Shown: piece after piece, positions 1 to 64,000 of the stretch
How positions within the stretch are numbered: position 1 is the first letter of the stretch
Layout of the letters: every line of letters begins with the position of its first letter
Origin: an uncultured bacterium
GTDB lineage: Bacteria > Planctomycetota > UBA1135
NCBI GenBank assembly: GCA_937919925.1
Contig: CALFOT010000076.1
Coordinates: 2,241-66,240, forward strand
Direction of reading: 5' to 3'
DNA length: 64,000 nt
The notes under the pieces: generated by a model
The model's input: the letters and a program-made list of their open reading frames with translations, nothing else
Told to the model about the DNA's origin: nothing
Database searches by the model: none
Translations under genes and position numbers: made by a program

Positions 1-748
1 TCGCGACGAACACTTGGGCCATGAAAGCTCCCATGCCCATTGCAGCCCAATATTTGATGACTGCAGTCATCAACGACAAAGTTTACGTTGCGGGAAACAA
101 TGGGACGCTGCAAATTTACACTCCTGTAACGGATTCCTGGAGCTCCGGCCCCGCGATGCCCGCCGGTTGGACACCCACCAGTAACCAAGGAGCTGATTGT
201 GTCGCCGGAAAGTTGATTGGAGTTGCCCGTGATGCCAGCAACACGGCGCGCCTCATTTCTTATGATCCGGCGACTCTGAGCTGGACTCTGTTGCCCTTCC
301 TTCCGTCGAACCGTTGGGCCACCGGCGTTGCGGTCAATCCAAACACGGGCCTCATGCACATCGTGTCGGGTTGGACCGGGGCTTCGTTCTCCGATCTCCA
401 CGAAGCCTACAATCCAGGTGCGCTACGGCTTGACGTCAGTGCGCTGGCGGCGAGTGCGCTCGCCACCCTGCAAACAAGTGGTGGTCGGCCGAACGTGATT
501 GTGGCCTTTCTGGTGAGCTTGAACGGTTTTCAGACCACCATCTACTCTTCGCCGGGCGGATTCGTGACTCTGGATCTCAAGGCCATGCACCAAATTGCTA
601 CCACCTATGCAAATAGCGCTGGCGCGGCCTCTCTTACCCTCGTGGTGCCAGTACGCATGGGGCAGGACGAACGATTTTCTTTCAAGCCGTTGATTTTGCG
701 GGCGGCAGTTTCGGCGTGAGCAACGCGTTCTCGCGAATCGTGAACTAG
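1..748 (+). CDS. Kelch-repeat protein, 5'-partial, with a conserved C-terminal beta-rich domain; apparent -1 frameshift at ~659-662 (uncorrected ORF ends at 719)
   Basis: Frame is open to the window edge (ATNTWAMKAPMP). Kelch motifs KVYVAG, YTPVTDSWSSGPAMP, YDPATLSWTLLP. Shifting frame at the GGGG run gives AGRTIFFQAVDFAGGSFGVSNAFSRIVN* (stop 746-748), matching the C-termini of other proteins in the window. Confidence 0.75.
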
Positions 749-869
749 CTGGAGCGGTTTTTCGAAGGCAAGCGCTGACGCCTTTGTCGATGGGTGGCTA
801 GGCGCTATGGCGTGGCCACACCCTTAAGGCTACGATGGCTTTTCCGTGGTGCATCCACGGTGGCCACCA

Positions 870-2819
870 ATGAGTACGAGTTCTTCATCCGCTAAGCGAC
901 GCATATTCGCAATTGTTTGTTTGGTTGCGTTGGTGATTTTCGTAACTTGGTTTGCCTGGGCTGCGCAACACAATCGCGATTCTTTGAACCTTGCGGAAGC
1001 ACAAATAAACGATGGCAATTGGCATGAAGCCGAAGTGACTTTGTTCGCGCTGCATGGTGGCATCGTTGCTGCAGGCGAAGGGCGCGCTGCAGAACTCCTC
1101 AGCCGCATTGAGCAACACCGCATGGCCATCGCAGCCTCCCCGGAATCCTCATCGCCGCTCGTGGAAGCCCCACCTGTGGAAACCCCACCTGTGCAAGCGC
1201 TGTCCGATTCCGAACCTGAGGTGAATCCTGCGGAGGAAATCTTGTCGCCAGCGGCAAGCGAAGCGTTGGCCAGCGCCGCGGCAGAGGTTCAGGCGCAAAT
1301 CGCCGCGCAAGTAGAACGCGAGCGTCTCAACGCAGTCAACGAACACCTTCTTGCCTATGGATGGGAGATGGTTTGGCCGGGTCCGCATCCTTGGGTGGAG
1401 GCTCTAGAGGCTCCGACAGCGGAACAAATAGGCGAAGGAAAAGCACTGCTCGCGCGTCATCAACTGATCACAGAGTTGCGCGCGCAATGGCCAGGGCCCG
1501 ATTTCCCAACCGAGCTGCAACTCGAACTCCAAGATCCCTTGCGGCAAGAAGACGAGTTGCTGACTTCTTTCAACCAGCGCTTGCTGCAAGAAGGTTGGGT
1601 TGCGGTGTTAACCGATCCGGCCCCATGGGTGACGGCCTTACGCACCCCTAGCCCGCAGCAGCAGGCCGACGGCGGCGCACTGCTTGCGCGGCATGCACTC
1701 AGTGAGGCACTGAAGCCACTGTGGACGATTCCCGCCTTGCCGGCGCAGTTAATTCCCGAGATCCGCAATCCACAACGCACGGAATTCGAAATTCGAGCAG
1801 AGTTTTTACGTCTTTTTCAGGAGGAAATGAGCCAGTCGTCGGCGCGCTTGGAGACCGGGGCTTGGAAGCAAGCAGTCGATGCCAAATCGGCACAAGAGGC
1901 TATGCAAGCGGCAGGCGCCTTAGTGGTTTTGTTGAAGAAGCCTGGCCTTCCCGCTGCGGAAGTTGCCGGGTTACTCAAGCGCGTGCAGGGAATCGAAGCA
2001 GAGGCTCGCACAGTTTTTCAAACGCGCGCTGCCCGCGATGCACGGTTGGCGGAAGAGGGGCTCAATCCATTCCAAGCGCAAGGCTGGACCATCGTAGATC
2101 AAACTGCCGGATATGGTGGCTTTGCAAACAAGCTTTTGGATCCGAACACGGGAATCACTTTCATTTTGGTAGCACCCGGCCAATTTCAAATGGGCTCTCC
2201 AGCTGCCGAGGCCGAACGCGAAGCCGATGAGAAGCCACACCTTGTGAAGATGAGCAAAGGGTTTTATTTAGGCGAGACAGAGGTGACGCAGGCGCAGTGG
2301 AAAAAAATGGTGCCTGGGAATCCGAGTCCAAGCAGTTTTATTGGTGCCGGCCTTCCGGTGGAATCGGTCAGCTGGAATGACTGCCAAGAATTTTTGCAGG
2401 CTGCCGGCAACGGCTATCGCTTGCCCACCGAACAAGAGTGGGAGTATGCCTGCCGAGCTGCGACGTTGACTCCGTTTAGTTATGGCCCAACCATCGATGC
2501 CACGATGGGCAATTTCAACGGGCGGGAGGTTTATGGAGGTGGAGTTGTAGGAAGCCAGGCGAACAAAACCACTCTAGTGGGTAGTTTGCAAGCAAACCCT
2601 TGGGGATTTCAAGACATGCACGGCAACCTTTGGGAATGGTGCTCTGACTGGTATGGCCCTTACTCGGAGCCAGCACCGGAGGCTGGAAGTGAGCGTGTGC
2701 TTCGCGGCGGCGCTTGGAATAGCCACCCAAAATTTTGTCGCGCCGCAAATCGCTATATGGCCGAGCCTGATACGCGCAACTACATCATTGGCTTCCGAGT
2801 TGCCCACGACCTCCCATAG
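870..2819 (+). CDS. Membrane-anchored FGE-sulfatase (SUMF1/EgtB/PvdO-like) domain protein with a tandem 78-aa repeat
   Basis: N-terminal TM helix; C-terminal motifs FQMGS, TEVTQAQW, PVESVSW, RLPTEQEWEYACRA, NPWGFQDMHGNLWEW, RGGAW, GFR. Start could be GTG 846 or ATG 870. Confidence 0.85.
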   Translation: MSTSSSSAKRRIFAIVCLVALVIFVTWFAWAAQHNRDSLNLAEAQINDGNWHEAEVTLFALHGGIVAAGEGRAAELLSRIEQHRMAIAASPESSSPLVEAPPVETPPVQALSDSEPEVNPAEEILSPAASEALASAAAEVQAQIAAQVERERLNAVNEHLLAYGWEMVWPGPHPWVEALEAPTAEQIGEGKALLARHQLITELRAQWPGPDFPTELQLELQDPLRQEDELLTSFNQRLLQEGWVAVLTDPAPWVTALRTPSPQQQADGGALLARHALSEALKPLWTIPALPAQLIPEIRNPQRTEFEIRAEFLRLFQEEMSQSSARLETGAWKQAVDAKSAQEAMQAAGALVVLLKKPGLPAAEVAGLLKRVQGIEAEARTVFQTRAARDARLAEEGLNPFQAQGWTIVDQTAGYGGFANKLLDPNTGITFILVAPGQFQMGSPAAEAEREADEKPHLVKMSKGFYLGETEVTQAQWKKMVPGNPSPSSFIGAGLPVESVSWNDCQEFLQAAGNGYRLPTEQEWEYACRAATLTPFSYGPTIDATMGNFNGREVYGGGVVGSQANKTTLVGSLQANPWGFQDMHGNLWEWCSDWYGPYSEPAPEAGSERVLRGGAWNSHPKFCRAANRYMAEPDTRNYIIGFRVAHDLP

Positions 2820-2912
2820 ATCGCTTCGAGCCTCAAGAGGAAGGTCCGCGCTGGGCTGTTCAAGTTTTGGCCTAGCTCTCTTTCACGGCAGCGATGATAT
2901 GGTCAGCTACCC

Positions 2913-4466
2913 ATGTTGTGCCGCCGCCCCAACTTCTTAACCCTGCTTTGCTGCTTGTTTGCGGCACCCTTGTTTGCGCAACACGTGCACAAACCCGCAC
3001 CTGCGCTGCAGCAACCCGAAGCTCCCACGCCGGAAGAGTCCAGCGTTTCTGCAGAGAGTAGCGCGCCGCAAATCTTCACCACTCAGCACGTCGGTATTTT
3101 CCACGGGCAGGAAGTGGCCTATACGGCAACCGCGGGGGAGACCTTTTTGAAGGCCGAGGATGGCACCCCGCGCGCGAGTATTTTTGCCACAGCCTATGTT
3201 AAAAATGGTGTGCAAGATGCAAGTACCCGGCCAGTGACTTTTTTGTGGAACGGTGGGCCTGGTTCGGCGTCGCTGTGGTTGCACATGGGGGTGTTTGGCC
3301 CGGTGCGTGTGGCGATTCCTAGCGATGCGCGGGACGACGGCGCGCCACCGTATCCCATCGTTGCGAATCCCGGCGCCTTTCTGGATCTGTCAGATATCGT
3401 TTTTATTGATCCGGTTGGTACCGGCTTTAGTCATACGCTCGGTGAAACCGAAGGCAAAGAATTCTTCGGCGTGCAGCAAGACGCCGCCTCCATCGCCCAG
3501 TTTATTCGCCAGTGGATCAGCGATCAGGGGCGTTGGAATTCGCCAAAGTTTATCGGTGGCGAAAGTTATGGCACCACGCGCTCGGCCGCAGTGGTGCACG
3601 AACTTGAGGCTGGCTTTGATGACGTGGCGATTAACGGCATCATTTTGATTTCTACCATTCTCGACTTCAGCATCGAAAATCACACTCCTGGCAATGAGTT
3701 GCCAAACCTGATGCATCTGCCAACTATGGCCGCCACCGCCAAGTTTCACGGCAAAGCCGGCGCGGGAATCCCACTTGCCGAGTTCGTCCAACAAGCGCGC
3801 GAGTTTGCGCTCGGGGAATATGCACATGCACTGCTGCAGGGGGAGAGTCTGCCTGCCGCCGAACGTGCAAAAGTGCGTGCGCGGTTGTCGGCGTTCACCG
3901 GTCTCGGTGAGGAATATCTAGAGCAGACCGATTTGCGCCCGCAGCCGGCGCGCTTTCAAAAGGAGCTACTGCGCGATCGCGGTTTGACCGTGGGCCGTTT
4001 AGATTCCCGTTACACCGGCGTGGATCTGGATGATGCCGGTGAAAACAGTGAAGAAGATCCTTCCTTTTATGGCATCGACGGCGCTTATTCCGCAGCAATG
4101 AATAGTTACTTCCGCAGCGATCTCGCGGTGAAGACCGAGCGTCATTACAACGTGATTGGCGGGCTTGGCGCACCATGGGATTGGGAAGTGCCAGGTTTGC
4201 CATTTAATTACTTCAACGTAGCGCCGTACATCGGCACAGCGATGCGTCAGAACAGCGATCTGCAAGTTTTTGTTGCTGCGGGGTATTACGATTTCGCCAC
4301 CCCGTTTTTTCAGGCGGAATATAGTTTGAACCGCGCTGGTGTGGTTCCAGAGCGCGTGTTTTTTCATTACTACGAAGCCGGCCACATGATGTACATTCAT
4401 CATCCGTCGCTGCAGGCTTTGCAGGAGGATGTACACGCGTTTTTGGCTGCGACTTTGGCACAGTAA
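2913..4466 (+). CDS. Secreted serine carboxypeptidase, peptidase family S10
   Basis: Signal peptide; WNGGPGSAS, IDPVGTGFS, nucleophile motif GESYG, YDFATP, YEAGHM. Confidence 0.92.
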   Translation: MLCRRPNFLTLLCCLFAAPLFAQHVHKPAPALQQPEAPTPEESSVSAESSAPQIFTTQHVGIFHGQEVAYTATAGETFLKAEDGTPRASIFATAYVKNGVQDASTRPVTFLWNGGPGSASLWLHMGVFGPVRVAIPSDARDDGAPPYPIVANPGAFLDLSDIVFIDPVGTGFSHTLGETEGKEFFGVQQDAASIAQFIRQWISDQGRWNSPKFIGGESYGTTRSAAVVHELEAGFDDVAINGIILISTILDFSIENHTPGNELPNLMHLPTMAATAKFHGKAGAGIPLAEFVQQAREFALGEYAHALLQGESLPAAERAKVRARLSAFTGLGEEYLEQTDLRPQPARFQKELLRDRGLTVGRLDSRYTGVDLDDAGENSEEDPSFYGIDGAYSAAMNSYFRSDLAVKTERHYNVIGGLGAPWDWEVPGLPFNYFNVAPYIGTAMRQNSDLQVFVAAGYYDFATPFFQAEYSLNRAGVVPERVFFHYYEAGHMMYIHHPSLQALQEDVHAFLAATLAQ

Positions 4467-4569
4467 GACGGCCGTAGTCGATGCGCAGAACGCGCCGCAT
4501 GCGCCGGAATGCGGCCGTGAATCCTTCGCGTGCCGTCTCCTGTAGGATAGGGCTCCTTGTTTTTAGAGC

Positions 4570-7500
4570 ATGAACTCCGCCTCCCTCTCTGTCCGTGTCG
4601 CCCTCGCAATTGCGTTCGCCGCCCTCACTGCAGTCCTGCCCATTTGGGCAGATTCCAGCGCGAGTGTGAGCGGCATGGCGCAACTTCCAAGCAGCGTGGT
4701 GGCTGCGGAGGAAGTCCGTTACGGTCGTGACATCCGGCCGATTTTGTCCGACCGTTGTTTTCTTTGTCATGGCCCCGATGTCAGCACCCGCGAAGCGGAG
4801 TTGCGCCTGGATACTTTTGACTACGCAACCGCCGATCGTGGTGGTTATGCCGCAATCGTGCCGGGGAATCTAAAGGCCAGTGAGTTGTGGTACCGACTCA
4901 CCACCACGCGCAAGAGTGATGCCATGCCGCCAGCCGATAGCAAGGTGCAGCCGCTCACCGATCACGATAAAGATTTGATCCGGCGTTGGATTGAGCAAGG
5001 CGCCAAGTACGAACCGCATTGGGCTTTTGTGGCGCCAGTCCGTCCGCCGCTGCCGTCGGTCGCGCAGCAAAGTTGGCCGCGCAATGCTCTGGATTCCTTT
5101 CTTTTAGCCGGCATGGAAAGTGCCGGGTTAAAGCCATCGCCACCAGCAGACTCCGCCACTTTGTTGCGCCGCGTATTTTTGGATTTAACCGGCTTGCCGC
5201 CGACTCCAGCCGAACTCGACGCCTTCCTCGCCGATGCGCGGCCGGATGCCTACGAACGAGTTGTGGAGCGTTTGCTGAGTACAGAGCCTTACGTCAGCCG
5301 CTACGCCGAACGTTTGGCAACACCTTGGCTTGATGCCGCACGGTATGCGGATACCAACGGCATTCACATGGATGCCGGCCGTCAGATGTGGGCCTGGCGC
5401 GATTGGGTGTTACGCGCGTTGCGTGATAACCAGCCATTTGATCAGTTCGTTGTGGAGCAACTAGCTGGCGATTTGCTGGCCGACGCCACCTTGGAACAAA
5501 AAGTGGCGAGTGGTTTTCACCGCAATCATGTCATGACTGATGAAGGTGGCGCCATCAATGAGGAATACCTAGTCGAGTATGCAGCCGATCGCACTGCGAC
5601 CACCGGCGCTGTTTTTATGGGTTTAACGGTGCAGTGCGCGCGTTGCCATGATCATAAATTCGATCCGATTTCGCAGCAGGAATACTATTCGCTGTTCGCC
5701 TATTTCAACTCGAATGACGAACCTGGTCTTTATTCACAGTTGCCCGACGCCAACCGGGCCTTTGAGCCGTTTATGCAAGTGCCCACGGCCGAGCAAAGCA
5801 ATCAACAGTTGGAGTTAAACGCGGCGCTGGATAGCTTGACTGCCGAGATGGAGCAGCCATCTGCGCAAGATGCGCAGGCTTTGGAAACCTTCCTCGATTC
5901 GGCGCCCGCCACTTACGGCGTGAGTTGGGCTGCGAGCGAAGTGGTCAGTGCGGAGAGCACGGCGGATTCTTCCTTAACTATTCTGGAGGATCGCTCGGTG
6001 CTGGCTTCCGGCGCGAACCCCAATAAGGAAAGTCACACCATCATCTTGCGCACTCAGCAAACCAACCTACGCTTATTGCTGCTGGAAGCTTTGCAAGATG
6101 ATTCGTTCTTTGAGGGGCGTGTGGGGCGCGCGCCTAACGGTAATGCGGTTTTGTCTTATCTCGAAGTGGAAGCGATTTCTTTGGTCGACGCGCGTCAACG
6201 TCAGCAATTGCACTTCGGCTGGGCGTGGGCCGATTTCGAGCAAGACAACGAAGATTTTGATGTCGTGAATGCTTTAGATCCTGCGTTCCACAAAGTCTGG
6301 GCGGTGGATGCCCACCATGTGGCGGGTGGGCGGAATGCACTTTTTCTTGCGGATCAACCATTCGGTTTTGCTGGCGGCACGGAGTTGCGCGTGGTCTTGC
6401 ATTATCAATCGATGTACGATCAGCACAGTTTCGGACGCGTGCGCTTAACGCCGGGTTCGTTGGGTGCCACTGGACTCGCCGCCTTGCCGGTGGCCGATTC
6501 GCGCTGGTATGGCACTTGGCCTTATACACCCACGGAAGGGGAGGCTGGTTACGAGCAGATTTTTGGCCCCGAAGCTGATGCCCACATTGATTTGGCGAAG
6601 CAATACCCACCGGATGCTTACAGTTGGGTTTTAGTACCCCAAGTGATGGATGGGGTGGTTAACAATGTTTTGCCGGCGGGCAAGAAAGTCAGCTTTGCCG
6701 GCCGTCGGCTATTTGTACCCAGCGCCCGCGAGCTGGAGCTTTCGCTCGGTTCCGACGATGGTTTGCAGGTGTTTGTTGATGGGGAGATGGTTTTTGAAAA
6801 CCGCGTCGACCGTGGCGCCGCAGCGGATCAGGACCGCGTTAAGTTGTCGTTGTCCGCAGGCCTGCACACGGTCGTTTTGAAGATTGTCAACACCGGCGGC
6901 ATTGGTGGTTTGTATTGGCAAGTGCGGCCTCCGGCGGAGGAGCTGTCGGGTGCTTTGGTTTGGTGTTTGGCGCCTCAGGGGGTGCGTGTTGCTGGTGCGA
7001 ACGATTTGGCCAAACGCGTTGCAGAAAATTGGCGCACGCAGCATTCGCCAGCCTACCGCGAGCAAGTAGCCAAAGCGGCAAAACTGCAGGCGCAGTTGGC
7101 TACCCTGACCAGTCTCATCCCACTCACCATGGTCATGAAGGAGTTGGAGCAACCGCGCGCTACTTTTGTCTTGAACCGCGGCTCTTATGACCAGCCGCTG
7201 ATGGATCGGCCCGTCACGCGTGGTGTTCCAGCCGCACTAGGTAAGCTGCCTGCTGAGGCACCCAACGATCGTTTGGGCTTAGCGCTGTGGTTGATTGCCG
7301 ATGAAAACCCACTGCTCGCACGGGTCACCGTCAATCGTTTGTGGGAGATGATCTTTGGCACCGGCATTGTGCGCACGAGTGCAGATTTTGGCTTGCAGGG
7401 AGCGTGGCCGAGCAACCCAGAGTTACTGGATTGGCTTGCCGTGGAGTTTCGCGAAGGCGGTTGGGATGTCAAAGAGATCCTGAAGCAAATGGTCACCAGC

Positions 7501-8247
7501 AATGCCTATCGTCAGGATTCTCGAGTGCGCGCGGCAGCTGCGGCGGTGGATCCACAGAATGCCTTACTGTGGCGCTATCCCCGTCGGCGTTTGGGTGCGG
7601 AAGAAATCCGCGATCAAGCGTTGTATGTAGCCGGCTTACTGAAAGAGGATTTCGGCGGTCCGTCGGTGAAGCCATATCAACCCGCAGGCCTGTGGAAGGA
7701 AGTCGCGATGCTGCAATCCAATACGCGCAACTTCGTGCGCGGCGAAGGCGATCAATTGTGGCGCCGCAGTCTTTACACTTTTTGGAAACGCGCGGTGCCA
7801 CCACCTTCGCTGCTCACGTTCGATGCACCCACACGTGAGTTTTGCATCATCACGCGCGGTACCACCAACACTCCTTTGCAGGCTTTGGTGTTGTGGAATG
7901 ATGAGCAGTACGTGGAAGCCGCGCGACAGCTGGCGCAGCGCACCTTAGCGGCAGATGATTTTGCGCCAACGGATGACAACACCTTGCACGATGCGACGGA
8001 CAGGTACGTCATCAGCATGTTTCGTCGCTGTACCGGCCGCAACCCAGAAGCCGCCGAGCTACTTGTTTTGCGCGAAGCATTGGATGGCTTCCGTCAACGT
8101 TTTGAGGCTGCTCCAGACGCCGCCGTCAACTTGCTCAAGGTGGGGGAGAGCATGTTGCCTGAAGATGCAAACCCCACCCAACTCGCCGCCTGGACCATGC
8201 TTGCCAATGCGCTGCTGGCCTTGGATGAAACCATTTCTCATCGTTGA
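4570..8247 (+). CDS. Planctomycete cytochrome c protein (PSCyt1 + PSCyt2/DUF1549 + PSD1/DUF1553) with a PA14-like insert
   Basis: CFLCHGPD and CARCHDHKFDP heme motifs; LRRVFLDLTGLPPT, WLDAARYADT, NRLWEMIFGTGIV, PELLDWLA, RRLGAEEIRD, TNTPLQAL; GSDDGLQVFVDG. Confidence 0.93.
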   Translation: MNSASLSVRVALAIAFAALTAVLPIWADSSASVSGMAQLPSSVVAAEEVRYGRDIRPILSDRCFLCHGPDVSTREAELRLDTFDYATADRGGYAAIVPGNLKASELWYRLTTTRKSDAMPPADSKVQPLTDHDKDLIRRWIEQGAKYEPHWAFVAPVRPPLPSVAQQSWPRNALDSFLLAGMESAGLKPSPPADSATLLRRVFLDLTGLPPTPAELDAFLADARPDAYERVVERLLSTEPYVSRYAERLATPWLDAARYADTNGIHMDAGRQMWAWRDWVLRALRDNQPFDQFVVEQLAGDLLADATLEQKVASGFHRNHVMTDEGGAINEEYLVEYAADRTATTGAVFMGLTVQCARCHDHKFDPISQQEYYSLFAYFNSNDEPGLYSQLPDANRAFEPFMQVPTAEQSNQQLELNAALDSLTAEMEQPSAQDAQALETFLDSAPATYGVSWAASEVVSAESTADSSLTILEDRSVLASGANPNKESHTIILRTQQTNLRLLLLEALQDDSFFEGRVGRAPNGNAVLSYLEVEAISLVDARQRQQLHFGWAWADFEQDNEDFDVVNALDPAFHKVWAVDAHHVAGGRNALFLADQPFGFAGGTELRVVLHYQSMYDQHSFGRVRLTPGSLGATGLAALPVADSRWYGTWPYTPTEGEAGYEQIFGPEADAHIDLAKQYPPDAYSWVLVPQVMDGVVNNVLPAGKKVSFAGRRLFVPSARELELSLGSDDGLQVFVDGEMVFENRVDRGAAADQDRVKLSLSAGLHTVVLKIVNTGGIGGLYWQVRPPAEELSGALVWCLAPQGVRVAGANDLAKRVAENWRTQHSPAYREQVAKAAKLQAQLATLTSLIPLTMVMKELEQPRATFVLNRGSYDQPLMDRPVTRGVPAALGKLPAEAPNDRLGLALWLIADENPLLARVTVNRLWEMIFGTGIVRTSADFGLQGAWPSNPELLDWLAVEFREGGWDVKEILKQMVTSNAYRQDSRVRAAAAAVDPQNALLWRYPRRRLGAEEIRDQALYVAGLLKEDFGGPSVKPYQPAGLWKEVAMLQSNTRNFVRGEGDQLWRRSLYTFWKRAVPPPSLLTFDAPTREFCIITRGTTNTPLQALVLWNDEQYVEAARQLAQRTLAADDFAPTDDNTLHDATDRYVISMFRRCTGRNPEAAELLVLREALDGFRQRFEAAPDAAVNLLKVGESMLPEDANPTQLAAWTMLANALLALDETISHR

Positions 8248-8274
8248 GCCGCAAACACAGAACTTGCTCACCTT

Positions 8275-9789
8275 ATGGCCCCGCAGAATCCTCTAGACCC
8301 CTTCCAAGAACGCGAACAGTTCCTCACCCGCCGGCGTTTTTTTGGCAAAGCCGCCGCCTCGATGGGCCTTGGTTTTGGCGCGTTGGCGATGAACTCTCTG
8401 CTCAGCCGCGAGCTTGGCGCACTCGCTGGGCCGTTGCTTGGCGGCCAACCAAATGCAGCTGCGGGATCCTCCAAACTATTGCTGGGACCGCACTTCAAAC
8501 CCAAAGCGAAACGCGTTATTTATTTGCACATGGAGGGTGCTCCAAGCCAGCTGGATCTTTACGACTACAAGCCAGGTTTGCGTCAACGTTTCAATCAGGA
8601 TTTGCCTGAATCCATACGCAGTGGCCAACGGTTGACGGGTATGACAAGCGGCCAAACGCGATTTCCGGTAGCCCCATCGATTTTTAAATTTTCCCGTCAT
8701 CAGAATCATCAAGATGGTCTGTGGCTCTCGGAGTTGCTGCCTCACACCGGTTCGGTAGCGAAGGAAATTTGCATGATCAACTCGATGCACACCGAGGCGA
8801 TCAATCACGAACCGGCGATTACGTTTTTTCAAACGGGCAATCAGCAACCGGGGCGTCCGAGTTTTGGCGCATGGGCTTCTTATGGGTTGGGTAGCGCCAA
8901 CGCCAACTTGCCTACTTTTGTGGTCATGATCACTCAGGGTATCGGCAACATGCAAGCGCTGTCCGCGCGTTTCTGGGGATCTGGCTTTTTGCCGAGTGAG
9001 CATCAGGGTTGCAAGCTACGTTCCGGTAGCGACCCGGTGCTTTTCCTGCGCGATCCAGCAGGTGTGTCGCGCGAAGACCGCCGTCGGATGCTGGATTTGG
9101 TGGGTGAGTTGAACGAACGGGAGTACGAGCGCAGTTTTGATCCGGAAGTGCAAGCGCGGATTGCACAATATGAAATGGCGTACCGCATGCAAATGTCGGT
9201 GCCCGAGCTCACGGATTTTTCGGATGAAGATGAGGCCACTTTGGAAATGTATGGCCCTGGAGTACGTACCCCAGGCACTTTTGCCGCCAACTGTTTGATG
9301 GCGCGCCGTCTCGCTGAGCGCGGCGTGCGGTTTATTCAGCTCTATATGCGCGGTTGGGATCAACATGGCAACTTGCCCAGCGAATTGCGCGCCCAGGCAG
9401 GTGCGGTCGATCAAGCGCAAGCGGCGTTGATTAAAGATCTGCAACGCCGTGGCTTGCTTGACGACACGCTGGTTCTTTCGGCGGGGGAATTTGGCCGCAC
9501 GGTTTATAGTCAAGGTCAGCTCACCACCGAAAATTATGGACGTGATCATCATCCCCGCTGTTTTAGTGTGTGGGCGGCCGGCGGCGGCATGAAGCGCGGT
9601 ATTGTTTATGGCAAGACCGATGATTTTTCCTACAACATTGTGAAAGATCCAGTGGATGTGCATGATTTGCACGCAACCTTGTTGCATTGTCTTGGATTTG
9701 ATCATGAGCGTTTGGGATACCGTAGCCAGGGGCGCGATATGCGCCTGACCGATGTCGCTGGTAACGTCAACAAGGATTTGCTTGCTTAG
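8275..9789 (+). CDS. DUF1501 family protein (sulfatase-like fold), Tat-exported
   Basis: Twin-arginine TRRRFF signal; [43 protein letters not shown]. Directly follows the PSD1 gene, as usual for this family. Confidence 0.92.
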
Positions 9790-9800
9790 GATTGCAATAC

Positions 9801-11462
9801 GTGGATAGCTTCTCAGAACTTGTGGCCGTTTTTGGCCGCTCTCACCCACTGCTTTTGCACTTGCCGATTGGCATGTTGGTTGGGCTTGGCATGCTGGAAT
9901 GCGTGGCCGTCATACGCCGCCAAGCCGCAGCCTCACGCCTATTGGTTTTGATTGCCGCCAGCTCTGCCATTTTGGGTGCGGTGAGCGGTTGGGTGTTGCA
10001 CTTGGAGCCTGGCTATGCGAGTAGCGAGGTTTTGGAGTGGCATCAGCGGCTGGGTATCGCCACTGCGGTTGGGGCAACAGTGTGTTTCGCGTTGCGCATG
10101 TTCGCCGCCACCAAGTTCTACCGCATGGCGTTGCTCCTTACCTTAGTGGTGATGGCACCAGCAGGTCATTTTGGTGCCGAAATGACCCACGGCAAAGGTT
10201 TTTTACTCGCGCCGCTAGAAGATGCGGAAGCCACTGAAATTCCTGAGTACATCGCCCCAATCGCCGAAGATGGGGCTTTGGCGCAGGCAAGTTTTGAACT
10301 GCATGTCGCGCCATTGCTCAAAGCGCGCTGCCATAAATGTCATGGGCCGCGTAAGTCCAAAGGTGATTTACGCCTTGATACAGTCGAGTTCCTGCTTGCC
10401 GGTGGCGAAAACGGGCCGGTGATTGCCAGCGTTGCGGAAGGTTCTAACGCGTCTCCACCTGCTCCGGAAGACAGCGAGATTTTTGCGCGCTTGCTGCTGC
10501 CTCTGGAAGATGAAGATCACATGCCGCCAGAGTCTAAGACTCAGTTAACCGCCGCGGAAATCGAATTGCTGCGTGCGTGGCTAGTGGCCGCCGCGCCGTT
10601 TGAGGGGGAATTTCCACTGGCGGACGGCGCCACTTTGCCTGCACCGCCACAGGCTGACCCGCCGCCTATAGACCGGGGCCCTGCGGCCGCCGACAGGCCA
10701 TCATCTGCTCCAGAATCAGCGCTGGCTGCACTGCGCGAACACTTGGTGCATGTGCAACTTGCGGATCCGGAGTCGGTGGCGCTGTGGATTGATTTTGCAG
10801 CCCCAGCAGCCACCATCGATGCTGCAATGGTGGAGGAGCTCTTGACTCCACTGAAGGATTTCGTCGGCGAGTTATCGTTGGCGCGCACGCACATTCATGA
10901 TGCTAACCTCGAGCTGATTGGTTCTATGCCGCGCCTCACTCGTCTTGATTTACGTGAAACCGCGGTCAGCGATGTTGGTCTGGTGTTTTTGCGCGGCCAG
11001 GAATCTTTGCACGAGTTGGTGCTGAGTCGCACGCAGCTAACGGATGATGTGTTAGCCACTTTATTGGAGTTGCCAGGGCTCACGCGCTTGTGGGTTTGGG
11101 ATGCCGGGCTCACTACGGAGGGAATTGCAACTTTGCGCCAAGCGTTGCCGCAAGTACATATTGACGCTGGCGATTCGGCCAACCGTGCAGCTTTGGAGAC
11201 CGAAGCCGAGCTTGTTTTCAGCGGAGAAGCTCCGCTCATCGACTCACCGCCAGCGGATTCCACTCCCCCGGGCGATCTTGCCATCAGCACAAGCGTGGAA
11301 TTGTTGGTTCCAATCAACAGCGCCTGCCCGGTTACCGGCAAGCCCGTCGATCCGCGTTATGCAGTGGTTTTTGAGGGCCGCGTGATTGGGTTTTGCTGTC
11401 CCAACTGTCCAAAAACGTTCTGGCAAAATCCGGCAGCATTTCTTGTTACACTTACGGAGTGA
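9801..11462 (+). CDS. DUF2231-like membrane domain + planctomycete cytochrome c + leucine-rich repeats + C-terminal YHS/TRASH-like metal-binding domain
   Basis: HPLLLHLPIG and GHFGAEMTHG in TM region; CHKCHG...HMPP; LxxLxLxxT repeats; CPVTG...FCCPNC at the end. Start GTG 9801 or TTG 9792. Confidence 0.82.
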   Translation: MDSFSELVAVFGRSHPLLLHLPIGMLVGLGMLECVAVIRRQAAASRLLVLIAASSAILGAVSGWVLHLEPGYASSEVLEWHQRLGIATAVGATVCFALRMFAATKFYRMALLLTLVVMAPAGHFGAEMTHGKGFLLAPLEDAEATEIPEYIAPIAEDGALAQASFELHVAPLLKARCHKCHGPRKSKGDLRLDTVEFLLAGGENGPVIASVAEGSNASPPAPEDSEIFARLLLPLEDEDHMPPESKTQLTAAEIELLRAWLVAAAPFEGEFPLADGATLPAPPQADPPPIDRGPAAADRPSSAPESALAALREHLVHVQLADPESVALWIDFAAPAATIDAAMVEELLTPLKDFVGELSLARTHIHDANLELIGSMPRLTRLDLRETAVSDVGLVFLRGQESLHELVLSRTQLTDDVLATLLELPGLTRLWVWDAGLTTEGIATLRQALPQVHIDAGDSANRAALETEAELVFSGEAPLIDSPPADSTPPGDLAISTSVELLVPINSACPVTGKPVDPRYAVVFEGRVIGFCCPNCPKTFWQNPAAFLVTLTE

Positions 11463-11492
11463 GATTCACTCTCATTTTCCCACTTCCAACTG

Positions 11493-11861
11493 ATGGCATT
11501 AATCCTACTCGTAGATGATCTTCCGGACACAATCCAAGCGCTGCAAAGAGTTCTTATGGCTCATGGTCATGAAGTGCTGAGCGCGGCAGATGGAGTCGAG
11601 GCACTGCAGCAATTGCAAAAGCACTCGATTGATATCATGATTTTGGATATCCACCTGCCGAATAAAGATGGAATCGAAGTCCTTCGCGAGGTACGCAGGT
11701 TAGCTTTGCCAACTAAAATTATTGCGATGTTCGGCGGCGGGATTGCTGCGGACTTTGGCATTTTGGAAATCGCAAAAAGTCTTGGCGCCATTGCCACCCT
11801 GCAAAAACCTTTCGGCATGCAGGATTTGATGCAAATTGTTAACCCTCTGGTGCAGGCCTAA
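11493..11861 (+). CDS. Single-domain response regulator (receiver)
   Basis: ILLVDD, ILDIHLPNKDG (phospho-Asp), LQKPF. Confidence 0.9.
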   Translation: MALILLVDDLPDTIQALQRVLMAHGHEVLSAADGVEALQQLQKHSIDIMILDIHLPNKDGIEVLREVRRLALPTKIIAMFGGGIAADFGILEIAKSLGAIATLQKPFGMQDLMQIVNPLVQA

Positions 11862-12291
11862 AGCTTTTTTCGTAGAGGGCAATCCAAGCTTCGGGGGTGA
11901 TTTTGGCCACCAGTGCGCCTACCAGTTCATAGGGTATGGAGCCCATTTTTTTGAAGCGAATGCAGCCTTTGCCCATATCGAGCTTGGTTTGAGCATGGAG
12001 CGGCCACTGCTTTTGAAACCACGCTAACAGTTTGGGATCCGCGTAGATGCCCATGTGATGGAGGGCAATGAAGTTTTTCTGCGAAGCCAAGGAAATAAAA
12101 GGCAATGGAAGTTTCGGATTGCAGTGGTAGCCGGCAGGGTAGAGAGTATGAGGTACCACAAAGGAAGGCATTTTGTAGTTGATGACTTCTTCAAATCCAG
12201 GCGGTAAATTCGTGTGAATGACCGCCAGTAATTTTTGCATGGCATCTTTGCGATCGTCAGGGAGGGCGTCGAGGTAATCGTTGACGTTCAT
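11839..12291 (-). CDS. DUF1801 domain protein
   Basis: MNVNDYLDALP, YPAGYHC, LPFISLASQKNFIALHH, LDMGKGCIRFKK. TATAAT lies upstream at ~12334-12339 (minus strand). Confidence 0.85.
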   Translation of the reverse strand: MNVNDYLDALPDDRKDAMQKLLAVIHTNLPPGFEEVINYKMPSFVVPHTLYPAGYHCNPKLPLPFISLASQKNFIALHHMGIYADPKLLAWFQKQWPLHAQTKLDMGKGCIRFKKMGSIPYELVGALVAKITPEAWIALYEKSFRPAPEG

Positions 12292-12391
12292 GAGCGTGGC
12301 TGCTTCGAGATGAGCGTGGAAAAACGCTGCTGAATTATACATCTAGGGTCCGCGTGCCTGGAGCCAACGCCGGAAACGTTTAGACTGAGTC

Positions 12392-13381
12392 ATGCGCTTT
12401 GCTGTCCTGTGCTTGTTGGCCGTCTTTCTGGGCTGTGCCACTCAGATTTTGCCGGAATCATGGCCGCGTCTCGGCCGCCCTGGAGCCTTGTTTGTGTGGG
12501 ATGAAAATTGGGTCCACGATCCGATCCAACAAAACTTGGGTAACACCCATGGCGGCATGGCGGTCGATCGCAGGGGGCGCATTTTTGCGAGTCGCGATAC
12601 CGCACCAGCGGTGCTCATTTTTGATCAGCGAGGTCGATTGCTAGAGTCCTGGGGCGATGATCTCGGCGGCGGTCTGCACGGCCTGTGTTTGGTGGAGGAG
12701 GATGGCCAGGAATTCCTTTATCTGGCGCACACCGCACGTCACCAAGTGTTGAAAACGACCCTCGCCGGGGAGATTCTCTGGACATTGGATTTGCCAGAAG
12801 GCTCGGGCATCTACACCGCGGCGTCGGAATATCATCCTACCTCGATTGCTGTTGCCGCCGACGGCCGCCTGTTTGTTGCCGATGGCTATGGCAAAGGTTA
12901 CATTCACCGTTTTAGTGCTAGTCGGGAGTATCTAGGGAGCTTTGGCGGTCCTGGAGAAGGGGATGGGCAGTTCCATACGCCGCATGGAGTGGCGGTACAA
13001 GAAAGTGGCAATCGCGCGCGCCTTTTGGTTGCCGATCGCGAAAACAATCGCGTGCAAACCTTTGATTTGGAGGGCAACTTCCTGTCGGTGCTGGCGGTGG
13101 ATTTTCGTCGTCCTTGTGGTGTCGCGATTGGGCACGACGGCCGCTTGGCCATCCCAGAGCTCGCTGGCCGCGTGAGCTTGCTCGATGCGCAAGATGGCCT
13201 ACTGGCACGCCTTGGAGAGAATAGTGAAAGCTCGCAATGGGCTCAGAATGGATTGTCGCGGGAATTTTGGCGTAAGGGCATTTTTATTAGTCCGCATGGT
13301 GCTGCCTTTGATCAACGCGGCAATCTTTATGTACAAGATTGGCTTGCTGCTGGTCGCTTCACCCGCTTGGTGCGCCAATAG
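12392..13381 (+). CDS. NHL-repeat beta-propeller lipoprotein (peptidyl-alpha-hydroxyglycine lyase-like)
   Basis: Lipobox FLGC; FVADGYG, QFHTPHGVA, LVADRENNRVQ, FISPHG. Confidence 0.85.
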   Translation: MRFAVLCLLAVFLGCATQILPESWPRLGRPGALFVWDENWVHDPIQQNLGNTHGGMAVDRRGRIFASRDTAPAVLIFDQRGRLLESWGDDLGGGLHGLCLVEEDGQEFLYLAHTARHQVLKTTLAGEILWTLDLPEGSGIYTAASEYHPTSIAVAADGRLFVADGYGKGYIHRFSASREYLGSFGGPGEGDGQFHTPHGVAVQESGNRARLLVADRENNRVQTFDLEGNFLSVLAVDFRRPCGVAIGHDGRLAIPELAGRVSLLDAQDGLLARLGENSESSQWAQNGLSREFWRKGIFISPHGAAFDQRGNLYVQDWLAAGRFTRLVRQ

Positions 13382-13429
13382 GCGGATGGCAGCGGCGCTG
13401 ATTTCAAAAAGGCAGTAAACTCTCGCTGC

Positions 13430-13822
13430 ATGAAGGCGCGCCCCAACACAAAATTCGTGCGACACCTACTGTTCGTCGCCGGGCTGCTGTGTTCCTTACT
13501 TGCCATCCTGGGCTTTTTGCTGCCACTTTTGCCCGGCACGCCCTTTTTGATTTTGGCGGTGGCTTGTTTTTCCCGCAGTTCCGAAAAAGCTCATCGTTGG
13601 ATTCTCGGCTTACCTGGAGTGGGACCGATTTTGGTTGCCTGGGAGCGGGATGGCTCGATTCCATTGCGGGCAAAAATTCTTGCCACGCTGATGATTGTGC
13701 TGAGCACTCTCTATCCACTCTTTTTCGAGGGGTTGCCGTTGATCCTCCGCGGCGTGGCAGGCAGCGCCTGTTTGCTATTACTGCTGTATATTTGGACGCG
13801 CACCACCAGAAGCCGCTCCTAG
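13430..13822 (+). CDS. ybaN: YbaN/DUF454 family inner membrane protein
   Basis: LPLLPGTPFLILAVACFSRSS and WERDGSIPLRAK signature. Confidence 0.88.
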   Translation: MKARPNTKFVRHLLFVAGLLCSLLAILGFLLPLLPGTPFLILAVACFSRSSEKAHRWILGLPGVGPILVAWERDGSIPLRAKILATLMIVLSTLYPLFFEGLPLILRGVAGSACLLLLLYIWTRTTRSRS

Positions 13823-13881
13823 GAATCACCTGCACTGCCACGCGCGGTGGTTGCGAGTGCGCGGCTAAGGAGATCTCCGCT

Positions 13882-15588
13882 TTATTCGTAAAATCGCCAA
13901 CTGACTGGGAAGTCTTTCGGCAGCTCAGTACCTTTGAGTGCCGCGCGTATATATTCCACTGGAATCGAGTTCTCGCGCAAAACCGCATCGTGAAAATCCC
14001 GTTCGCTCCAACCTTGGCCACCCACTAAATCGCTATGCAGCGCCTTCAGTTGCAAGCCACCGAGCATGTAGGCGGCTTGATAGAGAGGGCCATAACCACC
14101 TTGAATGGAACGGCGCACCTCGGCGGCGGCATTGCGACGCTCGTGGCCAACATTCTCCACCAAGAAATCCACACACTCTTCTGCACTCCACTTGCCAAGA
14201 TGAAAATTCAATGAAAACATGATGCGCGCGCAGCGGTGTGTACGCCAAAATAGCATGCCGATGCGATCCTCCGGAGTTTCTGGAAAATCCAAATCCCACA
14301 AGCGCATTTCCCAATAAAGAGCCCAGCCCTCTACCAAAAACGGAGTGTAGAACACGCTGCGCTGCGGATTCCAGCGCTCTGCCATATAACCTTGCAGATG
14401 ATGGCCTGGAATTAACTCATGTTGCACTGTGGCCCGCGAGTAGTGATAGTTATTGCCACGCATTGTCATCAACTTGGCTTCCTGTGACATGCCCTCGGTA
14501 GGGTAAGAAATCGAAATGACCTCGCCGCCGGTGAAGTATGGCGAAAATTTCTGCCGCTCGGGAGTCATCATTTCCATGCGCCAACTCTCCTTGGCCAACT
14601 CTGGAATCGTAATCAATTCGCGCGCTTCGAGAAAGGCGACGGCCTCCTCAGCAAGTTGTGCAATCATGTGTGGTTGCCCCCCAGGCTCCGGATGGGCTGC
14701 TTTGACGCGTTCTTGCGCGGCGCGCCAATCGCCCTCGAGTCCCATTGCATCCGCAGCCTTTGCTCGTTCCGTCATACACCAAGCGTATTCTTTTTCGGCT
14801 ATCGCAAGCAACTCTTCTGGAGTGTAAGCAATGCGTTCAAAAGCAAGTTCTGCAAGCAGGGCATCGCGCCCAATCGGGTGGCCAATCAAACGATCCGGGT
14901 CATTTGGATCAATGCCGCCGAGGTCTTTGCTGAGAAAACTTGAATAGTCTGTGAGAGCCTGATCCAGTTCCCCCCACGGTGCCGAGCACCACCAAGTGAA
15001 TTGTGGATCGTAACCGTCGCGATACTTCACCCATTTTTGCATGGCACGATGTAAGTCATCCACTTGGCGGCTTACTTGTTGGGCGACGGTTGGCGTGAGT
15101 TCGGTTGCTAGTTCTTTCAAGGAAACCCGCGCCGTTGCAACGGCTTCCACCGCCGCGGCGAGCACCACGGCGGTAGCGCGCGTATCAATCTCTTGTCGGT
15201 GCGCTTTGGCTTGCAGCAAATCCACCAGTGGAGCGGCGAAGGGAATCAGATGGGCGTGCTCTTCGGTGCGCTGTTGCTCGATTACCGCCGCGGCTAAATC
15301 GTGCTGCACCAGGTTGCGCAGTAAATGCCAATCCACTTTAGAACGTGCATCGCATGCCGCGTAGTTGACAGCATCTAAAGCAACCAGCCAATCCGTTTGC
15401 AGTTGCTGTTTGCGAGTTGCTCCTTCTGCGGAAAGAGGAAACGACCACAAGCGGTCAAGCGTTGCGCGGTCCGCTTGGTACTGGGCAATTAACTCAGTCG
15501 TGGTGGCCTGGACATGTGGTGCTTGGGCCGCCATCACGTTGGCGGTGAGAGTGACTGGCAGCAGGAGCAACAGGAAGGCAGCGCGCAT
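13882..15588 (-). CDS. DUF885 family secreted protein (putative metallopeptidase)
   Basis: Signal peptide; HELIPGHHLQ, FLVEGWALYWE, YQAAYMLG, FHDAVL. Confidence 0.88.
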   Translation of the reverse strand: MRAAFLLLLLPVTLTANVMAAQAPHVQATTTELIAQYQADRATLDRLWSFPLSAEGATRKQQLQTDWLVALDAVNYAACDARSKVDWHLLRNLVQHDLAAAVIEQQRTEEHAHLIPFAAPLVDLLQAKAHRQEIDTRATAVVLAAAVEAVATARVSLKELATELTPTVAQQVSRQVDDLHRAMQKWVKYRDGYDPQFTWWCSAPWGELDQALTDYSSFLSKDLGGIDPNDPDRLIGHPIGRDALLAELAFERIAYTPEELLAIAEKEYAWCMTERAKAADAMGLEGDWRAAQERVKAAHPEPGGQPHMIAQLAEEAVAFLEARELITIPELAKESWRMEMMTPERQKFSPYFTGGEVISISYPTEGMSQEAKLMTMRGNNYHYSRATVQHELIPGHHLQGYMAERWNPQRSVFYTPFLVEGWALYWEMRLWDLDFPETPEDRIGMLFWRTHRCARIMFSLNFHLGKWSAEECVDFLVENVGHERRNAAAEVRRSIQGGYGPLYQAAYMLGGLQLKALHSDLVGGQGWSERDFHDAVLRENSIPVEYIRAALKGTELPKDFPVSWRFYE

Positions 15589-15827
15589 GGCAGGAGCTTA
15601 GCAAGGCGTCGGCATGGCGTCGGCATGGCGCACGATGTTGGTTATCCGCAATCCGGCTTTCCTAACCAAGCTGGCTATAGTGCGTCGGACATCTCGGCTA
15701 TCCGCTATAAACCCGTTCGAAAAAACGGTTTAGAGTCTTCTGCATGGCATGCGAAAAGCCCCCCCAAACACCGGTTCAAGGGTTCTTGCAATTCAGACGA
15801 TAAGCGTCTGGAGCTCCATCAACCATT

Positions 15828-17003
15828 GTGAACAACTCAATTCAACCATCGGACATTCGTGAGGCGCTATTCTCGGGAGCACTGGAGCATTGGTTTCAGC
15901 CCAAAGTTTCCTTCCTTTCCGGGAAGATATCGGGTGGCGAGGCGCTCATCCGTTGGCGCCGCAAAGATGGTTGTGTGCTGCCTGCTGTAGCTTGGCTTCC
16001 GATTGCCAAGAAGCACGACATGATGCAAGAGATTGCCACGGTGATGTTCCCGTTGTTGGCGGACAACATCGCAGCGATTTGTCGCGAAACAACCGACATC
16101 AAAATCGCCTTCAATATGGATGCGGGTGATTTAGAGAGCACCAATATCGTCGACCAATTGTTGTCCGCAGTTCATGCAGGAAAACTCAATCCAGCACAAA
16201 TCGAAATTGAGTTGACGGAAACAGCATTGCCGCGCGACGGCCACGCCATGGAAGACAACATCATGCTTCTGACGGCCACCGGAATATCCTTAGCCATGGA
16301 TGATTTTGGCACAGGCTTTTCTTCCTTGGATACATTGCGGAAATTGCCATTCTCAACGGTCAAGATAGATCAAGGGGTGGTGATGACCATGCAGGATTCG
16401 GTCAAGAGCTCTGCCATTGTTTTATCTAGCATTCGTATGGCGTATGAAATGGGGTTGAATGTGATTGCCGAAGGCGTGGAATCAGAAGAAGTATTTGATA
16501 TTTTACAACAAGCAGGTTGTTCGGAAGCGCAAGGTTTTTGGATTTCCAGAGCGCTGCCGTTAGATCAATTCATTAGCTTCGTAAACAGTGGGAAACGATG
16601 GTTGGCCACGCCCATTGGGCAGCTTCGCCATGTAGAGATTGATCACCTGTTATGGTGCAAAAATATATTGTCCACGGTGTTTGGGAATTCGAACAGCAAC
16701 ATGGACCTCGAGTCCGTACTCGCTATTTCCAACGATCAAACATGCCGCCTCGGAAAATGGCTGGAAGGGGAGAATCACTCTTTTGCCACCATGCCTGAGT
16801 TCCTCAGCCTCACTGGGCCTCACCAAGAAGTTCATAAGGCTGGTTATGACCTAGTTTTCGCCGCGCGCGACGGCGTCAGCATGCGAGAACTCCAAGCCAT
16901 GGCGGTGCACTTTAATCGCAAATCCGAGGCTTTGATGATTGGCCTACAAAGTTTGGAAATTCAAGTATTGATGGCGAGTCTCAACGACGCAACGCTCGCT
17001 TGA
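15828..17003 (+). CDS. EAL c-di-GMP phosphodiesterase with C-terminal CZB zinc-binding domain
   Basis: FQPKV, EALIRW, ELTE, DDFGTGFSSL, KIDQ, AEGVE, AQGF; then DHLLW...CRLGKWL...HQEVH (His/Cys/His/His). Confidence 0.88.
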   Translation: MNNSIQPSDIREALFSGALEHWFQPKVSFLSGKISGGEALIRWRRKDGCVLPAVAWLPIAKKHDMMQEIATVMFPLLADNIAAICRETTDIKIAFNMDAGDLESTNIVDQLLSAVHAGKLNPAQIEIELTETALPRDGHAMEDNIMLLTATGISLAMDDFGTGFSSLDTLRKLPFSTVKIDQGVVMTMQDSVKSSAIVLSSIRMAYEMGLNVIAEGVESEEVFDILQQAGCSEAQGFWISRALPLDQFISFVNSGKRWLATPIGQLRHVEIDHLLWCKNILSTVFGNSNSNMDLESVLAISNDQTCRLGKWLEGENHSFATMPEFLSLTGPHQEVHKAGYDLVFAARDGVSMRELQAMAVHFNRKSEALMIGLQSLEIQVLMASLNDATLA

Positions 17004-17096
17004 AGGCCATTGGCTTGGTTTAACATGGAATTCCACCGGCCCTCAACCACGTCTTAGGTGGTATATTGAAGCTGGTGTTGCGCACCATTTTGTTTC

Positions 17097-19709
17097 ATGT
17101 TCCTACCTACTTCCCAATTCCTCCTTCGCCGCCTTGTTTGCGGTGCACTTCCTTTTCTGGCTTTGCTGGTTGCCTGCTCAGTGGAAACGGCGCGTGAATA
17201 CTCTCAAGCCGCGCTAACTGGCACCACGCCGCGTCCCGCCGAATCCGAGGAGAACGAAGAAAACCAACTCGCGCGTATGGAGTGGATGGAAAGTATGCAC
17301 ACGACCGCTCCCGGGTTTGATTGGCGCGCCGAAGAAGAGGCAAACCTGCTGGTAGCGAAAGCCGAGCGCGAGAACGGCTTACTGAATCCCACTGCGAGTA
17401 ACGGCCATTGGAATGAAGTCGGTAGCACCAACTTGGCAGGTAGTGTTTTTGTCACGGTGCCTTCTACCGACGGCACGGAACTCTACATTGGCACTGCGCT
17501 TGGCGGTGTTTTTCGTGGCCCCGCCGATGGCAGTGATTGGCAGGCAATCGGCGATGGTGTGTACGGCGGTGCCAATGTGTTGCTGACCGTTCCTCCCGTG
17601 GGTGGCGGCCAGGATATCGTGCTGCGTGGCACGACCAACGCTTTGTGGCGCAGCGCTGACGGCGGCCTTACTTGGCAAATGCCTAGTGGTATGGTTGGCT
17701 TCACCACTTTCAAGCGCTTGTTGAAATTGGATGATGCGCAACAAACCATTTTGGCATTGGTGTGGAAATCCAACGCCTGGCAAGTGTTCCGCTCGACGGA
17801 CCGCGGTTTGTCATTTAGCAACGTGCAGATTCTCAACGGTCAGGCTGACATCTGGACTCCGCGCACTGGCCTCGGCGACGTATTCCTGTTTGAGAACAAT
17901 CGCATTTTGCGCAGCAGTGATAAAGCCACCACTTTTGCTTCCTTCGGTAATACTCTGGGTGTTACGCCAGCGGATGTTCGCTTTGGTGGTCATGAATCTT
18001 CCGGCAACACCACTTTTAGCGTTGCCGCGAATGTTGCCGGCACTTGGCAGCTCTATCGCACGGTGAACTCAGGCAGCAGTTGGACCAATCCGCGCGATCT
18101 GCCCGATATGTGGGGAGCATTTTGCACTTCCGCCACGGACTCTGATTTGTTGGTTTATGGCGGCGTGCATTTAATGATCACACATGATGGCGGCAACACT
18201 CTCTTTCAAGCGATGAACCCGTGGTGGGAGCATCCCGCCAATCGTCAGCATCGTTTGCATGCGGACATCATGGGGGTGGATCTCATCGCCGATCCTACGC
18301 TTGCGGTCGGAGAGCGGTGGTTCATCAACTGCCACGGCGGCACCTATGAGAGTACGGATCAGTTTGCTACGGTGGATTGGCTAACTGGCGATGGTTTGGG
18401 AGTCAGTCAGTACTACAGCACCCACACCAGTCGTCGGGATCCCAAATATTTGCACGCTGGTTCGCAAGATCAGGGTTATCAATCTACGGCTCTTGGACCA
18501 CCAGCTAGTAGCGGTTCTTGGGCATCGTTCTTGGAAGACATCACTGGCGATTACGGGCATCTTTCTTCCAGTGATGGCAGCCACGATTTGGTGTACTCGG
18601 ATTACCCAGGATTTGTCTTAGTGGTATCGCATGAGCCCGTTCATTCGGTTTGGCAAGTGGGCTTTCCCAGCGGATTTGCAGGCCAGTGGTTGCCGTTTAT
18701 GGTTTCCGATCCACAGAACAAAGGCGAATTCTATCTCTGTGGAACGCGCATTTGGCATTATCAGCGGATTGGTGGTTCGGGTTCTTGGAGCCACACCCAA
18801 CTGGGCACGCAGACTTTTTCGAATCCGGTCACAGCACTGGCATTCTCTCCTATTGACCCCAATTACGCATGGTGTACCACCAGCACCGGCAAGATTTTTT
18901 ACAGCACCGATCGTGGCATCACCTGGACCCAATCTGCGAATAATGGCCCCGGCGCACATTATTTTTATGGCACGACCATTGTGGCTTCTTCGAAGTACCT
19001 CTCCGAAGTGTGGGTGGCTGGTTCCGGCTATTCCAATGCACCAGTGGTTTACTCCGTCAATGGTGGCTTGACTTTCAACGACCGGCGCAACGGCCTACCG
19101 AATACGTTGATTTACGGCATGTGTGAAGCCAACGACGGCACCGGCACCATGTATGCAGCCGGTCAAAGTGGCGCCTATGAATACGATGCGCCAACGCAAA
19201 CTTGGTCGAACTTACTCGGCTCGGAAGCTCCCCTCACCACCTACTGGTCGGTTGAAGCGGTGCCCTCTCAAAACATCATTCGCTTCGGTACTTATGGTCG
19301 TGGCATTTGGGATTACTACCCACAGACAGCGGGCTTCTTCCCATATGGAGAACTTCGCGCAGACCCCATGTTTTTGCAGCTTGAACCCAGTGATCGGCCG
19401 TTAATGGGCAACACCATCACCTTCAGCACTTCCGGTTTGGAATCTTATGCCCACGGCTTCCTCTCCGTGTGTTCCGCTGCGGACGATAGCCCAATGTTTG
19501 GCGGCAGCGTTTTGGTTGATCTCGCGCAGGAAGTCGCGCGCGTGCCTTTCACCGCTAACATTTGGGGTAATTCCAGTTTTAGCCTGACTGTTCCGAACAA
19601 CCCAGCCATCCTCGGCAGAGAGTTTTTCTTACAAATTGCCGCGCGTGACACCCGCGAGCCACTCGGGTGGTCCATGAGTCACGGCTTACGCGCCGTCATT
19701 GGTCAGTAG
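17097..19709 (+). CDS. Exported BNR/Asp-box beta-propeller protein (VPS10/glycosidase-like) with conserved C-terminal domain
   Basis: Possible lipobox LLVAC; Asp-boxes SADGGLTW, STDRGLSF, STDRGITW, SVNGGLTF; HAD, GSQDQG, GTYGRGIW. Confidence 0.8.
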   Translation: MFLPTSQFLLRRLVCGALPFLALLVACSVETAREYSQAALTGTTPRPAESEENEENQLARMEWMESMHTTAPGFDWRAEEEANLLVAKAERENGLLNPTASNGHWNEVGSTNLAGSVFVTVPSTDGTELYIGTALGGVFRGPADGSDWQAIGDGVYGGANVLLTVPPVGGGQDIVLRGTTNALWRSADGGLTWQMPSGMVGFTTFKRLLKLDDAQQTILALVWKSNAWQVFRSTDRGLSFSNVQILNGQADIWTPRTGLGDVFLFENNRILRSSDKATTFASFGNTLGVTPADVRFGGHESSGNTTFSVAANVAGTWQLYRTVNSGSSWTNPRDLPDMWGAFCTSATDSDLLVYGGVHLMITHDGGNTLFQAMNPWWEHPANRQHRLHADIMGVDLIADPTLAVGERWFINCHGGTYESTDQFATVDWLTGDGLGVSQYYSTHTSRRDPKYLHAGSQDQGYQSTALGPPASSGSWASFLEDITGDYGHLSSSDGSHDLVYSDYPGFVLVVSHEPVHSVWQVGFPSGFAGQWLPFMVSDPQNKGEFYLCGTRIWHYQRIGGSGSWSHTQLGTQTFSNPVTALAFSPIDPNYAWCTTSTGKIFYSTDRGITWTQSANNGPGAHYFYGTTIVASSKYLSEVWVAGSGYSNAPVVYSVNGGLTFNDRRNGLPNTLIYGMCEANDGTGTMYAAGQSGAYEYDAPTQTWSNLLGSEAPLTTYWSVEAVPSQNIIRFGTYGRGIWDYYPQTAGFFPYGELRADPMFLQLEPSDRPLMGNTITFSTSGLESYAHGFLSVCSAADDSPMFGGSVLVDLAQEVARVPFTANIWGNSSFSLTVPNNPAILGREFFLQIAARDTREPLGWSMSHGLRAVIGQ

Positions 19710-19771
19710 GGCTAGAATCGGCCCCAGCATGCTGCCGCTTGACGAAAGCGGTCTATACTTTCGGGCATCTC

Positions 19772-20686
19772 GTGAGTTCCACCTCCTCTCAGCATCCCGA
19801 CGGCTCCCGATGGGCAGCATTCGTAGAGCTTGGCAAGTTGCGTCTGTCGTCGCTGGCTCTGTTAGCGGTGTTCGCTGGCTTGCTTTTGGGATCACCCAAC
19901 TTACCCACGCTGCCGCCGTGGTCCGTGATTGTGGGTGCGTTACTCGGTACTGCCATGGTGGCCATCGGCGGTAACGCGATGAATATGTGGTGGGAGCGGG
20001 ACACCGATATTTTTATGCAACGCACCGCAGCGCGTCCCATCCAAAGTGGACGCTTGAGTCCGCGCGATGTGTTTTGCTTCGGGATGCTCCAAGCAAGCGG
20101 CGGCGTCGTGGTGCTCGCTTGCACTACGAACTTGCTGGCCACCCTTTTGTGCGCGGCGATTTTCCTACTGTATGTGCTCGTTTACACCCCACTGAAGCGC
20201 CATAACACGCTGAACACTTTAGTTGGCGCCATTCCTGGTGCACTACCACCAGTGGTCGGTTATGCCGCCGGCGCCGGTTATATTGACGGCCAAGCGTTAG
20301 TGCTGTTCATGATCTTGTTCTTCTGGCAGATACCGCATTTCCTGGCGATTGCATGGCGCTACAAAGATCAGTACCGCAACGCAGGTTTGATGATGCTTCC
20401 CTCGGTGGAAGGCTCCGGCTTAGTCACCGGCAAACACATGATGACGTATGGCTTGTGTTTGGTTGGTGTGAGCATTTTGCCGGCCTTACCGGCCTTCGGT
20501 TACTACAGCCGGCACTACGTTTACTCCGCTGCGGTTCTTGGCTTGGTGTTTTTGGCGGTGATTTTTGAAGCCGCCGTTTTACGCCGCCCAGCCGGAATGC
20601 GTCGCTGCTTCCTTGTTTCCATCATTTACTTGCCACTGCTATTCGTAGCCATGGTGAGCGATCGCCTCACTCCTCATGTTGCTTAA
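19772..20686 (+). CDS. cyoE: Protoheme IX farnesyltransferase (heme O synthase)
   Basis: NMWWERDTDIFMQRTAARP, YTPLKR, GAIPGALPP, FWQIPHF. Start set to GTG 19772 to avoid overlapping the upstream gene. Confidence 0.93.
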   Translation: MSSTSSQHPDGSRWAAFVELGKLRLSSLALLAVFAGLLLGSPNLPTLPPWSVIVGALLGTAMVAIGGNAMNMWWERDTDIFMQRTAARPIQSGRLSPRDVFCFGMLQASGGVVVLACTTNLLATLLCAAIFLLYVLVYTPLKRHNTLNTLVGAIPGALPPVVGYAAGAGYIDGQALVLFMILFFWQIPHFLAIAWRYKDQYRNAGLMMLPSVEGSGLVTGKHMMTYGLCLVGVSILPALPAFGYYSRHYVYSAAVLGLVFLAVIFEAAVLRRPAGMRRCFLVSIIYLPLLFVAMVSDRLTPHVA

Positions 20687-21335
20687 GCATTCCCTGTCTT
20701 CTCGGGCCGGACGACTTGTCGTTACCGTCACCTTCGCCACAGCCATCGTTTTGGTTTGTGCCACTCTTGCGACGGTTTACCTGCGCCCAGGAAATATCGA
20801 TACCGGGCGCCCAGCAGGTGAGCTGCCACCGATTTTATATCCGGCCCCCGATTTCGAGTTCACCACTCAAAATGGCGATGCTTTCACCAAGGCCGATTTG
20901 AACGGCAAGATTTGGGTTTCGAACTTTATGTTCACCTCCTGCCCGAGTATTTGCCCGCTGCTTACTGAGCGCATGAAGGTGATTGCCGCGCGCGTTGCGG
21001 TGATGGATGATGTTCACCTTATGTCTTTCTCAGTAGACCCAGCGACTGACACCCCTGCCGTGTTGTTGGACTACGCCGCCCGTTATGAGGTCGATCATAA
21101 CCAGTGGTCATTCCTGACCGGAAACGATCAAGCCATGCGCGATGCCATCGAAGAAGGCTTCAAAGTTAGCATGGGCGGCCCCATTGATCGCAACGATTTG
21201 AGCTCGGTCATGCACGGCACCCGTTTTGTTCTCGGCGATCAAGAAGGCAATATCCGTGGCTATTACGATGTCGAAACCGACGACGGCATCGATTTGCTCA
21301 TCCACGAAATCAAGTTGCTTCGTCAGGCAAAGTAA
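20676..21335 (+). CDS. SCO1/SenC copper chaperone
   Basis: N-terminal TM; FTSCPSICP (CxxxC), SVDPATDTP, WSFLTG, conserved His in MHGTRF. Confidence 0.92.
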   Translation: MLLKHSLSSRAGRLVVTVTFATAIVLVCATLATVYLRPGNIDTGRPAGELPPILYPAPDFEFTTQNGDAFTKADLNGKIWVSNFMFTSCPSICPLLTERMKVIAARVAVMDDVHLMSFSVDPATDTPAVLLDYAARYEVDHNQWSFLTGNDQAMRDAIEEGFKVSMGGPIDRNDLSSVMHGTRFVLGDQEGNIRGYYDVETDDGIDLLIHEIKLLRQAK

Positions 21336-24300
21336 CTAATTTTTCGCGCTTCAAAATTACGCCACGCGCTGCTTTGCCGTCGAGCAAAACAGAGATTGGA
21401 GTTTCTAACTGCACATGGCGCACGCCATGAATCCCGACGGGATTGGAGGGCAAGTTGCGCAGCCATTCCAAATCCAGCACGCCGTCGCCAGAGTCAGGGT
21501 TAATGGTGAAATAACCCACGCGGAAGGAAGTCATATTGTGGAAAAAGTGGGAGCCTTCCGACGGCTTTACGTGGATATCACCAAAGCCAGTTTCCACAAC
21601 CACGCGCGCGCAGTTGATATCGGCCCACTCTACTGGCAGGCCTAGCCATGGATCTGAGGAACCCCAGCGGCCGGGTCCAATCAGCAAATACGGTTGGCCG
21701 AGCTTTTCTAGCTTGGCGTTGATTTTGGCGACGTCGATGGCGGCTTCCGCAGATTTTGCACGATCAAAGTTGTTTGGATCAATGTAGACCACATGTTGGA
21801 TATCGCGAATGTGGCCGTTGCCGAAGGCGCGATTACTGGCACACAGGATGAGGCTTTCATCGATTTGATCCAGGTCGATATCCACTTCCGTTTCGGCAAC
21901 GGCCATCGGGCGAACTTGCAGCAGGTTTAGTTCACCGATATCCGCGTGGCCAGCGTCGAGTTCCACGGCAAACTCGACTTCAATCGGGCAGCCCATGGCC
22001 GCATTACCAATTTCCAAAACTTGGTTGACCACCGCTGCGAGAGGGAAGGCACCGTGTTTGAGGATATTGGCGAAGGTGACCAGGCGGGCGCCATCGCGAG
22101 AAACACCATCGGTGATGCGGCCGTCGTTGGGCAGCCAAGTGGAAGCAACAGCGGCCAAAGTGCCGTCATCATTGGCTTTGGCGATGGGGAAGCGGCAAGG
22201 TTGTAGGGGGCCCTTGCACAAAGCACCATCAGCAGGCGCAAGCGTTGCGTTGGTTTTGGAGTCGACGGGCTCCCCCATAGGCAAGGCGTAAAAGCTACGT
22301 TGCGCGTTTTCGAGGATGTCCTCTACCGACGAAAAATCCTGAATGCTTTGTGGGTAACGCGGGCAAAAACGTAAACCGGCTTCACCACCGACCACAATCG
22401 TACCTAGCCCCAGTGCCACTGCGCATACTCCATCTTCAGGACGGCACTGACCATGTGGGTAGTAGTTATGCGACCGCGCGACGCCGGAAAAACTCGGGTA
22501 ATAACGATCGTTGTGCTGTTTGCCGACCAGCTTTTGAATAACCACCGCCATTTTCTCCTCTTCATGGCGATACGCAGTAGCGCGTAAATAAGAGCGTGCG
22601 CGATCGGAGTAAGTGGAGGCGTAAATGGTTTTGATTGCGTCGCACAATTCGGTCAGGCGTTGGGTTTCGGAGCCGACGTTGCGAATCATCACAGTTTCAT
22701 AAATGCCTGCAAAGGGTTGATGGTGCGAATCTTCAAGCAAGCTCGACGAACGCACCGCAAGCGGGCCAATAAACACGCGTAGCAGTGCGCGTAAATCGGA
22801 AAGTACGCTGGTTGGGAAGCGCCCAATCAAGAATCGCTTCAAGCGTTCGGGTTCATCGAGGCCACTGCCTAAGGCCATGCGCTGTAGATGATTGTTGCGC
22901 ATAAAGCGGTCAAAGATATCGGTGGTCAAGACCACTGTGGGTGGAATCACAACTTGGACGCTAACTGGGCGGTTGGATTGGCGGAAGTCTGCCAGAGTGG
23001 TATTCGCAAACGCAAGACCACGCGCTTTACCGCCTAAAGAACCAGTGCCAATGCGCGCAAAGTTAATCGTGTCGTCGAAGGTCGTGCGGTGGAAATCCAC
23101 AATCGCACCGCGTTGCGCGCGGCGCCGCGAGCGATGCATATGTCGCAGCAAAAAGGTGCGTAGGTCTTCAGCATCGTGGAAATCGGCAACATTTTTCGCG
23201 GCTAGGCGGTTGGCTAGACGAAATTCCGTGCGCGCGCGTAACCAGGTTGAAAACTCGTTGCGCCGCGCATGCCCCATCAGCGTTGCTCCGGAAACGCGCG
23301 CGATAGCGGCCTCCATTTCGCGAACGGTGCGTGCCTGGGTTTCCACGGAATGATCACTGCGCAAGAAATGAAACGGGCCAAAGCCAAAATTATTCAACAA
23401 GAAGTTACGCATTTCAAGATGCAGAACTTGGCTGCCCTTGCGCACGAAGCTTGCGTTCAGGCGCTCGGCGTCGGCGGAGAAATTTGCATTTGACGACTGC
23501 ATCAACACCGGCAGATGCGGTGCTATCGAACGCACATGGCTGACAAAATCTAATCCGGCCCCAATCGCTGGCTTGCCGCCCGGCTGGAGAGGCAAGCCGA
23601 TATCCGAAATAATCCCCAGAAGGTAATCCTGGTGCTCATCAAACATGCTGATTGCGGTGCGCAAATCGCGAGCCAGCAGTACCTTTGGCCGCGCCCGCAA
23701 GCGCAGCATCTTGTCATATTGGTTGATACCTTCGGATAGCACACTGCGCGACTGTTCAAGAATTTCGGTGTAGAGCAGTGGCAAGTACGAAGACAAAAAA
23801 TTCAGCGAATCCTCAACTAGCAAAATCGAACGCATGCCGACACGTTTGCAGTCATGCAAACAGTTGGCGCGGTCTTCGACCAAAGTAACAATCGCGTTCA
23901 AAATACGACTGTCGCCGGTCCATAAAAACACGCCGTCGAAGATGGATTGATTACGCTCTCGTAACAATGCTTTAATATGCGCGTTATCATAACCAAGCAA
24001 AATGACTGGCACGGCACCAGCATGAGCTTTGATTTCTTCGGCTAAATCAACCGGATCCAAACCGCTAATCTGCGGCGTAATAATTACCAGAGAGTTTTCG
24101 CGCGTGGAGGATATTCGTTCGATGGCTTCGCTGGCGTCGGAAACGCGCACCATCGTGGGGGCGCGGTCATCCACAAACTCGCCAGCATCTTCGTTCAGAT
24201 TGCTGGTGCGCCCATCCTCCCGCAGGATGAATGCGTCGTACATGCTCGAGACCAAGATGACTTCCTGGACACGATAAGGCATCAAGGCCCGGAATCGTTG

Positions 24301-24348
24301 CAGGCGAGTATCGGGCTCGATTAGTTGGAAGGGCGGGAAAAGAACCAC
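21310..24348 (-). CDS. Receiver-domain-containing PEP synthase/PPDK-like (PEP/pyruvate-binding) dikinase-family protein
   Basis: Two receiver-like domains, then GSLGGKARGL, AVRSSSLLED, FAGIY, MAVVIQ, ALGLG, EVEFA, LQVRP and C-terminal GPGRWGS...GSHFFHN. Start uncertain: the GTG lies inside a hairpin. Confidence 0.85.
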   Translation of the reverse strand: MVLFPPFQLIEPDTRLQRFRALMPYRVQEVILVSSMYDAFILREDGRTSNLNEDAGEFVDDRAPTMVRVSDASEAIERISSTRENSLVIITPQISGLDPVDLAEEIKAHAGAVPVILLGYDNAHIKALLRERNQSIFDGVFLWTGDSRILNAIVTLVEDRANCLHDCKRVGMRSILLVEDSLNFLSSYLPLLYTEILEQSRSVLSEGINQYDKMLRLRARPKVLLARDLRTAISMFDEHQDYLLGIISDIGLPLQPGGKPAIGAGLDFVSHVRSIAPHLPVLMQSSNANFSADAERLNASFVRKGSQVLHLEMRNFLLNNFGFGPFHFLRSDHSVETQARTVREMEAAIARVSGATLMGHARRNEFSTWLRARTEFRLANRLAAKNVADFHDAEDLRTFLLRHMHRSRRRAQRGAIVDFHRTTFDDTINFARIGTGSLGGKARGLAFANTTLADFRQSNRPVSVQVVIPPTVVLTTDIFDRFMRNNHLQRMALGSGLDEPERLKRFLIGRFPTSVLSDLRALLRVFIGPLAVRSSSLLEDSHHQPFAGIYETVMIRNVGSETQRLTELCDAIKTIYASTYSDRARSYLRATAYRHEEEKMAVVIQKLVGKQHNDRYYPSFSGVARSHNYYPHGQCRPEDGVCAVALGLGTIVVGGEAGLRFCPRYPQSIQDFSSVEDILENAQRSFYALPMGEPVDSKTNATLAPADGALCKGPLQPCRFPIAKANDDGTLAAVASTWLPNDGRITDGVSRDGARLVTFANILKHGAFPLAAVVNQVLEIGNAAMGCPIEVEFAVELDAGHADIGELNLLQVRPMAVAETEVDIDLDQIDESLILCASNRAFGNGHIRDIQHVVYIDPNNFDRAKSAEAAIDVAKINAKLEKLGQPYLLIGPGRWGSSDPWLGLPVEWADINCARVVVETGFGDIHVKPSEGSHFFHNMTSFRVGYFTINPDSGDGVLDLEWLRNLPSNPVGIHGVRHVQLETPISVLLDGKAARGVILKREKLVTLPDEAT

Positions 24349-24377
24349 CGGCAGTTAGCGTACACCAACTGCCGGTG
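24338..24377 (-). terminator. Probable intrinsic terminator after gdhA
   Basis: Perfect 11-bp inverted repeat CACCGGCAGTT (24346-24356) / AACTGCCGGTG (24367-24377), followed on the minus strand by GTTCTTTT. Confidence 0.6.
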
Positions 24378-24424
24378 CTTCACGCCCAAAGGGCGCGGCA
24401 AAAATATTTTAACTGAGAGCTTCC

Positions 24425-25936
<1,512 letters not shown>

Positions 25937-26036
25937 CTAGATTCGCCAATGAAATGTTGCCGCAACATTTCTGCCCGTGGAAATACCACTACACTGCTGC
26001 TGGAGGGCAAGCTTTCCGAGGTTATTCTAAAGAGGA

Positions 26037-26744
26037 ATGCTTTCCTTCCGCTTCCTCATTCTGCTCGTCGCGATATCCAGTTGCACCTCGGGGCCGCCGC
26101 CTTTCGCAGTGGCCGTCGATGCCCTGGTAAGCCGTAGCGTAGGCAATCAGCGGAGCTACATTCTGCTACCGGGCAACGACGGCGTGACTTGGGATGACTT
26201 GCAGTTTCAAGAATTCGCCAACTATTTGGATAGAGCTTTGTTGGCAAACAAGTTTGTTGCCGCAGCAAGCCCGCAAGATGCGGAGCTGGCGATTGTGCTG
26301 TCCTATGGCATGGATGCACCGGTTACTACACGAGAATCCTATACCACGGCCATCTGGGGGCAGACCGGTTTTCACAGAATCTATGTTCCCTCACATCATG
26401 CGGGTGGTGAGCACTACCGCAATGATTCTTGTTTTTACTTCACTCCAATTTATGGTGTGACGGGGTATCGGCAAGGCCAACGTTCGGTCACCACGTTTCT
26501 GCAGCACGCGATGATTGTGGCTTATGATCCAAAGGATTTAGAGCAGTCCGCTCGCCCAGCAGAATTGTGGCGCGTAACGATGCGTTGTGAAAGTTCGCGC
26601 GGCGATTTACGCCAAGGTTTCCCAGCGATGCTTGCGGCATCCTTGCCTTATCTTGGCGCCAACTCTGAGCAGCAGATGGAGCTAGAGATTTACGCCGATG
26701 ACCCTGCTGTGCGCATGTTAAAAGGCCTACCCGCTGCGGAGTAG
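26037..26744 (+). CDS. Lipoprotein of unknown function (DUF4136-like)
   Basis: SD GAGGA; hydrophobic leader with ISSC lipobox; DLQFQEF, YGVTGY. Confidence 0.65.
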   Translation: MLSFRFLILLVAISSCTSGPPPFAVAVDALVSRSVGNQRSYILLPGNDGVTWDDLQFQEFANYLDRALLANKFVAAASPQDAELAIVLSYGMDAPVTTRESYTTAIWGQTGFHRIYVPSHHAGGEHYRNDSCFYFTPIYGVTGYRQGQRSVTTFLQHAMIVAYDPKDLEQSARPAELWRVTMRCESSRGDLRQGFPAMLAASLPYLGANSEQQMELEIYADDPAVRMLKGLPAAE

Positions 26745-26751
26745 AATAAGA

Positions 26752-26797
26752 ATTTGCCTACATTGCGGGCATGCTGAGAGATTTGCCTACCTTGCGG
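26752..26797. repeat. 17-bp direct repeat pair, 29-bp period
   Basis: ATTTGCCTACATTGCGG (26752-26768) and ATTTGCCTACCTTGCGG (26781-26797), one mismatch, intergenic. Confidence 0.75.
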
Positions 26798-26844
26798 TCA
26801 CGGGGAGGAACCGGGCGAGGAGCTATTCTTGGTCACGAATTCCG

Positions 26845-29205
26845 ATGCTGACCACCGCCCTCCTTGCCTTTGCTCTTTTCCAACCACCTGTTTGTCAGGT
26901 GGATGCAATCCATACCGCGGTCAAGGATCTGCATGCGAAAGACGTCGAAAAACGTCTCAACGCAATCCCCGTGTTGGTGGCCGATGGCGGCATGAAAAGT
27001 GGCAAAGCGCTGGAAAGAGCCCTGAAGGATAGCGATTGGGGTGTACAGATTGCCGCCGCAGATGCTTTGGCTGGCTGGTTATCTTTAGAACCCACTCCAA
27101 GCTTGGTTGCTTTGGCGCTCAGTACCCGAGTGACTCAAGTACGTCTTGCCGCTGCTCGGGCTTTGGCGCAGCGCGATGCGCAGCTGGTGACGGCAACTTT
27201 GGCGTCGGCACTTGGTAGCGGTGATGAGGCTTTGGCCGCTTGTTTCACCCTCGCACAATTGCCTGCCGGAGAATATGATGATTTATTATTGAAAGGGATT
27301 GACAGGTTATTTCATAAAGCGAAAAGTCCGCAGGCACGCGCCGCTGCCGCCAGTACTCTGCATTTACTTTCGCAAGCGGCGCGGCTCGACTTCTTACAGC
27401 GAGCCCTGGCTGACGAAGATTTGCAAGTCGCTGTCGCTGCGGTGGAGGGCGTGATTCACACCCCCTTTCTACCCGCGCTTGAGAGTTTACAAAATTTCTT
27501 GTGGAAGCCTGAAGTCGGCGACATCCTTGGGCGTCGTTTGTGCCGTGCAGTGGCCGCAATTTTGATTGCGGAGGGGAATGCAGAGTCGCCAACCGCAACG
27601 GTTTTCGCGGCTGATTTTTTTGCGCAACGACCACTTCAGGATGTCGTTGCGTGGCGCATCGCAGTGATTGCGCGCTTGCTGCTGGAGGCGCCAGGCAGTG
27701 AGCCATCTCGTGTGCAGAGTGAGGCAAGGGAAAATTTTCTCAAGCTGGCCCAGGATCGAGATGCTTCAGTCGCCGCACGCGCCACAGCAGTTTGGGCACT
27801 TGGCGGCGACAAGCTAGGTGGTGAGGCAACCACAGCGGTGCTGCGTGCTGCGATGGCTTTGGATGAATCGCCGCGCGTGCGCCGCGCCGCCATGGTGGCG
27901 TGGTTGGAGTTGATGCCGATGGATACGGAGTTGGGCGCTGTGCTCCTCGAGCGCATCCACACAGACGCGGATCCAAGCGTCCGACGCCTTGCAGTGGTTT
28001 CATTAGGGGTTCCCGAGTTAGTCGGGGTCGCAGCAGGTTTAGCTGCGTTGTGCGAGGATTCCGATTGGCAAGTGGCTATCTGCGCTGCGGTTTCTCTTGG
28101 CAAAACACGCGATACGACAGCACTCAAAGCGCTTGCAGAAGTTTGTCAGAGTCGTGATTGGCGTAAGCGTGGCGCGGCGGTGGTTGGACTTTCCCATCTG
28201 TATCAAAAGGCTGCGATTGGTGTGGCGATTGAAATGTTGGCAGATCCGGAGCCGGTGGTGGCGCGCACGGCGCATGAGTTTTTGCAAACAGTGACTTACC
28301 AAAAGCTGCCGCGCGAAGTTAAGGCTTACCAAGAGTGGTGGGCAAAAAATGAAGCTGGCATGCTATTGCTCACACCAGAGAAGGCGCGCGAACGAGGCCG
28401 CGCCTATGCGGATTTCGGCGGAAAAACCATCAATGCCCCCTACAAGGAGATGGATGTCTTTGTCTTTCAAAGTCACGGCGACCACATTCAAGACTTAATG
28501 GCGCGGCGGGATATCCAATACACGCTGACGGCTTCGGGTTTGATTTCCATGGCCGAAGTACATCCCTTTGGTGTTTACATAGCCAATTGCGTTGGCAACT
28601 GCACCTCCCAAGACATTGATTATTTGCAGTGGTCTGTGCTTACCGGAGGTTACTTATTCTCAAGTTGCTGGGCGCTGAATGGCACGATTGAACACATGGA
28701 ACCAGGGGTGATGCAAGCGCTACGTCGTTATCTTTCTGGAAACCTCCTTGATCAGGTGAAGGCTGAAATGACGGTTGCTGCAAGTCCATATTTGCAGGGT
28801 GTGTTTGACGCGGGGTCGCAGCCGATTTACTCCTTGGAAGGCGCCCACTTGATTGAAGTGCTTCTGCCCGAGCGCTGTGAAGTCTTGATGGATAGTCCCG
28901 AATGCGCGTCTCGTTGGGAGGCTGGAAACCTGGCGGCGTGGTTCGCTATGGGCCATGGTTTGATGCTTGATTCGGCAAACCACTTTGGTTCCCAGGGTTT
29001 CACTGGGGCCGGAGATTTTAAGAAGCCCATCGATCGCCAAGCTTATGCTGTCAATCATATGGGGCTTACGCTGGAAGATTTGCGCAAGGTTCAAACCGAA
29101 TCCTGGTGGAAAAGCAACCGCAAGGCGGAGGAATTTATTTGGGATGAATCCGCTTTCCGCTTTTTAACCAACTTTGTGCGTTGGAAACGCGCCGGCAAAC
29201 TCTAA
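26845..29205 (+). CDS. Exported HEAT-repeat protein with C-terminal alpha/beta (GATase1-like) domain
   Basis: Signal-like N-terminus; many DxDxxVRxAA repeats; C-terminal DHIQ, ANCVG, GGYLFSSCWAL, SANHF. Confidence 0.75.
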   Translation: MLTTALLAFALFQPPVCQVDAIHTAVKDLHAKDVEKRLNAIPVLVADGGMKSGKALERALKDSDWGVQIAAADALAGWLSLEPTPSLVALALSTRVTQVRLAAARALAQRDAQLVTATLASALGSGDEALAACFTLAQLPAGEYDDLLLKGIDRLFHKAKSPQARAAAASTLHLLSQAARLDFLQRALADEDLQVAVAAVEGVIHTPFLPALESLQNFLWKPEVGDILGRRLCRAVAAILIAEGNAESPTATVFAADFFAQRPLQDVVAWRIAVIARLLLEAPGSEPSRVQSEARENFLKLAQDRDASVAARATAVWALGGDKLGGEATTAVLRAAMALDESPRVRRAAMVAWLELMPMDTELGAVLLERIHTDADPSVRRLAVVSLGVPELVGVAAGLAALCEDSDWQVAICAAVSLGKTRDTTALKALAEVCQSRDWRKRGAAVVGLSHLYQKAAIGVAIEMLADPEPVVARTAHEFLQTVTYQKLPREVKAYQEWWAKNEAGMLLLTPEKARERGRAYADFGGKTINAPYKEMDVFVFQSHGDHIQDLMARRDIQYTLTASGLISMAEVHPFGVYIANCVGNCTSQDIDYLQWSVLTGGYLFSSCWALNGTIEHMEPGVMQALRRYLSGNLLDQVKAEMTVAASPYLQGVFDAGSQPIYSLEGAHLIEVLLPERCEVLMDSPECASRWEAGNLAAWFAMGHGLMLDSANHFGSQGFTGAGDFKKPIDRQAYAVNHMGLTLEDLRKVQTESWWKSNRKAEEFIWDESAFRFLTNFVRWKRAGKL

Positions 29206-29217
29206 ACCGCGGCCAAG

Positions 29218-29433
29218 TTACACACTCAGCTTAGGGGGATCATCATCCTTGCAGCTGCCATCGAGCTCAGGGTGATCATCTTCCTTGCAGTTGCCGTCGC
29301 CGTGGCAGTTGCCACATTTGCCATCTCCGCCGCAGCGGGTGGTTTGCTGATCACCCCGCCACAGATGCATCATCGCGAACAGGGCAAAGAGTAAGCCTAG
29401 TCCAAGGATGCCGATGACGTGGTTGAGGGTCAT
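29218..29433 (-). CDS. Small Cys-rich membrane protein, last gene of the rnf operon
   Basis: Starts 12 nt after rnfA; one TM helix, then CGGDGKCGNCHGDGNCKEDDHPELDGSCKDDD. Confidence 0.65.
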   Translation of the reverse strand: MTLNHVIGILGLGLLFALFAMMHLWRGDQQTTRCGGDGKCGNCHGDGNCKEDDHPELDGSCKDDDPPKLSV

Positions 29434-29445
29434 ATTTCTAGCTTA

Positions 29446-30024
29446 TCAGGAAGCGCTGCCTAGACCAGCGAAGCCCATGAAGGCCATCGACAAACTGCCC
29501 GCAATGATTAGCACTAGCGCCATCCCCTGAGCGATTTTCGGCACTTGCGCGCGCTCGGCATCTTCACGAATGCTGGCCATCAGCACCAGCGCCAAAGTCA
29601 GACCCAAACCAGCGCCGATGGCGAAGAACAGGCCTTGGAAGAAGTCGTACTCCTTGTTGGTTTGGAAAATCGCCAGACCAAGAATCGCACAGTTGGTTGT
29701 GATCAGCGGCAAGTAGATACCGAGTTGCTTGAATAGCACGGGGCTCACTTTCTTAATCACCATCTCCACGATCTGCACCAAGGAAGCGATGACCACAATG
29801 AAAGAGATCAGCTGCAGGTATGGAGCATGCGGCAACAGGAAAGTATTCAGCGCCCATGCACAAATGCTGGTGAGGACCAGCACGAAAATGTTGGCCATAC
29901 CCATGCGCAGGGCGGTTTCTACGCGCCCGGAAACGCCCATAAAAGGGCACAAACCCAGAAAGTAGGCCAAAGTGAAGTTGTTCACCAGCACGGTTGAGAC
30001 CAGAATCCAAATCAAGTCACCCAT
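29446..30024 (-). CDS. rnfA: Rnf complex subunit A
   Basis: NNFTLAYFLGLCPFMGVS, LGIYLPLITTNCAILG, LSMAFMGF. Confidence 0.95.
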   Translation of the reverse strand: MGDLIWILVSTVLVNNFTLAYFLGLCPFMGVSGRVETALRMGMANIFVLVLTSICAWALNTFLLPHAPYLQLISFIVVIASLVQIVEMVIKKVSPVLFKQLGIYLPLITTNCAILGLAIFQTNKEYDFFQGLFFAIGAGLGLTLALVLMASIREDAERAQVPKIAQGMALVLIIAGSLSMAFMGFAGLGSAS

Positions 30025-30677
30025 CAGGCTGCCCTCCGTTCACCGCTTTCTTCTGCAGCAAGTTCTTTCTGCTTGTGCTTTTTTCGCTCCGTCCACCAGT
30101 TCATGCCGAGCAGCCAGAATCCCAAAGTGAGGAATCCACCCGGGGGCAAAATCATCACCACCCAAGGCTCGTAGTTGTCGCCGAATAGTGGAATATTCAG
30201 GAAGCTACCCATGCCCAAGATTTCGCGTACGCCGCCCATCATGAGCAAAGCAATCATGAAGCCAGCACCGGAGCCAACAGCATCCAACAGTGCGCGTCCC
30301 ACCGGGCGCTTCGAAGCAAATGCTTCTTGGCGACCAAGAATCATGCAGTTCACCACGATCAAGGCGATGAAAGCGCCAAGTTTTTTATGGACCACAGGCA
30401 CGGAAGCTTCCAGGCCCATGTCGGCAACCGTCACGAAAGTGGCGATGATCATGATGTAGGTCGAAATGCGAACTTCGCCGGGAATGAACCGTTTTAGCAA
30501 CGAGACGAACAGGCTCGAACCGCACAGCACAAAGAATGTGGCCACGCCCATGGCTAGGGCGTTCTCTACCGAATTGGTGACCGCCAAGGCGGGGCACAAA
30601 CCGAGCATTTGAATCAGCACGGGATTTTCTTTCCAAATGCCGCGGAACAGATCTTGTTTAGCAGTAGTTTCGCGCAT
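30024..30677 (-). CDS. rnfE: Rnf complex subunit E
   Basis: ENPVLIQMLGLCPALAVT, LIVVNCMILGR, GVREILG, ILPPGGF. Confidence 0.95.
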   Translation of the reverse strand: MRETTAKQDLFRGIWKENPVLIQMLGLCPALAVTNSVENALAMGVATFFVLCGSSLFVSLLKRFIPGEVRISTYIMIIATFVTVADMGLEASVPVVHKKLGAFIALIVVNCMILGRQEAFASKRPVGRALLDAVGSGAGFMIALLMMGGVREILGMGSFLNIPLFGDNYEPWVVMILPPGGFLTLGFWLLGMNWWTERKKHKQKELAAEESGERRAA

Positions 30678-31339
30678 TAGTGACTACCTCCGTGGTCGTA
30701 GGCTTGAATCAAGGGATCCCAACGCTCAAAAGCTTCGTTCATAATTCGAATCACCGCGCGCGACGAAATCGTGGCGCCGGTGATCATGTCAATTTCATGC
30801 AGATCGCCTTTCCCGGCACCCTTTTTGACTCCTGTCAGCGGCAGAAGCGCGGTAGAAAATTGACTGAGGAACTCCTTGTTCTTCTCAATTGCATCGCCAA
30901 GGCCCGGGGTTTCCTTTGATTCGAGTACTTTCATACCCATCAAGCCGCCGGTTTCTGGGTGGTAGCCAAAAATGACTTTTACTTGATCTTGAAAACCTGC
31001 GCGGTTGTGCATCACAGCAAAACCAACAGGGTTGTTGTGCGCGTCGTAACCGACAAACACGCGTTCAAAATCCTTGGCATTTGCGCCTTCAGGAAGATCG
31101 CTCAGCAGAGTTCCATCCACCAAGTAAAGCGTGGCAAAGGATGCAGGTTCTTGCAGCACCAGGCCGACGGCTTCGCGCATCATTTTTTCGCGGTAAGCCA
31201 AAATGCGTGGTTGCGTGGCCTCATAAACCACCACGAGCAGCAAGCCGGCAAGCATGCCCGCAATTGCAAGGGTTGCGATGATACTGAAGGAGGAAGCGCT
31301 ATCGTCCGCAGGCACCGTGTCTGTGGGGGCATGGCTCAT
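30677..31339 (-). CDS. rnfG: Rnf complex subunit G (covalent FMN)
   Basis: N-terminal TM; ETPGLG and ITGATISS. Start at ATG 31339, overlapping the rnfD stop (ATGA). Confidence 0.92.
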   Translation of the reverse strand: MSHAPTDTVPADDSASSFSIIATLAIAGMLAGLLLVVVYEATQPRILAYREKMMREAVGLVLQEPASFATLYLVDGTLLSDLPEGANAKDFERVFVGYDAHNNPVGFAVMHNRAGFQDQVKVIFGYHPETGGLMGMKVLESKETPGLGDAIEKNKEFLSQFSTALLPLTGVKKGAGKGDLHEIDMITGATISSRAVIRIMNEAFERWDPLIQAYDHGGSH

Positions 31340-32361
31340 GACTTGGCCTCCGCTTCTTTCGCCTTTTTCACTTTCGGCTGTTGCCCAAACACACGCGGGC
31401 GGGTGCTGCGGTTTAGGAATGGTACAAATGCATTCATAAACAGAATGGAATACATCACACCTTCCGGCAGGCCACCCCAAACGCGAATCACCACCACCAG
31501 GATTCCAATGCCGGCGCCGAAAATCCAGCAGCCGAGGTTGGTAGTGGGGGAAGTGACCATATCCGTTGCCATATAAATCGCACCTAGCATCAAGCCGCCG
31601 GAAAAGAGCATGAACCATGGGCTTGGATAAGTGCTTGCATCTACCAGGTACAAAGTGCCGGAGAAAAGCACCACGGCGGCGAAAATACTCGCAGGAATTC
31701 GCCAGTTCAGATAGTTTTTCCACGCTAGAAACATGCCGCAAAGCAAAATCAGCAAGCCGAAAGTTTCACCGACAGAACCCGAGGTATTGCCGAACAGCAA
31801 ATCACCAAAGCCGGTGTTGGTGTTTTCAAATTTGAATAAGCCCAGAGGAGTCGCGCCGGTTGTGCCATCGACGCTATGCGGGCTCATCAGCGGCAACGCG
31901 AAGTTGTCGCCGCGCAAAGCACTCCAGGCACCATCGGTAGTGGGCCAAGTCGTGATGGCCACTGGGAACGCGGCCTGTAAAAACGCACGCCCGAGTAACG
32001 CCGGGTTAAATGGATTTTGGCCCAAGCCACCGAAAATCAACTTGCCGAAGGCAATGCCAAAAAATCCACCCAGAAAAGCCATCCACAGCGGCATTCCTGG
32101 AGGCAAGGTCAAGCCGAGCAGGATGCCAGTAATCGCCGCCGAACCATCATTTAAAGAGCCTTTCCGGCCAACGAATCGTTCGGTGAGGACCGCGCCACCG
32201 CCTGCGGCCAGCAAAATCAACAACGCCGAAGGGCCGAAGAAGAACACTGAGGTTGCGATAATCGGAACCAAGGTCGCGACCACCGTCCACATGATGCGCG
32301 GCGTGGAATCCGGGCCAAGCACGTGGGGCGATGCGGTGAGTAGTAGACGAGGTTCGCTCAT
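31336..32361 (-). CDS. rnfD: Rnf complex subunit D
   Basis: SPH, FGGLGQNPFNPAL, TGATPL FMN site, GSVGET, MATDMVTSP. Confidence 0.95.
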   Translation of the reverse strand: MSEPRLLLTASPHVLGPDSTPRIMWTVVATLVPIIATSVFFFGPSALLILLAAGGGAVLTERFVGRKGSLNDGSAAITGILLGLTLPPGMPLWMAFLGGFFGIAFGKLIFGGLGQNPFNPALLGRAFLQAAFPVAITTWPTTDGAWSALRGDNFALPLMSPHSVDGTTGATPLGLFKFENTNTGFGDLLFGNTSGSVGETFGLLILLCGMFLAWKNYLNWRIPASIFAAVVLFSGTLYLVDASTYPSPWFMLFSGGLMLGAIYMATDMVTSPTTNLGCWIFGAGIGILVVVIRVWGGLPEGVMYSILFMNAFVPFLNRSTRPRVFGQQPKVKKAKEAEAKS

Positions 32362-33686
32362 ACTTTGACTCCCTCACTGCGCAGGGTTGCTTTTGCTACG
32401 CCGAACAGATGGCTTAGCGGAATGTGCGACGGGCAAACGTAAGAGCAGCAACCGCACAACATACAAGTAGAGAGATGGTTTTTATCGTACATCTCCATGT
32501 AGTTTCTATGCAAACCTAGGCTGCCAAGATGCTGGGGATCGAGAAACACCGGACATGCATCCAAGCAGTGCCCGCACTTGATACACGGGTAAGTGGCTTG
32601 CGGATGCGCCTCGGCTTCATTCAACACGACCACGCCGGATGTGCCCTTCAAAATAGGAGTATCCAGGTTGCCTTGTGCCGGGCCCATCATCGGGCCGCCC
32701 ATGACAATCTTGCTGGCGTCGTCAGTTAAACCACCGCAAGCATTCAAGACATCACGCAGCTTCATGCCGATGGGAACAATCAAGTTCCGCGGCTTTTTAA
32801 TGCCACTGCCTGTGACGGTCAAAATGCGTTCTATCAATGGCATGCCGGTTTCAAAAATCTCCGCAATCGCTGCGACTGAAGCCACATTCATCACCACCAC
32901 GCCGACGTTCATCGGCAAACCTCCTTCAGGAACTTCGCGATCGAGAACGGCCTTAATCAGCATTTTCTCGGCACCCTGAGGGTATTTGACGGTCAGGGGG
33001 AGTATTTCAATATCAAGATCTGCGGGCACGGAATCGCGCATAATCTTGATGGCGTCGGGCTTGTTGCGTTCGATGCCGATCACCGCTTTACTGATACCGA
33101 GCACCTTCATCATGATGCGCGTACCAACGTGCACCCGCTCTGGATACTCCACCATCGTGCGGTGATCGGTGGTGAGGTAAGGCTCGCATTCGCAACCGTT
33201 CAGCAACACCATATCGATTTTTTGATCCGCTGGTGGTGACAGCTTGACGTGGGTAGGAAACGCCGCGCCCCCCATACCCACCAAACCGCCGTCTTGAATC
33301 GCTTGGAGCAGTTCGGCAACGGAGAGTCCTTCCCAGCGTGGGATGATGCGCGGTCGCGGCATTTGTGCACTATGCGCCTCTACATCAATCACAATCGCCG
33401 GACTGTAAGAACCATCTGGATGGGGACGGCGCTCAATATCGCGCACCGTGCCAGAAGCAGAGGCGTGTATCGCTACGGAAACAAAGCCGCCTGCTTTGGC
33501 AATCTTGTCGCCGCGCTCCACACGGTCTCCTTTTTTCACCAGCGGTACTGACGGCGCGCCTATATGTTGACGCAGCGGTAGCACAATTTGACTTGGGAAG
33601 GGAACACGTCGGATTGGTACATCCGCCGTGAGGTCTTTTGCCTCAGGTGGGTGCACTCCGTTACGGAAGAAGTCCTTGCCGAACAT
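32358..33686 (-). CDS. rnfC: Rnf complex subunit C
   Basis: GVHPP, QHIGAP, GMGGAAFPTHVK, NGCECEPYLTTD, YPQGAEK, GGPMMG, two CxxCxxCxxxCP motifs. Confidence 0.96.
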   Translation of the reverse strand: MFGKDFFRNGVHPPEAKDLTADVPIRRVPFPSQIVLPLRQHIGAPSVPLVKKGDRVERGDKIAKAGGFVSVAIHASASGTVRDIERRPHPDGSYSPAIVIDVEAHSAQMPRPRIIPRWEGLSVAELLQAIQDGGLVGMGGAAFPTHVKLSPPADQKIDMVLLNGCECEPYLTTDHRTMVEYPERVHVGTRIMMKVLGISKAVIGIERNKPDAIKIMRDSVPADLDIEILPLTVKYPQGAEKMLIKAVLDREVPEGGLPMNVGVVVMNVASVAAIAEIFETGMPLIERILTVTGSGIKKPRNLIVPIGMKLRDVLNACGGLTDDASKIVMGGPMMGPAQGNLDTPILKGTSGVVVLNEAEAHPQATYPCIKCGHCLDACPVFLDPQHLGSLGLHRNYMEMYDKNHLSTCMLCGCCSYVCPSHIPLSHLFGVAKATLRSEGVKV

Positions 33687-33710
33687 GATCTGGGTTCGTG
33701 CCGTGAGGCT

Positions 33711-36700
33711 TTAGTTAAAAGGCTCCGCGCGTGTGAGCCACTTTGCGAGATCTTTCTCTTTCGGGTTCAACGGAGTGCCGGGGTGAATGATGCCTACCGG
33801 GCAGGCTTCTGCGGCCTTGACCAGCTGCTGGAAAGTTCCGGCCTTGGGATCCCCGATTTCCGCCAGCTTATCCGCGTTGTAAACGAAGAGTTTGTTGTTG
33901 AGGTTCGTGCACTCATTGCACGAGGTGCAACGCTCCGTATCAATGTACGGATCCATGCCGTGATCATCGCTTTCTTCTGTGGCCACAGCTACGGCGACGG
34001 CAGCCGGGGCGGCCGCTGGAGATGGCGCTGGTGCGGTAGAAGCACTGGCTGGTGCACGCTTAGGTGCAGGTGAGGAGGCTTCAGCAGATGCGGTACTCCC
34101 AAAGAGTTCTGCTTCCACAGCCAAGTCGAGTGGCGCCAGCGCTTCCATACTTTGCGCTTGGGTCAAGATTTCTTGCACGGTTTTGCCAGCGCCGGAGCGC
34201 AACAATCCCTCGGCCATACGGCGCGCAACCACTTGTGGGTACACGGTACGCAATTCCAGGATTTTGGCCTCGTGTTCCGCTTTGAGCGCGAGGATTTGTT
34301 GATCAAACGCGCTTTCTAGTTCGGCAGTCACGCTATCGCGTGCGCTGCTACTCACGCGTTCGCCAGCCATTTCCTTCAACTGATTCCACAAACGTAAGCG
34401 GTCTTCTGCGAGTTGCACGATTGGGTAGGAGGCTTGCATTTTGCGCAACATCCGTTTGCTATCGAGCACATGGATGAAAGGCTTTTTGCCTTGCCGCTCG
34501 TCGGCACTCATCGCAACGTACTCGGCAAAGGGTACTAAATCGTTGCTCTCATTTGCCGGGCGGAAATGCTTTTTGAAGCGCCCTTCACAAGCCGCCCAAT
34601 CGGCGGTGGTCATCGGCTGCTCCATCTCCGCTTCGTTGCCGTTGGCATCGACGTACTTCAATTTGTAGCTAGGCCAATCGGCCTCAAGCGCCGGGTTGCC
34701 ATCCAAATTCAGACACTCTGAGAAAGTGGCACCGTTGTCAGGATTGTATTCCAGTGCTGGGAATGCGCGCGATTCGAGTGCCATGCGCGCCGAACGCGGA
34801 CCGGCATCATCGGCAATACCGTGCTCTGGAGGGCAAGCCGAATGTAGGATGAAGATTGCTGGGTGCTTCGATTGTAGGCCGCGCAACACGCCGCCGAGCA
34901 AGTGCGAAGCGGTGGCCTGTGAAGACTGCAAAACAAACACATTGCGGTGTGCCATCGCTAATAACGACAGCTCTTTGCGGATTTCAACCTTGCCAGACTG
35001 ATCTTTGCCGAACATCGCCATGTCGGAGATCTGTCCGGTGAATCCTGAGGTACAAGCTTGGCCGCCGGTATTGGAATACACTTGCGTATCAAGCACTACC
35101 GCGCGAATCGGCAAACCCGAAGCCAACATACGCGACAGGTTTTGGAAGCCAATGTCCATCATGGCGCCATCGCCACCCACGGCGAAAATTGGCGGGCACA
35201 TCGCGAACTCTTCTTCATGGAAGAGCTTCCAATCGAAGTGGGCAAACTCGGCTTCGTGTTTCTCTGCGTTGTACTCGCCGGCAAGCTCCAACTCTGCGCG
35301 ACGTACACCGATGAAACCATCGGCCATCTTGCGCATCTGCCCTTCGAAAATACCAATCGCAATCGAGGGCGAATCCTGGAACAGGTGGTTGACCCATGGG
35401 AACGGGTAGGGGTTGTACGGGAAAGTACTGGCCCACACTGAAGTGCAACCGGTGGAGTTTGCAAAACCAAGTGGCGCGCGCCCATTACCGGATGGCCCTT
35501 CTACATAACGCCAACGTAAATCCTTCAGATTGCGAAGCGCAGCAGTGATGCGCTGTATCGTGTCGCGCCGCCGCGGATCGAGCGGCACGTCGACCGAACT
35601 ATCCTCCGCCAGAATTGCTTCGATATCCACTTCGTTAGTGACCAAACCACGCGCTTTGGCATCCAATCCCGCAATCATGCCATCCAGTTTCGCAACATAA
35701 GCCTCTACTCGTGGACCCATCATTGCGGTGGTTGCCGAAATCACCAAGTGCAGCGAAGTTTTTTCGCCGCAGCCCATACACGCGCCGTCGCCGCCGGCCA
35801 TCGAAAGGTAATTCTCCTTTTTCAACAGCATCGAAGACAGCACGCCAATGCCTTCATTGAGGCTCGCGATTTTGACGTACTTGTCATCAGTCTCCGGCAG
35901 TTCTTCCCAGAACGCCCAGTTGCGTCGCAGCATGGCCACTTCTTGATCTGTTTGCTTGATGGTGACCAGCGCATTGTCTGGGCAAACATCCACACAAATG
36001 TTGCAACCCTTACAAGTTTCAGGGTTGATAGTAATCGAGAGCAACGCACCCTCGCCCTTACTCTTAGCTTCCGGACCATCGAAGAACGGTCCGGTCTTAG
36101 CCAGCGGGAAATCATCAATCACCGGATAAATCACCGTGAAGTCCGCTTCGAGTTCCGCGCGTCGTTCTGGTGTCGTCGCCATCTTCTCCAAAACATTCGT
36201 AAAAGCGGGGCGCAGAATCGCACCGAAAGTCGTGAACGGCGCACCCTTCATCAGCGTGCGGCACTCGTTCGCTAAGGGCTTCACCACGGTGTTAAAACGC
36301 TTGATACTATGCACTTTGCCCGCGTGTTTGGCGGCGCGCTTGAGCACGTCATCGATAGAAGTCACCAGACCAGGAATCGCCGTATCCGGGCATTGTGTCC
36401 AGCATTGGCTACAACCGGTGCAGTTCTCGGGCACGAACTTCGGAATCTCAAAACGCACATCGGTCATATCGCGCATCGTGCTGGTTGCAGCCGGAATCGT
36501 GGCCGTGGCAGCAAATGGATCGGCAATGATTTCTTGACCGGTGCGGTAAGCGTGACCTACCTGTTCCCAGAAACGTCCGGGATCGGCGAGGCCTTTTTCA
36601 GCTTTGGTGTTCGCCATGGACGTTGGAATTTGCGGCACGGCGGCTTCCGCCACACCATCATCGCTGACGGTAGCAAGATCCAATTGCTGCAACTCTTCGT

Positions 36701-38771
36701 AGCCGCGTTTGATGACGCGCAAGTTATCGGCAACCACCGCATCGCCAAGATGGCCGAATTTTTTCTGCAACTGTTTATGGATGGCGTTGAAGAAGGAATC
36801 CTCTTCAAGACCAGCTTCGTGCACCATCGGTGCCGCGTGGAAAAATGCGCCCATAAAAGCGGTGCCTTGCATGCGGTAGCGGAGTCCTTCATTGGACGAC
36901 TCATCTTGCGCAATTTTGAAGCCATCCACGAACCAGACTTTGATTTCCATGTCGCGGATGTGCTGCTGCGTTAAGCGCGGCAAGGTATTCCAAAAATCTT
37001 GTGCAGGCAGTTCGCTCTGAATGATGAACGTGCCGCCGCGCGCCAAACCTTTAATTGGGTTGGAATGGCGGAACACATTCGGGTCGGGCGATAACACCAC
37101 ATCCACACGTGACAATTCGCAGTTAATACGAATCCGTTCAGGCGCCAGCGAGGCATAGAAAGTCGTCGGCTGCCCTTTTTTCTCCGAACCATATTTCGGG
37201 TTCGCCTTCATGCTTAAACCGAGCAGTTCGGCGGCCGTCACCGCCAGGTTTTTACCCATGGTGATCGCACCCCAGCCACCAATCGAGTGGACGCGGATAT
37301 TGGTGGTACCCTTCGGCAACAAATCCACGACTTCACCCGGATCCAGGGCCAAATCGGCAAGGTCTGGATAACCTTCCAAGAGCTCCTCTTGCCAAATCTG
37401 GAGCTTCGGCATCCGTGTGTTTTTGCGAATGAAATCAATGCCTAGATAAAATTGGCGCAGCTTTTTGCCGCCTTCGAGCATGTTGTCGACGGCCGCAATA
37501 ATGGAATTAGGCTGCAAATCGCGCGATCCCATGCCAAAGCAACCAGAGTAGAAATCTGGCACCTCTGTGCTTTGTAGAGCGGTCAATTTTGGGTGGGCAC
37601 CTTCGTTGCCTTTGCGGCCCTTCTCTACGCCCATCGCGAGTGCAGCACGAATTTCGCGGATCAGCGGCGCCTCAACGGCCAGTGGCTGATCCAAACGCTC
37701 GAGCACCAAAACGCCCTTTTTGCCGCGCAGTAATTTGGTAATCAAATCCGAAGGGAAGGGGCGGAACATCGTCATGTTCAACACACCAATTTTCAAATTG
37801 CGCTTTTCGCGCAAATAATCCACCACTGCTTCCGCGTTTTCCGTTACCGAGCCTTGGCCAGCGATGACGTAATCCGCATCCTCCAAGCGATAGCCCATCA
37901 CGCGCTGATATTGACGTCCGGTCAAGGCCGCGAATTCGTTCATCGCTTGATCAGCAAGATCGGCGATGTGGTCGAAGTAATACGGACGTTGCGCGGCCAC
38001 ACCTTGCATGTAGCTGTCCTGGTTTTGCACCACGCCAATCATGGCTGGGTAATCCATGTCGTACAGCTCCGGAATGCGTCGCCGCTTGGCGCCAAACACC
38101 AATTTTTGCGCATGCGTAGGCGAATCAATCATGTCGGAGGGATCGCCGAGATACTCCGCAATCAACTCACGCTCAGGAAAAGTGGAAGATTCGATCGAGT
38201 GACTGGTTAAGAAGCCGTCTTGCGCATTGATGCCGGGGTTCAAACTCAGCTCGGCAATACGGTGCGAAATCAAATTCAAATCAGCGGCTTCCGAAACGTT
38301 CTTGGCGAACACTTGAAAGAATCCGGTGTCATCCACAGCATGATAATCATCGTGACCGGCGTGCACATTCAACGTGTGCTTGGTCATCGCACGGCACGCC
38401 ACATTCAACACATAAGTCAAGCGTTTACCCACCGCTGGGTAAAGCGATTCATGCATATAAGCAATGCCCTGACCACTAGAAAAGTTGGTCGCGCGTAAGC
38501 CCATCATGTTCATGCCGGCGGTTACCGCAGCAGCAGCATGTTCGCCTTCTGGTTCAAAGAACAATAGGCGACGGCCGAAGACGTTGGTCTTGCCCGCAGC
38601 CATTGCCGCGGCCCAACCTTCTCCCATCTGCGTGGAAGGAGTGATTGGATAAGCGCCAGCGGCATCGCTCGCAGCAGTTTCCATTTCCACAATAGCCTCA
38701 GAGCCATCTGTGGTGATCGACACGCCAGGGTACTTCGGGGTGCCGGTGCTTCCGTTTAAAGGCGTGCTCAT
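33711..38771 (-). CDS. nifJ: Pyruvate:ferredoxin oxidoreductase-like multidomain 2-oxoacid oxidoreductase (NifJ/PFOR type) with extra C-terminal ferredoxin
   Basis: YPITPS, YGSEKKG, CTGCSQCWTQCP, CKGCNICVDVCP, GACMGCGE, NSTGC, GGDG, DTQVYSNTGGQ; tail CTSCNEC...CP. Substrate not established. Confidence 0.88.
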   Translation of the reverse strand: MSTPLNGSTGTPKYPGVSITTDGSEAIVEMETAASDAAGAYPITPSTQMGEGWAAAMAAGKTNVFGRRLLFFEPEGEHAAAAVTAGMNMMGLRATNFSSGQGIAYMHESLYPAVGKRLTYVLNVACRAMTKHTLNVHAGHDDYHAVDDTGFFQVFAKNVSEAADLNLISHRIAELSLNPGINAQDGFLTSHSIESSTFPERELIAEYLGDPSDMIDSPTHAQKLVFGAKRRRIPELYDMDYPAMIGVVQNQDSYMQGVAAQRPYYFDHIADLADQAMNEFAALTGRQYQRVMGYRLEDADYVIAGQGSVTENAEAVVDYLREKRNLKIGVLNMTMFRPFPSDLITKLLRGKKGVLVLERLDQPLAVEAPLIREIRAALAMGVEKGRKGNEGAHPKLTALQSTEVPDFYSGCFGMGSRDLQPNSIIAAVDNMLEGGKKLRQFYLGIDFIRKNTRMPKLQIWQEELLEGYPDLADLALDPGEVVDLLPKGTTNIRVHSIGGWGAITMGKNLAVTAAELLGLSMKANPKYGSEKKGQPTTFYASLAPERIRINCELSRVDVVLSPDPNVFRHSNPIKGLARGGTFIIQSELPAQDFWNTLPRLTQQHIRDMEIKVWFVDGFKIAQDESSNEGLRYRMQGTAFMGAFFHAAPMVHEAGLEEDSFFNAIHKQLQKKFGHLGDAVVADNLRVIKRGYEELQQLDLATVSDDGVAEAAVPQIPTSMANTKAEKGLADPGRFWEQVGHAYRTGQEIIADPFAATATIPAATSTMRDMTDVRFEIPKFVPENCTGCSQCWTQCPDTAIPGLVTSIDDVLKRAAKHAGKVHSIKRFNTVVKPLANECRTLMKGAPFTTFGAILRPAFTNVLEKMATTPERRAELEADFTVIYPVIDDFPLAKTGPFFDGPEAKSKGEGALLSITINPETCKGCNICVDVCPDNALVTIKQTDQEVAMLRRNWAFWEELPETDDKYVKIASLNEGIGVLSSMLLKKENYLSMAGGDGACMGCGEKTSLHLVISATTAMMGPRVEAYVAKLDGMIAGLDAKARGLVTNEVDIEAILAEDSSVDVPLDPRRRDTIQRITAALRNLKDLRWRYVEGPSGNGRAPLGFANSTGCTSVWASTFPYNPYPFPWVNHLFQDSPSIAIGIFEGQMRKMADGFIGVRRAELELAGEYNAEKHEAEFAHFDWKLFHEEEFAMCPPIFAVGGDGAMMDIGFQNLSRMLASGLPIRAVVLDTQVYSNTGGQACTSGFTGQISDMAMFGKDQSGKVEIRKELSLLAMAHRNVFVLQSSQATASHLLGGVLRGLQSKHPAIFILHSACPPEHGIADDAGPRSARMALESRAFPALEYNPDNGATFSECLNLDGNPALEADWPSYKLKYVDANGNEAEMEQPMTTADWAACEGRFKKHFRPANESNDLVPFAEYVAMSADERQGKKPFIHVLDSKRMLRKMQASYPIVQLAEDRLRLWNQLKEMAGERVSSSARDSVTAELESAFDQQILALKAEHEAKILELRTVYPQVVARRMAEGLLRSGAGKTVQEILTQAQSMEALAPLDLAVEAELFGSTASAEASSPAPKRAPASASTAPAPSPAAAPAAVAVAVATEESDDHGMDPYIDTERCTSCNECTNLNNKLFVYNADKLAEIGDPKAGTFQQLVKAAEACPVGIIHPGTPLNPKEKDLAKWLTRAEPFN

Positions 38772-39619
38772 ACTGCAAAACTCCGCAATGATTTCTGTTG
38801 TTCAGGGAACTGTGCGCCTTCCACCCAGACAATCGCCTTGGTGGGACAACGCTCAATGGCTGCGTGTGTAGCCAACTCGTTTTTGTCGTAGTTCACGACC
38901 GCAAGTCCATCGACCATGTCGATGAGACCGTCTTCTGCGTCTTTCGCGCAGATGCCACAACCAGTGCACGCCACCGCGCACAAATCCTGGGCGGGGGAGC
39001 CCTCCACCAAACTCTTGCATTGCACCAAAAGCTCTTGCTCAATCGGCATCAACACAAACAAATCTTTGGGGCAAATCTCGACACAATCATTACATGCGGT
39101 GCAGAGGTCGGGCGCAACAATCGGCAAGCCCGTATCGCTCATATGGATGGCGTCGAAATCGCAGGCCACGGCGCAATCGGCCAAACCAAGGCAACCCCAA
39201 TTACAGCCTTTGCCGCCACCGCTGACGGCTGCCGCTGCTTGGCAGGATGGATGACCTTCATAGGTGGACTGTTGAATCGCGACATCGGTGCCGCCTGCGC
39301 ACAACAAGCGGGCAACGCGTTTATTGGCCTCACCAGCATCGACACCCAAGTAGGCGGCAACATCCGCGATGTCATCGGGCCCCATCACGGTGCAGCCAGA
39401 AGGTTGCTGCTGGCCGGCGACTAAGCCTTCGGCAAATGCGTGGCAACCAGGCGTGCCACAAGCACCGCAGTTTGTGCCAGGCAGAAGTTCCTCGGTTTGG
39501 TTGATGCGCGGATCTTCCCACACCCTCAATTTGCGGTTTGCCGCCGCAATGAAAATGCCGAAAGCCGTGCAGACCCCGCCAAGGCTCAACGCAGAAACCA
39601 GTAGAGCCGATCCGGACAT
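38768..39619 (-). CDS. rnfB: Rnf complex subunit B (polyferredoxin)
   Basis: N-terminal TM; LPGTNCGACGTPGC, CNWGCLGLADCAVACDFDAI, CTACNDCVEICP, CTGCGICAK. Confidence 0.93.
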   Translation of the reverse strand: MSGSALLVSALSLGGVCTAFGIFIAAANRKLRVWEDPRINQTEELLPGTNCGACGTPGCHAFAEGLVAGQQQPSGCTVMGPDDIADVAAYLGVDAGEANKRVARLLCAGGTDVAIQQSTYEGHPSCQAAAAVSGGGKGCNWGCLGLADCAVACDFDAIHMSDTGLPIVAPDLCTACNDCVEICPKDLFVLMPIEQELLVQCKSLVEGSPAQDLCAVACTGCGICAKDAEDGLIDMVDGLAVVNYDKNELATHAAIERCPTKAIVWVEGAQFPEQQKSLRSFAV

Positions 39620-39628
39620 GAAATGTGA

Positions 39629-40630
39629 CTAAACCTCTTCGAGGTGCGCTTTGCCGAGCAAGAACGCGGCAAGCTTGTCGACCGGATTGGCCGAGATTGC
39701 AGTTTGGGAGTGCTCCACAGCAGGCGTTTCGGCGCTGGCCAAAGCTTGCAGTTGAGCAAAATCTTGTTGTTGTTGCCCGATGCTCAATCCAGCACGAGGA
39801 TGGAATTGCGGAGCCCCGGGTAGTTCGATGCCAACCATACGCGCAGCCAGCGTGCTGCCTCGGCGTGGGTCGTGGGCGAAACGTGCGGCGGCTTGTGGGA
39901 CGACGGCGGCAATTCCAGGACCTTGAAACGACACAAAGTCATCCAAGCCTAGGCAATCGCTGGTTTGAAGTACCAACACGCCAGGCGAAATCAAACGTGC
40001 CAACGGTGCTGGCGGGCAATCCTCTCCGTAGACGAGGATTACTTTGAAATGGCCATCAATGTACTCACCCAGGTTGGTGGTTTGAGCGCCGCTATTGGCG
40101 AGTTCAATCACAATCGTTGGAACCAGATTCCGTTGTGCCGAATTCCAGTTTTTGTACAGGTAGGCTTCGAACAGACCAGCGTGTTCGGCTTCGTTGTAAA
40201 GCCCAGCTTTGGCAAGTTCCACAGCATGCGCGGCACCAAAAGCACGACCGATGTTTTTCAGCGTACGGGACAGTAAGCAACGAAGGTTTTGGCCTTCTTG
40301 CAGAGTTACTTGGTTGAGGGAATCACCAGCATCCATCAACTCCACCATCACATCCAGCGCTCGCTCGATCACCGGGCCAGCACTCGCCACCACCGAGGTT
40401 TTATTGGTTGCGAAATGTTCGAAACGCACGGCGTCAATACGACCGCTGGCAAAGCTGCCGAGACTTTTTTCGGCGAACTCCTGTTGTTTGGAAGTATCGC
40501 CAGTGACATGCGCTAGCGAAGTGCGCAGCAAACCAACCGCAGTGGCTAACGAAGAGCGAAAATCGCTCAAGGAAGCGCTTGCAGCGGTCTTCACCGCATC
40601 GGGGCAGTTGCAGGGTGAGTTAGACGGCAT
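39629..40630 (-). CDS. Hypothetical protein; degenerate paralogue of the TPP-binding domain of the neighbouring PFOR
   Basis: Overlaps the upstream beta-subunit gene; aligns by eye with the PFOR segment ~34715-35327 but lacks GDG and the Fe-S cysteines. Confidence 0.75.
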   Translation of the reverse strand: MPSNSPCNCPDAVKTAASASLSDFRSSLATAVGLLRTSLAHVTGDTSKQQEFAEKSLGSFASGRIDAVRFEHFATNKTSVVASAGPVIERALDVMVELMDAGDSLNQVTLQEGQNLRCLLSRTLKNIGRAFGAAHAVELAKAGLYNEAEHAGLFEAYLYKNWNSAQRNLVPTIVIELANSGAQTTNLGEYIDGHFKVILVYGEDCPPAPLARLISPGVLVLQTSDCLGLDDFVSFQGPGIAAVVPQAAARFAHDPRRGSTLAARMVGIELPGAPQFHPRAGLSIGQQQQDFAQLQALASAETPAVEHSQTAISANPVDKLAAFLLGKAHLEEV

Positions 40631-41567
40631 GACGATCCAGTTCGGCGTTAATGAAAGCCATCTTCTCCTCGGGGGTGCGCTTGGTTACTTGGCGCAGCTC
40701 CTCGTAACGAGGGAAGGATTCGTCGCGGAAGAACAGACCTACGCGCACGCGGTCTCCTTCGGCAAGGCGTCGGGCTTCGTGGATGTCACCTGGATTATGG
40801 AAGACTTGCGACTTGTAAATCTTATCGGTGTTGGCGTCTTGAATGCCGTCTGGGTGCGACAGTACATCGGTGACTTGTGGATCTTTAATCGCCGCTGCGA
40901 AGATATCCGGTGTGAACACTGGGCAACGCTGCAAAATACGCACAAACGAAAAACCTTTATGTGCTTTGGCGGCCTGCAAAGTTGCGGCCAAGTGCGACGG
41001 CATCCAGTCGGCGGTTTGCGCGACGAAGGAAGCATTGGTGACGCCCAGCGTGGTTTGTAACGGATTCAGCGGCGGCAGAAAACTACCTTTAGTTTGCGTG
41101 TTCGTTTTAAAACCCTGCGGCGTGGTTGGCGAAGTTTGTTTCTTCGTCAGGCCATAGATGTTGTTGTCCAACAACAACACGGTCATGTCGATGTTGTAGC
41201 GAATGGCATGAATCCAGTGGCCGGCGCCAATCGAAGTGCAATCGCCGTCGCCCATGGTGACGAATACATCCAAATCTGGGCGTGCCAGTTTGACACCGGT
41301 GGCGATAGGGAGTGCGCGGCCGTGAATGCCGTGGAAACCGTAGGTTTCGACATAGTGCGGGAAGCGGCTCGAGCAACCAATGCCGGAAACAAACACCGTT
41401 TTCTCGGGCTTCAGCTGTTCGATGGCCAACAGGCGGTGGACCGCGGCAAGAATGGCGTGGTCACCGCAGCCTGGACACCAACGGGCAATTTTGCCCGCGT
41501 AGTCATCCATTTCGAAATGGCGGTCATCGGTGGAGCCACATTCGAGTAGGGAACAGGGGGAACTCAT
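40620..41567 (-). CDS. korB: 2-oxoacid:ferredoxin oxidoreductase beta subunit (KorB-like)
   Basis: WCPGCG, SGIGCS, HGRALP, GDGD, NNIYGLTK, QRCP. Start overlaps the alpha stop (ATGA). Substrate specificity inferred only. Confidence 0.9.
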   Translation of the reverse strand: MSSPCSLLECGSTDDRHFEMDDYAGKIARWCPGCGDHAILAAVHRLLAIEQLKPEKTVFVSGIGCSSRFPHYVETYGFHGIHGRALPIATGVKLARPDLDVFVTMGDGDCTSIGAGHWIHAIRYNIDMTVLLLDNNIYGLTKKQTSPTTPQGFKTNTQTKGSFLPPLNPLQTTLGVTNASFVAQTADWMPSHLAATLQAAKAHKGFSFVRILQRCPVFTPDIFAAAIKDPQVTDVLSHPDGIQDANTDKIYKSQVFHNPGDIHEARRLAEGDRVRVGLFFRDESFPRYEELRQVTKRTPEEKMAFINAELDRHAV

Positions 41568-43471
41568 GCTTTTACCTCCGCAGAAAGTTTCTTCTCGATG
41601 ACATCGACGATATCGCCAGGGCTCAAAGGTTGGCCAAGTACGCGCGTCCAGCAATCGACATCGACTAGGGTGATGGCGCGCAGCAGCGTAGTGAGCTGAC
41701 CGCGACGTCGGTTTTCTTCGTTAATGTACGGCGCGTTGGGATCGTCGCTGTAGTTGATTTCAATTGCCATCACTTGCTTAAAGCGCTTAAAAATTTCGGT
41801 AATCCCTGGCTCCATCGGCGACAAGAAAGTTAAGTTTACCGATGACACACCAAGGCCTTTGGCGCGCGCAATCGCTGCAGCTTCTTCGATTGCACCACGA
41901 GTGCTGCCCCAACCAATCAACAACAAGTCATTGCTGTCCGGGCCGCAAATGTGCGGCGGCGACAGAGTGCTTTGCAACACCGCAAGTTTGCGGCTGCGCA
42001 TTTCACTCGACAGTTGATTCATCGCTGGGTCATAAGTGACACAGCTATTTTGATCGTGGGCCAGACCGGTAGCCGTGAATTCACCACCTTTTTGACCCGG
42101 CACAATACGCGGGCTCAAGCCGGTTTCGAGATCCCAGTCCATCGGGCGGCTGCCTTCGGGGAGAGGGCTCAAATCAATTTCTGGAGCGTGCCAGCCGGCA
42201 TCCAGCACCGGGCGCACAAAGGGCTGCACTCCAGTTGCTAGGTTGGCGTCGGTAAGAACGACGACCACCATGCGGAAGGCCTCGGCGATACGGCGCGCCG
42301 TAACCATGCAATGGAAACACTCCTCCAAAGTGGAAGGGGCCATGATGACTTTGGGCGAATCGCCAGGCATGCCGTAAAGAGTGGAGAGCAAATCAGATTG
42401 CTCCACTTTGGTGGGCAAGCCGGTGGATGGGCCGCCGCGTTGGACATCCACGATGACCAGCGGAGTTTCCGTCATGACGGCTAGGCCAATGAACTCGGTT
42501 TTCAGCGCCATACCAGGGCCCGAAGTCACCGTGAAGGCCACTTTGCCGGCGAAGGAAGCGCCAATTGCCACACCGATGGCGGCGATTTCATCTTCAGCCT
42601 GGTGGACGATTCCACCCAAATCATCGTAAATCTCGCTGAGATAGTGAGATACGGATGTTGCCGGGGTGATGGGGTACATTGAGCAGAGCTCCAAACCGGC
42701 AACCACAGCACCCATAGCCAGCGCGGTGTTGCCGTTCATCACCACCAGATCTTCCGTGACCTCTAGGCAAGGGACGTTGATCTGAAAGCTCATATGCTCT
42801 GCAGCCCAGGTCATGCCGGCCTCTAAAAGGCGGACATTGCGTTCATACACGTCTTGAGACTTGTGCCGGAACTGCATGGCGATCTGCGCCTTGACCTTTT
42901 CGACGTCGCGCATGTAAATCCACGACATCAGACCCAGCGCGAACATGTTCTTGCCCTTACGCGGGTTATCCACAATCTTCAGGCACTCGACCTCCATCGG
43001 CACCTTGACAATGTGATAGTTCTTCGAGGACAGTTCTACTAACGCTTCCGCCCACTGCTCACGCACCTTTGGGTCTTGGTGGCTTTCCCACATTTCCTCC
43101 AACAGGATGGTGGCATCATCGGCAATCGCGCCTTGGCGGTGCCGGGCGAGCAAAACCTGCTCGTTGAAAGCAATTACCAACTTCGTTTGATTACCCCAAT
43201 TGGTAATCTTTTCAGTCCCGATACGAATCCGAACCCCACTGGCTCCTCCAGGAGAGCGCGGCGGCGGCTGAATTTCCGCAGGGATAATCTCAACAGTCCA
43301 GGCACCGTTGCCCATTTTGGCGGAAACCGCACCGAAGCTCTGTCCGCATTTCTGTGCGCCCTCCCCAGAGTCCGACACAATCTCAAAGATGTGTTCGGGC
43401 AGGGTATGAACGCTAGCTGCGGTTTTAGAGGAGAGAGAAGACACTTGGTCTTGTTGCGAGTTTGGGCTCAT
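41564..43471 (-). CDS. korA: 2-oxoacid:acceptor oxidoreductase alpha subunit (gamma-alpha fusion, KorA-like)
   Basis: SDSGEG, NMFALG, YPITPAT, QAEDEIAA, TSGPG, QRGGPSTGLPT, GWGST. Start set at MSPNSQ. Confidence 0.9.
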   Translation of the reverse strand: MSPNSQQDQVSSLSSKTAASVHTLPEHIFEIVSDSGEGAQKCGQSFGAVSAKMGNGAWTVEIIPAEIQPPPRSPGGASGVRIRIGTEKITNWGNQTKLVIAFNEQVLLARHRQGAIADDATILLEEMWESHQDPKVREQWAEALVELSSKNYHIVKVPMEVECLKIVDNPRKGKNMFALGLMSWIYMRDVEKVKAQIAMQFRHKSQDVYERNVRLLEAGMTWAAEHMSFQINVPCLEVTEDLVVMNGNTALAMGAVVAGLELCSMYPITPATSVSHYLSEIYDDLGGIVHQAEDEIAAIGVAIGASFAGKVAFTVTSGPGMALKTEFIGLAVMTETPLVIVDVQRGGPSTGLPTKVEQSDLLSTLYGMPGDSPKVIMAPSTLEECFHCMVTARRIAEAFRMVVVVLTDANLATGVQPFVRPVLDAGWHAPEIDLSPLPEGSRPMDWDLETGLSPRIVPGQKGGEFTATGLAHDQNSCVTYDPAMNQLSSEMRSRKLAVLQSTLSPPHICGPDSNDLLLIGWGSTRGAIEEAAAIARAKGLGVSSVNLTFLSPMEPGITEIFKRFKQVMAIEINYSDDPNAPYINEENRRRGQLTTLLRAITLVDVDCWTRVLGQPLSPGDIVDVIEKKLSAEVKA

Positions 43472-43488
43472 AAGCACAAAATTCCTAC

Positions 43489-43517
43489 CCCACCGTCGAA
43501 ACGCTGCCGACGGTGGG
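43489..43517 (-). promoter_or_regulatory. Stem-loop in the 5' leader of the oxidoreductase-rnf operon
   Basis: CCCACCGTCG (43489-43498) / CGACGGTGGG (43508-43517), 9-nt loop, adjacent to the AGGA upstream of the start codon. Confidence 0.45.
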
Positions 43518-43612
43518 AGGGTCGCACCTATTATGCACTCTCTACCAAAAGGTATGTAGTTATTTTTGTTTCGATTTTGTGCCAATTCTTAACGAATCCG
43601 TATGATTTCGGC

Positions 43613-44245
43613 ATGAATCGCATTTTTTGGCTACTGCTGAGTGGATGTTGGGGGGGCTCGTGCCAGGCACCATGCGCCGGCGCGGATGAACCACTGGTAT
43701 GGCAGGATTTACTGGCGGAGAATGTGGTGGGTGGCTGGCAAGCGAGTGCTTTTGGAATTTCGGGGAAGGAAGAGATTTCCGCACAGCGAATTATCTTGGG
43801 GATGGGAAACCCCTTCACCGGTGTGACGTGGCACGGTGTAGCCATTCCCCAAGTGGATTACGAAATCGAGTTGGTGGCGCAGAAAACCATGGGAGTGGAC
43901 TTTTTCTGTGGTCTGACCTTCCCAGTGGGGGAGGATTTCTGCACCCTCGTACTTGGCGGCTGGGGTGGCAGCCTGACCGGCTTATCGTGTATCGATGACA
44001 TTGATGCGTCGCAAAACTTCACGCGTAGTTTTCACAGATATGACCTCGGCGTGGATTACACCATTCGATTACGCGTGGAGCAACAGCGGCTTCGAGCGTG
44101 GCTGCAAGACGGATTACTCTTTGATGTCGATCTTTCAGGCCAAGCTTTATCGATTCGTCCGGAAGTGCAACCATCACTCCCACTTGGTATTGCTTGCTAC
44201 AACACGGCAACGATTGTTTCTGCATTCCGCGTGCGCACTCTCTAG
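43613..44245 (+). CDS. DUF1080 (3-keto-glycoside hydrolase-like) domain protein
   Basis: DFFCGLTFPV, LGGWGGSLTGLSCID, RPEV, PLGIA; TATGAT 6 nt before ATG 43613. Confidence 0.82.
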   Translation: MNRIFWLLLSGCWGGSCQAPCAGADEPLVWQDLLAENVVGGWQASAFGISGKEEISAQRIILGMGNPFTGVTWHGVAIPQVDYEIELVAQKTMGVDFFCGLTFPVGEDFCTLVLGGWGGSLTGLSCIDDIDASQNFTRSFHRYDLGVDYTIRLRVEQQRLRAWLQDGLLFDVDLSGQALSIRPEVQPSLPLGIACYNTATIVSAFRVRTL

Positions 44246-44254
44246 AATGCTTGG

Positions 44255-45697
44255 ATGCGTCCATTGCGTTTTCTGATTTTAACAACTTTGCTGTTGGCAC
44301 TCGGTGCTTGCACGCATCCAGAAACACGGCAACCGAATGTGATTTTGATTGTCGCCGATGACCTCGGTTGGGCCGAACTTGGATGTTACGGTCAGGAGAA
44401 AATCAAGACGCCCCACATTGATAGGATCGCGTCAGAAGGCAAACGCTTCACAGATTTTTATGCCGGAGCGCCAGTGTGTGCACCATCACGCTCGGTGTTG
44501 ATGACGGGCAAGCATATGGGCCACACTTTTGTGCGTGACAATATTGAAATCGGTGGTTGGGGCGATGACGATGGCGAAGGGCAACTGCCTTTGCCCGCTG
44601 GCACAGTAACCGTTGGGAGCTTGATGCAAGCGGCTGGTTATCAAACTGCGTGTGTGGGTAAGTGGGGGCTTGGCGGTCCCGATACCGAAGGCGAACCGAA
44701 TCGGCAGGGCTTTGACCACTTTTTTGGTTACCTTTGCCAGCGCCAGGCGCACAACTATTACCCCACGCATTTGTGGAAAGATGGCCAGCGTGTCAATTAT
44801 GAAGGCAACGTATTTCACAACACCACGGGTGCCCATTACTCGCATGATTTGCTGACGGAGGATGCCCTTGGTTGGGTTCGCGAGAACGCTGAAAAACCGT
44901 TCTTCCTGTTGCTTACGTATGCCGTTCCGCATCTGGCCTTGCAGGTGCCGGAGGATTCGATGGAGCCTTACTACGGTTTGTGGGAAGACCCGCCATACGA
45001 CGGCAAGAAGGGTTATTTGGCGCATCCCACGCCACGTGCAGCTTATGCCGGAATGGTTTCCAGGATGGATCGTGATGTTGGGCGGTTGATGGATTTGCTT
45101 TCCCAATTGGATATCGATGACAACACCATCGTGATGTTCACTTCCGATAATGGCGCCACTTATGATATTGGTGGCGCGCGCTCGGATTTTTTTGCTAGCG
45201 GTGGTGGATTACGTGGCGCCAAGGGCAGCGTGTTCGAAGGTGGCTTGCGGGTACCGCTGATTGTGCGTTGGCCGCAGCAAATCGCCGCAGGAACCGTCAG
45301 CCATATGCCGGCGGCGTTTTGGGATTTTTTGCCCACTATTTTGGATGCCGCAGGAGCATCGCCGTTGGCAACCACAGATGGCGTCAGCTTGATGCCTGAG
45401 TTGCTTGGCCATAGCGAGCAACCAGCGCACGCTTACTTGTACTGGGAGTTTCCTGCTTATGGGAGTCAGCAAGCGATTCGTATGGGGGATTGGAAAGCGG
45501 TCCGCCGAGATTTGCAGAAATCCGCAGGTCCAATCCAGCTCTACAATCTAAAAGAGGATCGCGCTGAAAGCAACGATGTTGCAGCGAGCCATCCTGAGCT
45601 GGTGGCACTCGCTGCCAAGTACATGACAGAGGCGCATACACCAAGTGTGTTGTTCCCGTTGCCGGGAGTAGATGCCCCTAAGCCCGCCGAAGATTAA
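44255..45697 (+). CDS. Arylsulfatase (Cys-type S1 sulfatase), possible lipoprotein
   Basis: [40 protein letters not shown]; LGAC lipobox. Confidence 0.94.
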
Positions 45698-47328
45698 AGC
45701 ATGGGCAAGTCGGAGGATCCCAAGAAGAAATCATTGCCCTTGTCATCGGTGATGATGAAGGCCGGGAAATTTTCGACTTCAATCCGCCACACGGCTTCCA
45801 TGCCAGTTTCCGGGAACTCCAAGCATTCGACTTTGCGGATGCAATCTTGCGCCAAACGCGCGGCAGCGCCACCGACCGAACCTAGGTAGAAGCCACCATG
45901 CTTTTTGCACGCATCCACAACTTGTTGTGAGCGGTTGCCTTTGGCCACCATCACAAAAGAGCCGCCGTGGCTTTGGAACAAATCGACAAAACTATCCATA
46001 CGCCCAGCCGTTGTTGGACCGAAACTTCCCGACGCCATGCCCTCGGGTGTCTTTGCCGGGCCGGCGTAATAAACCGGAAATTCCTTCATGTATTCCGGCA
46101 GTTCGCCCGTTTGTTCGAGGCGATCGCGCAGTTTGGAGTGCGCCATATCGCGGGCTACCACCATCGGCCCACTCAGGCTCACGCGGGTCTTGACTGGATG
46201 CTTGCTGAGTTCCGCACGAATTTCATCCATCGGCCGATTCAGGTCAATCTTGACCACTTTACCGCCAAGTTCCTGGGCGCTCGTTTCGGGCAAAAAGCGC
46301 GCTGGATCGGTTTCCAGTTGCTCTAACCAGATGCCGTCGGCATCGATGCGGCCCAGCGCCTGGCGATCGGCAGAACAAGAAACGCCAATGCCGATGGGCA
46401 AGGAGGCCCCATGGCGCGGCAAACGAACCACGCGGACATCGTGGCAGAAATATTTGCCACCGAACTGGGCGCCTAAACCATTGGCACGGGTAATCGCGTG
46501 GATCTTCTTTTCAAATTCAAGATCGCGGAACGCATGACCGTTGGCGTTGCCTTTGGTGGGCAGGCTATCCAGATAGCGCGCCGACGCAAGTTTTACGGTC
46601 TTCAAGTTTTGCTCTGCGGAAGTGCCGCCAATCACCACTGCTAAGTGATAAGGAGGGCAAGCTGCGGTGCCCAAACTTTTGATATATTCGCCTAAGGTTT
46701 TCAGCAACAAATCTTCGCGCAACATCGACGGCGTGCTTTGATAAAAATAGGTCTTATTGGCGGAACCTCCACCTTTGGCAATGAATAAGAATTCATAACT
46801 TTGGCCACTTTTGGCGTAGATTTCAATTTGCGCTGGCAGATTGCATTTGGTGTTCACCTCTTCGAACATACCGAGCGGTGCCAACATGCTATAACGCAGA
46901 TTCGTTTCGGTGTAAGTCTTAAACACCCCGCGGGATAAAGCTTCTTCATCGCTGCCGTCAGTCCACACAAATTGGCCTTTCTTGCCCATGATGATGGCGG
47001 TACCGGTGTCTTGGCACATCGGCAATACGCCGCCTGAGGAAATACATGCGTTTTGCAGCAGATCGAGCGCCACAAAACGATCGTTATCCGAAGCTTCTGG
47101 ATCATCCAAAATATTGCGCAGTTGCTGCAAGTGGCCCGGCCGCAATAAATGTGCCACGGCGTGAAAGGCCTCTTTGGCCAATAGTTCCAGCGCTTCCGGC
47201 TCCACCTTCAACACGGTTTCGCCATCGACTTCTACTGTGCTTACAAAATCCCCGCTCAACTTGTGCCAAGGGGTTTCGGAAGGGCCAAGCGGGAACATGG
47301 ATTGGTACTGAAATTCCTTTTCCGACAT
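45694..47328 (-). CDS. fumA: Fumarate hydratase class I (Fe-S)
   Basis: [47 protein letters not shown]. Start set at MSEKEF. Confidence 0.95.
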
Positions 47329-47435
47329 TGTTCTAGGGAGCTGCTGGGTGAAGAGCGAAATCTGCGCCGACAGGATAACTCCGGCGGCTATCAAATTGTG
47401 GTCAAACAAAAACTCCTTTCCGGCGTATAGGTGCC

Positions 47436-47651
47436 ATGAAACACCGCAACGTTATCCACCTCACCTTTTCCGCTTCCCTGCTCCTTGTTTGCTTGGCTCC
47501 TGTTTCATGCACCATGCCAGATCAGCAAGGCTCTAGCGTGCGCAACTCCTATCCACCCATTGTGCAAACCGACACCGGCGGCACCCCTATGTTGCAAGAC
47601 AGCGGCTCCGGCTTGGAAAACGCCATGCGCGGCGTCAAAAGCAAAGACTGA
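47436..47651 (+). CDS. Small putative lipoprotein
   Basis: Basic N-terminus, hydrophobic stretch, PVSC lipobox; fills the gap between two genes. Confidence 0.5.
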
Positions 47652-47674
47652 GCCGCAGTCGCTAGGATAGTGGC

Positions 47675-50044
47675 ATGCGCCGCCCGCTATCCTTGACCGT
47701 GCTGTTTGTGTGGATTTCTCTATCCAGTTTGGTGCTTGCTGCGCCGCAAGCCGCTGACGATGAAATCGAGCCTATAGCGCCGGGCGCCCGGGTCGTGGTG
47801 CTGGTGCCGATTACCGCTGTTGCTTCGTGGCGCGATCTAGCCTTCCTGTGCGCGATTCCCGCTGCCACTGTGTGGAACAACGGCGATCCAATCGTGTTGG
47901 CGGTAGATGCGGAACTACCCTTCCGCCCGGAGTTGTTGGATTTCCTGCGGCGCTTCGAACCGTCGCGCCTTTTTTGGCTTGGCTCAGATCTGCCAGTTTT
48001 CCCGGCGCAAGAAATTGCGCGCTTGGAACACCTTGCGGCGAACGATTTATTGGAAGCCAGTTTGGCGATGTTGTTGGCCTGGCCCAGTGGCACGGAGAGA
48101 GTTGTTTTTTTTGATTCCGATGAACCAAGCTCGGCGATGTTGGCATCGGCCTTGGCTGCGCGCTTGCGTTTGCCGCTCTATGCCTTTGAACGGGATTCGT
48201 GGAATGACTTTGAACAAGGGGTGCTTGCGGGCCTCGGAGTGAAGAGTGCCCTATTTGTGGGTTCGCAAAAGGCTCCTAAGATCAAGGGTTGGAAGGTAGA
48301 GGGTTTGAAAAATGGCGAGGAAATCACTCGTTATCTACTCCGCAATGACCTCCCGGTCGATTACATAGCCTTAGTCAACTTGCAGGACAGTGCCGCAGGG
48401 CGCAATCGAAACTTAGCTCTTGCTGCGCCGTTGTTGGCCGCGGCCCACAATGGGGTGGTTGCGCCGATCCATGCCGACGTCATCTGGAAACGTCGCTTTG
48501 ATGCTACTGAAATCCTTGACAAAAAGCCCAACGGCGCCATGGAAAGTAGTGATGGTTGGCGCAAAGGAGCGATCTCCATTTTGGGTGAAAAAGACACTCC
48601 CTTCGTGACTGGCAAGACCCCGCAAGATGGTCGTTATTGGCTGCAGCTTGACCGCAACCGCGACGGCAAGTTCAGCGGCACCAAAGAGCCGCCGCTATTC
48701 ACCGGCGACGATTTCGAACTCGGCAAAGTGCAATGGACGGCGGACCTCGACGCAGAAGAAGCCAATCGCGGACGTGCGATTTGGATGACGTCGCCCACCG
48801 CAGCGGAGATTCACGCGGAGTTGCAAAAATTTCATAAGGCCGCCAAGCAGCAGGTGCAGTATTTGTGTTTGGTTGGGTGGCCCGATGCATTACCCATGGC
48901 AGTAATCTCGTATGGCCAAGGGATTGATGCCGATTTGGTTTCGGATTTGCCTTACACACAGACCGATGACGATCCCTTCGTCGATTTGGCACACGCACGT
49001 TTTATCGCCGAAGATTTGCCGTCGGCAACCTTGCTCGCTTGTCGTGGTTTTGCGCGTGATGACTTCCCGCAGCGTGATTGGGAGAAACGTTTTGCCACTG
49101 CCGAATGGGAAGAGTCCAGCCGCGCACCTTTCCAAGCCGCGGGTTTTTCTTTCGCCGGCCATCATGCGGGAGAAGCTCCTTTTGATGCAAAATCGCCGCT
49201 GGCGAATTCCGGTTTGATCGTGCACAGCTCGCATGCGATGTGGACTGTGATGGGTAAAACCTATGCTTGGGATAGCAACACTTTGTTGGCACCGGCGCTG
49301 GTGGTTTCGGCCGGCTGCAGTACCGCCTCGTTGGATCAAGATGCTGAGCATCGATCGGTTGCAAGTCGTTTGTTGAAGAATGGGGCGGTAGCGTTTGTTG
49401 GCAACTCACGCCGCGGTATTGCCGAGGGGGAGCTTTATTTCAGTGAGTTTTGGAATGCAGTTTTCGCGGGCCAAACGATTGGTCAAGCGCAACGCAGCGC
49501 ACAAAATTTTGTGATGGTTGCCATGCTTGAGAAAGGACAGCAAAACGGTGGTCCCTATTTTTATCAAATGCATCACCAGGTGTTGTTTGGCGATCCAGCG
49601 TTGCAACTCGGGTTGTCCTTCGGCTTGGCCGATCCGCCAGCGCTTGCTGAAACGAATGGCGATAAAGTTCATATTCGCGCGCCCCAACAGTGGCATCGCA
49701 CCGAGTACACGCCGCTCGCAGAATGGCAGTGCATTTATCCCAAGTTGTGGGCGTGGCGCGGCGCTGGTGTGGGTGTGGAAAATACTTGGCACGGTGCCGA
49801 TAAGCGCAATGAAGAGCAGTTGCTATTTCATGTCAAAGCGAACACGCGCAAGAAATACGACAACATTGAAGTCATCGGCAAAGTGCCAGATGGGCTTGGT
49901 TGGACTGGAACCTGTTACGTTGACGAACATGCCGACGGCAGCCGCAGTCTTTATTGGCGCGTGCGCCTAATCGATGCCGATAAAACCACCGGCGAAGTGC
50001 GTGCCCAAGTGGAGCAGCTCGATTTCCGCTTAATTTCAAACTAG
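47675..50044 (+). CDS. Secreted C25 (gingipain-like) cysteine peptidase domain protein
   Basis: Signal peptide; LCLVG, SDLPY, His in HSSHA, Cys in SAGCST, GAVAFVG, LFGDPAL. Confidence 0.75.
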   Translation: MRRPLSLTVLFVWISLSSLVLAAPQAADDEIEPIAPGARVVVLVPITAVASWRDLAFLCAIPAATVWNNGDPIVLAVDAELPFRPELLDFLRRFEPSRLFWLGSDLPVFPAQEIARLEHLAANDLLEASLAMLLAWPSGTERVVFFDSDEPSSAMLASALAARLRLPLYAFERDSWNDFEQGVLAGLGVKSALFVGSQKAPKIKGWKVEGLKNGEEITRYLLRNDLPVDYIALVNLQDSAAGRNRNLALAAPLLAAAHNGVVAPIHADVIWKRRFDATEILDKKPNGAMESSDGWRKGAISILGEKDTPFVTGKTPQDGRYWLQLDRNRDGKFSGTKEPPLFTGDDFELGKVQWTADLDAEEANRGRAIWMTSPTAAEIHAELQKFHKAAKQQVQYLCLVGWPDALPMAVISYGQGIDADLVSDLPYTQTDDDPFVDLAHARFIAEDLPSATLLACRGFARDDFPQRDWEKRFATAEWEESSRAPFQAAGFSFAGHHAGEAPFDAKSPLANSGLIVHSSHAMWTVMGKTYAWDSNTLLAPALVVSAGCSTASLDQDAEHRSVASRLLKNGAVAFVGNSRRGIAEGELYFSEFWNAVFAGQTIGQAQRSAQNFVMVAMLEKGQQNGGPYFYQMHHQVLFGDPALQLGLSFGLADPPALAETNGDKVHIRAPQQWHRTEYTPLAEWQCIYPKLWAWRGAGVGVENTWHGADKRNEEQLLFHVKANTRKKYDNIEVIGKVPDGLGWTGTCYVDEHADGSRSLYWRVRLIDADKTTGEVRAQVEQLDFRLISN

Positions 50045-51115
50045 CCAGAACTTCGCAGCAGCTTTCGCCACGCCATTCACCAGCAAAGTGAGTTGGTGTT
50101 CGCCTACGTAATGTTTGCGTGTGCTGCGGTCGGCGAAGGAATGTTTGCGTTGCCCCGCGCGTGAATTTTCATTGGATTCTGATTCTGATATTTGGAAAAT
50201 CTTGCGCGCGCCACGGCCATGGGGGCGCGCGAAGTCGATGCGGTATTCCATGCGTATTTTCCCCAATGGAGTGTTGCTGTACAAGCTCCAGGCAAAGTTT
50301 AGGGTGCCGCCCAGAGGGATGGAATCTTCAGTGAGTTGAAAATCAACCATTACGATATGTTGCGCATCACGGAAACCAAATAGCTGCATCGCTCCCACAT
50401 CGCCCGATTTCAACAACGTGCGGCATGCGTGTTTCACCAAGCGATCGCCATCTTTTGATTTACCTTTCCATGCAGTGGCGATTTCTAACACCAGAGATGG
50501 ATGGTCTTTGGAAATATCATTCAAGTTATTTGCCACACTGCGGCGTACATATTCGCTCGTATCAGACCGCAGAGCTTCAAGGATTGGCAACAACGGTTTT
50601 GGATCCCTCTGGAAATCCGGCAAGTTCATCGCCCAAGGTAAAAGAGGCCTGCAACCCTCACTCGCTAAACGCCGTACATGCTCATTCTCATCGTGAGTCC
50701 ATTCCAACATCACCTTTAGGAAACGCGGCGCATCCGCTTTTAAAAACGGCCGCACGGCAAATTCAGAGCTACCAAAGCGCGTCATCCAATGCAGAGCAGC
50801 GATAGATTCTTCCCAATAATCTAAACCATATTGCTCGACGAAATCAGGGAAAAACATTGACATATAGCCATCGAAGTTCGCCGCGGCAGCACGCACAATG
50901 GGCAGCGCCTCTAAATACTCCGGCGGTAGCGCCGTACGCAAACACGTGCAAATTCGCCGCATGCGGCCCTTCAACTCGAGTTCTTCCCAGCCGTCGCGAA
51001 ACACGTCTTCCACCAACGTCGCTTCGTTAATTCCAGCAGGTGCGCAAACAGAAACGACCGACGCTAATCTTTGCAGATAAGCGCGGTCGTACTGGTTTTT
51101 GAGGGCTTCGGCCAT
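50036..51115 (-). CDS. DNA alkylation repair glycosylase (AlkC/AlkD HEAT-like family)
   Basis: LELKGR, SSEFAVRPF, EHVRRLASEGCRP, SEYVRRSVANNLNDISKDHP, C-terminal TRKHY domain. Confidence 0.9.
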   Translation of the reverse strand: MAEALKNQYDRAYLQRLASVVSVCAPAGINEATLVEDVFRDGWEELELKGRMRRICTCLRTALPPEYLEALPIVRAAAANFDGYMSMFFPDFVEQYGLDYWEESIAALHWMTRFGSSEFAVRPFLKADAPRFLKVMLEWTHDENEHVRRLASEGCRPLLPWAMNLPDFQRDPKPLLPILEALRSDTSEYVRRSVANNLNDISKDHPSLVLEIATAWKGKSKDGDRLVKHACRTLLKSGDVGAMQLFGFRDAQHIVMVDFQLTEDSIPLGGTLNFAWSLYSNTPLGKIRMEYRIDFARPHGRGARKIFQISESESNENSRAGQRKHSFADRSTRKHYVGEHQLTLLVNGVAKAAAKFWLV

Positions 51116-51143
51116 CGGGAAGGCCAAAGCCTAGCGTATTTTT

Positions 51144-52763
51144 CTACGGCAACAAACGTAGAGAAATCTTATTGGTCAAATCATCGGTGCTGCCAAAACG
51201 TAGGCCTTGCACATGGACTAACATGCCGAGGAGTCCACTCCGGACAGGGATGGTAAGTGGCATCGACAAACCGCCAAGTGGAATCGTGTTTGGACCGAAG
51301 CGGGTGATTTCAGTGCCAAGATCGATTTCGGTGATTCCAAATGGAGTGACCGAACTGCCGAGGGCAGCGGCAACAGAGAAAAGCAAAGTATTCGCGCCAG
51401 CTGGACTCTCCACGCTAAGGGATCCACCAAGCTGCGGATAACCCAGCAAGTGCAGAGTTTGCTCAGCGCCATCGATGCAAGTCAAGGCACCACCGTTACC
51501 GAAAGTGTTCGCGTGCACTGCTTTGGAACCAGCCAAGATGACGTCGCCATCGGCATCCAAATCCACCGAGAAAGCAGAACCACCGAGGTGAATGGAGCTC
51601 AGTAAGTTGCCTTGGTCATCCATAGAGAAAACTTCGGGAGTGGCACTCATCGAATCTCCCCAAGAGCACCCCGCCAGAACATCGCCAGCATCGCTCATCG
51701 CGAGACCCGAGCTGATGAGTTGGTAAGCGGTGCCCGGTGCATCAAACATTTGTGAGTTCAAATCTAAGCCCGTGCTGACATCCATGATGCCAATTTCGAT
51801 GTGGTCGGAGGAAGGTGAGTAACGCTGCACGCCAAACCCGGCGCGGCTGCCGTCTTGATTCAACGCCGCGCGGCCGGTGTAACTTGCTCCTGGATTTGCG
51901 CGGAAGGCCACTTGGCTCCATACACCTGGCGTAATCTCACGCCGCACAAATAGGCCACTAAAAGTGCCGTACGCAACGGTTTTGCCGTCACCAGAAATTG
52001 CGTGCGCATCAAAACTGGCACCGATAGCGATGGTGGTTAACGCAGCTCCGCTGTTCAAATCGTAAACCACTGCGGTGCCGTTGTAGAGCGCGGCGTAAAG
52101 ACGTGTACCAGTATCATCGATTGCGCCGAAACGCAGATGGCCAGCTGCTGGTACATCCCAACTGCCCAGAGAAAGTCCACTGCGATCCCAAACGCGCAGG
52201 TGCAGTAGTCCGCTGGCATTGGAGGCGGCGGCAACAATGCGGCTACCGTCATCGCTGACGCCAATCATGCTGGCGTACACGTTTCCGGTGGTTGGGAAGG
52301 TTGCCGTCCAATCGGCAATGCCGCTTCCTGCAGAATCCCAAACAGAAACCGTCGACTCAAAATTGGGGCCGCCGAGGTCGTTGGTGATGATGGCGGCGGC
52401 AGTGTGATGGCGATCTGCCATAGCAACTTTCAGTGCCGAGGCACCGACGGCCGAGTTTTCGAAAATTGGTGTGGCGGAGCCCGTTGCCCAGCAAGCCACG
52501 CCTTCATTGTTCAAATCCTTGCCACCGATAGCTGCGGCACCGGAATCACCAACTGCGGCGCTGGAGCCAATCCATGCTAAACCTCCATCGGTCACTTGCC
52601 AGCGCGGGGTACTGACGACCGCGAGCGAATTGGAGAACGGCAGCTTGGGTAAACCAGCATGGGTTTGGTTGACCAAGAAGGCGCCTTCAGGGCGCACCTC
52701 CATCTGTGTACTTTGCAGTACCGGGGATTGGAGTAGTAGAGTGATCAAGGGGAGGAGCAACAT
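51144..52763 (-). CDS. Secreted WD40-like beta-propeller protein with conserved C-terminal domain
   Basis: SD GGAGAG; hydrophobic leader; repeated VSDDGS, IDDTGT, ISGDGK, LNQDGS, MSDAGD, LDADGD blade motifs. Confidence 0.72.
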   Translation of the reverse strand: MLLLPLITLLLQSPVLQSTQMEVRPEGAFLVNQTHAGLPKLPFSNSLAVVSTPRWQVTDGGLAWIGSSAAVGDSGAAAIGGKDLNNEGVACWATGSATPIFENSAVGASALKVAMADRHHTAAAIITNDLGGPNFESTVSVWDSAGSGIADWTATFPTTGNVYASMIGVSDDGSRIVAAASNASGLLHLRVWDRSGLSLGSWDVPAAGHLRFGAIDDTGTRLYAALYNGTAVVYDLNSGAALTTIAIGASFDAHAISGDGKTVAYGTFSGLFVRREITPGVWSQVAFRANPGASYTGRAALNQDGSRAGFGVQRYSPSSDHIEIGIMDVSTGLDLNSQMFDAPGTAYQLISSGLAMSDAGDVLAGCSWGDSMSATPEVFSMDDQGNLLSSIHLGGSAFSVDLDADGDVILAGSKAVHANTFGNGGALTCIDGAEQTLHLLGYPQLGGSLSVESPAGANTLLFSVAAALGSSVTPFGITEIDLGTEITRFGPNTIPLGGLSMPLTIPVRSGLLGMLVHVQGLRFGSTDDLTNKISLRLLP

Positions 52764-52804
52764 CTCTCCATTGTGCCACAAAATTTACAACTGAGGATGG
52801 AAGA

Positions 52805-53326
52805 TTACTTCAGCGAGCGCTGGCCACGCGCCCGCCGCCGTTCATTCAAGGCATACAAAGCAGCCGGCTCCAAGGCGAGAAATTTGATGAGCTGCGAGTT
52901 GGAAATGCGAAAAGCAATTGCGGTGCGGCCGAGGTCGTCTTTTTCCAGAGCCAGCCGATCCAGCACTTCGGCCAGTAGGCCAGGGAAATCCTCATGGGTG
53001 GGATTGACGCGGATTTTGTCGCCACGCAGGCGCTCCATCCACTCCCAAGACGGCTCGTAGGCTCCCGGCGGCATAAAATCGGCGTCCTCCAGAGGGCTGC
53101 GGTAGAGCAAAGCCAGCTTGATGCGCAAACGATACAATGCTTCTAGCTTGTTTTCTAACTGAGAGCGCCGTTCTGTGGCCATAGCCTGAATACCAGTGGG
53201 CTCATGCGTGGCTCGAATGGCTGTAGAAACCTTGTTGCGATGCTGCCCTCCAGGCCCGCTGGAGCGCGTGGGCTGGATAATGACCTCTTTCCCCAATTCC
53301 TCAGCAGATTTCTTGGATGGATGCAC
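52805..53326 (-). CDS. Peptide chain release factor-like (RF-1 domain, GGQ) protein
   Basis: [19 protein letters not shown]; basic C-terminal tail. Confidence 0.85.
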
Positions 53327-53434
53327 TTCTAAATTCTATCCTTCCCTGAAGGCGAAGGGGGTTTCACAGGTTTTCGGTCCGAAACTAGGAACTTCAACCT
53401 CGCTCGCGGCCTCGTACCGCTAGACCTTAACACG

Positions 53435-55504
53435 ATGATTAGCCAAATCCTTCTACTTTCCTTTGCGCAGCTACAGGGCGCCGACGCGCTCTCCACCCCA
53501 ACTTTTCATTGGGTGGACACTGGTTTTGATCGTGCGCTCTTCCAAATAGAGGATGTCGATGCCAGCAGCAGCTTCGCCATGCGTATCAATGATGATTTAG
53601 CCAGTAAGGCTGGCGTCATCCCGGCTCCAACCCCAGGCTACCTCTTGTCGTCGACGGTGATTGTGGAAACCAAAGAAGTGGCCTCCTTGCAGGCACTAGC
53701 GAGCAGCATTACCGAAAGTTGGGTCGAGCCACTGGAAGGCGTTCCAGGTTTTCAGTTGGTCCACACGAGCTCGGTGCTTGCGGGCCTTGATTTGACTCTC
53801 GCCTTGGAGGCTTATTTCGGCGCCGAAGCGGTGTACCTTGATGCGGAGCGCCCATTGGCAACGCGCACCGTTCCCTCAGATCCAGGTTTTGGCAATCAAT
53901 GGCACCTGCGCAATAATCTCAATGTGATTGCCGATGCGAACGTGGAAGGCGCATGGACTGCTGGCTACACCGGTACTGGCCAAGTCATCGGCATCTTGGA
54001 TGGTGGAGTGCAACTTTCGCACCCGGATCTCAACAATAACTACAACAGTGCCGCCAGTCGGACCGGCAGTCAAAGTAGCCACGGTACTTCTTGTGCAGGG
54101 GTAGCCGCCGCCGAAGGCAATAACGGCGCTGGGGGTGTAGGCGCGGCTTACGATGCCCAATGGTCTAATCTTTATTACGGCAGCAGCTCGACTACGGCCA
54201 CCAACTTTGGCTGGCGTAACGATCTCAATGACATCAAAACGAATTCTTGGGGCCCAGCAGACAACGGCACGATTTCGTACATGACTAGCGCCGAGCGCTC
54301 TGCTTTAGAAGGTGCTGTGTTTACCGGTCGCGGCGGTCTGGGCACGGTGTTTACTTGGGCAGCGGGTAACGGCGGCACGGCCGATCGTGTGGAATACGAT
54401 CCCTACGCCTCCAGCCGCCTCACTTTGGCGATTGGCGCGATTGGCGATGCCGATGTACGCGCCTATTACAATGAAACGGGTTCTTCGATGACGGTTGTGG
54501 CTCATTCGAGTGGCAATAACCGCGGCATTTACACCACCACCACCGGTAGCAGTTACACCTCTAGCTTTGGCGGTACTTCGGCGGCGAGTCCACTGGCCGC
54601 AGGCGTGGTGGCCTTGATTTTGGATGCAAACCCCGCGCTCACTTGGCGTGATGTGACCGGTGTTTTGATTGATTCGGCGCGCAAAAATGATGCCGGTAAC
54701 GGCAACTGGCTGGTCAATGCCACCGGCCGCGATGTGAATATCAACTATGGCTTTGGCGCAGTGGATGCTGAGGCCGCGGTGCAAACGGCACTGACTTGGG
54801 TGAACTATCCAGCAGAATCTTCTGCCACCACTGGGGTGGTCGCTGTCGGTCAAACCATCCCTGACAACAACACCACTGGCTTGACCCGTACGGTCAACAT
54901 TCCGACCGACATCACGGTCGAGGCCGTGGAGTTGAAGATGAATATCCTCCACAACTATGTTGGTGATTTGTACATCAAGTTGACGGCACCGAGTGGTACG
55001 GGTTCGATCTTGACGAAGGTGCGTAATGATGGCACGGACAACTACAACAACTTCATTTTTACTTCCTTACGGCCTTTCGGCGAATCCTCGTTGGGGGATT
55101 GGATCGTAGAAGTTTCGGATCAATCAGCCGGTACCACCGGCACGTGGACCAACTTCACGCTTTCGGTGTTTGGTCACGATGGTGGTGGCAATGCTCTCAC
55201 CTTGTCGTCGCCGGTGGTGACGGCCGGCGCAGTAGCGAACTTCAGTGTGACAAACGGTAATGCGAGTGCCTCCACTTGGCTTGCCTATTCGTTGACTGGA
55301 TTAGGAAGTTTCAACGTTGGTCCACTGGGTGTGACTTTGGGCCTTAACAACCCTCAGCAAATCGGTTCCATGCAAACCACCAATGCTGCCGGTGCCACGG
55401 ATTTCCTCATCAGCGTTCCGGCAGGTGCCACTGGCCACGCTTACTGGGTGCAGTCTTTGCAGGCTGGGAAAGTCAGCAATATCGTCAGCGGTACGGCGCA
55501 ATAA
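53435..55504 (+). CDS. S8 kexin/furin-like serine protease with P domain and conserved C-terminal domain
   Basis: ILDGG...HPDL, HGTSCAG, NSWG, AAGNG, GTSAASP, LTWRDV, YGFG; P domain HNYVGDL...GDW. Confidence 0.93.
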   Translation: MISQILLLSFAQLQGADALSTPTFHWVDTGFDRALFQIEDVDASSSFAMRINDDLASKAGVIPAPTPGYLLSSTVIVETKEVASLQALASSITESWVEPLEGVPGFQLVHTSSVLAGLDLTLALEAYFGAEAVYLDAERPLATRTVPSDPGFGNQWHLRNNLNVIADANVEGAWTAGYTGTGQVIGILDGGVQLSHPDLNNNYNSAASRTGSQSSHGTSCAGVAAAEGNNGAGGVGAAYDAQWSNLYYGSSSTTATNFGWRNDLNDIKTNSWGPADNGTISYMTSAERSALEGAVFTGRGGLGTVFTWAAGNGGTADRVEYDPYASSRLTLAIGAIGDADVRAYYNETGSSMTVVAHSSGNNRGIYTTTTGSSYTSSFGGTSAASPLAAGVVALILDANPALTWRDVTGVLIDSARKNDAGNGNWLVNATGRDVNINYGFGAVDAEAAVQTALTWVNYPAESSATTGVVAVGQTIPDNNTTGLTRTVNIPTDITVEAVELKMNILHNYVGDLYIKLTAPSGTGSILTKVRNDGTDNYNNFIFTSLRPFGESSLGDWIVEVSDQSAGTTGTWTNFTLSVFGHDGGGNALTLSSPVVTAGAVANFSVTNGNASASTWLAYSLTGLGSFNVGPLGVTLGLNNPQQIGSMQTTNAAGATDFLISVPAGATGHAYWVQSLQAGKVSNIVSGTAQ

Positions 55505-55539
55505 GACCCCAGTTGGGCAGGGAGCGGCTATGCTTTGGC

Positions 55540-57252
55540 ATGGGTGAATTCCTCTGGCATAAGTCGTACGAAAAAGGCGTCCCGACCTCGATCGAGTTCG
55601 AAGAAATACCAATTGGCGAATACTTAGATCGCACGGTGAAAGAGTTTGGCAGTCACACCGCGTTGGTGTTTATGAATTGCCAACTGACTTACACTCAGCT
55701 GAAAGAGGAAGTCGATCGGTTCGCCACCGCACTCGCCGGACTCGGTGTGGTGAAGGGCACCCGCGTTGCGGTGCAGGCACCGAATATTCCACAGTGCGCA
55801 ATCGCTTACTTGGCCATCCAGCGCCTGGGGGCGCAAGCGGTCATGACGAATCCGCTTTACATGCCGCGCGAAATCATTCATCAATGGAATGATGCCTCAG
55901 TGGAAGTTGCCATCACCATGGATTTTTTGTGGGATCAGAAGGTGCGCGCCATCCGCGATAAAGTTGGTGTACGGGAGTACATCATTGCTTCGATTCCAGA
56001 GTACTTAAAGTTCCCGCTGAACTATTTGGCACCACTGAAACTGAAGCGTGAAAACCCACCACTGGTGGCGAAAGTAGCCATGGAAGCTGGCGTGCATCTG
56101 TTTCGCAAGTTGCTGAAATCGTCGGCTGCAACACCCCCGAAAGTCCATGTTGGGATGGATGATATTGCTGTCATTCAATATACCGGTGGCACCACAGGCT
56201 TATCGAAGGGCGCCATGCTTTCGCAACGCAACCTTAGTTGCAACGTGCAACAAGTGCGTGCGTGGTTTTTGGGATTGGAGCCAGGCGGCGAAGTCCTTCT
56301 TGCGGTGTTGCCGTTCTTCCATATTTTCGGTTTGACGGTTTGCCTGACTTGGCCAGTCACTGTGGGCGCGGCCATGGTGCTGCAACCAAATCCACGTGAT
56401 ATCCCTGGGTTGATTAAGAACATCACCAAGTTCAAGGTTACGTTGTTTCCAGCTCTGCCAGCCTTATTCAACGCCATCAACAACTTTCCCAATGTTGAGA
56501 CCTTGGATCTTTCTTCGGTGAAGCGCTGCTTCTCCGGTTCGGCACCACTGCCCGAAGACGTACAGAATCGTTTCGAGAAGTTAACCAATTCCATCATCGT
56601 GGAAGGGTTCGGTCTTACCGAAACTTCTCCGGTGGTCACTTGTAATCCGGTCAACGGAAAGCGCAAGATTGGCCACATTGGTGTTCCGGTAGCGAACACG
56701 GAGGTGTGCATTGTGGATTCAGACTCAGGCTTGCCGGAGTTGAAGATTGGCGAAGTTGGCGAGTTGATTGTCAAAGGCCCGCAGGTCATGGTTGGTTATC
56801 TCAACCGTGAGCAAGAAACCGCCAACATGATTCGCAACGGCTGGCTCTACACTGGCGATCTTGCGGTCATGGATCAAGAAGGCTATTTCAGGATTGTTGG
56901 CCGCAAGAAAGATATGATTATTGCATCAGGCTATAACATTTTCCCCGATGAAATCGATCGCGTCCTGATGGCGCACGACAAAATCTTCGAGTCTTGCACC
57001 ATTGGCATTCCGGACGATAAGCGTGGTGAAACGGTCAAGTCTTTTATCGTGATGCAGCCAGGCGAAGTCATGGATGAGGAAGAGCTGAGAGCTTGGTGTG
57101 CATCGGAACTCGCTGCTTACAAAGTGCCGCAGTACTGGGAGTTCCGCAAGGAGCTACCCAAAACAGCCATGATGAAGATGCTACGCAAAGACTTGCGCGA
57201 CGAAGAAATTGCCAAGCAGAAGGCCGCCAAGCAAAAAGCTTCCGATGCATAA
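55540..57252 (+). CDS. fadD: Long-chain-fatty-acid--CoA ligase
   Basis: YTGGTTGLSKG, EGFGLTETSP, GWLYTGD, GRKKD, LAAYKVP. Confidence 0.92.
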   Translation: MGEFLWHKSYEKGVPTSIEFEEIPIGEYLDRTVKEFGSHTALVFMNCQLTYTQLKEEVDRFATALAGLGVVKGTRVAVQAPNIPQCAIAYLAIQRLGAQAVMTNPLYMPREIIHQWNDASVEVAITMDFLWDQKVRAIRDKVGVREYIIASIPEYLKFPLNYLAPLKLKRENPPLVAKVAMEAGVHLFRKLLKSSAATPPKVHVGMDDIAVIQYTGGTTGLSKGAMLSQRNLSCNVQQVRAWFLGLEPGGEVLLAVLPFFHIFGLTVCLTWPVTVGAAMVLQPNPRDIPGLIKNITKFKVTLFPALPALFNAINNFPNVETLDLSSVKRCFSGSAPLPEDVQNRFEKLTNSIIVEGFGLTETSPVVTCNPVNGKRKIGHIGVPVANTEVCIVDSDSGLPELKIGEVGELIVKGPQVMVGYLNREQETANMIRNGWLYTGDLAVMDQEGYFRIVGRKKDMIIASGYNIFPDEIDRVLMAHDKIFESCTIGIPDDKRGETVKSFIVMQPGEVMDEEELRAWCASELAAYKVPQYWEFRKELPKTAMMKMLRKDLRDEEIAKQKAAKQKASDA

Positions 57253-58105
57253 GCCTCCCTTTGTGGTCCCCGATTTGAGCGGACAGGTTGCGGTGATTAC
57301 TGGAGCAAGTCGCGGCATCGGTAAAAATATTGCGCTCGCTTTAGCACGGGCGGGTGCGGATATCGTCATTGCGGCGAAGAGCGAAAAATCACGCGATTTG
57401 TTGCCAGGCAGCATTTATGACACCGCCGCCGAGGTGGAAGCACTAGGACGCCAGGCCTTGGCGGTGAAAACGAATGTGCGTAACGCCGAGGAAGTGGAAG
57501 CGATGGTCGCAGCGGCGTTAGATCGTTTTGGACGTATCGATATTTTGATCAACAATGCTGGGGCGCTGCACTGGAAGGGTGTAGCCGAAACCCCGCCCAA
57601 ACGATTTGATTTGATGATGGAGGTCAATGCACGTGCAGCTCACCTCACGGCGCATTTTGTGTTGCCGCAGATGATTGCGCGGGGCACGGGGTGTATCGTG
57701 CAAATGTCACCACCTTTGGATTTGAGCATGTTGCCAGGGAAAACTGGTTATTGCATGTCCAAGTTCGGCATGAGTTTGCTGGCTATGGGCATTGCCGGAG
57801 AAGTCGCAGACAGTGAGATCCGTTCTTGTGCCTTGTGGCCGGCAACCGCGATTGAATCACAAGCCACCATCAATCATGGCCTGGGTGGACCGGCTCAATG
57901 GCGTCGTGCTGATATCTTGGCTGATGCCATGTTGGCGATTTTGCAGGTGCCGCGTGCGCAAATCCATGGTCGCTGCTTGTTGGACGAAGAAGTTTTGGAA
58001 ATGGTAGGTGTGACGGATTTCGAGCCTTACAACTGCGTCGCAGGCGGCAAGCCGCTACGCATTGTGGGTCCGGGCGGGGTACAGTCTCGGCTCTGGCAGA
58101 GCTGA
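57245..58105 (+). CDS. SDR family oxidoreductase (HSDL2-like)
   Basis: TGASRGIG, NNAG, SPP, YCMSK; overlaps the fadD end. Confidence 0.9.
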   Translation: MHKPPFVVPDLSGQVAVITGASRGIGKNIALALARAGADIVIAAKSEKSRDLLPGSIYDTAAEVEALGRQALAVKTNVRNAEEVEAMVAAALDRFGRIDILINNAGALHWKGVAETPPKRFDLMMEVNARAAHLTAHFVLPQMIARGTGCIVQMSPPLDLSMLPGKTGYCMSKFGMSLLAMGIAGEVADSEIRSCALWPATAIESQATINHGLGGPAQWRRADILADAMLAILQVPRAQIHGRCLLDEEVLEMVGVTDFEPYNCVAGGKPLRIVGPGGVQSRLWQS

Positions 58106-58121
58106 ACCTCCGCTTCCCACC

Positions 58122-60173
58122 TTGCCGCGCCTTCTCGCTCCACTTAGCTGGCTTAACCAGTACCTCAAGCAATCGACCACCGTGTATATGGTGTTGGTCG
58201 CTTCGCTGATTGGACTGCTCGGTGGTTATGCTGCAGTTGGTTTTCGCGTGCTTATCCAGTATTTACAGCAACTCATGTGGAGGTCCCCAGAGTTGTCCAG
58301 TGAGCATTTCAGCTTGCTAGAGTGGCTCTATACTTTGCCTTGGTATTGGCTAGTCTTGGTGCCTACAGCAGGTGGTTTCCTTGTAGGGTTGTTGGTGTAT
58401 TACGGTGCCCCGGAAGCCAAGGGGCATGGTGTCCCGGAGGTGATGCAAGCTGTTGCCGTGGCGCACGGCCGCATCCGCGCGCGCGTGGTCGCCATCAAGG
58501 CACTAGCATCGAGTATTTGTATTGCTTCTGGAGGTTCTGTTGGACGGGAAGGTCCGATTGTTCAGATTGGTTCGGCAATTGGCTCGAGCTGCGGTCAATT
58601 TCTAGGGCTTGGTCCGCGGCGGATGCGTACTTTGGTGGGTTGCGGTGCAGCTGCTGGCATTGCGGCCACCTTCAATGCGCCGGTAGCTGGTGCGTTGTTT
58701 GCAGTCGAGGTGATTCTTGGGGATTTCGGTGTTCCGCAATTTTCGCCAATCGTAATTTCGTCGGTGGTGGCAACAGTCGTTTCACGCCATTTCCTCGGCG
58801 ATTTCCCGGCGTTCGAGATTCCACACTATTCGATGCATCATCCGGCAGAGCTTCTCGCTTATGGAGTACTCGGATTGCTCGCTGGTTTAGTGGCGATTGT
58901 CTTTACCCGCAGCGTCCATTCCGCGGAAGGACTCGGCGAGCGTTTGCGTATTTATCCGCCGTTCAAAACCATGATTGGTGGTTTGCTGATTGGCCTCATC
59001 GCTTTGCGCGTGCCAGAAATTATGGGGGTTGGTTATGAAGCGATGAACCAAGCACTTGTAGGCGAGAACTCTGGTCTTGGCTTACTGATGTTGCTAATTG
59101 TTGCAAAGATAATTGCAGTCAGCATCACGCTTGGATCGGGCGGTTCCGGTGGTATTTTCGCGCCGTCGTTATTTCTTGGTGCAATGCTCGGTGGTGCAGT
59201 GGGGGTGGGGGTGCAGCATTTTTTCCCGGATTCTGCGCCGGCAGGAGCTTATGCGTTGGTGGGCATGGGAGCGCTGGTGGCTTCCACGACTCATGCGCCC
59301 ATCACCGCCATAATGATTTTGTTCGAGCTCACGACCGATTACAAAATCATTTTACCTTTGATGATTTCCAGCATCATCGGCACTTTGGTGATGACGCGCT
59401 TGCATGGCGATTCCATCTACAGCATCAAGTTACGCGGGCGGGGCATCAAAATCCGTCGTGGCCAAGACTTGAATCTGCTACGTAATATTAAGGTCCGAGA
59501 AGTTCTGCGTGAGGACCCGCTGACGGTTTTGCCGAATGAGCGTTTGTCTGGCATGTTGCGCCGCTTGTACCGAGGCTCCGAAACTAGCCTGTATGTGGTG
59601 GATGAAGATGGCGTCTATCACGGCGTGGTGGCGTTGAATGCTTTGCGGCCAATCCTTGAAGACGCCGCGTCGCTGAGTAACTTGTTGCTGGCGAGCGATA
59701 CCGCCAATGTTGATTGGCCAACGGTCACGGCGAACGAAACGCTGGATCAAGTCCTGAAAATTCTGGATGCTGGTTATCGTGACGTCTTGCCGGTTTTAGA
59801 TGGTGAGCGCTTAATTGGCGTGGTGCACTTAGAAGATGTGCTGGAACGCTACCGGATGGAGTTGTTCAAGAACCAGATGGTGGAAGGCTTGGCCGAAAGT
59901 ATGCCCGCTTCCGACCATCGTCAAGATCGTCATCGCGTGGGTAATTTCTTGATGGCGGAAGTCGATGTGCCTCCGACTTTAGCGGGCCGTACCATCGCCG
60001 AAATGGCGGTCCGGCAACGTTATGGCGTCAATGTGTTGCTGGTGCGCACCGAAGGGGTGAAGGGTGAATTTAGTTCCCCGCACCAACCGGATGCGGATTA
60101 TCGTGCCAGCATCGGTGATCGCTTGGTGGTTTTCGGCCCTGAGGCTTCTATCGATCGGATGCAGGATTCTTAG
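58122..60173 (+). CDS. ClC chloride channel/antiporter with CBS pair and TrkA-C domain
   Basis: GHGVPEV, GREGP, FNAPVAG, GGIFAP, SIY; CBS repeats and a C-terminal RCK_C-like domain. Start uncertain. Confidence 0.92.
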   Translation: MPRLLAPLSWLNQYLKQSTTVYMVLVASLIGLLGGYAAVGFRVLIQYLQQLMWRSPELSSEHFSLLEWLYTLPWYWLVLVPTAGGFLVGLLVYYGAPEAKGHGVPEVMQAVAVAHGRIRARVVAIKALASSICIASGGSVGREGPIVQIGSAIGSSCGQFLGLGPRRMRTLVGCGAAAGIAATFNAPVAGALFAVEVILGDFGVPQFSPIVISSVVATVVSRHFLGDFPAFEIPHYSMHHPAELLAYGVLGLLAGLVAIVFTRSVHSAEGLGERLRIYPPFKTMIGGLLIGLIALRVPEIMGVGYEAMNQALVGENSGLGLLMLLIVAKIIAVSITLGSGGSGGIFAPSLFLGAMLGGAVGVGVQHFFPDSAPAGAYALVGMGALVASTTHAPITAIMILFELTTDYKIILPLMISSIIGTLVMTRLHGDSIYSIKLRGRGIKIRRGQDLNLLRNIKVREVLREDPLTVLPNERLSGMLRRLYRGSETSLYVVDEDGVYHGVVALNALRPILEDAASLSNLLLASDTANVDWPTVTANETLDQVLKILDAGYRDVLPVLDGERLIGVVHLEDVLERYRMELFKNQMVEGLAESMPASDHRQDRHRVGNFLMAEVDVPPTLAGRTIAEMAVRQRYGVNVLLVRTEGVKGEFSSPHQPDADYRASIGDRLVVFGPEASIDRMQDS

Positions 60174-60185
60174 GGAAGCTCTGAT

Positions 60186-61037
60186 CTATTCTGTTGCACG
60201 CGTAGCTTGTGCAGCAGCCGCTGCGGCTTCTGCGCGCGCGTAGTCTGCTAGCGTTGGGGTATCGGGCGCTGCTGGTAAATACTTTAAAAACGTTTTGCGT
60301 AGCTCTACTGCTTGTGCGCGCAAATCGCCGCGGGTCCAGTTGCTGGTTTCCAGCGGGGCGAGGAAATCCACTCGAATGGTGCCGGAGCGAATAATCTTAC
60401 TGCCCATACGATTGATTTCTCCAGCGCCACGCATGATGCATGGGATCATCGGTGCACCAGTTTGTTTGGCAAGGTGAAAGGCGCCCATTTTGAACTCCTG
60501 CAAACCACCGCGCCGCGAACGCGTGCCTTCTGGAGCGATCCAAATCGACAAACCTGTTGCGCGAATTTTATCGGCGGCTTCGGCCATGCTTTTCACCGAC
60601 GCGCGGTGATCGCTGCGGTCCACCGGAATGAACCCAATCATGCGCATGACATGCCCCATCAACGGAATCTTGCCGAGTTCCTTTTTGTAAATCATGGTGC
60701 CGTGATCGGTCCATGCCGCACTGTAGACAAATAAGTCGACGATGCTCACGTGGTTAATCGCGAGGATTTTCGCGCCTTCTAGATCGCGGTTTTCCGTCCC
60801 ATGCAGTTCCAGCTTGATGCCGAAAATTTTCAGTAAGCCGCGACCCCAAGAGCGGGTAATGCGCGTGCGATGTTTTTCGAAGTAACGCGGCGTGAATGTC
60901 ATTGTGGCAATCATCCACGGCAAGTTCAGCATACACCACAACACTCCAACGGGTATACATAAGACCGCGCGCAAAGTACTGCCCGTGCGCGGCGGTTGCC
61001 AATTAAGCGGCGCAGCGCCAGAGGTGGAATCACTCAT
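60186..61037 (-). CDS. plsC: 1-acyl-sn-glycerol-3-phosphate acyltransferase
   Basis: NHVSIVD, FIPVDR, PEGTRS, FKMGAF. Confidence 0.9.
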   Translation of the reverse strand: MSDSTSGAAPLNWQPPRTGSTLRAVLCIPVGVLWCMLNLPWMIATMTFTPRYFEKHRTRITRSWGRGLLKIFGIKLELHGTENRDLEGAKILAINHVSIVDLFVYSAAWTDHGTMIYKKELGKIPLMGHVMRMIGFIPVDRSDHRASVKSMAEAADKIRATGLSIWIAPEGTRSRRGGLQEFKMGAFHLAKQTGAPMIPCIMRGAGEINRMGSKIIRSGTIRVDFLAPLETSNWTRGDLRAQAVELRKTFLKYLPAAPDTPTLADYARAEAAAAAAQATRATE

Positions 61038-61055
61038 CAAAAAAAGAAACTAGCC

Positions 61056-61397
61056 CTATTCGCGTTGACCGCGAACCTTAATCTCTTGTTTCTCGAACCA
61101 GCGCGTGAGTTGTGCACGACGATCTCCTTGCACCACGAGCAAGCCATTTTCATCCACCGTGCCGCCGGTACCAAATGCCTTTTTGATATACCCCAGGAAT
61201 TCTTCCGCACGAGTTTCTGGAATATCACGCACGGTGGTCACCACTTTGCTGCCACCACGGCGCTCATAGCCCAGAACGACCATGGTGAATGGCTTACCGG
61301 TTTCCGGATCAAGCTCGGTGCCTTCAGCATCGAAATTGCCGGTACCCTCGACGCCAAGGTCGGAGAAAATTTTACGGAAGGGATTGTCGTCACCCAT
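61056..61397 (-). CDS. yciH: Translation initiation factor SUI1/eIF1 family
   Basis: RRGGSKVVT, KKAFGTGGTV, VQGDRR. Start MGDDNPF chosen from TAGAAT 7 nt upstream. Confidence 0.85.
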   Translation of the reverse strand: MGDDNPFRKIFSDLGVEGTGNFDAEGTELDPETGKPFTMVVLGYERRGGSKVVTTVRDIPETRAEEFLGYIKKAFGTGGTVDENGLLVVQGDRRAQLTRWFEKQEIKVRGQRE

Positions 61398-61404
61398 GCC
61401 CTTC

Positions 61405-61432
61405 ATTCTAAACCAAGCCGCGCGGATAGGAT
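61405..61432. promoter_or_regulatory. Back-to-back -10 boxes for divergent leaderless transcripts (yciH / rfaD)
   Basis: TAGAAT on minus (61405-61410) 7 nt from ATG 61397; TAGGAT on plus (61427-61432) 6 nt from ATG 61439. Confidence 0.55.
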
Positions 61433-61438
61433 ACTGCC

Positions 61439-62422
61439 ATGATTGTGGTCACTGGGGGGGCGGGTTTCATCGGCAGTAACCTACTCGCGGCTTTGGAGAG
61501 TCGCGGGGAGCTGGTCGTCGTTGATCATCTCGGAGATGGTGATATGTGGCGAAATATCGCCAAGCGCGAGTTAGCAGATGTCATCCATCCCGATGATTTT
61601 CACGATTGGCTGAAAGGTCGTAGCTCCGAGCAAATCCAGGCTATCTTCCACATGGGCGCGATTTCCTCGACCACCGAAACCGATGTTGATCTCATTGTGG
61701 AGAACAACGTCCGCCTGAGCTTGGATTTGTTCCGCTGGTGCGCGCAGGAAAAAGTGCGCTTTATTTATGCATCTTCAGCCGCCACCTATGGTGATGGCGC
61801 GCATGGTTTTCAAGATGATGACGCCGTTGCCGAGTTGGCGCATCTGCAGCCGCTGAATGCTTATGGTTGGAGTAAACATATGGTGGATCGCCGCTTGGCG
61901 CGGGTGTTGCGCGAGGGCGGTAGTTTGCCTCCGCAATGCGTGGGCTTGAAGTTTTTTAATGTTTACGGCCCTAATGAGTATCACAAAGGCAGTATGCGCA
62001 GCGTCGTGCATCAACTCCATCCGCAGATTGCGGATGGTGCTGCGGCGAAGTTGTTTCGCTCGCATCATCCGGATTATCAAGATGGCGGGCAATTACGCGA
62101 CTTCATTTACGTGAAAGATGTCGTCGATGTCATGATGTGGATGTTTGATCATCCACAAGTGCAAGGTTTGTACAACGTAGGCACTGGGCAAGCGCGTAGT
62201 TTTGCGGATTTGGCCAGCGCCGTGTTTGCTGCACTCGGTAAGGAACCGCGTTTCGAGTTCATCGATACGCCACTGGAGATTCGCGACAAGTACCAGTACT
62301 TCACCCAAGCTGAAATGGGCAAATTACGTGCCGCAGGTTATACGCGCGCATTTACCTCGCTGGAAGATGGCGTGAAGGATTACGTGCTCGCGTATCTTGA
62401 GCGTGAAGATCCTTATTGCTAA
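61439..62422 (+). CDS. rfaD: ADP-L-glycero-D-manno-heptose 6-epimerase
   Basis: TGGAGFIGSN, HMGAISSTTE, YASSAATYG, YGWSK, FFNVYGPNEYHKG, YQYFTQA. Confidence 0.96.
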   Translation: MIVVTGGAGFIGSNLLAALESRGELVVVDHLGDGDMWRNIAKRELADVIHPDDFHDWLKGRSSEQIQAIFHMGAISSTTETDVDLIVENNVRLSLDLFRWCAQEKVRFIYASSAATYGDGAHGFQDDDAVAELAHLQPLNAYGWSKHMVDRRLARVLREGGSLPPQCVGLKFFNVYGPNEYHKGSMRSVVHQLHPQIADGAAAKLFRSHHPDYQDGGQLRDFIYVKDVVDVMMWMFDHPQVQGLYNVGTGQARSFADLASAVFAALGKEPRFEFIDTPLEIRDKYQYFTQAEMGKLRAAGYTRAFTSLEDGVKDYVLAYLEREDPYC

Positions 62423-63723
62423 GCGGGCATCTCTAAACGGTGGGTAGCGGCAATTTGCTTGGCGGTGCTTTCCAAAACACCTGCCGTGGCAGCAAAGCTT
62501 GGCCACATAGCTACTGCACTGCGCACTTGCTCGACGATTTCCACCGCGCGTCCGCGTTGCAGAGAAAGCGTTGCCCCGCAAGCGCTGAAATCGGCCAGCT
62601 GGAAAGCCGCACGTTTGCCATTCAAACTCATTTGATGGCGGCCAGTCCACAAACCATCCGGGTTGTAGTTGTAGGTCATGTCAAATGCTGGCGATAAAGA
62701 CCACTGCCCACGTTTATCCATCAAGAAGGCGATATTTTTAACATGGTCATCTTGGTTTCGCGCGAGAATATTGAATACGGCCCGTCGAAACTGCTGCTCG
62801 ATTGCAGCCATCGGTAAGTGCAACTGCCGCATCACCAGCATGGCCTGTTCATAGGAATAGGCGCCCGCCATATTGAAATCATAATGCGCGATGGCGCACA
62901 ACGATTGCTGGTGCAGTTTTTCACCTTGATCATTACGATCAAATCGTTTGGTCACAAAATGGCTGCGGTCATTTTCATGCAGCAAGCGGCTCTCCATCAT
63001 GTCGACGCCCGCCGCCACCGCCATTTTGTAATACGCGTATTCAATCCGGCCATAACCTTTCGGCATCGCAAGCTCGCGGTCGCGGTTGTTGCTGACGCCG
63101 TCAAACTTCAACAGCCAGTGCGAAAATCCACTTTTGTGATCGGCATCGCCGGAACGTATTTCTCCGCTTGTGGGATTCCAGGCAATCACCGCCTTGGCGC
63201 GCGCCCCACCCGCGGAAGTGCCCACTCGCAGAATGTCACGAATTGCGTGGCCTTCTTCACCTTGCTGTAAAGAGGTGGCGAAGGATTGCCGATCAGACAA
63301 AATTTGCCCGGCCAAATCGACGAGTGCCGCTACATCTAAAGGATTGGACGTGCGCTCGGCGTCGCCCAAAGTAGGTTGGAACTCGAGCGCGCCAATACCG
63401 CGCGAACCGGTGTAGCACAAACGCTCCACGGGATTAAAACTGCCGGGGTTGCGGCCTTCGGAAACCAACCAGGCATCAATCAGGGCATTGCCGTAGCGGT
63501 CGGGGAGCACGTCGGCGAGCATGCCGGGCAGGCCGTGGAAGGTATCGCGATTGAGCGCAGGGAAGGAATAATCGCGCGCGGCCAGCGGCATCATCAACGG
63601 GGCGAGTTCGATACCACTTGGCACAAACGCCGGATCGTATTCAAAGCGCCCGATTCGCGCTTCGTCCTCCCACAAAATGGCGCCGATGCGCCGGCCCCAA
63701 AGATTCACGCTGGCAATGGTCAT
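62419..63723 (-). CDS. hipA: Type II toxin-antitoxin HipA family kinase toxin
   Basis: N-terminal HipA-coupling domain (LPDRYGN), GTSAGGARAK, LLKFDG, KRFDR, NQDDHVKN, LSPAFD. Confidence 0.94.
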   Translation of the reverse strand: MTIASVNLWGRRIGAILWEDEARIGRFEYDPAFVPSGIELAPLMMPLAARDYSFPALNRDTFHGLPGMLADVLPDRYGNALIDAWLVSEGRNPGSFNPVERLCYTGSRGIGALEFQPTLGDAERTSNPLDVAALVDLAGQILSDRQSFATSLQQGEEGHAIRDILRVGTSAGGARAKAVIAWNPTSGEIRSGDADHKSGFSHWLLKFDGVSNNRDRELAMPKGYGRIEYAYYKMAVAAGVDMMESRLLHENDRSHFVTKRFDRNDQGEKLHQQSLCAIAHYDFNMAGAYSYEQAMLVMRQLHLPMAAIEQQFRRAVFNILARNQDDHVKNIAFLMDKRGQWSLSPAFDMTYNYNPDGLWTGRHQMSLNGKRAAFQLADFSACGATLSLQRGRAVEIVEQVRSAVAMWPSFAATAGVLESTAKQIAATHRLEMPA

Positions 63724-64000
63724 GCTTCATCCCCCCAAGTCCAGCTGTCGGGCTCCGCATTGGATTCCGCATCCGGCGCTGGCCGTGGTGCCGACGCCCG
63801 CTGCCGGGGTTTGCCGAGATTTTCTAGCACTTGCATGGGGCTGGCGGTGGCAGCGGGGAGCAGCAAGCCTAAGCTTTCGAGGAGGTCTAGAGCGCGCAGA
63901 ACGCGGAGAAATGCGGTCATTTGCGTGGATTCACCGCCCTCTAAGCGGCGCAGGGTGGACCGCGAAATACCCGCTTCTACAGCGAGCTCCTGTTGGGTGA
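63720..64000 (-). CDS. XRE-family HTH antitoxin (HipB-like), 5'-partial
   Basis: Frame is open beyond the listed ATG to the window edge: TQQELAVEAGISRSTLRRLEGG (HTH); RQRAS...WTWGD tail; stop overlaps the hipA start. Confidence 0.88.
   Translation of the reverse strand, partial: TQQELAVEAGISRSTLRRLEGGESTQMTAFLRVLRALDLLESLGLLLPAATASPMQVLENLGKPRQRASAPRPAPDAESNAEPDSWTWGDEA

Follow-up and report, generated by a model that had tools for sequence, protein, structure and literature searches.

The four C-terminal tails that drew attention in the window (the whole stretch of 64,000 nucleotides analysed here) are members of one protein domain family of about 100 residues. In the source genome this domain closes about fifty exported proteins, and it probably marks an undescribed surface-targeting route for them, since it takes the place that a tail for secretion or anchoring has in other bacteria.

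Four copies of the domain in the window

The source genome is a marine Planctomycetota MAG of 2.9 Mb that is 87.4% complete. Four ORFs in the window, and only these, carry the domain: a Kelch protein, a BNR/sortilin-like protein, a protein of 545 aa and an S8 protease. The initial annotation had proposed that their tails share a domain, and this is upheld by HMM and hhalign comparisons, strongly for the S8 and Kelch tails, while the BNR and 545-aa (WD-like) tails are divergent yet significant. The features are as follows.

1..748, + strand: 3' part of the Kelch-repeat gene (Kelch_1, 5.5e-31 on the whole ORF)
423..748, + strand: Kelch C-terminal domain, interrupted in the window allele (HMM)
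659..662, + strand: GGGG run, frameshift site in the Kelch tail (cross-assembly comparison)
17097..19709, + strand: BNR/sortilin-Vps10-like protein, 870 aa, with a lipoprotein-type leader (Sortilin-Vps10, 1.1e-9)
19389..19706, + strand: BNR C-terminal domain, divergent copy (HMM, hhalign, AlphaFold)
51144..52781, - strand: 545-aa protein with a hydrophobic N-terminus, without a Pfam family (best Pfam match E 0.1)
51147..51455, - strand: C-terminal domain of the 545-aa protein, divergent copy (HMM, hhalign)
53435..55504, + strand: S8 subtilase with a proprotein-convertase P-domain, 689 aa (Peptidase_S8 1e-33, P_proprotein 3.7e-16)
55199..55501, + strand: S8 C-terminal domain, typical copy (HMM, 81.9 bits, E 4e-23)

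The HMM was iterated from the S8 tail, leaving out the BNR and WD-like tails, and was run on 23,627 six-frame ORFs. The S8 copy stops 0 to 2 residues ahead of the stop codon. With a model made without them, the WD-like tail is found at E 8.2e-5 and the BNR tail at E 1.4e-3. Profile-profile alignment with hhalign gives 92.7% (E 4.4e-7) for seven WD-orthologue tails against 41 core tails, 69.7% (E 4.2e-5) for three BNR-orthologue tails against the core, and a probability of 93.1% for the WD tail against the BNR tail. The BNR tail is modelled by AlphaFold with a pLDDT of 87.5, the loop of the middle hairpin (residues 35-52) being of low confidence. Matches to the 545-aa protein occur in 12 of 21 genomes searched (source genome counted); outside the source genome there are 13, all of which reach to within 6 residues of the query end. 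The earlier label of "WD40-like propeller" for this protein is not borne out by Pfam, whose best match has E 0.1.

The Kelch gene has its start at position 1655 of contig C76, upstream of the window. Its tail is a copy of the domain, as first read, but it is not one continuous ORF: frame 3 stops at 719, and GRTIFFQ...VSN is read only after a switch to frame 2, which runs up to 748, a switch that the initial annotation did not mention. The frame-3 part alone scores 50.9 bits (E 2e-13), and the tail read through with X at the break scores 72.9 bits (E 3e-20). Among contigs from four metagenome runs, three are identical to the window at 659 and one is two letters shorter; in the shorter allele 423-748 is a single frame with the VP...GRT...Q...SN motifs of the family. 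The split over two frames is therefore due to two extra G in the run at 659-662. A DNA search of 20 relatives found no orthologue of the Kelch gene.

The export-like leaders noted at the outset are seen again in all three complete genes. The lipobox Cys of the BNR protein, a predicted lipoprotein, is kept in all three orthologues (3/3), the S8 protease has a short, hydrophobic and conserved leader, and the 545-aa protein has its hydrophobic N-terminus. A clear signal peptide is predicted for the Kelch protein too.

Size, conservation and distribution of the family

In the source genome 51 ORFs carry the domain at E<1e-3 (HMM), some 2% of a crude gene count of roughly 2,450, with best E-values down to 1e-36. 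Even as a lone phmmer query, the S8 tail brings up another 18 ORFs in this genome (E<1e-3). Among 1.84 billion public proteins there are 5,424 cluster representatives at E<=1e-3, 1,579 of them at E<=1e-10. The consensus over 247 domains (G66 98%, P75 98%, Q86 87%, [ST]96 98%, N97 83%) agrees with the motif originally drawn from the four tails. Invariant residues are Gly, Pro, Ser, Gln and Asn; the best-conserved positions are mostly Gly and Pro, i.e. structural, and aromatic conservation is limited to Y31 and position 84, so that there is no conserved aromatic platform.

Pfam and NCBIfam models give no match on the four window tails (E<=1). A Pfam scan of 43 tails at E<=10 revealed no family common to them, PF04151, CBM, PKD, FN3, Big and dockerin families included, and the view that the tail fits no named family thus stands. 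In the open literature, to which the search was confined, no account of the domain was found.

The scan of the genome and of Planctomycetota that the initial annotation had suggested recovers the family in 73 of 401 sampled Planctomycetota genomes. Presence is all-or-none by taxonomic family, for example 8/8 in each of f14 and f25, 0/23 in f15 and 0/20 in f7. Several of the sampled genomes that are assembled into one or two contigs hold 4-11 scored copies. Named database matches are nearly all Planctomycetota MAGs, so that the domain is indeed centred on a lineage, as had been supposed. The search for related loci was run on a tight subfamily of 12 sequences, and reaches close relatives only.

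Copies of the domain may be 70-94% identical on passengers that have no BLAST similarity to each other; conversely, there are passengers that are 91.5% identical, yet their domain copies are just 50.5% identical. Over 45 copy pairs the median pS is 0.64 and the median pN 0.16 (dN/dS about 0.13). The constraint on the domain is strong, purifying and independent of the passenger, and the module has been swapped between genes.

Position, export and passengers

The domain is terminal (no more than 5 residues from the stop) in 47 of the 51 ORFs of the source genome, and is the last domain in 172 of 176 database proteins. A strict C-terminal location, as first envisaged, applies to this great majority but not to all: two or three tandem copies are present in 20 of the 176 database proteins, the domain follows straight after the signal peptide in one genome ORF (on contig C82) and in two database proteins, and at least one protein consists of a signal peptide and the domain, without other cargo.

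The expected co-occurrence with signal peptides was observed. A strong N-terminal hydrophobic segment is found in 34 of 45 full-length carriers, compared with 223 of 600 control genes, and it is followed by a small-residue-Q motif in 32 of these 34 carriers vs 75 of the 223 controls.

Passengers are mutually unrelated and of surface or secreted type. They include peptidases (S8, M28, M14, M12, M10 and M36) and PAD_porph, C-type lectins, cupredoxins, cytochromes, GSDH, FG-GAP, PD40, Kelch and BNR proteins. NCBIfam models add HAF repeats, choice-of-anchor B (182.9 bits) and choice-of-anchor J, the last with three proteins above the threshold. The periplasm is the usual place of some of these passengers, such as cupredoxins, c-type cytochromes and GSDH.

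Predicted fold

AlphaFold, given 43 tails, folds all 102 residues of the S8 tail (102/102) into nine strands with a pLDDT of 96.3. The predicted structure is a beta-sandwich of the Ig/FN3 type, with the last strand lying within the fold. Assignment to this class rests on the two-sheet model and on structural alignments of 72-94 residues with FN3, Ig and macroglobulin domains (Z 7.6-9.5); the top matches listed by VIA-align (maximum Z 9.5) are cellulase FN3/X1 modules, macroglobulin, invasin/intimin Ig domains and esterase N-terminal domains. Foldseek gave no match to the domain model in the PDB at E<=1e-3, and no T9SS CTD, FlgD-Ig or cohesin chain is among the matches listed by either program. 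This fold is very common and tells nothing on function.

The apoproteins of neocarzinostatin and C-1027 are the lone PDB match at the level of sequence profiles, a weak one below significance (E 0.0018), and they also stand near the top of the Foldseek list, with E about 0.01 and TM 0.51-0.59. They differ in being stand-alone chromophore carriers of actinomycetes, and the likeness most likely reflects just the shared Ig-like topology.

Because tandem, post-signal-peptide and domain-only copies exist, the domain is an autonomous folded module, different in kind from a linear C-terminal signal such as PEP-CTERM. The original suggestion of a secretion or attachment signal is supported in part: the domain is unnamed, lineage-centred, terminal, linked to signal peptides and, on homologues of one passenger, found in the slot of T9SS-type tails (see below), and it may act in secretion or attachment.

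Comparison with known sorting and anchoring systems

A close parallel in arrangement is offered by the type A CTD of T9SS (Por_Secre_tail, PF18962/TIGR04183, and the FlgD_ig-type PF13860), a beta-sandwich of about 80-100 folded residues that closes very diverse, Sec-exported cargo and is present in tens of copies per genome. The domain shares with it the copy number and the extreme C-terminal position on diverse cargo of the Sec pathway, and is probably similar to it in fold; the cargo lists overlap (S8, M14, M28 and M36 peptidases, the PAD_porph enzyme, lectins). Of the 120 best homologues of the choice-of-anchor B passenger, the domain is found on 74, PF18962 or PF13860 on 14, both on none and neither on 32. 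On these homologues, which make up one passenger family, the domain fills the slot of the T9SS-type tail and the two are mutually exclusive. In sequence, however, there is no profile similarity: 14 genuine T9SS-type tails against 41 core tails give 0.1-0.4% by hhalign, where the control gives 99.7%. The domain further differs in having tandem and N-terminal copies and in being centred on Planctomycetota, whereas T9SS is centred on the Bacteroidota group. TIGR04183 has no match in the source genome, and SprA/Sov, PorV and GldM/PorM (TIGR04189, NF033710, TIGR03517) are not found in this 87.4%-complete genome, although two of these models were silent in controls as well.

PEP-CTERM/exosortase, LPXTG, GlyGly-CTERM and MYXO-CTERM systems also place a C-terminal tag on proteins with signal peptides, and choice-of-anchor and HAF-repeat proteins are passengers of these short signals as well. 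Those signals are tripartite (motif, helix, basic tail) and of 20-35 residues, in contrast to a folded domain of 100 residues without a transmembrane helix. Neither PEP-CTERM (PF07589) nor exosortase (PF09721) is matched in the source genome at its 87.4% completeness. Across the 401 genomes exosortase occurs in 29/73 carriers vs 139/328 non-carriers, i.e. there is no association, and a complementary distribution is ruled out.

Pre-peptidase C-terminal (PPC) and PKD domains are beta-sandwiches too, and in marine bacteria they stand once or twice at the C-terminus of secreted hydrolases. They differ from the domain, which gives no HMM match to them, has a far wider passenger range and is far more conserved among paralogues.

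In behaviour we think that the dockerin of the cellulosome fits best, by analogy. It too is a small, nearly always C-terminal module on dozens of unrelated secreted enzymes per genome; it falls into sequence subtypes, is now and then doubled or displaced, and stays on the protein, binding without a covalent link, as we suppose for the domain. Dockerins consist of helical repeats that bind calcium, unlike the domain, which is all-beta in the model and has no Pfam dockerin match (43 tails, E<=10); nor did the analysis come upon a cohesin-like receptor or scaffold.

Proposed function and alternatives

The explanation that we favour, with modest assurance, is that in some Planctomycetota exported proteins have the domain in common as their address or docking module. 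An N-terminal signal peptide would carry the protein through Sec, and the C-terminal sandwich domain would then fold. One common partner in the envelope, either an outer-membrane translocon or a surface receptor or polymer, would recognise it, and this recognition would bring the passenger, be it an enzyme, a lectin or a redox protein, to the cell surface or hold it there. From these data we infer the surface destination, the existence of the partner, and whether the domain is kept (docking) or removed (sorting). As tandem, N-terminal and cargo-less copies exist, we lean towards a retained, non-covalent docking module rather than a cleaved signal. A bolder form of the proposal, in which the domain would be the cargo tag of an undescribed Planctomycetota sorting or surface-display system that parallels T9SS, has its own outer-membrane translocon or receptor and, in marine lineages rich in carriers, serves about 2% of the proteome, is put forward only tentatively.

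The neighbourhoods of carrier genes (196 neighbours) held no cognate translocon, sortase-like enzyme or receptor. Recurrent there were only FG-GAP proteins, OPT transporters, Exo_endo_phos proteins (nucleases/phosphatases), CarboxypepD_reg proteins and aminoacyl-tRNA synthetases.

Several observations run counter to an address or docking role. No partner was seen near the carriers (196 neighbours); tandem, N-terminal and domain-only copies are met more often in modules for binding or spacing than among sorting signals; the best-conserved positions are structural (Gly, Pro); cupredoxin, c-type cytochrome and GSDH passengers belong, as a rule, to the periplasm; the BNR carrier is already predicted to be a lipoprotein; and the mutual exclusivity with T9SS-type tails is known from one passenger family.

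Alternatively, the domain could be an accessory module comparable to PKD, FN3, CBM-like or Ig-like domains, which binds ligands (seawater particles or polymers) or spaces catalytic domains, and has no sorting role. The Ig/FN3-like fold with its best structural matches (Z 7.6-9.5), the tandem copies (20/176) together with the N-terminal ones, and the failure to find cognate machinery among the 196 neighbours all agree with this. Such modules vary in position, however, while the domain comes last in 47/51 and 172/176 proteins; it has no Pfam CBM, PKD, FN3 or Big match (43 tails, E<=10) and no conserved aromatic platform, its cupredoxin and cytochrome passengers have no polymer substrate, and on one passenger family it excludes T9SS-type tails. 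We regard a mere binding or spacing role as rather unlikely.

A C-terminal extension that assists secretion and is cut off once the protein has been exported, like the PPC domain of Vibrio and Pseudoalteromonas proteases, is more doubtful still. It might act as a folding aid or be recognised by one of the secretin-based systems, of which five are indicated by secretin genes in the 2.9-Mb genome. The domain is indeed terminal on proteases and other exoenzymes, and PPC domains, too, are single or doubled at C-termini. Against such an extension, PF04151 and all other families are unmatched (43 tails, E<=10), many carriers (lectins, cupredoxins, choice-of-anchor proteins) are not enzymes in need of a pro-domain, and the domain-only protein and the N-terminal copies do not suit a C-terminal extension that is cleaved.

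That there is no true shared domain, and that compositional bias or chance hydrophobic alternation in beta-rich tails produced the likeness, might be argued from the four window tails, which are just 20-29% identical and fail to find each other pairwise (phmmer), but such an artefact is refuted by the HMM E-values (to 1e-36 in the genome), the database counts (5,424 cluster representatives, 1,579 of them at the stricter threshold), the AlphaFold confidence (pLDDT 96.3) and the hhalign support for both divergent tails, and deserves practically no credence.

Significance

How proteins are transferred across or onto the outer membrane in Planctomycetota is poorly known, and a tag on about fifty exported proteins per genome is a direct handle on this transport. 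The putative address or docking domain defines a likely surface proteome, including peptidases that would feed oligopeptide uptake in these planktonic cells, and it could be used as bait for its partner. As there are 5,424 cluster representatives without a Pfam or NCBIfam entry, a family model would annotate thousands of tails of "hypothetical" proteins. Its strong conservation on unrelated passengers would make the domain a clear example of how a module evolves to suit a partner common to all its carriers.

The four tail-bearing proteins

All four ORFs that the initial annotation named as bearers of a common C-terminal domain of about 100 residues (the tail) are present in the window.

Tail-bearing proteins (carriers) of the window
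First ORF of the window: Kelch protein, 3' part
17097–19709: BNR protein, 870 aa, with Sortilin-Vps10/BNR repeats
51144–52781, minus strand: WD-like protein, 545 aa, without a significant Pfam family
53435–55504: S8 protease, with Peptidase_S8 and P_proprotein domains

Their neighbours are unrelated housekeeping genes. Also encoded in the window are a 657-aa protein (846–2819), which begins with a hydrophobic segment, continues through a long repetitive region and ends in an FGE-sulfatase domain, and a fusion of an EAL phosphodiesterase with a chemoreceptor zinc-binding (CZB) domain (15828–17003). No Pfam or NCBIfam model lies over any of the four tails (E≤1), in agreement with the earlier remark that they could not be assigned to a named family.

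Pairwise identity among the four tails is only 20–29%, and phmmer finds no mutual matches between them; despite this, the proposal of a shared domain is supported by profile methods. In the genome containing the window (G000), the S8 tail alone recovers many paralogues by phmmer, and an HMM iterated from it converged at 46 ORFs. The BNR and WD-like tails were left out of this HMM and, scored with filters off against the whole six-frame ORF set, reach E-values of 1.4e-3 and 8.2e-5, respectively; the corresponding values are 4e-23 for the S8 tail and 3e-20 for the Kelch tail, whose broken frame was bridged with an X. Profile-profile comparison with 41 typical copies (core tails) gives 92.7% (E 4.4e-7) for the tails of seven WD-like orthologues and 69.7% (E 4.2e-5) for those of three BNR orthologues, while WD-like and BNR tails match each other at 93.1%. 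By these HMM scores and profile matches, all four tails belong to a single family, with two typical and two divergent members.

The Kelch tail, originally placed at 423–748, is a member of the family but not a single ORF: frame 3 closes at 719 and the domain's final third is read in frame 2, to 748, a frame change that had gone unmentioned. Contigs from four runs span 400–800. Three match the window exactly, and the fourth is two letters shorter at 659, within a GGGG run (659–662) that it reads as GG; with this deletion, 423–748 is a single open frame including the family's terminal motifs. Of the three assemblies with the frameshifted allele, which come from different studies, two may be the window's source and one is independent. 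Since the break is found in several assemblies and the intact form in another, it is not merely a reading error of the window but a real polymorphism or recent lesion in the population, as seen in contigs from which allele frequencies cannot be read.

Copies in the genome

G000 comprises 2.89 Mb in 138 contigs and is 87.4% complete. A profile built from an alignment of 43 tails detects 51 ORFs at E<1e-3 among its 23,627 six-frame ORFs, equal to some 2% of a crude gene count of roughly 2,450. The strict C-terminal location that had been anticipated holds in 47 of the 51, where the tail ends no more than 5 residues from the stop; the remaining four comprise the Kelch gene and C41:38747–39508, both broken, one copy with a longer tail and one N-terminal copy. 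Carriers are spread across 26 contigs with a few tandem arrays (e.g. on C110). Eight sit no more than 300 nt from a contig end (C1, C39, C62, C66, C71, C85, C89), so that 51 is a minimum; assembly probably breaks at the repeated tail, and copy number is hence underestimated.

One subfamily, of about 13 copies, joins tails of 70–94% identity to passengers (the carriers minus their tails) without detectable similarity. Tail exchange is evident between neighbouring choice-of-anchor J genes on C110 (L002 and L003 at C110:71277–73178; L019 at C110:74214–75179): one gene pair has 306 nt of tail DNA that is 100% identical and passengers that are 66% identical, while a pair with 91.5% identical passengers has tails of only 50.5% identity. 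Over 45 tail pairs the median pS is 0.64 (synonymous sites near saturation) and pN 0.16, so that dN/dS is about 0.13. Given such near-saturation together with low pN, it is selection, and not recent conversion alone, that maintains the likeness of the tails. The most conserved positions among 247 domains are Gly and Pro turns, Y31, S32, Q86 and [ST]96–N97, and of 203 terminal copies 75 end in Q and 64 in L.

Export signals and passengers

The suggested co-occurrence with signal peptides is borne out as an enrichment: a simple test of hydrophobicity detects a signal-peptide-like N-terminus in 34 of the 45 full-length carriers, versus 223 of 600 control genes, and several of the eleven carriers that it scores negative also have N-termini resembling signal peptides when inspected by eye. 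A small-residue-Q motif follows the hydrophobic leader in 32/34 carriers versus 75/223 controls. Carrier signal peptides nearly always end in small-x-small-Q or small-Q (e.g. L002, L008, L036 and the Kelch gene at C76:1733), reminiscent of the Q-rule of exported proteins in Bacteroidota. The leader of the BNR protein (17097–17190) is of the lipoprotein type, its Cys conserved in 3/3 orthologues; were the tail an anchor, this protein would be tethered at both ends.

The passengers in G000 are mutually unrelated.

Passengers of the G000 carriers
Peptidases: S8, M28, M14, M12, M10, M36
Other enzymes: Porphyromonas-type peptidylarginine deiminase; PQQ-type sugar dehydrogenase; metallophosphatase
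Redox proteins: two cupredoxins; EB_dh/cytochrome c protein; multihaem cytochrome
Lectins and CBM: C-type lectins; CBM56 protein
Repeat proteins: FG-GAP, PD40, LVIVD, Kelch, BNR

Further passengers from NCBIfam are three choice-of-anchor J proteins over cut-off, one HAF-repeat protein and one choice-of-anchor B protein (182.9 bits vs a cut-off of 100), families so named because the C-terminal sorting signals of their members differ between lineages. At two loci (C36:64327–66192 and C89:28833–30947) OPT oligopeptide transporter genes adjoin carrier genes, which fits surface proteolysis feeding peptide uptake.

Distribution and fold

A profile search of 1.84 billion proteins returned 5,424 cluster representatives at E≤1e-3, of which 1,579 pass E≤1e-10. 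The HMM scan that had been proposed for the genome and the phylum finds, besides the 51 ORFs of G000, matches at E≤1e-5 in 73 of 401 sampled Planctomycetota genomes (49/243 among high-quality ones); presence is all-or-none by family, and copy numbers per genome are capped, 12 candidates having been scored in each. Named database records come from MAGs of Planctomycetota or Phycisphaerales and bear the annotation 'hypothetical protein', apart from two matches under MAG labels of other phyla (Thermodesulfobacteriota, SAR202), and the neighbours in the ESM Atlas are clusters without names, most of them from Planctomycetota. The window's first kilobase recurs on seawater and aquatic metagenome contigs from several studies. 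The result listings of a full-text literature search contain no description of such a domain in Planctomycetota.

Among 176 database proteins (150 from the above search, 26 from a further one) the tail forms the protein end in 172. In two of the four non-terminal cases it follows immediately on the signal peptide. Two or three full copies, either tandem or separated, occur in 20 proteins, and one protein of 130 aa consists of a signal peptide and the domain, with no cargo. Post-signal-peptide copies precede a Kelch propeller or other domains, and another protein combines a hydrophobic N-terminal segment with three copies (unusual architectures: L072 at C82:1600–3264 of G000; database proteins P0032, P0078, P0128, P0002).

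AlphaFold2, given the 43-tail alignment, places 102/102 residues of the S8 tail in a nine-strand beta-sandwich (pLDDT 96.3, pTM 0.85). The final strand is formed by the last 15 residues, so the model has no unstructured tail or transmembrane helix. The model of the BNR tail keeps this strand order at pLDDT 87.5, its middle loop being weak. Foldseek, which had been suggested for comparison with the T9SS CTD, FlgD-Ig and cohesin folds, gives no match to the tail model at E≤1e-3; VIA-align reaches Z up to 9.5 against FN3, Ig, macroglobulin and similar domains, which is the level of a common topology. The only match in a PDB sequence-profile search is the C-1027 apoprotein (E 0.0018), and the first Foldseek rows for 55196–55501 include neocarzinostatin and C-1027 (E about 0.01), both weakly indicating an enediyne-chromoprotein apoprotein fold.

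Relation to T9SS-type tails and function

Among the top 120 homologues of the choice-of-anchor B passenger, 74 have the new domain and 14 a T9SS-type tail (PF18962, Por_Secre_tail, or PF13860, FlgD_ig-type); none has both, and 32 have neither by these criteria. The new domain thus occupies the slot of a known sorting tail. The 14 T9SS-type tails have no profile similarity to it (0.1–0.4%), compared with 99.7% between the two T9SS-type kinds themselves, which rules out a diverged T9SS tail. Por_Secre_tail, SprA, PorV, GldM, exosortase and PEP-CTERM gave no match in G000, in searches of a genome 87.4% complete and with some controls silent, and its carriers have no recurrent envelope gene among their neighbours. 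G000 has five secretin genes (C93, C36, C92 and two on C10, the latter ORFs of 874 and 893 aa lying 9 kb apart). Profiling for a cognate sortase, another earlier suggestion, yielded no partner in exosortase: over the 401 genomes its presence shows neither association nor complementarity with the domain (29/73 carriers vs 139/328 non-carriers).

The main rival reading takes the tail for an ordinary accessory domain that binds or spaces, which would account for the fold and the tandem copies but leaves the strict terminal position, the mutual exclusion with T9SS-type tails and the conservation of the tail unexplained. Terminal position, signal peptides, the range of passengers, this exclusivity and passenger-independent constraint point instead to a module that would be read by one common, putative partner and serve as a cell-surface address or docking tag. 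From its tandem, N-terminal and cargo-less copies, the tail is an autonomous folded module. The same copies are more in keeping with a docking domain that is retained than with a signal that is cleaved, and the predicted behaviour of the tail on the planctomycetal cell surface would then be dockerin-like.

Follow-up and report, generated by a model that had tools for sequence, protein, structure and literature searches.

Gene organization around X

The window analysed here is a stretch of 64,000 nucleotides from an uncultured planctomycete; the gene under study, termed X, lies on its reverse strand in a cluster of oxidoreductase and Rnf genes (Table 1). The open reading frame was recovered at exactly the position given in the first-pass annotation, with the same ATG start and a length of 333 aa. 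The gene order around X is always korA-korB-X-rnfB-PFOR-rnfCDGEA: a KorB gene was found upstream and an RnfB-like gene downstream in 73/73 loci, and the rnf block downstream (29446..33686 in the window) is conserved. The korB stop and the X start overlap, by 11 nt here and, in numerous loci, by 8 nt, so that X is most likely made together with KorB; 9 nt separate the X stop from the start of the rnfB-like gene. The probable true starts of korB and korA are the ATG codons at 41570 and 43474, respectively.

KorA scored 498.7 bits against TIGR03710 (cut-off 482.75) and matched PDB 6n2n_A at 7e-73; KorB, related at 4e-50 to its solved counterparts, matched PDB 5b48_B and 6n2n_B, and the RnfB-like protein reached 75.7 bits against TIGR01944 (cut-off 68.7). 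The long PFOR matches PDB 6cin and 1b0p from GGDG onward, its residues from about 1146 to 1190 being unaligned to the solved PFORs. Three elements make up its C-terminal extension: a segment resembling a coiled coil, a linker rich in Ala and Pro, and a ferredoxin domain with a single cluster (1609-1663). In the Solemya velum symbiont, an rnfBCDGEA operon was described in which rnfB and rnfC flank a PFOR gene, interpreted by the authors as a means by which pyruvate feeds Rnf (PMC4287430); korAB, X and the Y proteins described below go unmentioned in the passages of that paper dealing with this arrangement.

Table 1. Positions of X, its parts and the neighbouring genes in the window
Feature	Position	Strand	Basis
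Gene X (P0001), 333 aa + stop, ATG start	39629..40630	(-)	ORF and translation
X residues 1-122, N-terminal region	40265..40630	(-)	Conservation; predicted KorA-contacting part
X residues 123-276, core matching PFOR 1146-1365	39803..40264	(-)	hhalign, motif counts
X residues 277-315	39686..39802	(-)	Alignment A1, columns 340-410
X residues 316-333, conserved C-terminal peptide PVDKLAA(W/F)LL.(Q/K)A.L	39632..39685	(-)	Alignment
korA, fused gamma-alpha subunit	41564..43585	(-)	POR + POR_N domains, TIGR03710
korB, 2-oxoacid:ferredoxin oxidoreductase beta subunit (TPP domain)	40620..41654	(-)	PF02775 1.8e-29, TIGR02177
rnfB-like polyferredoxin, N-terminal hydrophobic helix	38768..39619	(-)	PF04060 + Fer4 domains
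Long PFOR, 1686 aa, every cofactor motif present	33711..38771	(-)	Pfam
PFOR residues 1146-1365, domain VI part matched by X core	34677..35336	(-)	hhalign
rnfC	32358-33686	(-)	Pfam RnfC_N/Complex1_51K
rnfD	31336-32361	(-)	Pfam NQR2_RnfD_RnfE
rnfG	30677 to about 31300 (tentative start)	(-)	Location between rnfD and rnfE only
rnfE	30024-30677	(-)	Pfam Rnf-Nqr
rnfA	29446-30024	(-)	Pfam Rnf-Nqr

Conservation of X

X is a real gene under purifying selection. Its dN/dS, a measure proposed in the first-pass annotation, was about 0.08 (0.076 in comparison to locus L003), comparable to the values of 0.04-0.08 obtained for the neighbouring genes. Relatives of X form at least 380 representatives, clustered at 50% identity, of constant length, mostly from Gemmatimonadota, Planctomycetota and Rokubacteria/Methylomirabilota; 58 close relatives were also found, and 126 relatives were retrieved by a scan pattern made from the C-terminal peptide motif. 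The position of the gene is fixed across several phyla, 12 columns are invariant in an alignment of 45 family members, and the 16 matches to the X profile that were listed from 401 genomes contain no in-match stop. The idea that X is a functionless, decaying remnant of a partial PFOR duplication is contradicted by these conservation data; although the loss of all cofactor motifs and a stem branch of 3.09 substitutions per site would agree with decay, we regard it as extremely improbable.

Existing resources place X in no known family. Neither Pfam (E <= 0.1) nor NCBIfam yielded a match, PF02775 failed to detect it, no family was common to the 45 members at E <= 10, and the ESM Atlas offered no usable match. 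Against PDB sequences the X profile gave chance-level matches only (an apolipoprotein at E 0.02, a sigma factor at E 0.13). A search of the full text of papers found nothing on X, Y, dead copies of PFOR or a third KorAB subunit. The homology described below provides an identity for this unannotated family, which comprises the clusters counted above and lacks a Pfam or NCBIfam model. RNA contigs from one library fall on X; as such libraries can contain DNA, these are weak evidence of transcription, and uncovered stretches in the same run carry no evidential weight.

Homology of X to domain VI of PFOR

The first-pass annotation had read X as a pseudo-enzyme copy of the TPP-binding domain of PFOR, on the basis of four segments aligned by hand to PFOR, and had named window positions 34715-35327 for comparison. 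This region, PFOR residues about 1149-1352, is also the one picked by the tools, and all four segments reappear in the hhalign alignments, in which X 130-176 is paired with PFOR 1152-1198, GVLVLQTS with NVFVLQSS, GPGIA with HPAIF, and FAHDPRRGSTL with LEYNPDNGATF. The outcome of the pairwise comparison depended on the method. BLASTP of X against the neighbouring 1686-aa PFOR was not above chance (collinear HSP E 2.9, best HSP E 1.6), whereas profile-profile alignment of the two cores (X 123-280, PFOR 1146-1400) gave a score of 43.4, P 4.2e-6 and a probability of 86.8%. A HMMER profile of the X family run against its own genome found X alone at E <= 10 and did not reach PFOR. When alignment A1 was compared by hhalign to full-length PFOR, the single best match was to residues 1146-1364 (P 3.6e-4, E 3.7e-4), with the runner-up at P 0.033.

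As controls for the profile-profile comparison, shuffled, reversed and unrelated templates were scored. Column-shuffled templates scored 13.7 on average (maximum 23.5) and block-shuffled ones 17.4 (maximum 32.4), the true score being reached in 0/150 cases in both series; reversed templates scored 20-23, and eight other neighbouring families 11-21. The TPP domain of KorB scored 20.6 (P 0.077), a dissimilarity indicating that X is not a copy of KorB. Nor was profile similarity found to the Rnf subunits of the cluster (RnfA-E, G), the hhalign scores being 11-19 (P 0.15-0.73).

A second, stronger line of evidence runs through Y, a family of PFOR-derived proteins. The X and Y families match over 282 columns with a probability of 98.9% and E 1.4e-17 (reversed templates scored 14-16), and Y matches the long PFOR over its whole length at E 6e-133; in addition, the X HMM matches the Y protein of genome G063 at 29.6 bits, with a genome-wide E of 2e-7. 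By way of Y, X 18-299 equals PFOR about 1019-1391, and together the two matches imply that X corresponds to the entire domain VI. The N-terminal region of X aligns to residues 221-340 of Y (P0324), while its direct match to PFOR 985-1145, although collinear, is not significant alone (hhalign, P 0.031); this region is therefore placed on PFOR through Y only. Taken together, these profile comparisons establish, at the level of sequence, the homology of X to domain VI (the thiamine-pyrophosphate, or PP, domain) of the long PFOR, from which it descends, and they bear out the pseudo-enzyme reading. A PP-domain fold for X would follow from this homology.

Compared with domain VI of the solved PFORs (PDB 6cin, 1b0p), X is a separate protein of 333 aa in which the order of strand-like motifs is kept (PP..V.V, K.VLVV, FVLQT, F.HDP..G). 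Its best-matching stretch, PFOR 1146-1190, falls in a part of the long PFOR left unaligned to the solved enzymes.

Loss of cofactor motifs and other features of X

The TPP-Mg binding motif is GDG-x(24-27)-N(N/T), which in PFOR reads GGDG...NTGGQ. X carries ELANSG at the GGDG position and the ...YSNTGGQAC... loop is deleted. As had been noted for X itself, the motif is gone, and this extends to the family: N[TS]GG occurs in 0/187 members, and an incidental GDG-x(20-32)-N pattern in 3/187, while both TPP motifs are present in 71/71 long PFORs. The [4Fe-4S] ligands of this PFOR (C.GCGE, TGC, GGQAC) are lost as well; no cysteine column of the X family exceeds a frequency of 0.34, and the median is 1 Cys per protein. 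The best reading of these sequences is that X is non-catalytic and cofactor-less. Since a redox centre is lacking in X, any role in electron transfer would be indirect. The delta subunit of 2-oxoacid:ferredoxin oxidoreductases is a ferredoxin with two CxxCxxCxxxCP motifs, and an identity of X as such an accessory subunit is excluded by its lack of conserved Cys.

Outside the core, the N-terminal region contains the conserved motif LG.FA.GRID..RF (X residues 57-70). Residues 277-315 comprise a conserved helix-like segment, S..QQ.E.L.QL.ALA, followed by an Ala/Pro/Glu-rich linker of variable length, and D318, L320, A321, A322, L324 and L325 of the C-terminal peptide vary little or not at all. 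A comparison of this peptide by hhalign to the C-terminal extension of PFOR found nothing. One candidate counterpart, PFOR ARRLAEGLLRAG (about 1515-1530), ranked in the top two of a PSSM scan in 6/8 PFORs, with scores that were all negative; as no recurrent site emerged from the same scan in 16 Y and 11 W proteins (W being a further family of PFOR copies), it was rejected as evidence.

The Y family

Y proteins (P0324-P0339; loci L089 and L092-L171) are annotated 'ferredoxin'. They are cofactor-less proteins of 735-893 aa, and the TPP motif was found in 0/16 family members and in 0/80 Y open reading frames. Y retains dead remnants of PFOR domains IV-V and the C-terminal extension, together with a live single-cluster ferredoxin domain (Fer4_13), the latter detected by its Cys motif in 80/80 Y open reading frames and in 10/10 of those scanned among the 16 family members. 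X, in contrast, has neither the domain IV-V remnants nor the extension, gives no Fer4 match and ends in its short conserved peptide. A quick tree places X inside Y, on the very long stem branch given above. The best explanation is that X is a minimal form of the Y group, made up of a pseudo-domain VI, a linker and the short C-terminal peptide.

Like X, Y follows korB directly, and where Rnf is present it precedes rnfB. korB was found upstream of Y in 39/49 loci. Where more than 3 kb of downstream sequence was available, rnfB follows Y in 20/38 loci; in the remaining 18/38 no rnfB follows, and neither PFOR nor Rnf was found within 3-10 kb, so these are korA-korB-Y modules standing alone.

Predicted docking of X on KorAB

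To our knowledge, solved KorAB enzymes are (alpha-beta)2 assemblies with no third subunit. The KorA and KorB proteins of the window are clear relatives of the two-subunit 2-oxoglutarate:ferredoxin oxidoreductases (PDB 6n2n/6n2o; 5b46-5b48), whose entries list alpha and beta chains only; in the present cluster, by contrast, korB is coupled to an additional gene.

A complex of KorA 233-636, KorB and X 18-295 was modelled, leaving out the KorA gamma domain (1-232). X was predicted to dock on KorA/KorB with a score of 0.85, the best of 3 controls being 0.00, and replacing KorA abolished the score. The mark passed by this model is reached by 116/157 solved complexes and by 2/215 mismatched pairs, a calibration outside which a model with custom alignments and three chains falls. 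At least 79% of contacts agree between the runs, and partner pLDDT is at least 70. On X, the predicted contacts involve residues 27-37, 55-78 and 95; conservation is higher at the predicted interface residues than elsewhere in X (0.61 vs 0.51, one-sided Mann-Whitney p 0.005). On KorA the predicted site covers 380-400, 422-455, 499-505 and 549-550, with no insertion there in comparison to PDB 6n2n_A. The predicted interface also includes the N-terminal tail of KorB (residues 6-12, S7 and L8 being invariant), which lies ahead of the region that aligns with solved beta subunits. The omitted gamma domain might cover the predicted site in the real enzyme, and the pass itself could draw on solved PFORs known to the predictor, where a single chain has its domain VI packed against domains I and II.

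About half of the most conserved residues of X fall outside the predicted interface (P171, D192, G193, A208, L210, P216, Q222, F251, H253, P255, R264 and P271). In a rival reading, the partner of X is the long PFOR or RnfB rather than KorAB: the old domain VI interface would bind PFOR domain I or VI, regulating or capping it, or X would link PFOR to RnfB. Such a partner would suit the descent of X from PFOR domain VI, its place directly before rnfB (73/73 loci) and PFOR (66/67), and the fact that the KorA model makes no use of the C-terminal peptide or of a second set of conserved residues. X is, however, coupled to korB and not to PFOR, its closest relatives, the Y proteins, occur in 18/38 loci as korA-korB-Y modules that have neither PFOR nor Rnf nearby, and the KorAB model passes where its controls do not; we therefore consider this partner unlikely. 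Of the two partners named in the first-pass annotation, the alpha/beta enzyme KorAB is thus favoured over PFOR, by the docking model and by the solitary modules.

In another scenario, the nucleotide-fold remnant has gained a new ligand or catalytic site, for example as a regulatory sensor through which CoA, acyl-CoA or a nucleotide would act on KorAB. R167, D192, Q222, H253 and R264 are invariant or nearly so and cluster in the core, and this polar cluster sits outside the predicted KorA interface; these residues could nevertheless equally be structural or form a second protein interface, and X has no similarity to any family of such function, which leaves this scenario quite improbable.

We rate just as low the prospect that X acts transiently in assembly or protection (insertion of Fe-S or TPP, shielding from oxygen), outside the mature complex. 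In favour of such a role, cofactor motifs are missing from X, its rate of evolution exceeds that of the neighbouring genes (dN 0.15 vs 0.05-0.10, in comparison to L003), and many of the hosts come, going by record titles, from habitats labelled oxic or micro-oxic (seawater and soil, for instance). Against this stand the stop/start overlap, which suggests synthesis in near-equal amounts with KorB, the ferredoxin domain built into the Y relatives, which fits a working subunit, and the confident interface model.

A proposed third subunit of KorAB

We favour, with moderate confidence, the reading that X is a non-catalytic, structural third subunit of KorAB, perhaps serving as an adaptor to a PFOR/Rnf assembly. 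An inactive subunit, structural or regulatory, had been proposed in the first-pass annotation, and a structural one fits the absence of the motifs, the low dN/dS, the strict synteny and the overlap of korB and X. Binding of X to KorAB is suggested by the model; an adaptor role, including a bridge to Rnf, is a further step that we infer. X would dock on KorA/KorB through its N-terminal LG.FA.GRID..RF motif and the RAFGAAR helix, and would thereby become a structural component of this 2-oxoacid:ferredoxin oxidoreductase, its third subunit. The remainder of X, with its conserved Rossmann-remnant face and C-terminal peptide, may keep KorAB beside PFOR, RnfB and Rnf. The single cluster of KorB may then exchange electrons with the tethered ferredoxin of PFOR and with RnfB, and not with free ferredoxin.

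W, Y and X derive from an active long PFOR and form a clear series leading from enzyme to putative scaffold, each with less of the parent enzyme retained. A tentative extension, to which we give clearly less credence, is that X, Y and W are copies of PFOR turned scaffolds, bolting one or two 2-oxoacid:ferredoxin oxidoreductases to Rnf, an ion pump of the membrane, with X anchoring KorAB. In such a fixed supercomplex, a ferredoxin domain on an Ala/Pro-rich arm, which may be likened to the swinging lipoyl-domain arm of 2-oxoacid dehydrogenases, would replace free ferredoxin, and the oxidation of 2-oxoacids (or reductive carboxylation) would be directly coupled to NAD(H) and to ion translocation.

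KorAB-type oxidoreductases, two-subunit enzymes in the solved structures, may thus carry a third subunit in these organisms and may be physically wired to Rnf. If true, energy would be conserved or spent in the turnover of pyruvate and 2-oxoglutarate by these widespread, uncultured bacteria in a manner unlike that of the textbook dehydrogenase complexes.

Gene organization around X

The gene under study, X (protein P0001), encodes a conserved relative of PFOR domain VI without the TPP-Mg or proximal-cluster residues, and lies between korB and rnfB. The genes from korA through rnfA, X included, are packed in one tight run: the start of X overlaps the korB stop by 11 nt, rnfB begins 9 nt past the end of X, and it runs 4 nt into the start of PFOR. 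X itself had no match in Pfam or NCBIfam. The longest open frames reach into the genes upstream of them by 406 nt (rnfG), about 0 nt (korA) and 91 nt (korB); the later korA and korB starts in the table are indicated by the conserved N-termini of relatives.

Features of the X cluster and its flanks (window positions)
Feature	Position	Strand	Description
fumarate hydratase	45697-47409	-	class I (Fe-S); flanks cluster
korA	ORF 41564-43585, probable start ATG 43474	-	fused gamma-alpha subunit
korB	40620-41654, probable start ATG 41570	-	beta subunit with TPP domain
X (P0001)	39629-40630	-	333-codon open frame, ATG start
rnfB-like	38768-39619	-	polyferredoxin
PFOR	33711-38771	-	1686 aa
rnfC, rnfD, rnfG, rnfE, rnfA	29446-33686	-	
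rnfG (longest ORF)	30677-31741	-	
glutamate dehydrogenase	24428-25879	-	flanks cluster
PPDK_N-domain protein	21313-24348	-	1012 aa; flanks cluster

The three flanking genes are consistent with 2-oxoglutarate and pyruvate metabolism, and are silent on the direction of the reaction. The PFOR is unusually long, and its score against TIGR02176 (417 bits) is under the 911 cut-off. The two Cys motifs of its ferredoxin domain V (784-795 and 920-931) are about 120 residues apart, and its C-terminal extension of ~290 aa (1400-1686) ends in an Ala/Pro-rich linker followed by a single-cluster ferredoxin (Fer4) domain at 1609-1663. The same long form recurs in over 100 relatives, which measure roughly 1650-1720 aa.

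X is a conserved gene family

X is a genuine gene. By word-indexed search, 58 relatives of 303-409 aa were recovered, all unnamed or hypothetical and none with a Pfam domain, and HMMER, run exhaustively over 1.84 billion representatives, returned 380 at E <= 0.001, 219 of them at E <= 1e-30; among the 150 matches listed, lengths were 237-457 aa. Twelve columns are invariant in the alignment of 45 X sequences (G128, F131, W162, R167, D192, P216, Q222, F251, H253, P255, L320 and L325), and a C-terminal peptide, PVDKLAA(W/F)LL, is conserved beyond a linker of variable length. Compared with the closest locus, L003 (78% identity), X displayed a dN/dS of 0.076, which is an upper-bound style estimate since dS is near saturation; neighbouring genes gave 0.04-0.08, and the dN of X (0.15) was the highest among the five genes compared. 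No internal stops were found within the match at the 16 places listed in 401 genomes of the window's phylum. A few relatives exceed the norm by ~60-120 residues (P0079, 457 aa; P0177, 444; P0046, 409; P0063, 398); P0063 is extended at its N-terminus by an acidic segment, the match in P0177 begins at its residue 111, and the extra length in these four may reflect alternative starts or small fusions.

Gene order around X is fixed. Scanning a single genome per species turned up 126 relatives, and 80 loci were kept. Counting only loci whose contig extends far enough, KorB was directly upstream of X in 73/73 and KorA upstream in 58/59; downstream, an RnfB-like gene followed directly in 73/73, with PFOR present in 66/67 and RnfC in 41/44. 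The few exceptions adjoin truncated matches. Going by record title, most hosts belong to Gemmatimonadota, followed by Planctomycetota and Rokubacteria/Methylomirabilota; Acidimicrobiia, Acidobacteriota and 'Deltaproteobacteria' are represented by one record each. Within the window's own phylum the distribution is patchy: the X profile matched 15 of the 401 genomes, the window's own included, and one of the 15 is a cross-match to a different family (Y, below). X was not found in the one genome of the same genus or the two of the same family that were searched (G286, G138 and G301, 89-92% complete), and is present in families of the phylum that are less closely related; the cluster may be passed as a whole from one lineage to another.

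Near-identical DNA occurs in public runs of nine studies, several of which may be the source of the window's assembly. One run labelled as metatranscriptomic RNA-Seq (X18) contributed six contigs at >=99% identity on the window, two of them inside X (39723-39879 and 39863-40018) and one spanning the rnfB/PFOR junction (38632-38863). These are no more than a weak hint of transcription, as such RNA libraries can contain DNA and contigs cannot show transcription.

Direct comparison of X with PFOR

The first-pass annotation had described X as a dead copy of the PFOR TPP domain, on the basis of four segments aligned by eye. BLASTP recovered this alignment at E 2.9, not above chance, and a HMMER profile of the X family, run on the genome that carries X, matched nothing but X even with the limit relaxed to E <= 10; viewed as single sequences, the two proteins are thus not similar above chance. 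Profile-profile comparison gave a different result. The X family against 71 long PFORs produced one standout match, at PFOR 1146-1364 (P 3.6e-4; runner-up, P 0.033), in which all four quoted segments recur, confirming the original observation. A second hhalign run of the two family alignments agreed (E 3.7e-4), and the score rose to 43.7-44.7 with 187 X sequences. When only the cores were compared (X 123-280 and PFOR 1146-1400), the score was 43.4, with a probability of 86.8% and a P value of 4.2e-6, so that the similarity to domain VI is above chance. Reversed PFOR templates scored 20-23 against X; 150 column shuffles (mean 13.7, maximum 23.5) and 150 block shuffles (mean 17.4, maximum 32.4) never reached the true score, and eight other families of the cluster scored 11-21. 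One of these eight, the TPP domain of KorB, was not similar to X (score 20.6, P 0.077), so X is not a copy of KorB.

Conserved residues of X pair with conserved residues of PFOR at F131/F1153, the AAR/VRR arginine, Y145/Y1167, W162/F1184, PP/PP, Q222/Q1282 and HDP..G/YDP..G. The N-terminal part of X could not be placed by direct alignment (P 0.031). The best-matching stretch, PFOR ~1146-1190, sits in a segment of the long PFOR with no aligned counterpart in the solved structures 6cin and 1b0p, which argues that X derives from this PFOR lineage and not from the TPP fold at large.

The motif losses reported for the single protein hold throughout the family. N[TS]GG occurs in 0 of 187 X proteins, an incidental GDG...N pattern in three, and cysteine does not rise above a frequency of 0.34 in any column, as opposed to the presence of both TPP motifs in 71 of 71 long PFORs.

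A family of larger proteins links X to PFOR

The cross-match, in the Planctomycetota genome G063, is a partial one (E 2e-7, X 108-185) to a far larger frame that follows korA and korB on its contig (L089, C232). It encodes an 861-aa protein (start codon chosen by us) of a family designated Y: cofactor-less, PFOR-derived proteins in the slot after korB. Its residues 339-861 share 35% identity with PFOR 1125-1686 (E 2e-83), the X HMM scores 29.6 bits on residues 347-425, and GDG, NTGGQ and the cluster cysteines are all absent from the domain VI part. A second contig of G063 (L090, C365) carries a shortened PFOR-like ORF without TPP or Cys motifs right before rnfC, and a separate canonical-length PFOR (1265-aa frame) is found elsewhere in the genome.

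Sixteen Y relatives (711-1399 aa) are annotated as 'ferredoxin' or unnamed. Ten were scanned against Pfam: all had a C-terminal Fer4_13 domain, a domain absent from X; five retained traces of PFOR domain II, in one case together with domain III, and none had POR_N or TPP_enzyme_C. The X and Y family profiles aligned over 282 columns (probability 98.9%, E 1.4e-17, score 146; reversed control, 14-16), X 18-299 corresponding to residues 221-591 of the Y reference P0324. Y in turn aligned with long PFOR over nearly its full length (probability 100%, E 6e-133), placing P0324 residues 200, 221 and 591 at PFOR 998 (the C.GCGE cluster motif), 1019 and 1391. By this mapping X matches practically all of domain VI, N-terminal part included. 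These two alignments, with the loss of the TPP and cysteine motifs, support the earlier reading of X as a pseudo-enzyme copy. The counterpart in Y of the X motif LG.FA.G is an insertion relative to PFOR, consistent with a docking element that would have been acquired after duplication.

Y-type clusters and the likely origin of X

A metagenome scan with the Y alignment identified 80 loci, termed Y-type, in which complete Y ORFs are 735-893 aa long. NTGGQ was found in none of the 80 and the C-terminal ferredoxin cysteine motif in all. KorB was upstream in 39/49 loci; at two loci, L105 and L145, it is set about 3 kb away from Y, with other sequence between them. Where more than 3 kb was available downstream, an rnfB-like gene followed Y in 20/38 loci, and the other 18 were korA-korB-Y modules with no Rnf genes in reach (3-10 kb downstream), L094, L095, L098, L105 and L106 being examples.

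The complete cluster reads korA-korB-Y-rnfB-W-rnfCDGEA, where W is a PFOR-like protein of 1233-1680 aa. In a set of W loci chosen for a long ORF at that place, and so not a random sample (L113, L114, L116, L117, L119, L124, L128, L141, L146, L155 and L166), none of the 11 has kept GGDG/NTGGQ, the cysteines of domain VI or the EPEGEHA motif of domain I, and nine retain both CxxCxxCxxxCP ([4Fe-4S]) motifs of ferredoxin domain V. Judged by these motifs, W looks like a dead enzyme kept as an Fe-S scaffold beside Rnf. X scored 55.8 against W (P 1e-5; reversed control, 17.5); by profile score, therefore, Y is far closer to X than W is, and W closer than active PFOR.

For the domain VI-like segment, a quick maximum-likelihood tree was built from 22 Y and 11 W sequences together with random samples of X (25 of 187) and PFOR (20 of 71). 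X, PFOR and W came out as one group each (SH-aLRT 99-100). With PFOR as outgroup, X was nested in Y beside the G063 protein, on a very long stem (3.09 substitutions per site) and with SH-aLRT as the only support measure. X is likely a shortened Y, and the family it truly belongs to is the Y/W group, itself undescribed.

A predicted KorAB-X complex

KorA 233-636 (gamma domain omitted), KorB 1-316 and X 18-295 were modelled together using alignments drawn from the same loci. The verdict was 'supports binding', with a score of 0.85 (0.81, 0.85 and 0.87 in three runs), for a run outside the tool's calibration (three chains, our own alignments); the packing of domain VI against domains I and II in solved PFOR structures might also have let the predictor pass by reproducing known folds. 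The best of three controls scored 0.00, as did an unrelated protein in place of KorA; the score mark is reached by 116/157 solved complexes and 2/215 mismatched pairs. The runs shared >=79% of contacts, with partner pLDDT >=70.

Predicted contacts involve X 27-37, 55-78, 95, 130-141 and 163-169, KorA 380-400, 422-455, 499-505 and 549-550, and KorB 6-12 and 299; the omitted gamma domain may cover the predicted X site. The predicted X interface takes in the LG.FA.GRID motif and F131, and its conservation exceeds that of the remaining X residues (0.61 vs 0.51, p 0.005). KorB 6-12 falls in an N-terminal tail, ahead of the part that aligns to solved beta subunits, in which S7 and L8 are invariant. 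X is probably a structural subunit bound to KorAB.

Comparison with known systems and proposed role

The closest characterised relative of X is catalytic PFOR domain VI. Common descent is upheld, but the TPP motif, the cluster cysteines and a match to the family HMM are absent in X. The two-subunit KorAB enzymes of known structure are listed in structure searches with an alpha and a beta chain and no other. The genome of the Solemya velum symbiont has a PFOR gene between rnfB and rnfC (PMC4287430); the accessible part of that account makes no mention of X-like or Y-like genes. Full-text searches of a collection that leaves out most subscription journals found nothing on dead PFOR copies or on a third KorAB subunit, so their absence from the literature is unproven.

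X would work like a pseudo-enzyme subunit, and lies outside the catalytic family. Y would be KorAB's own tethered ferredoxin, with a dead PFOR as its scaffold. In the window's type of cluster the active PFOR bears this extension and ferredoxin domain instead, and X retains the scaffold and C-terminal peptide only. From this arrangement, a ferredoxin on a dead scaffold in one cluster type and on the active PFOR in the other, we propose that X may anchor KorAB next to PFOR/RnfB/Rnf; the tethered ferredoxin and RnfB would then be common to both oxidoreductases. A second conserved face of X (D192, Q222, F251-H253-P255 and R264), together with the C-terminal peptide, could make the other contacts. 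A role as an adaptor to Rnf/PFOR is plausible, and X is probably an accessory oxidoreductase subunit made from a dead catalytic domain.
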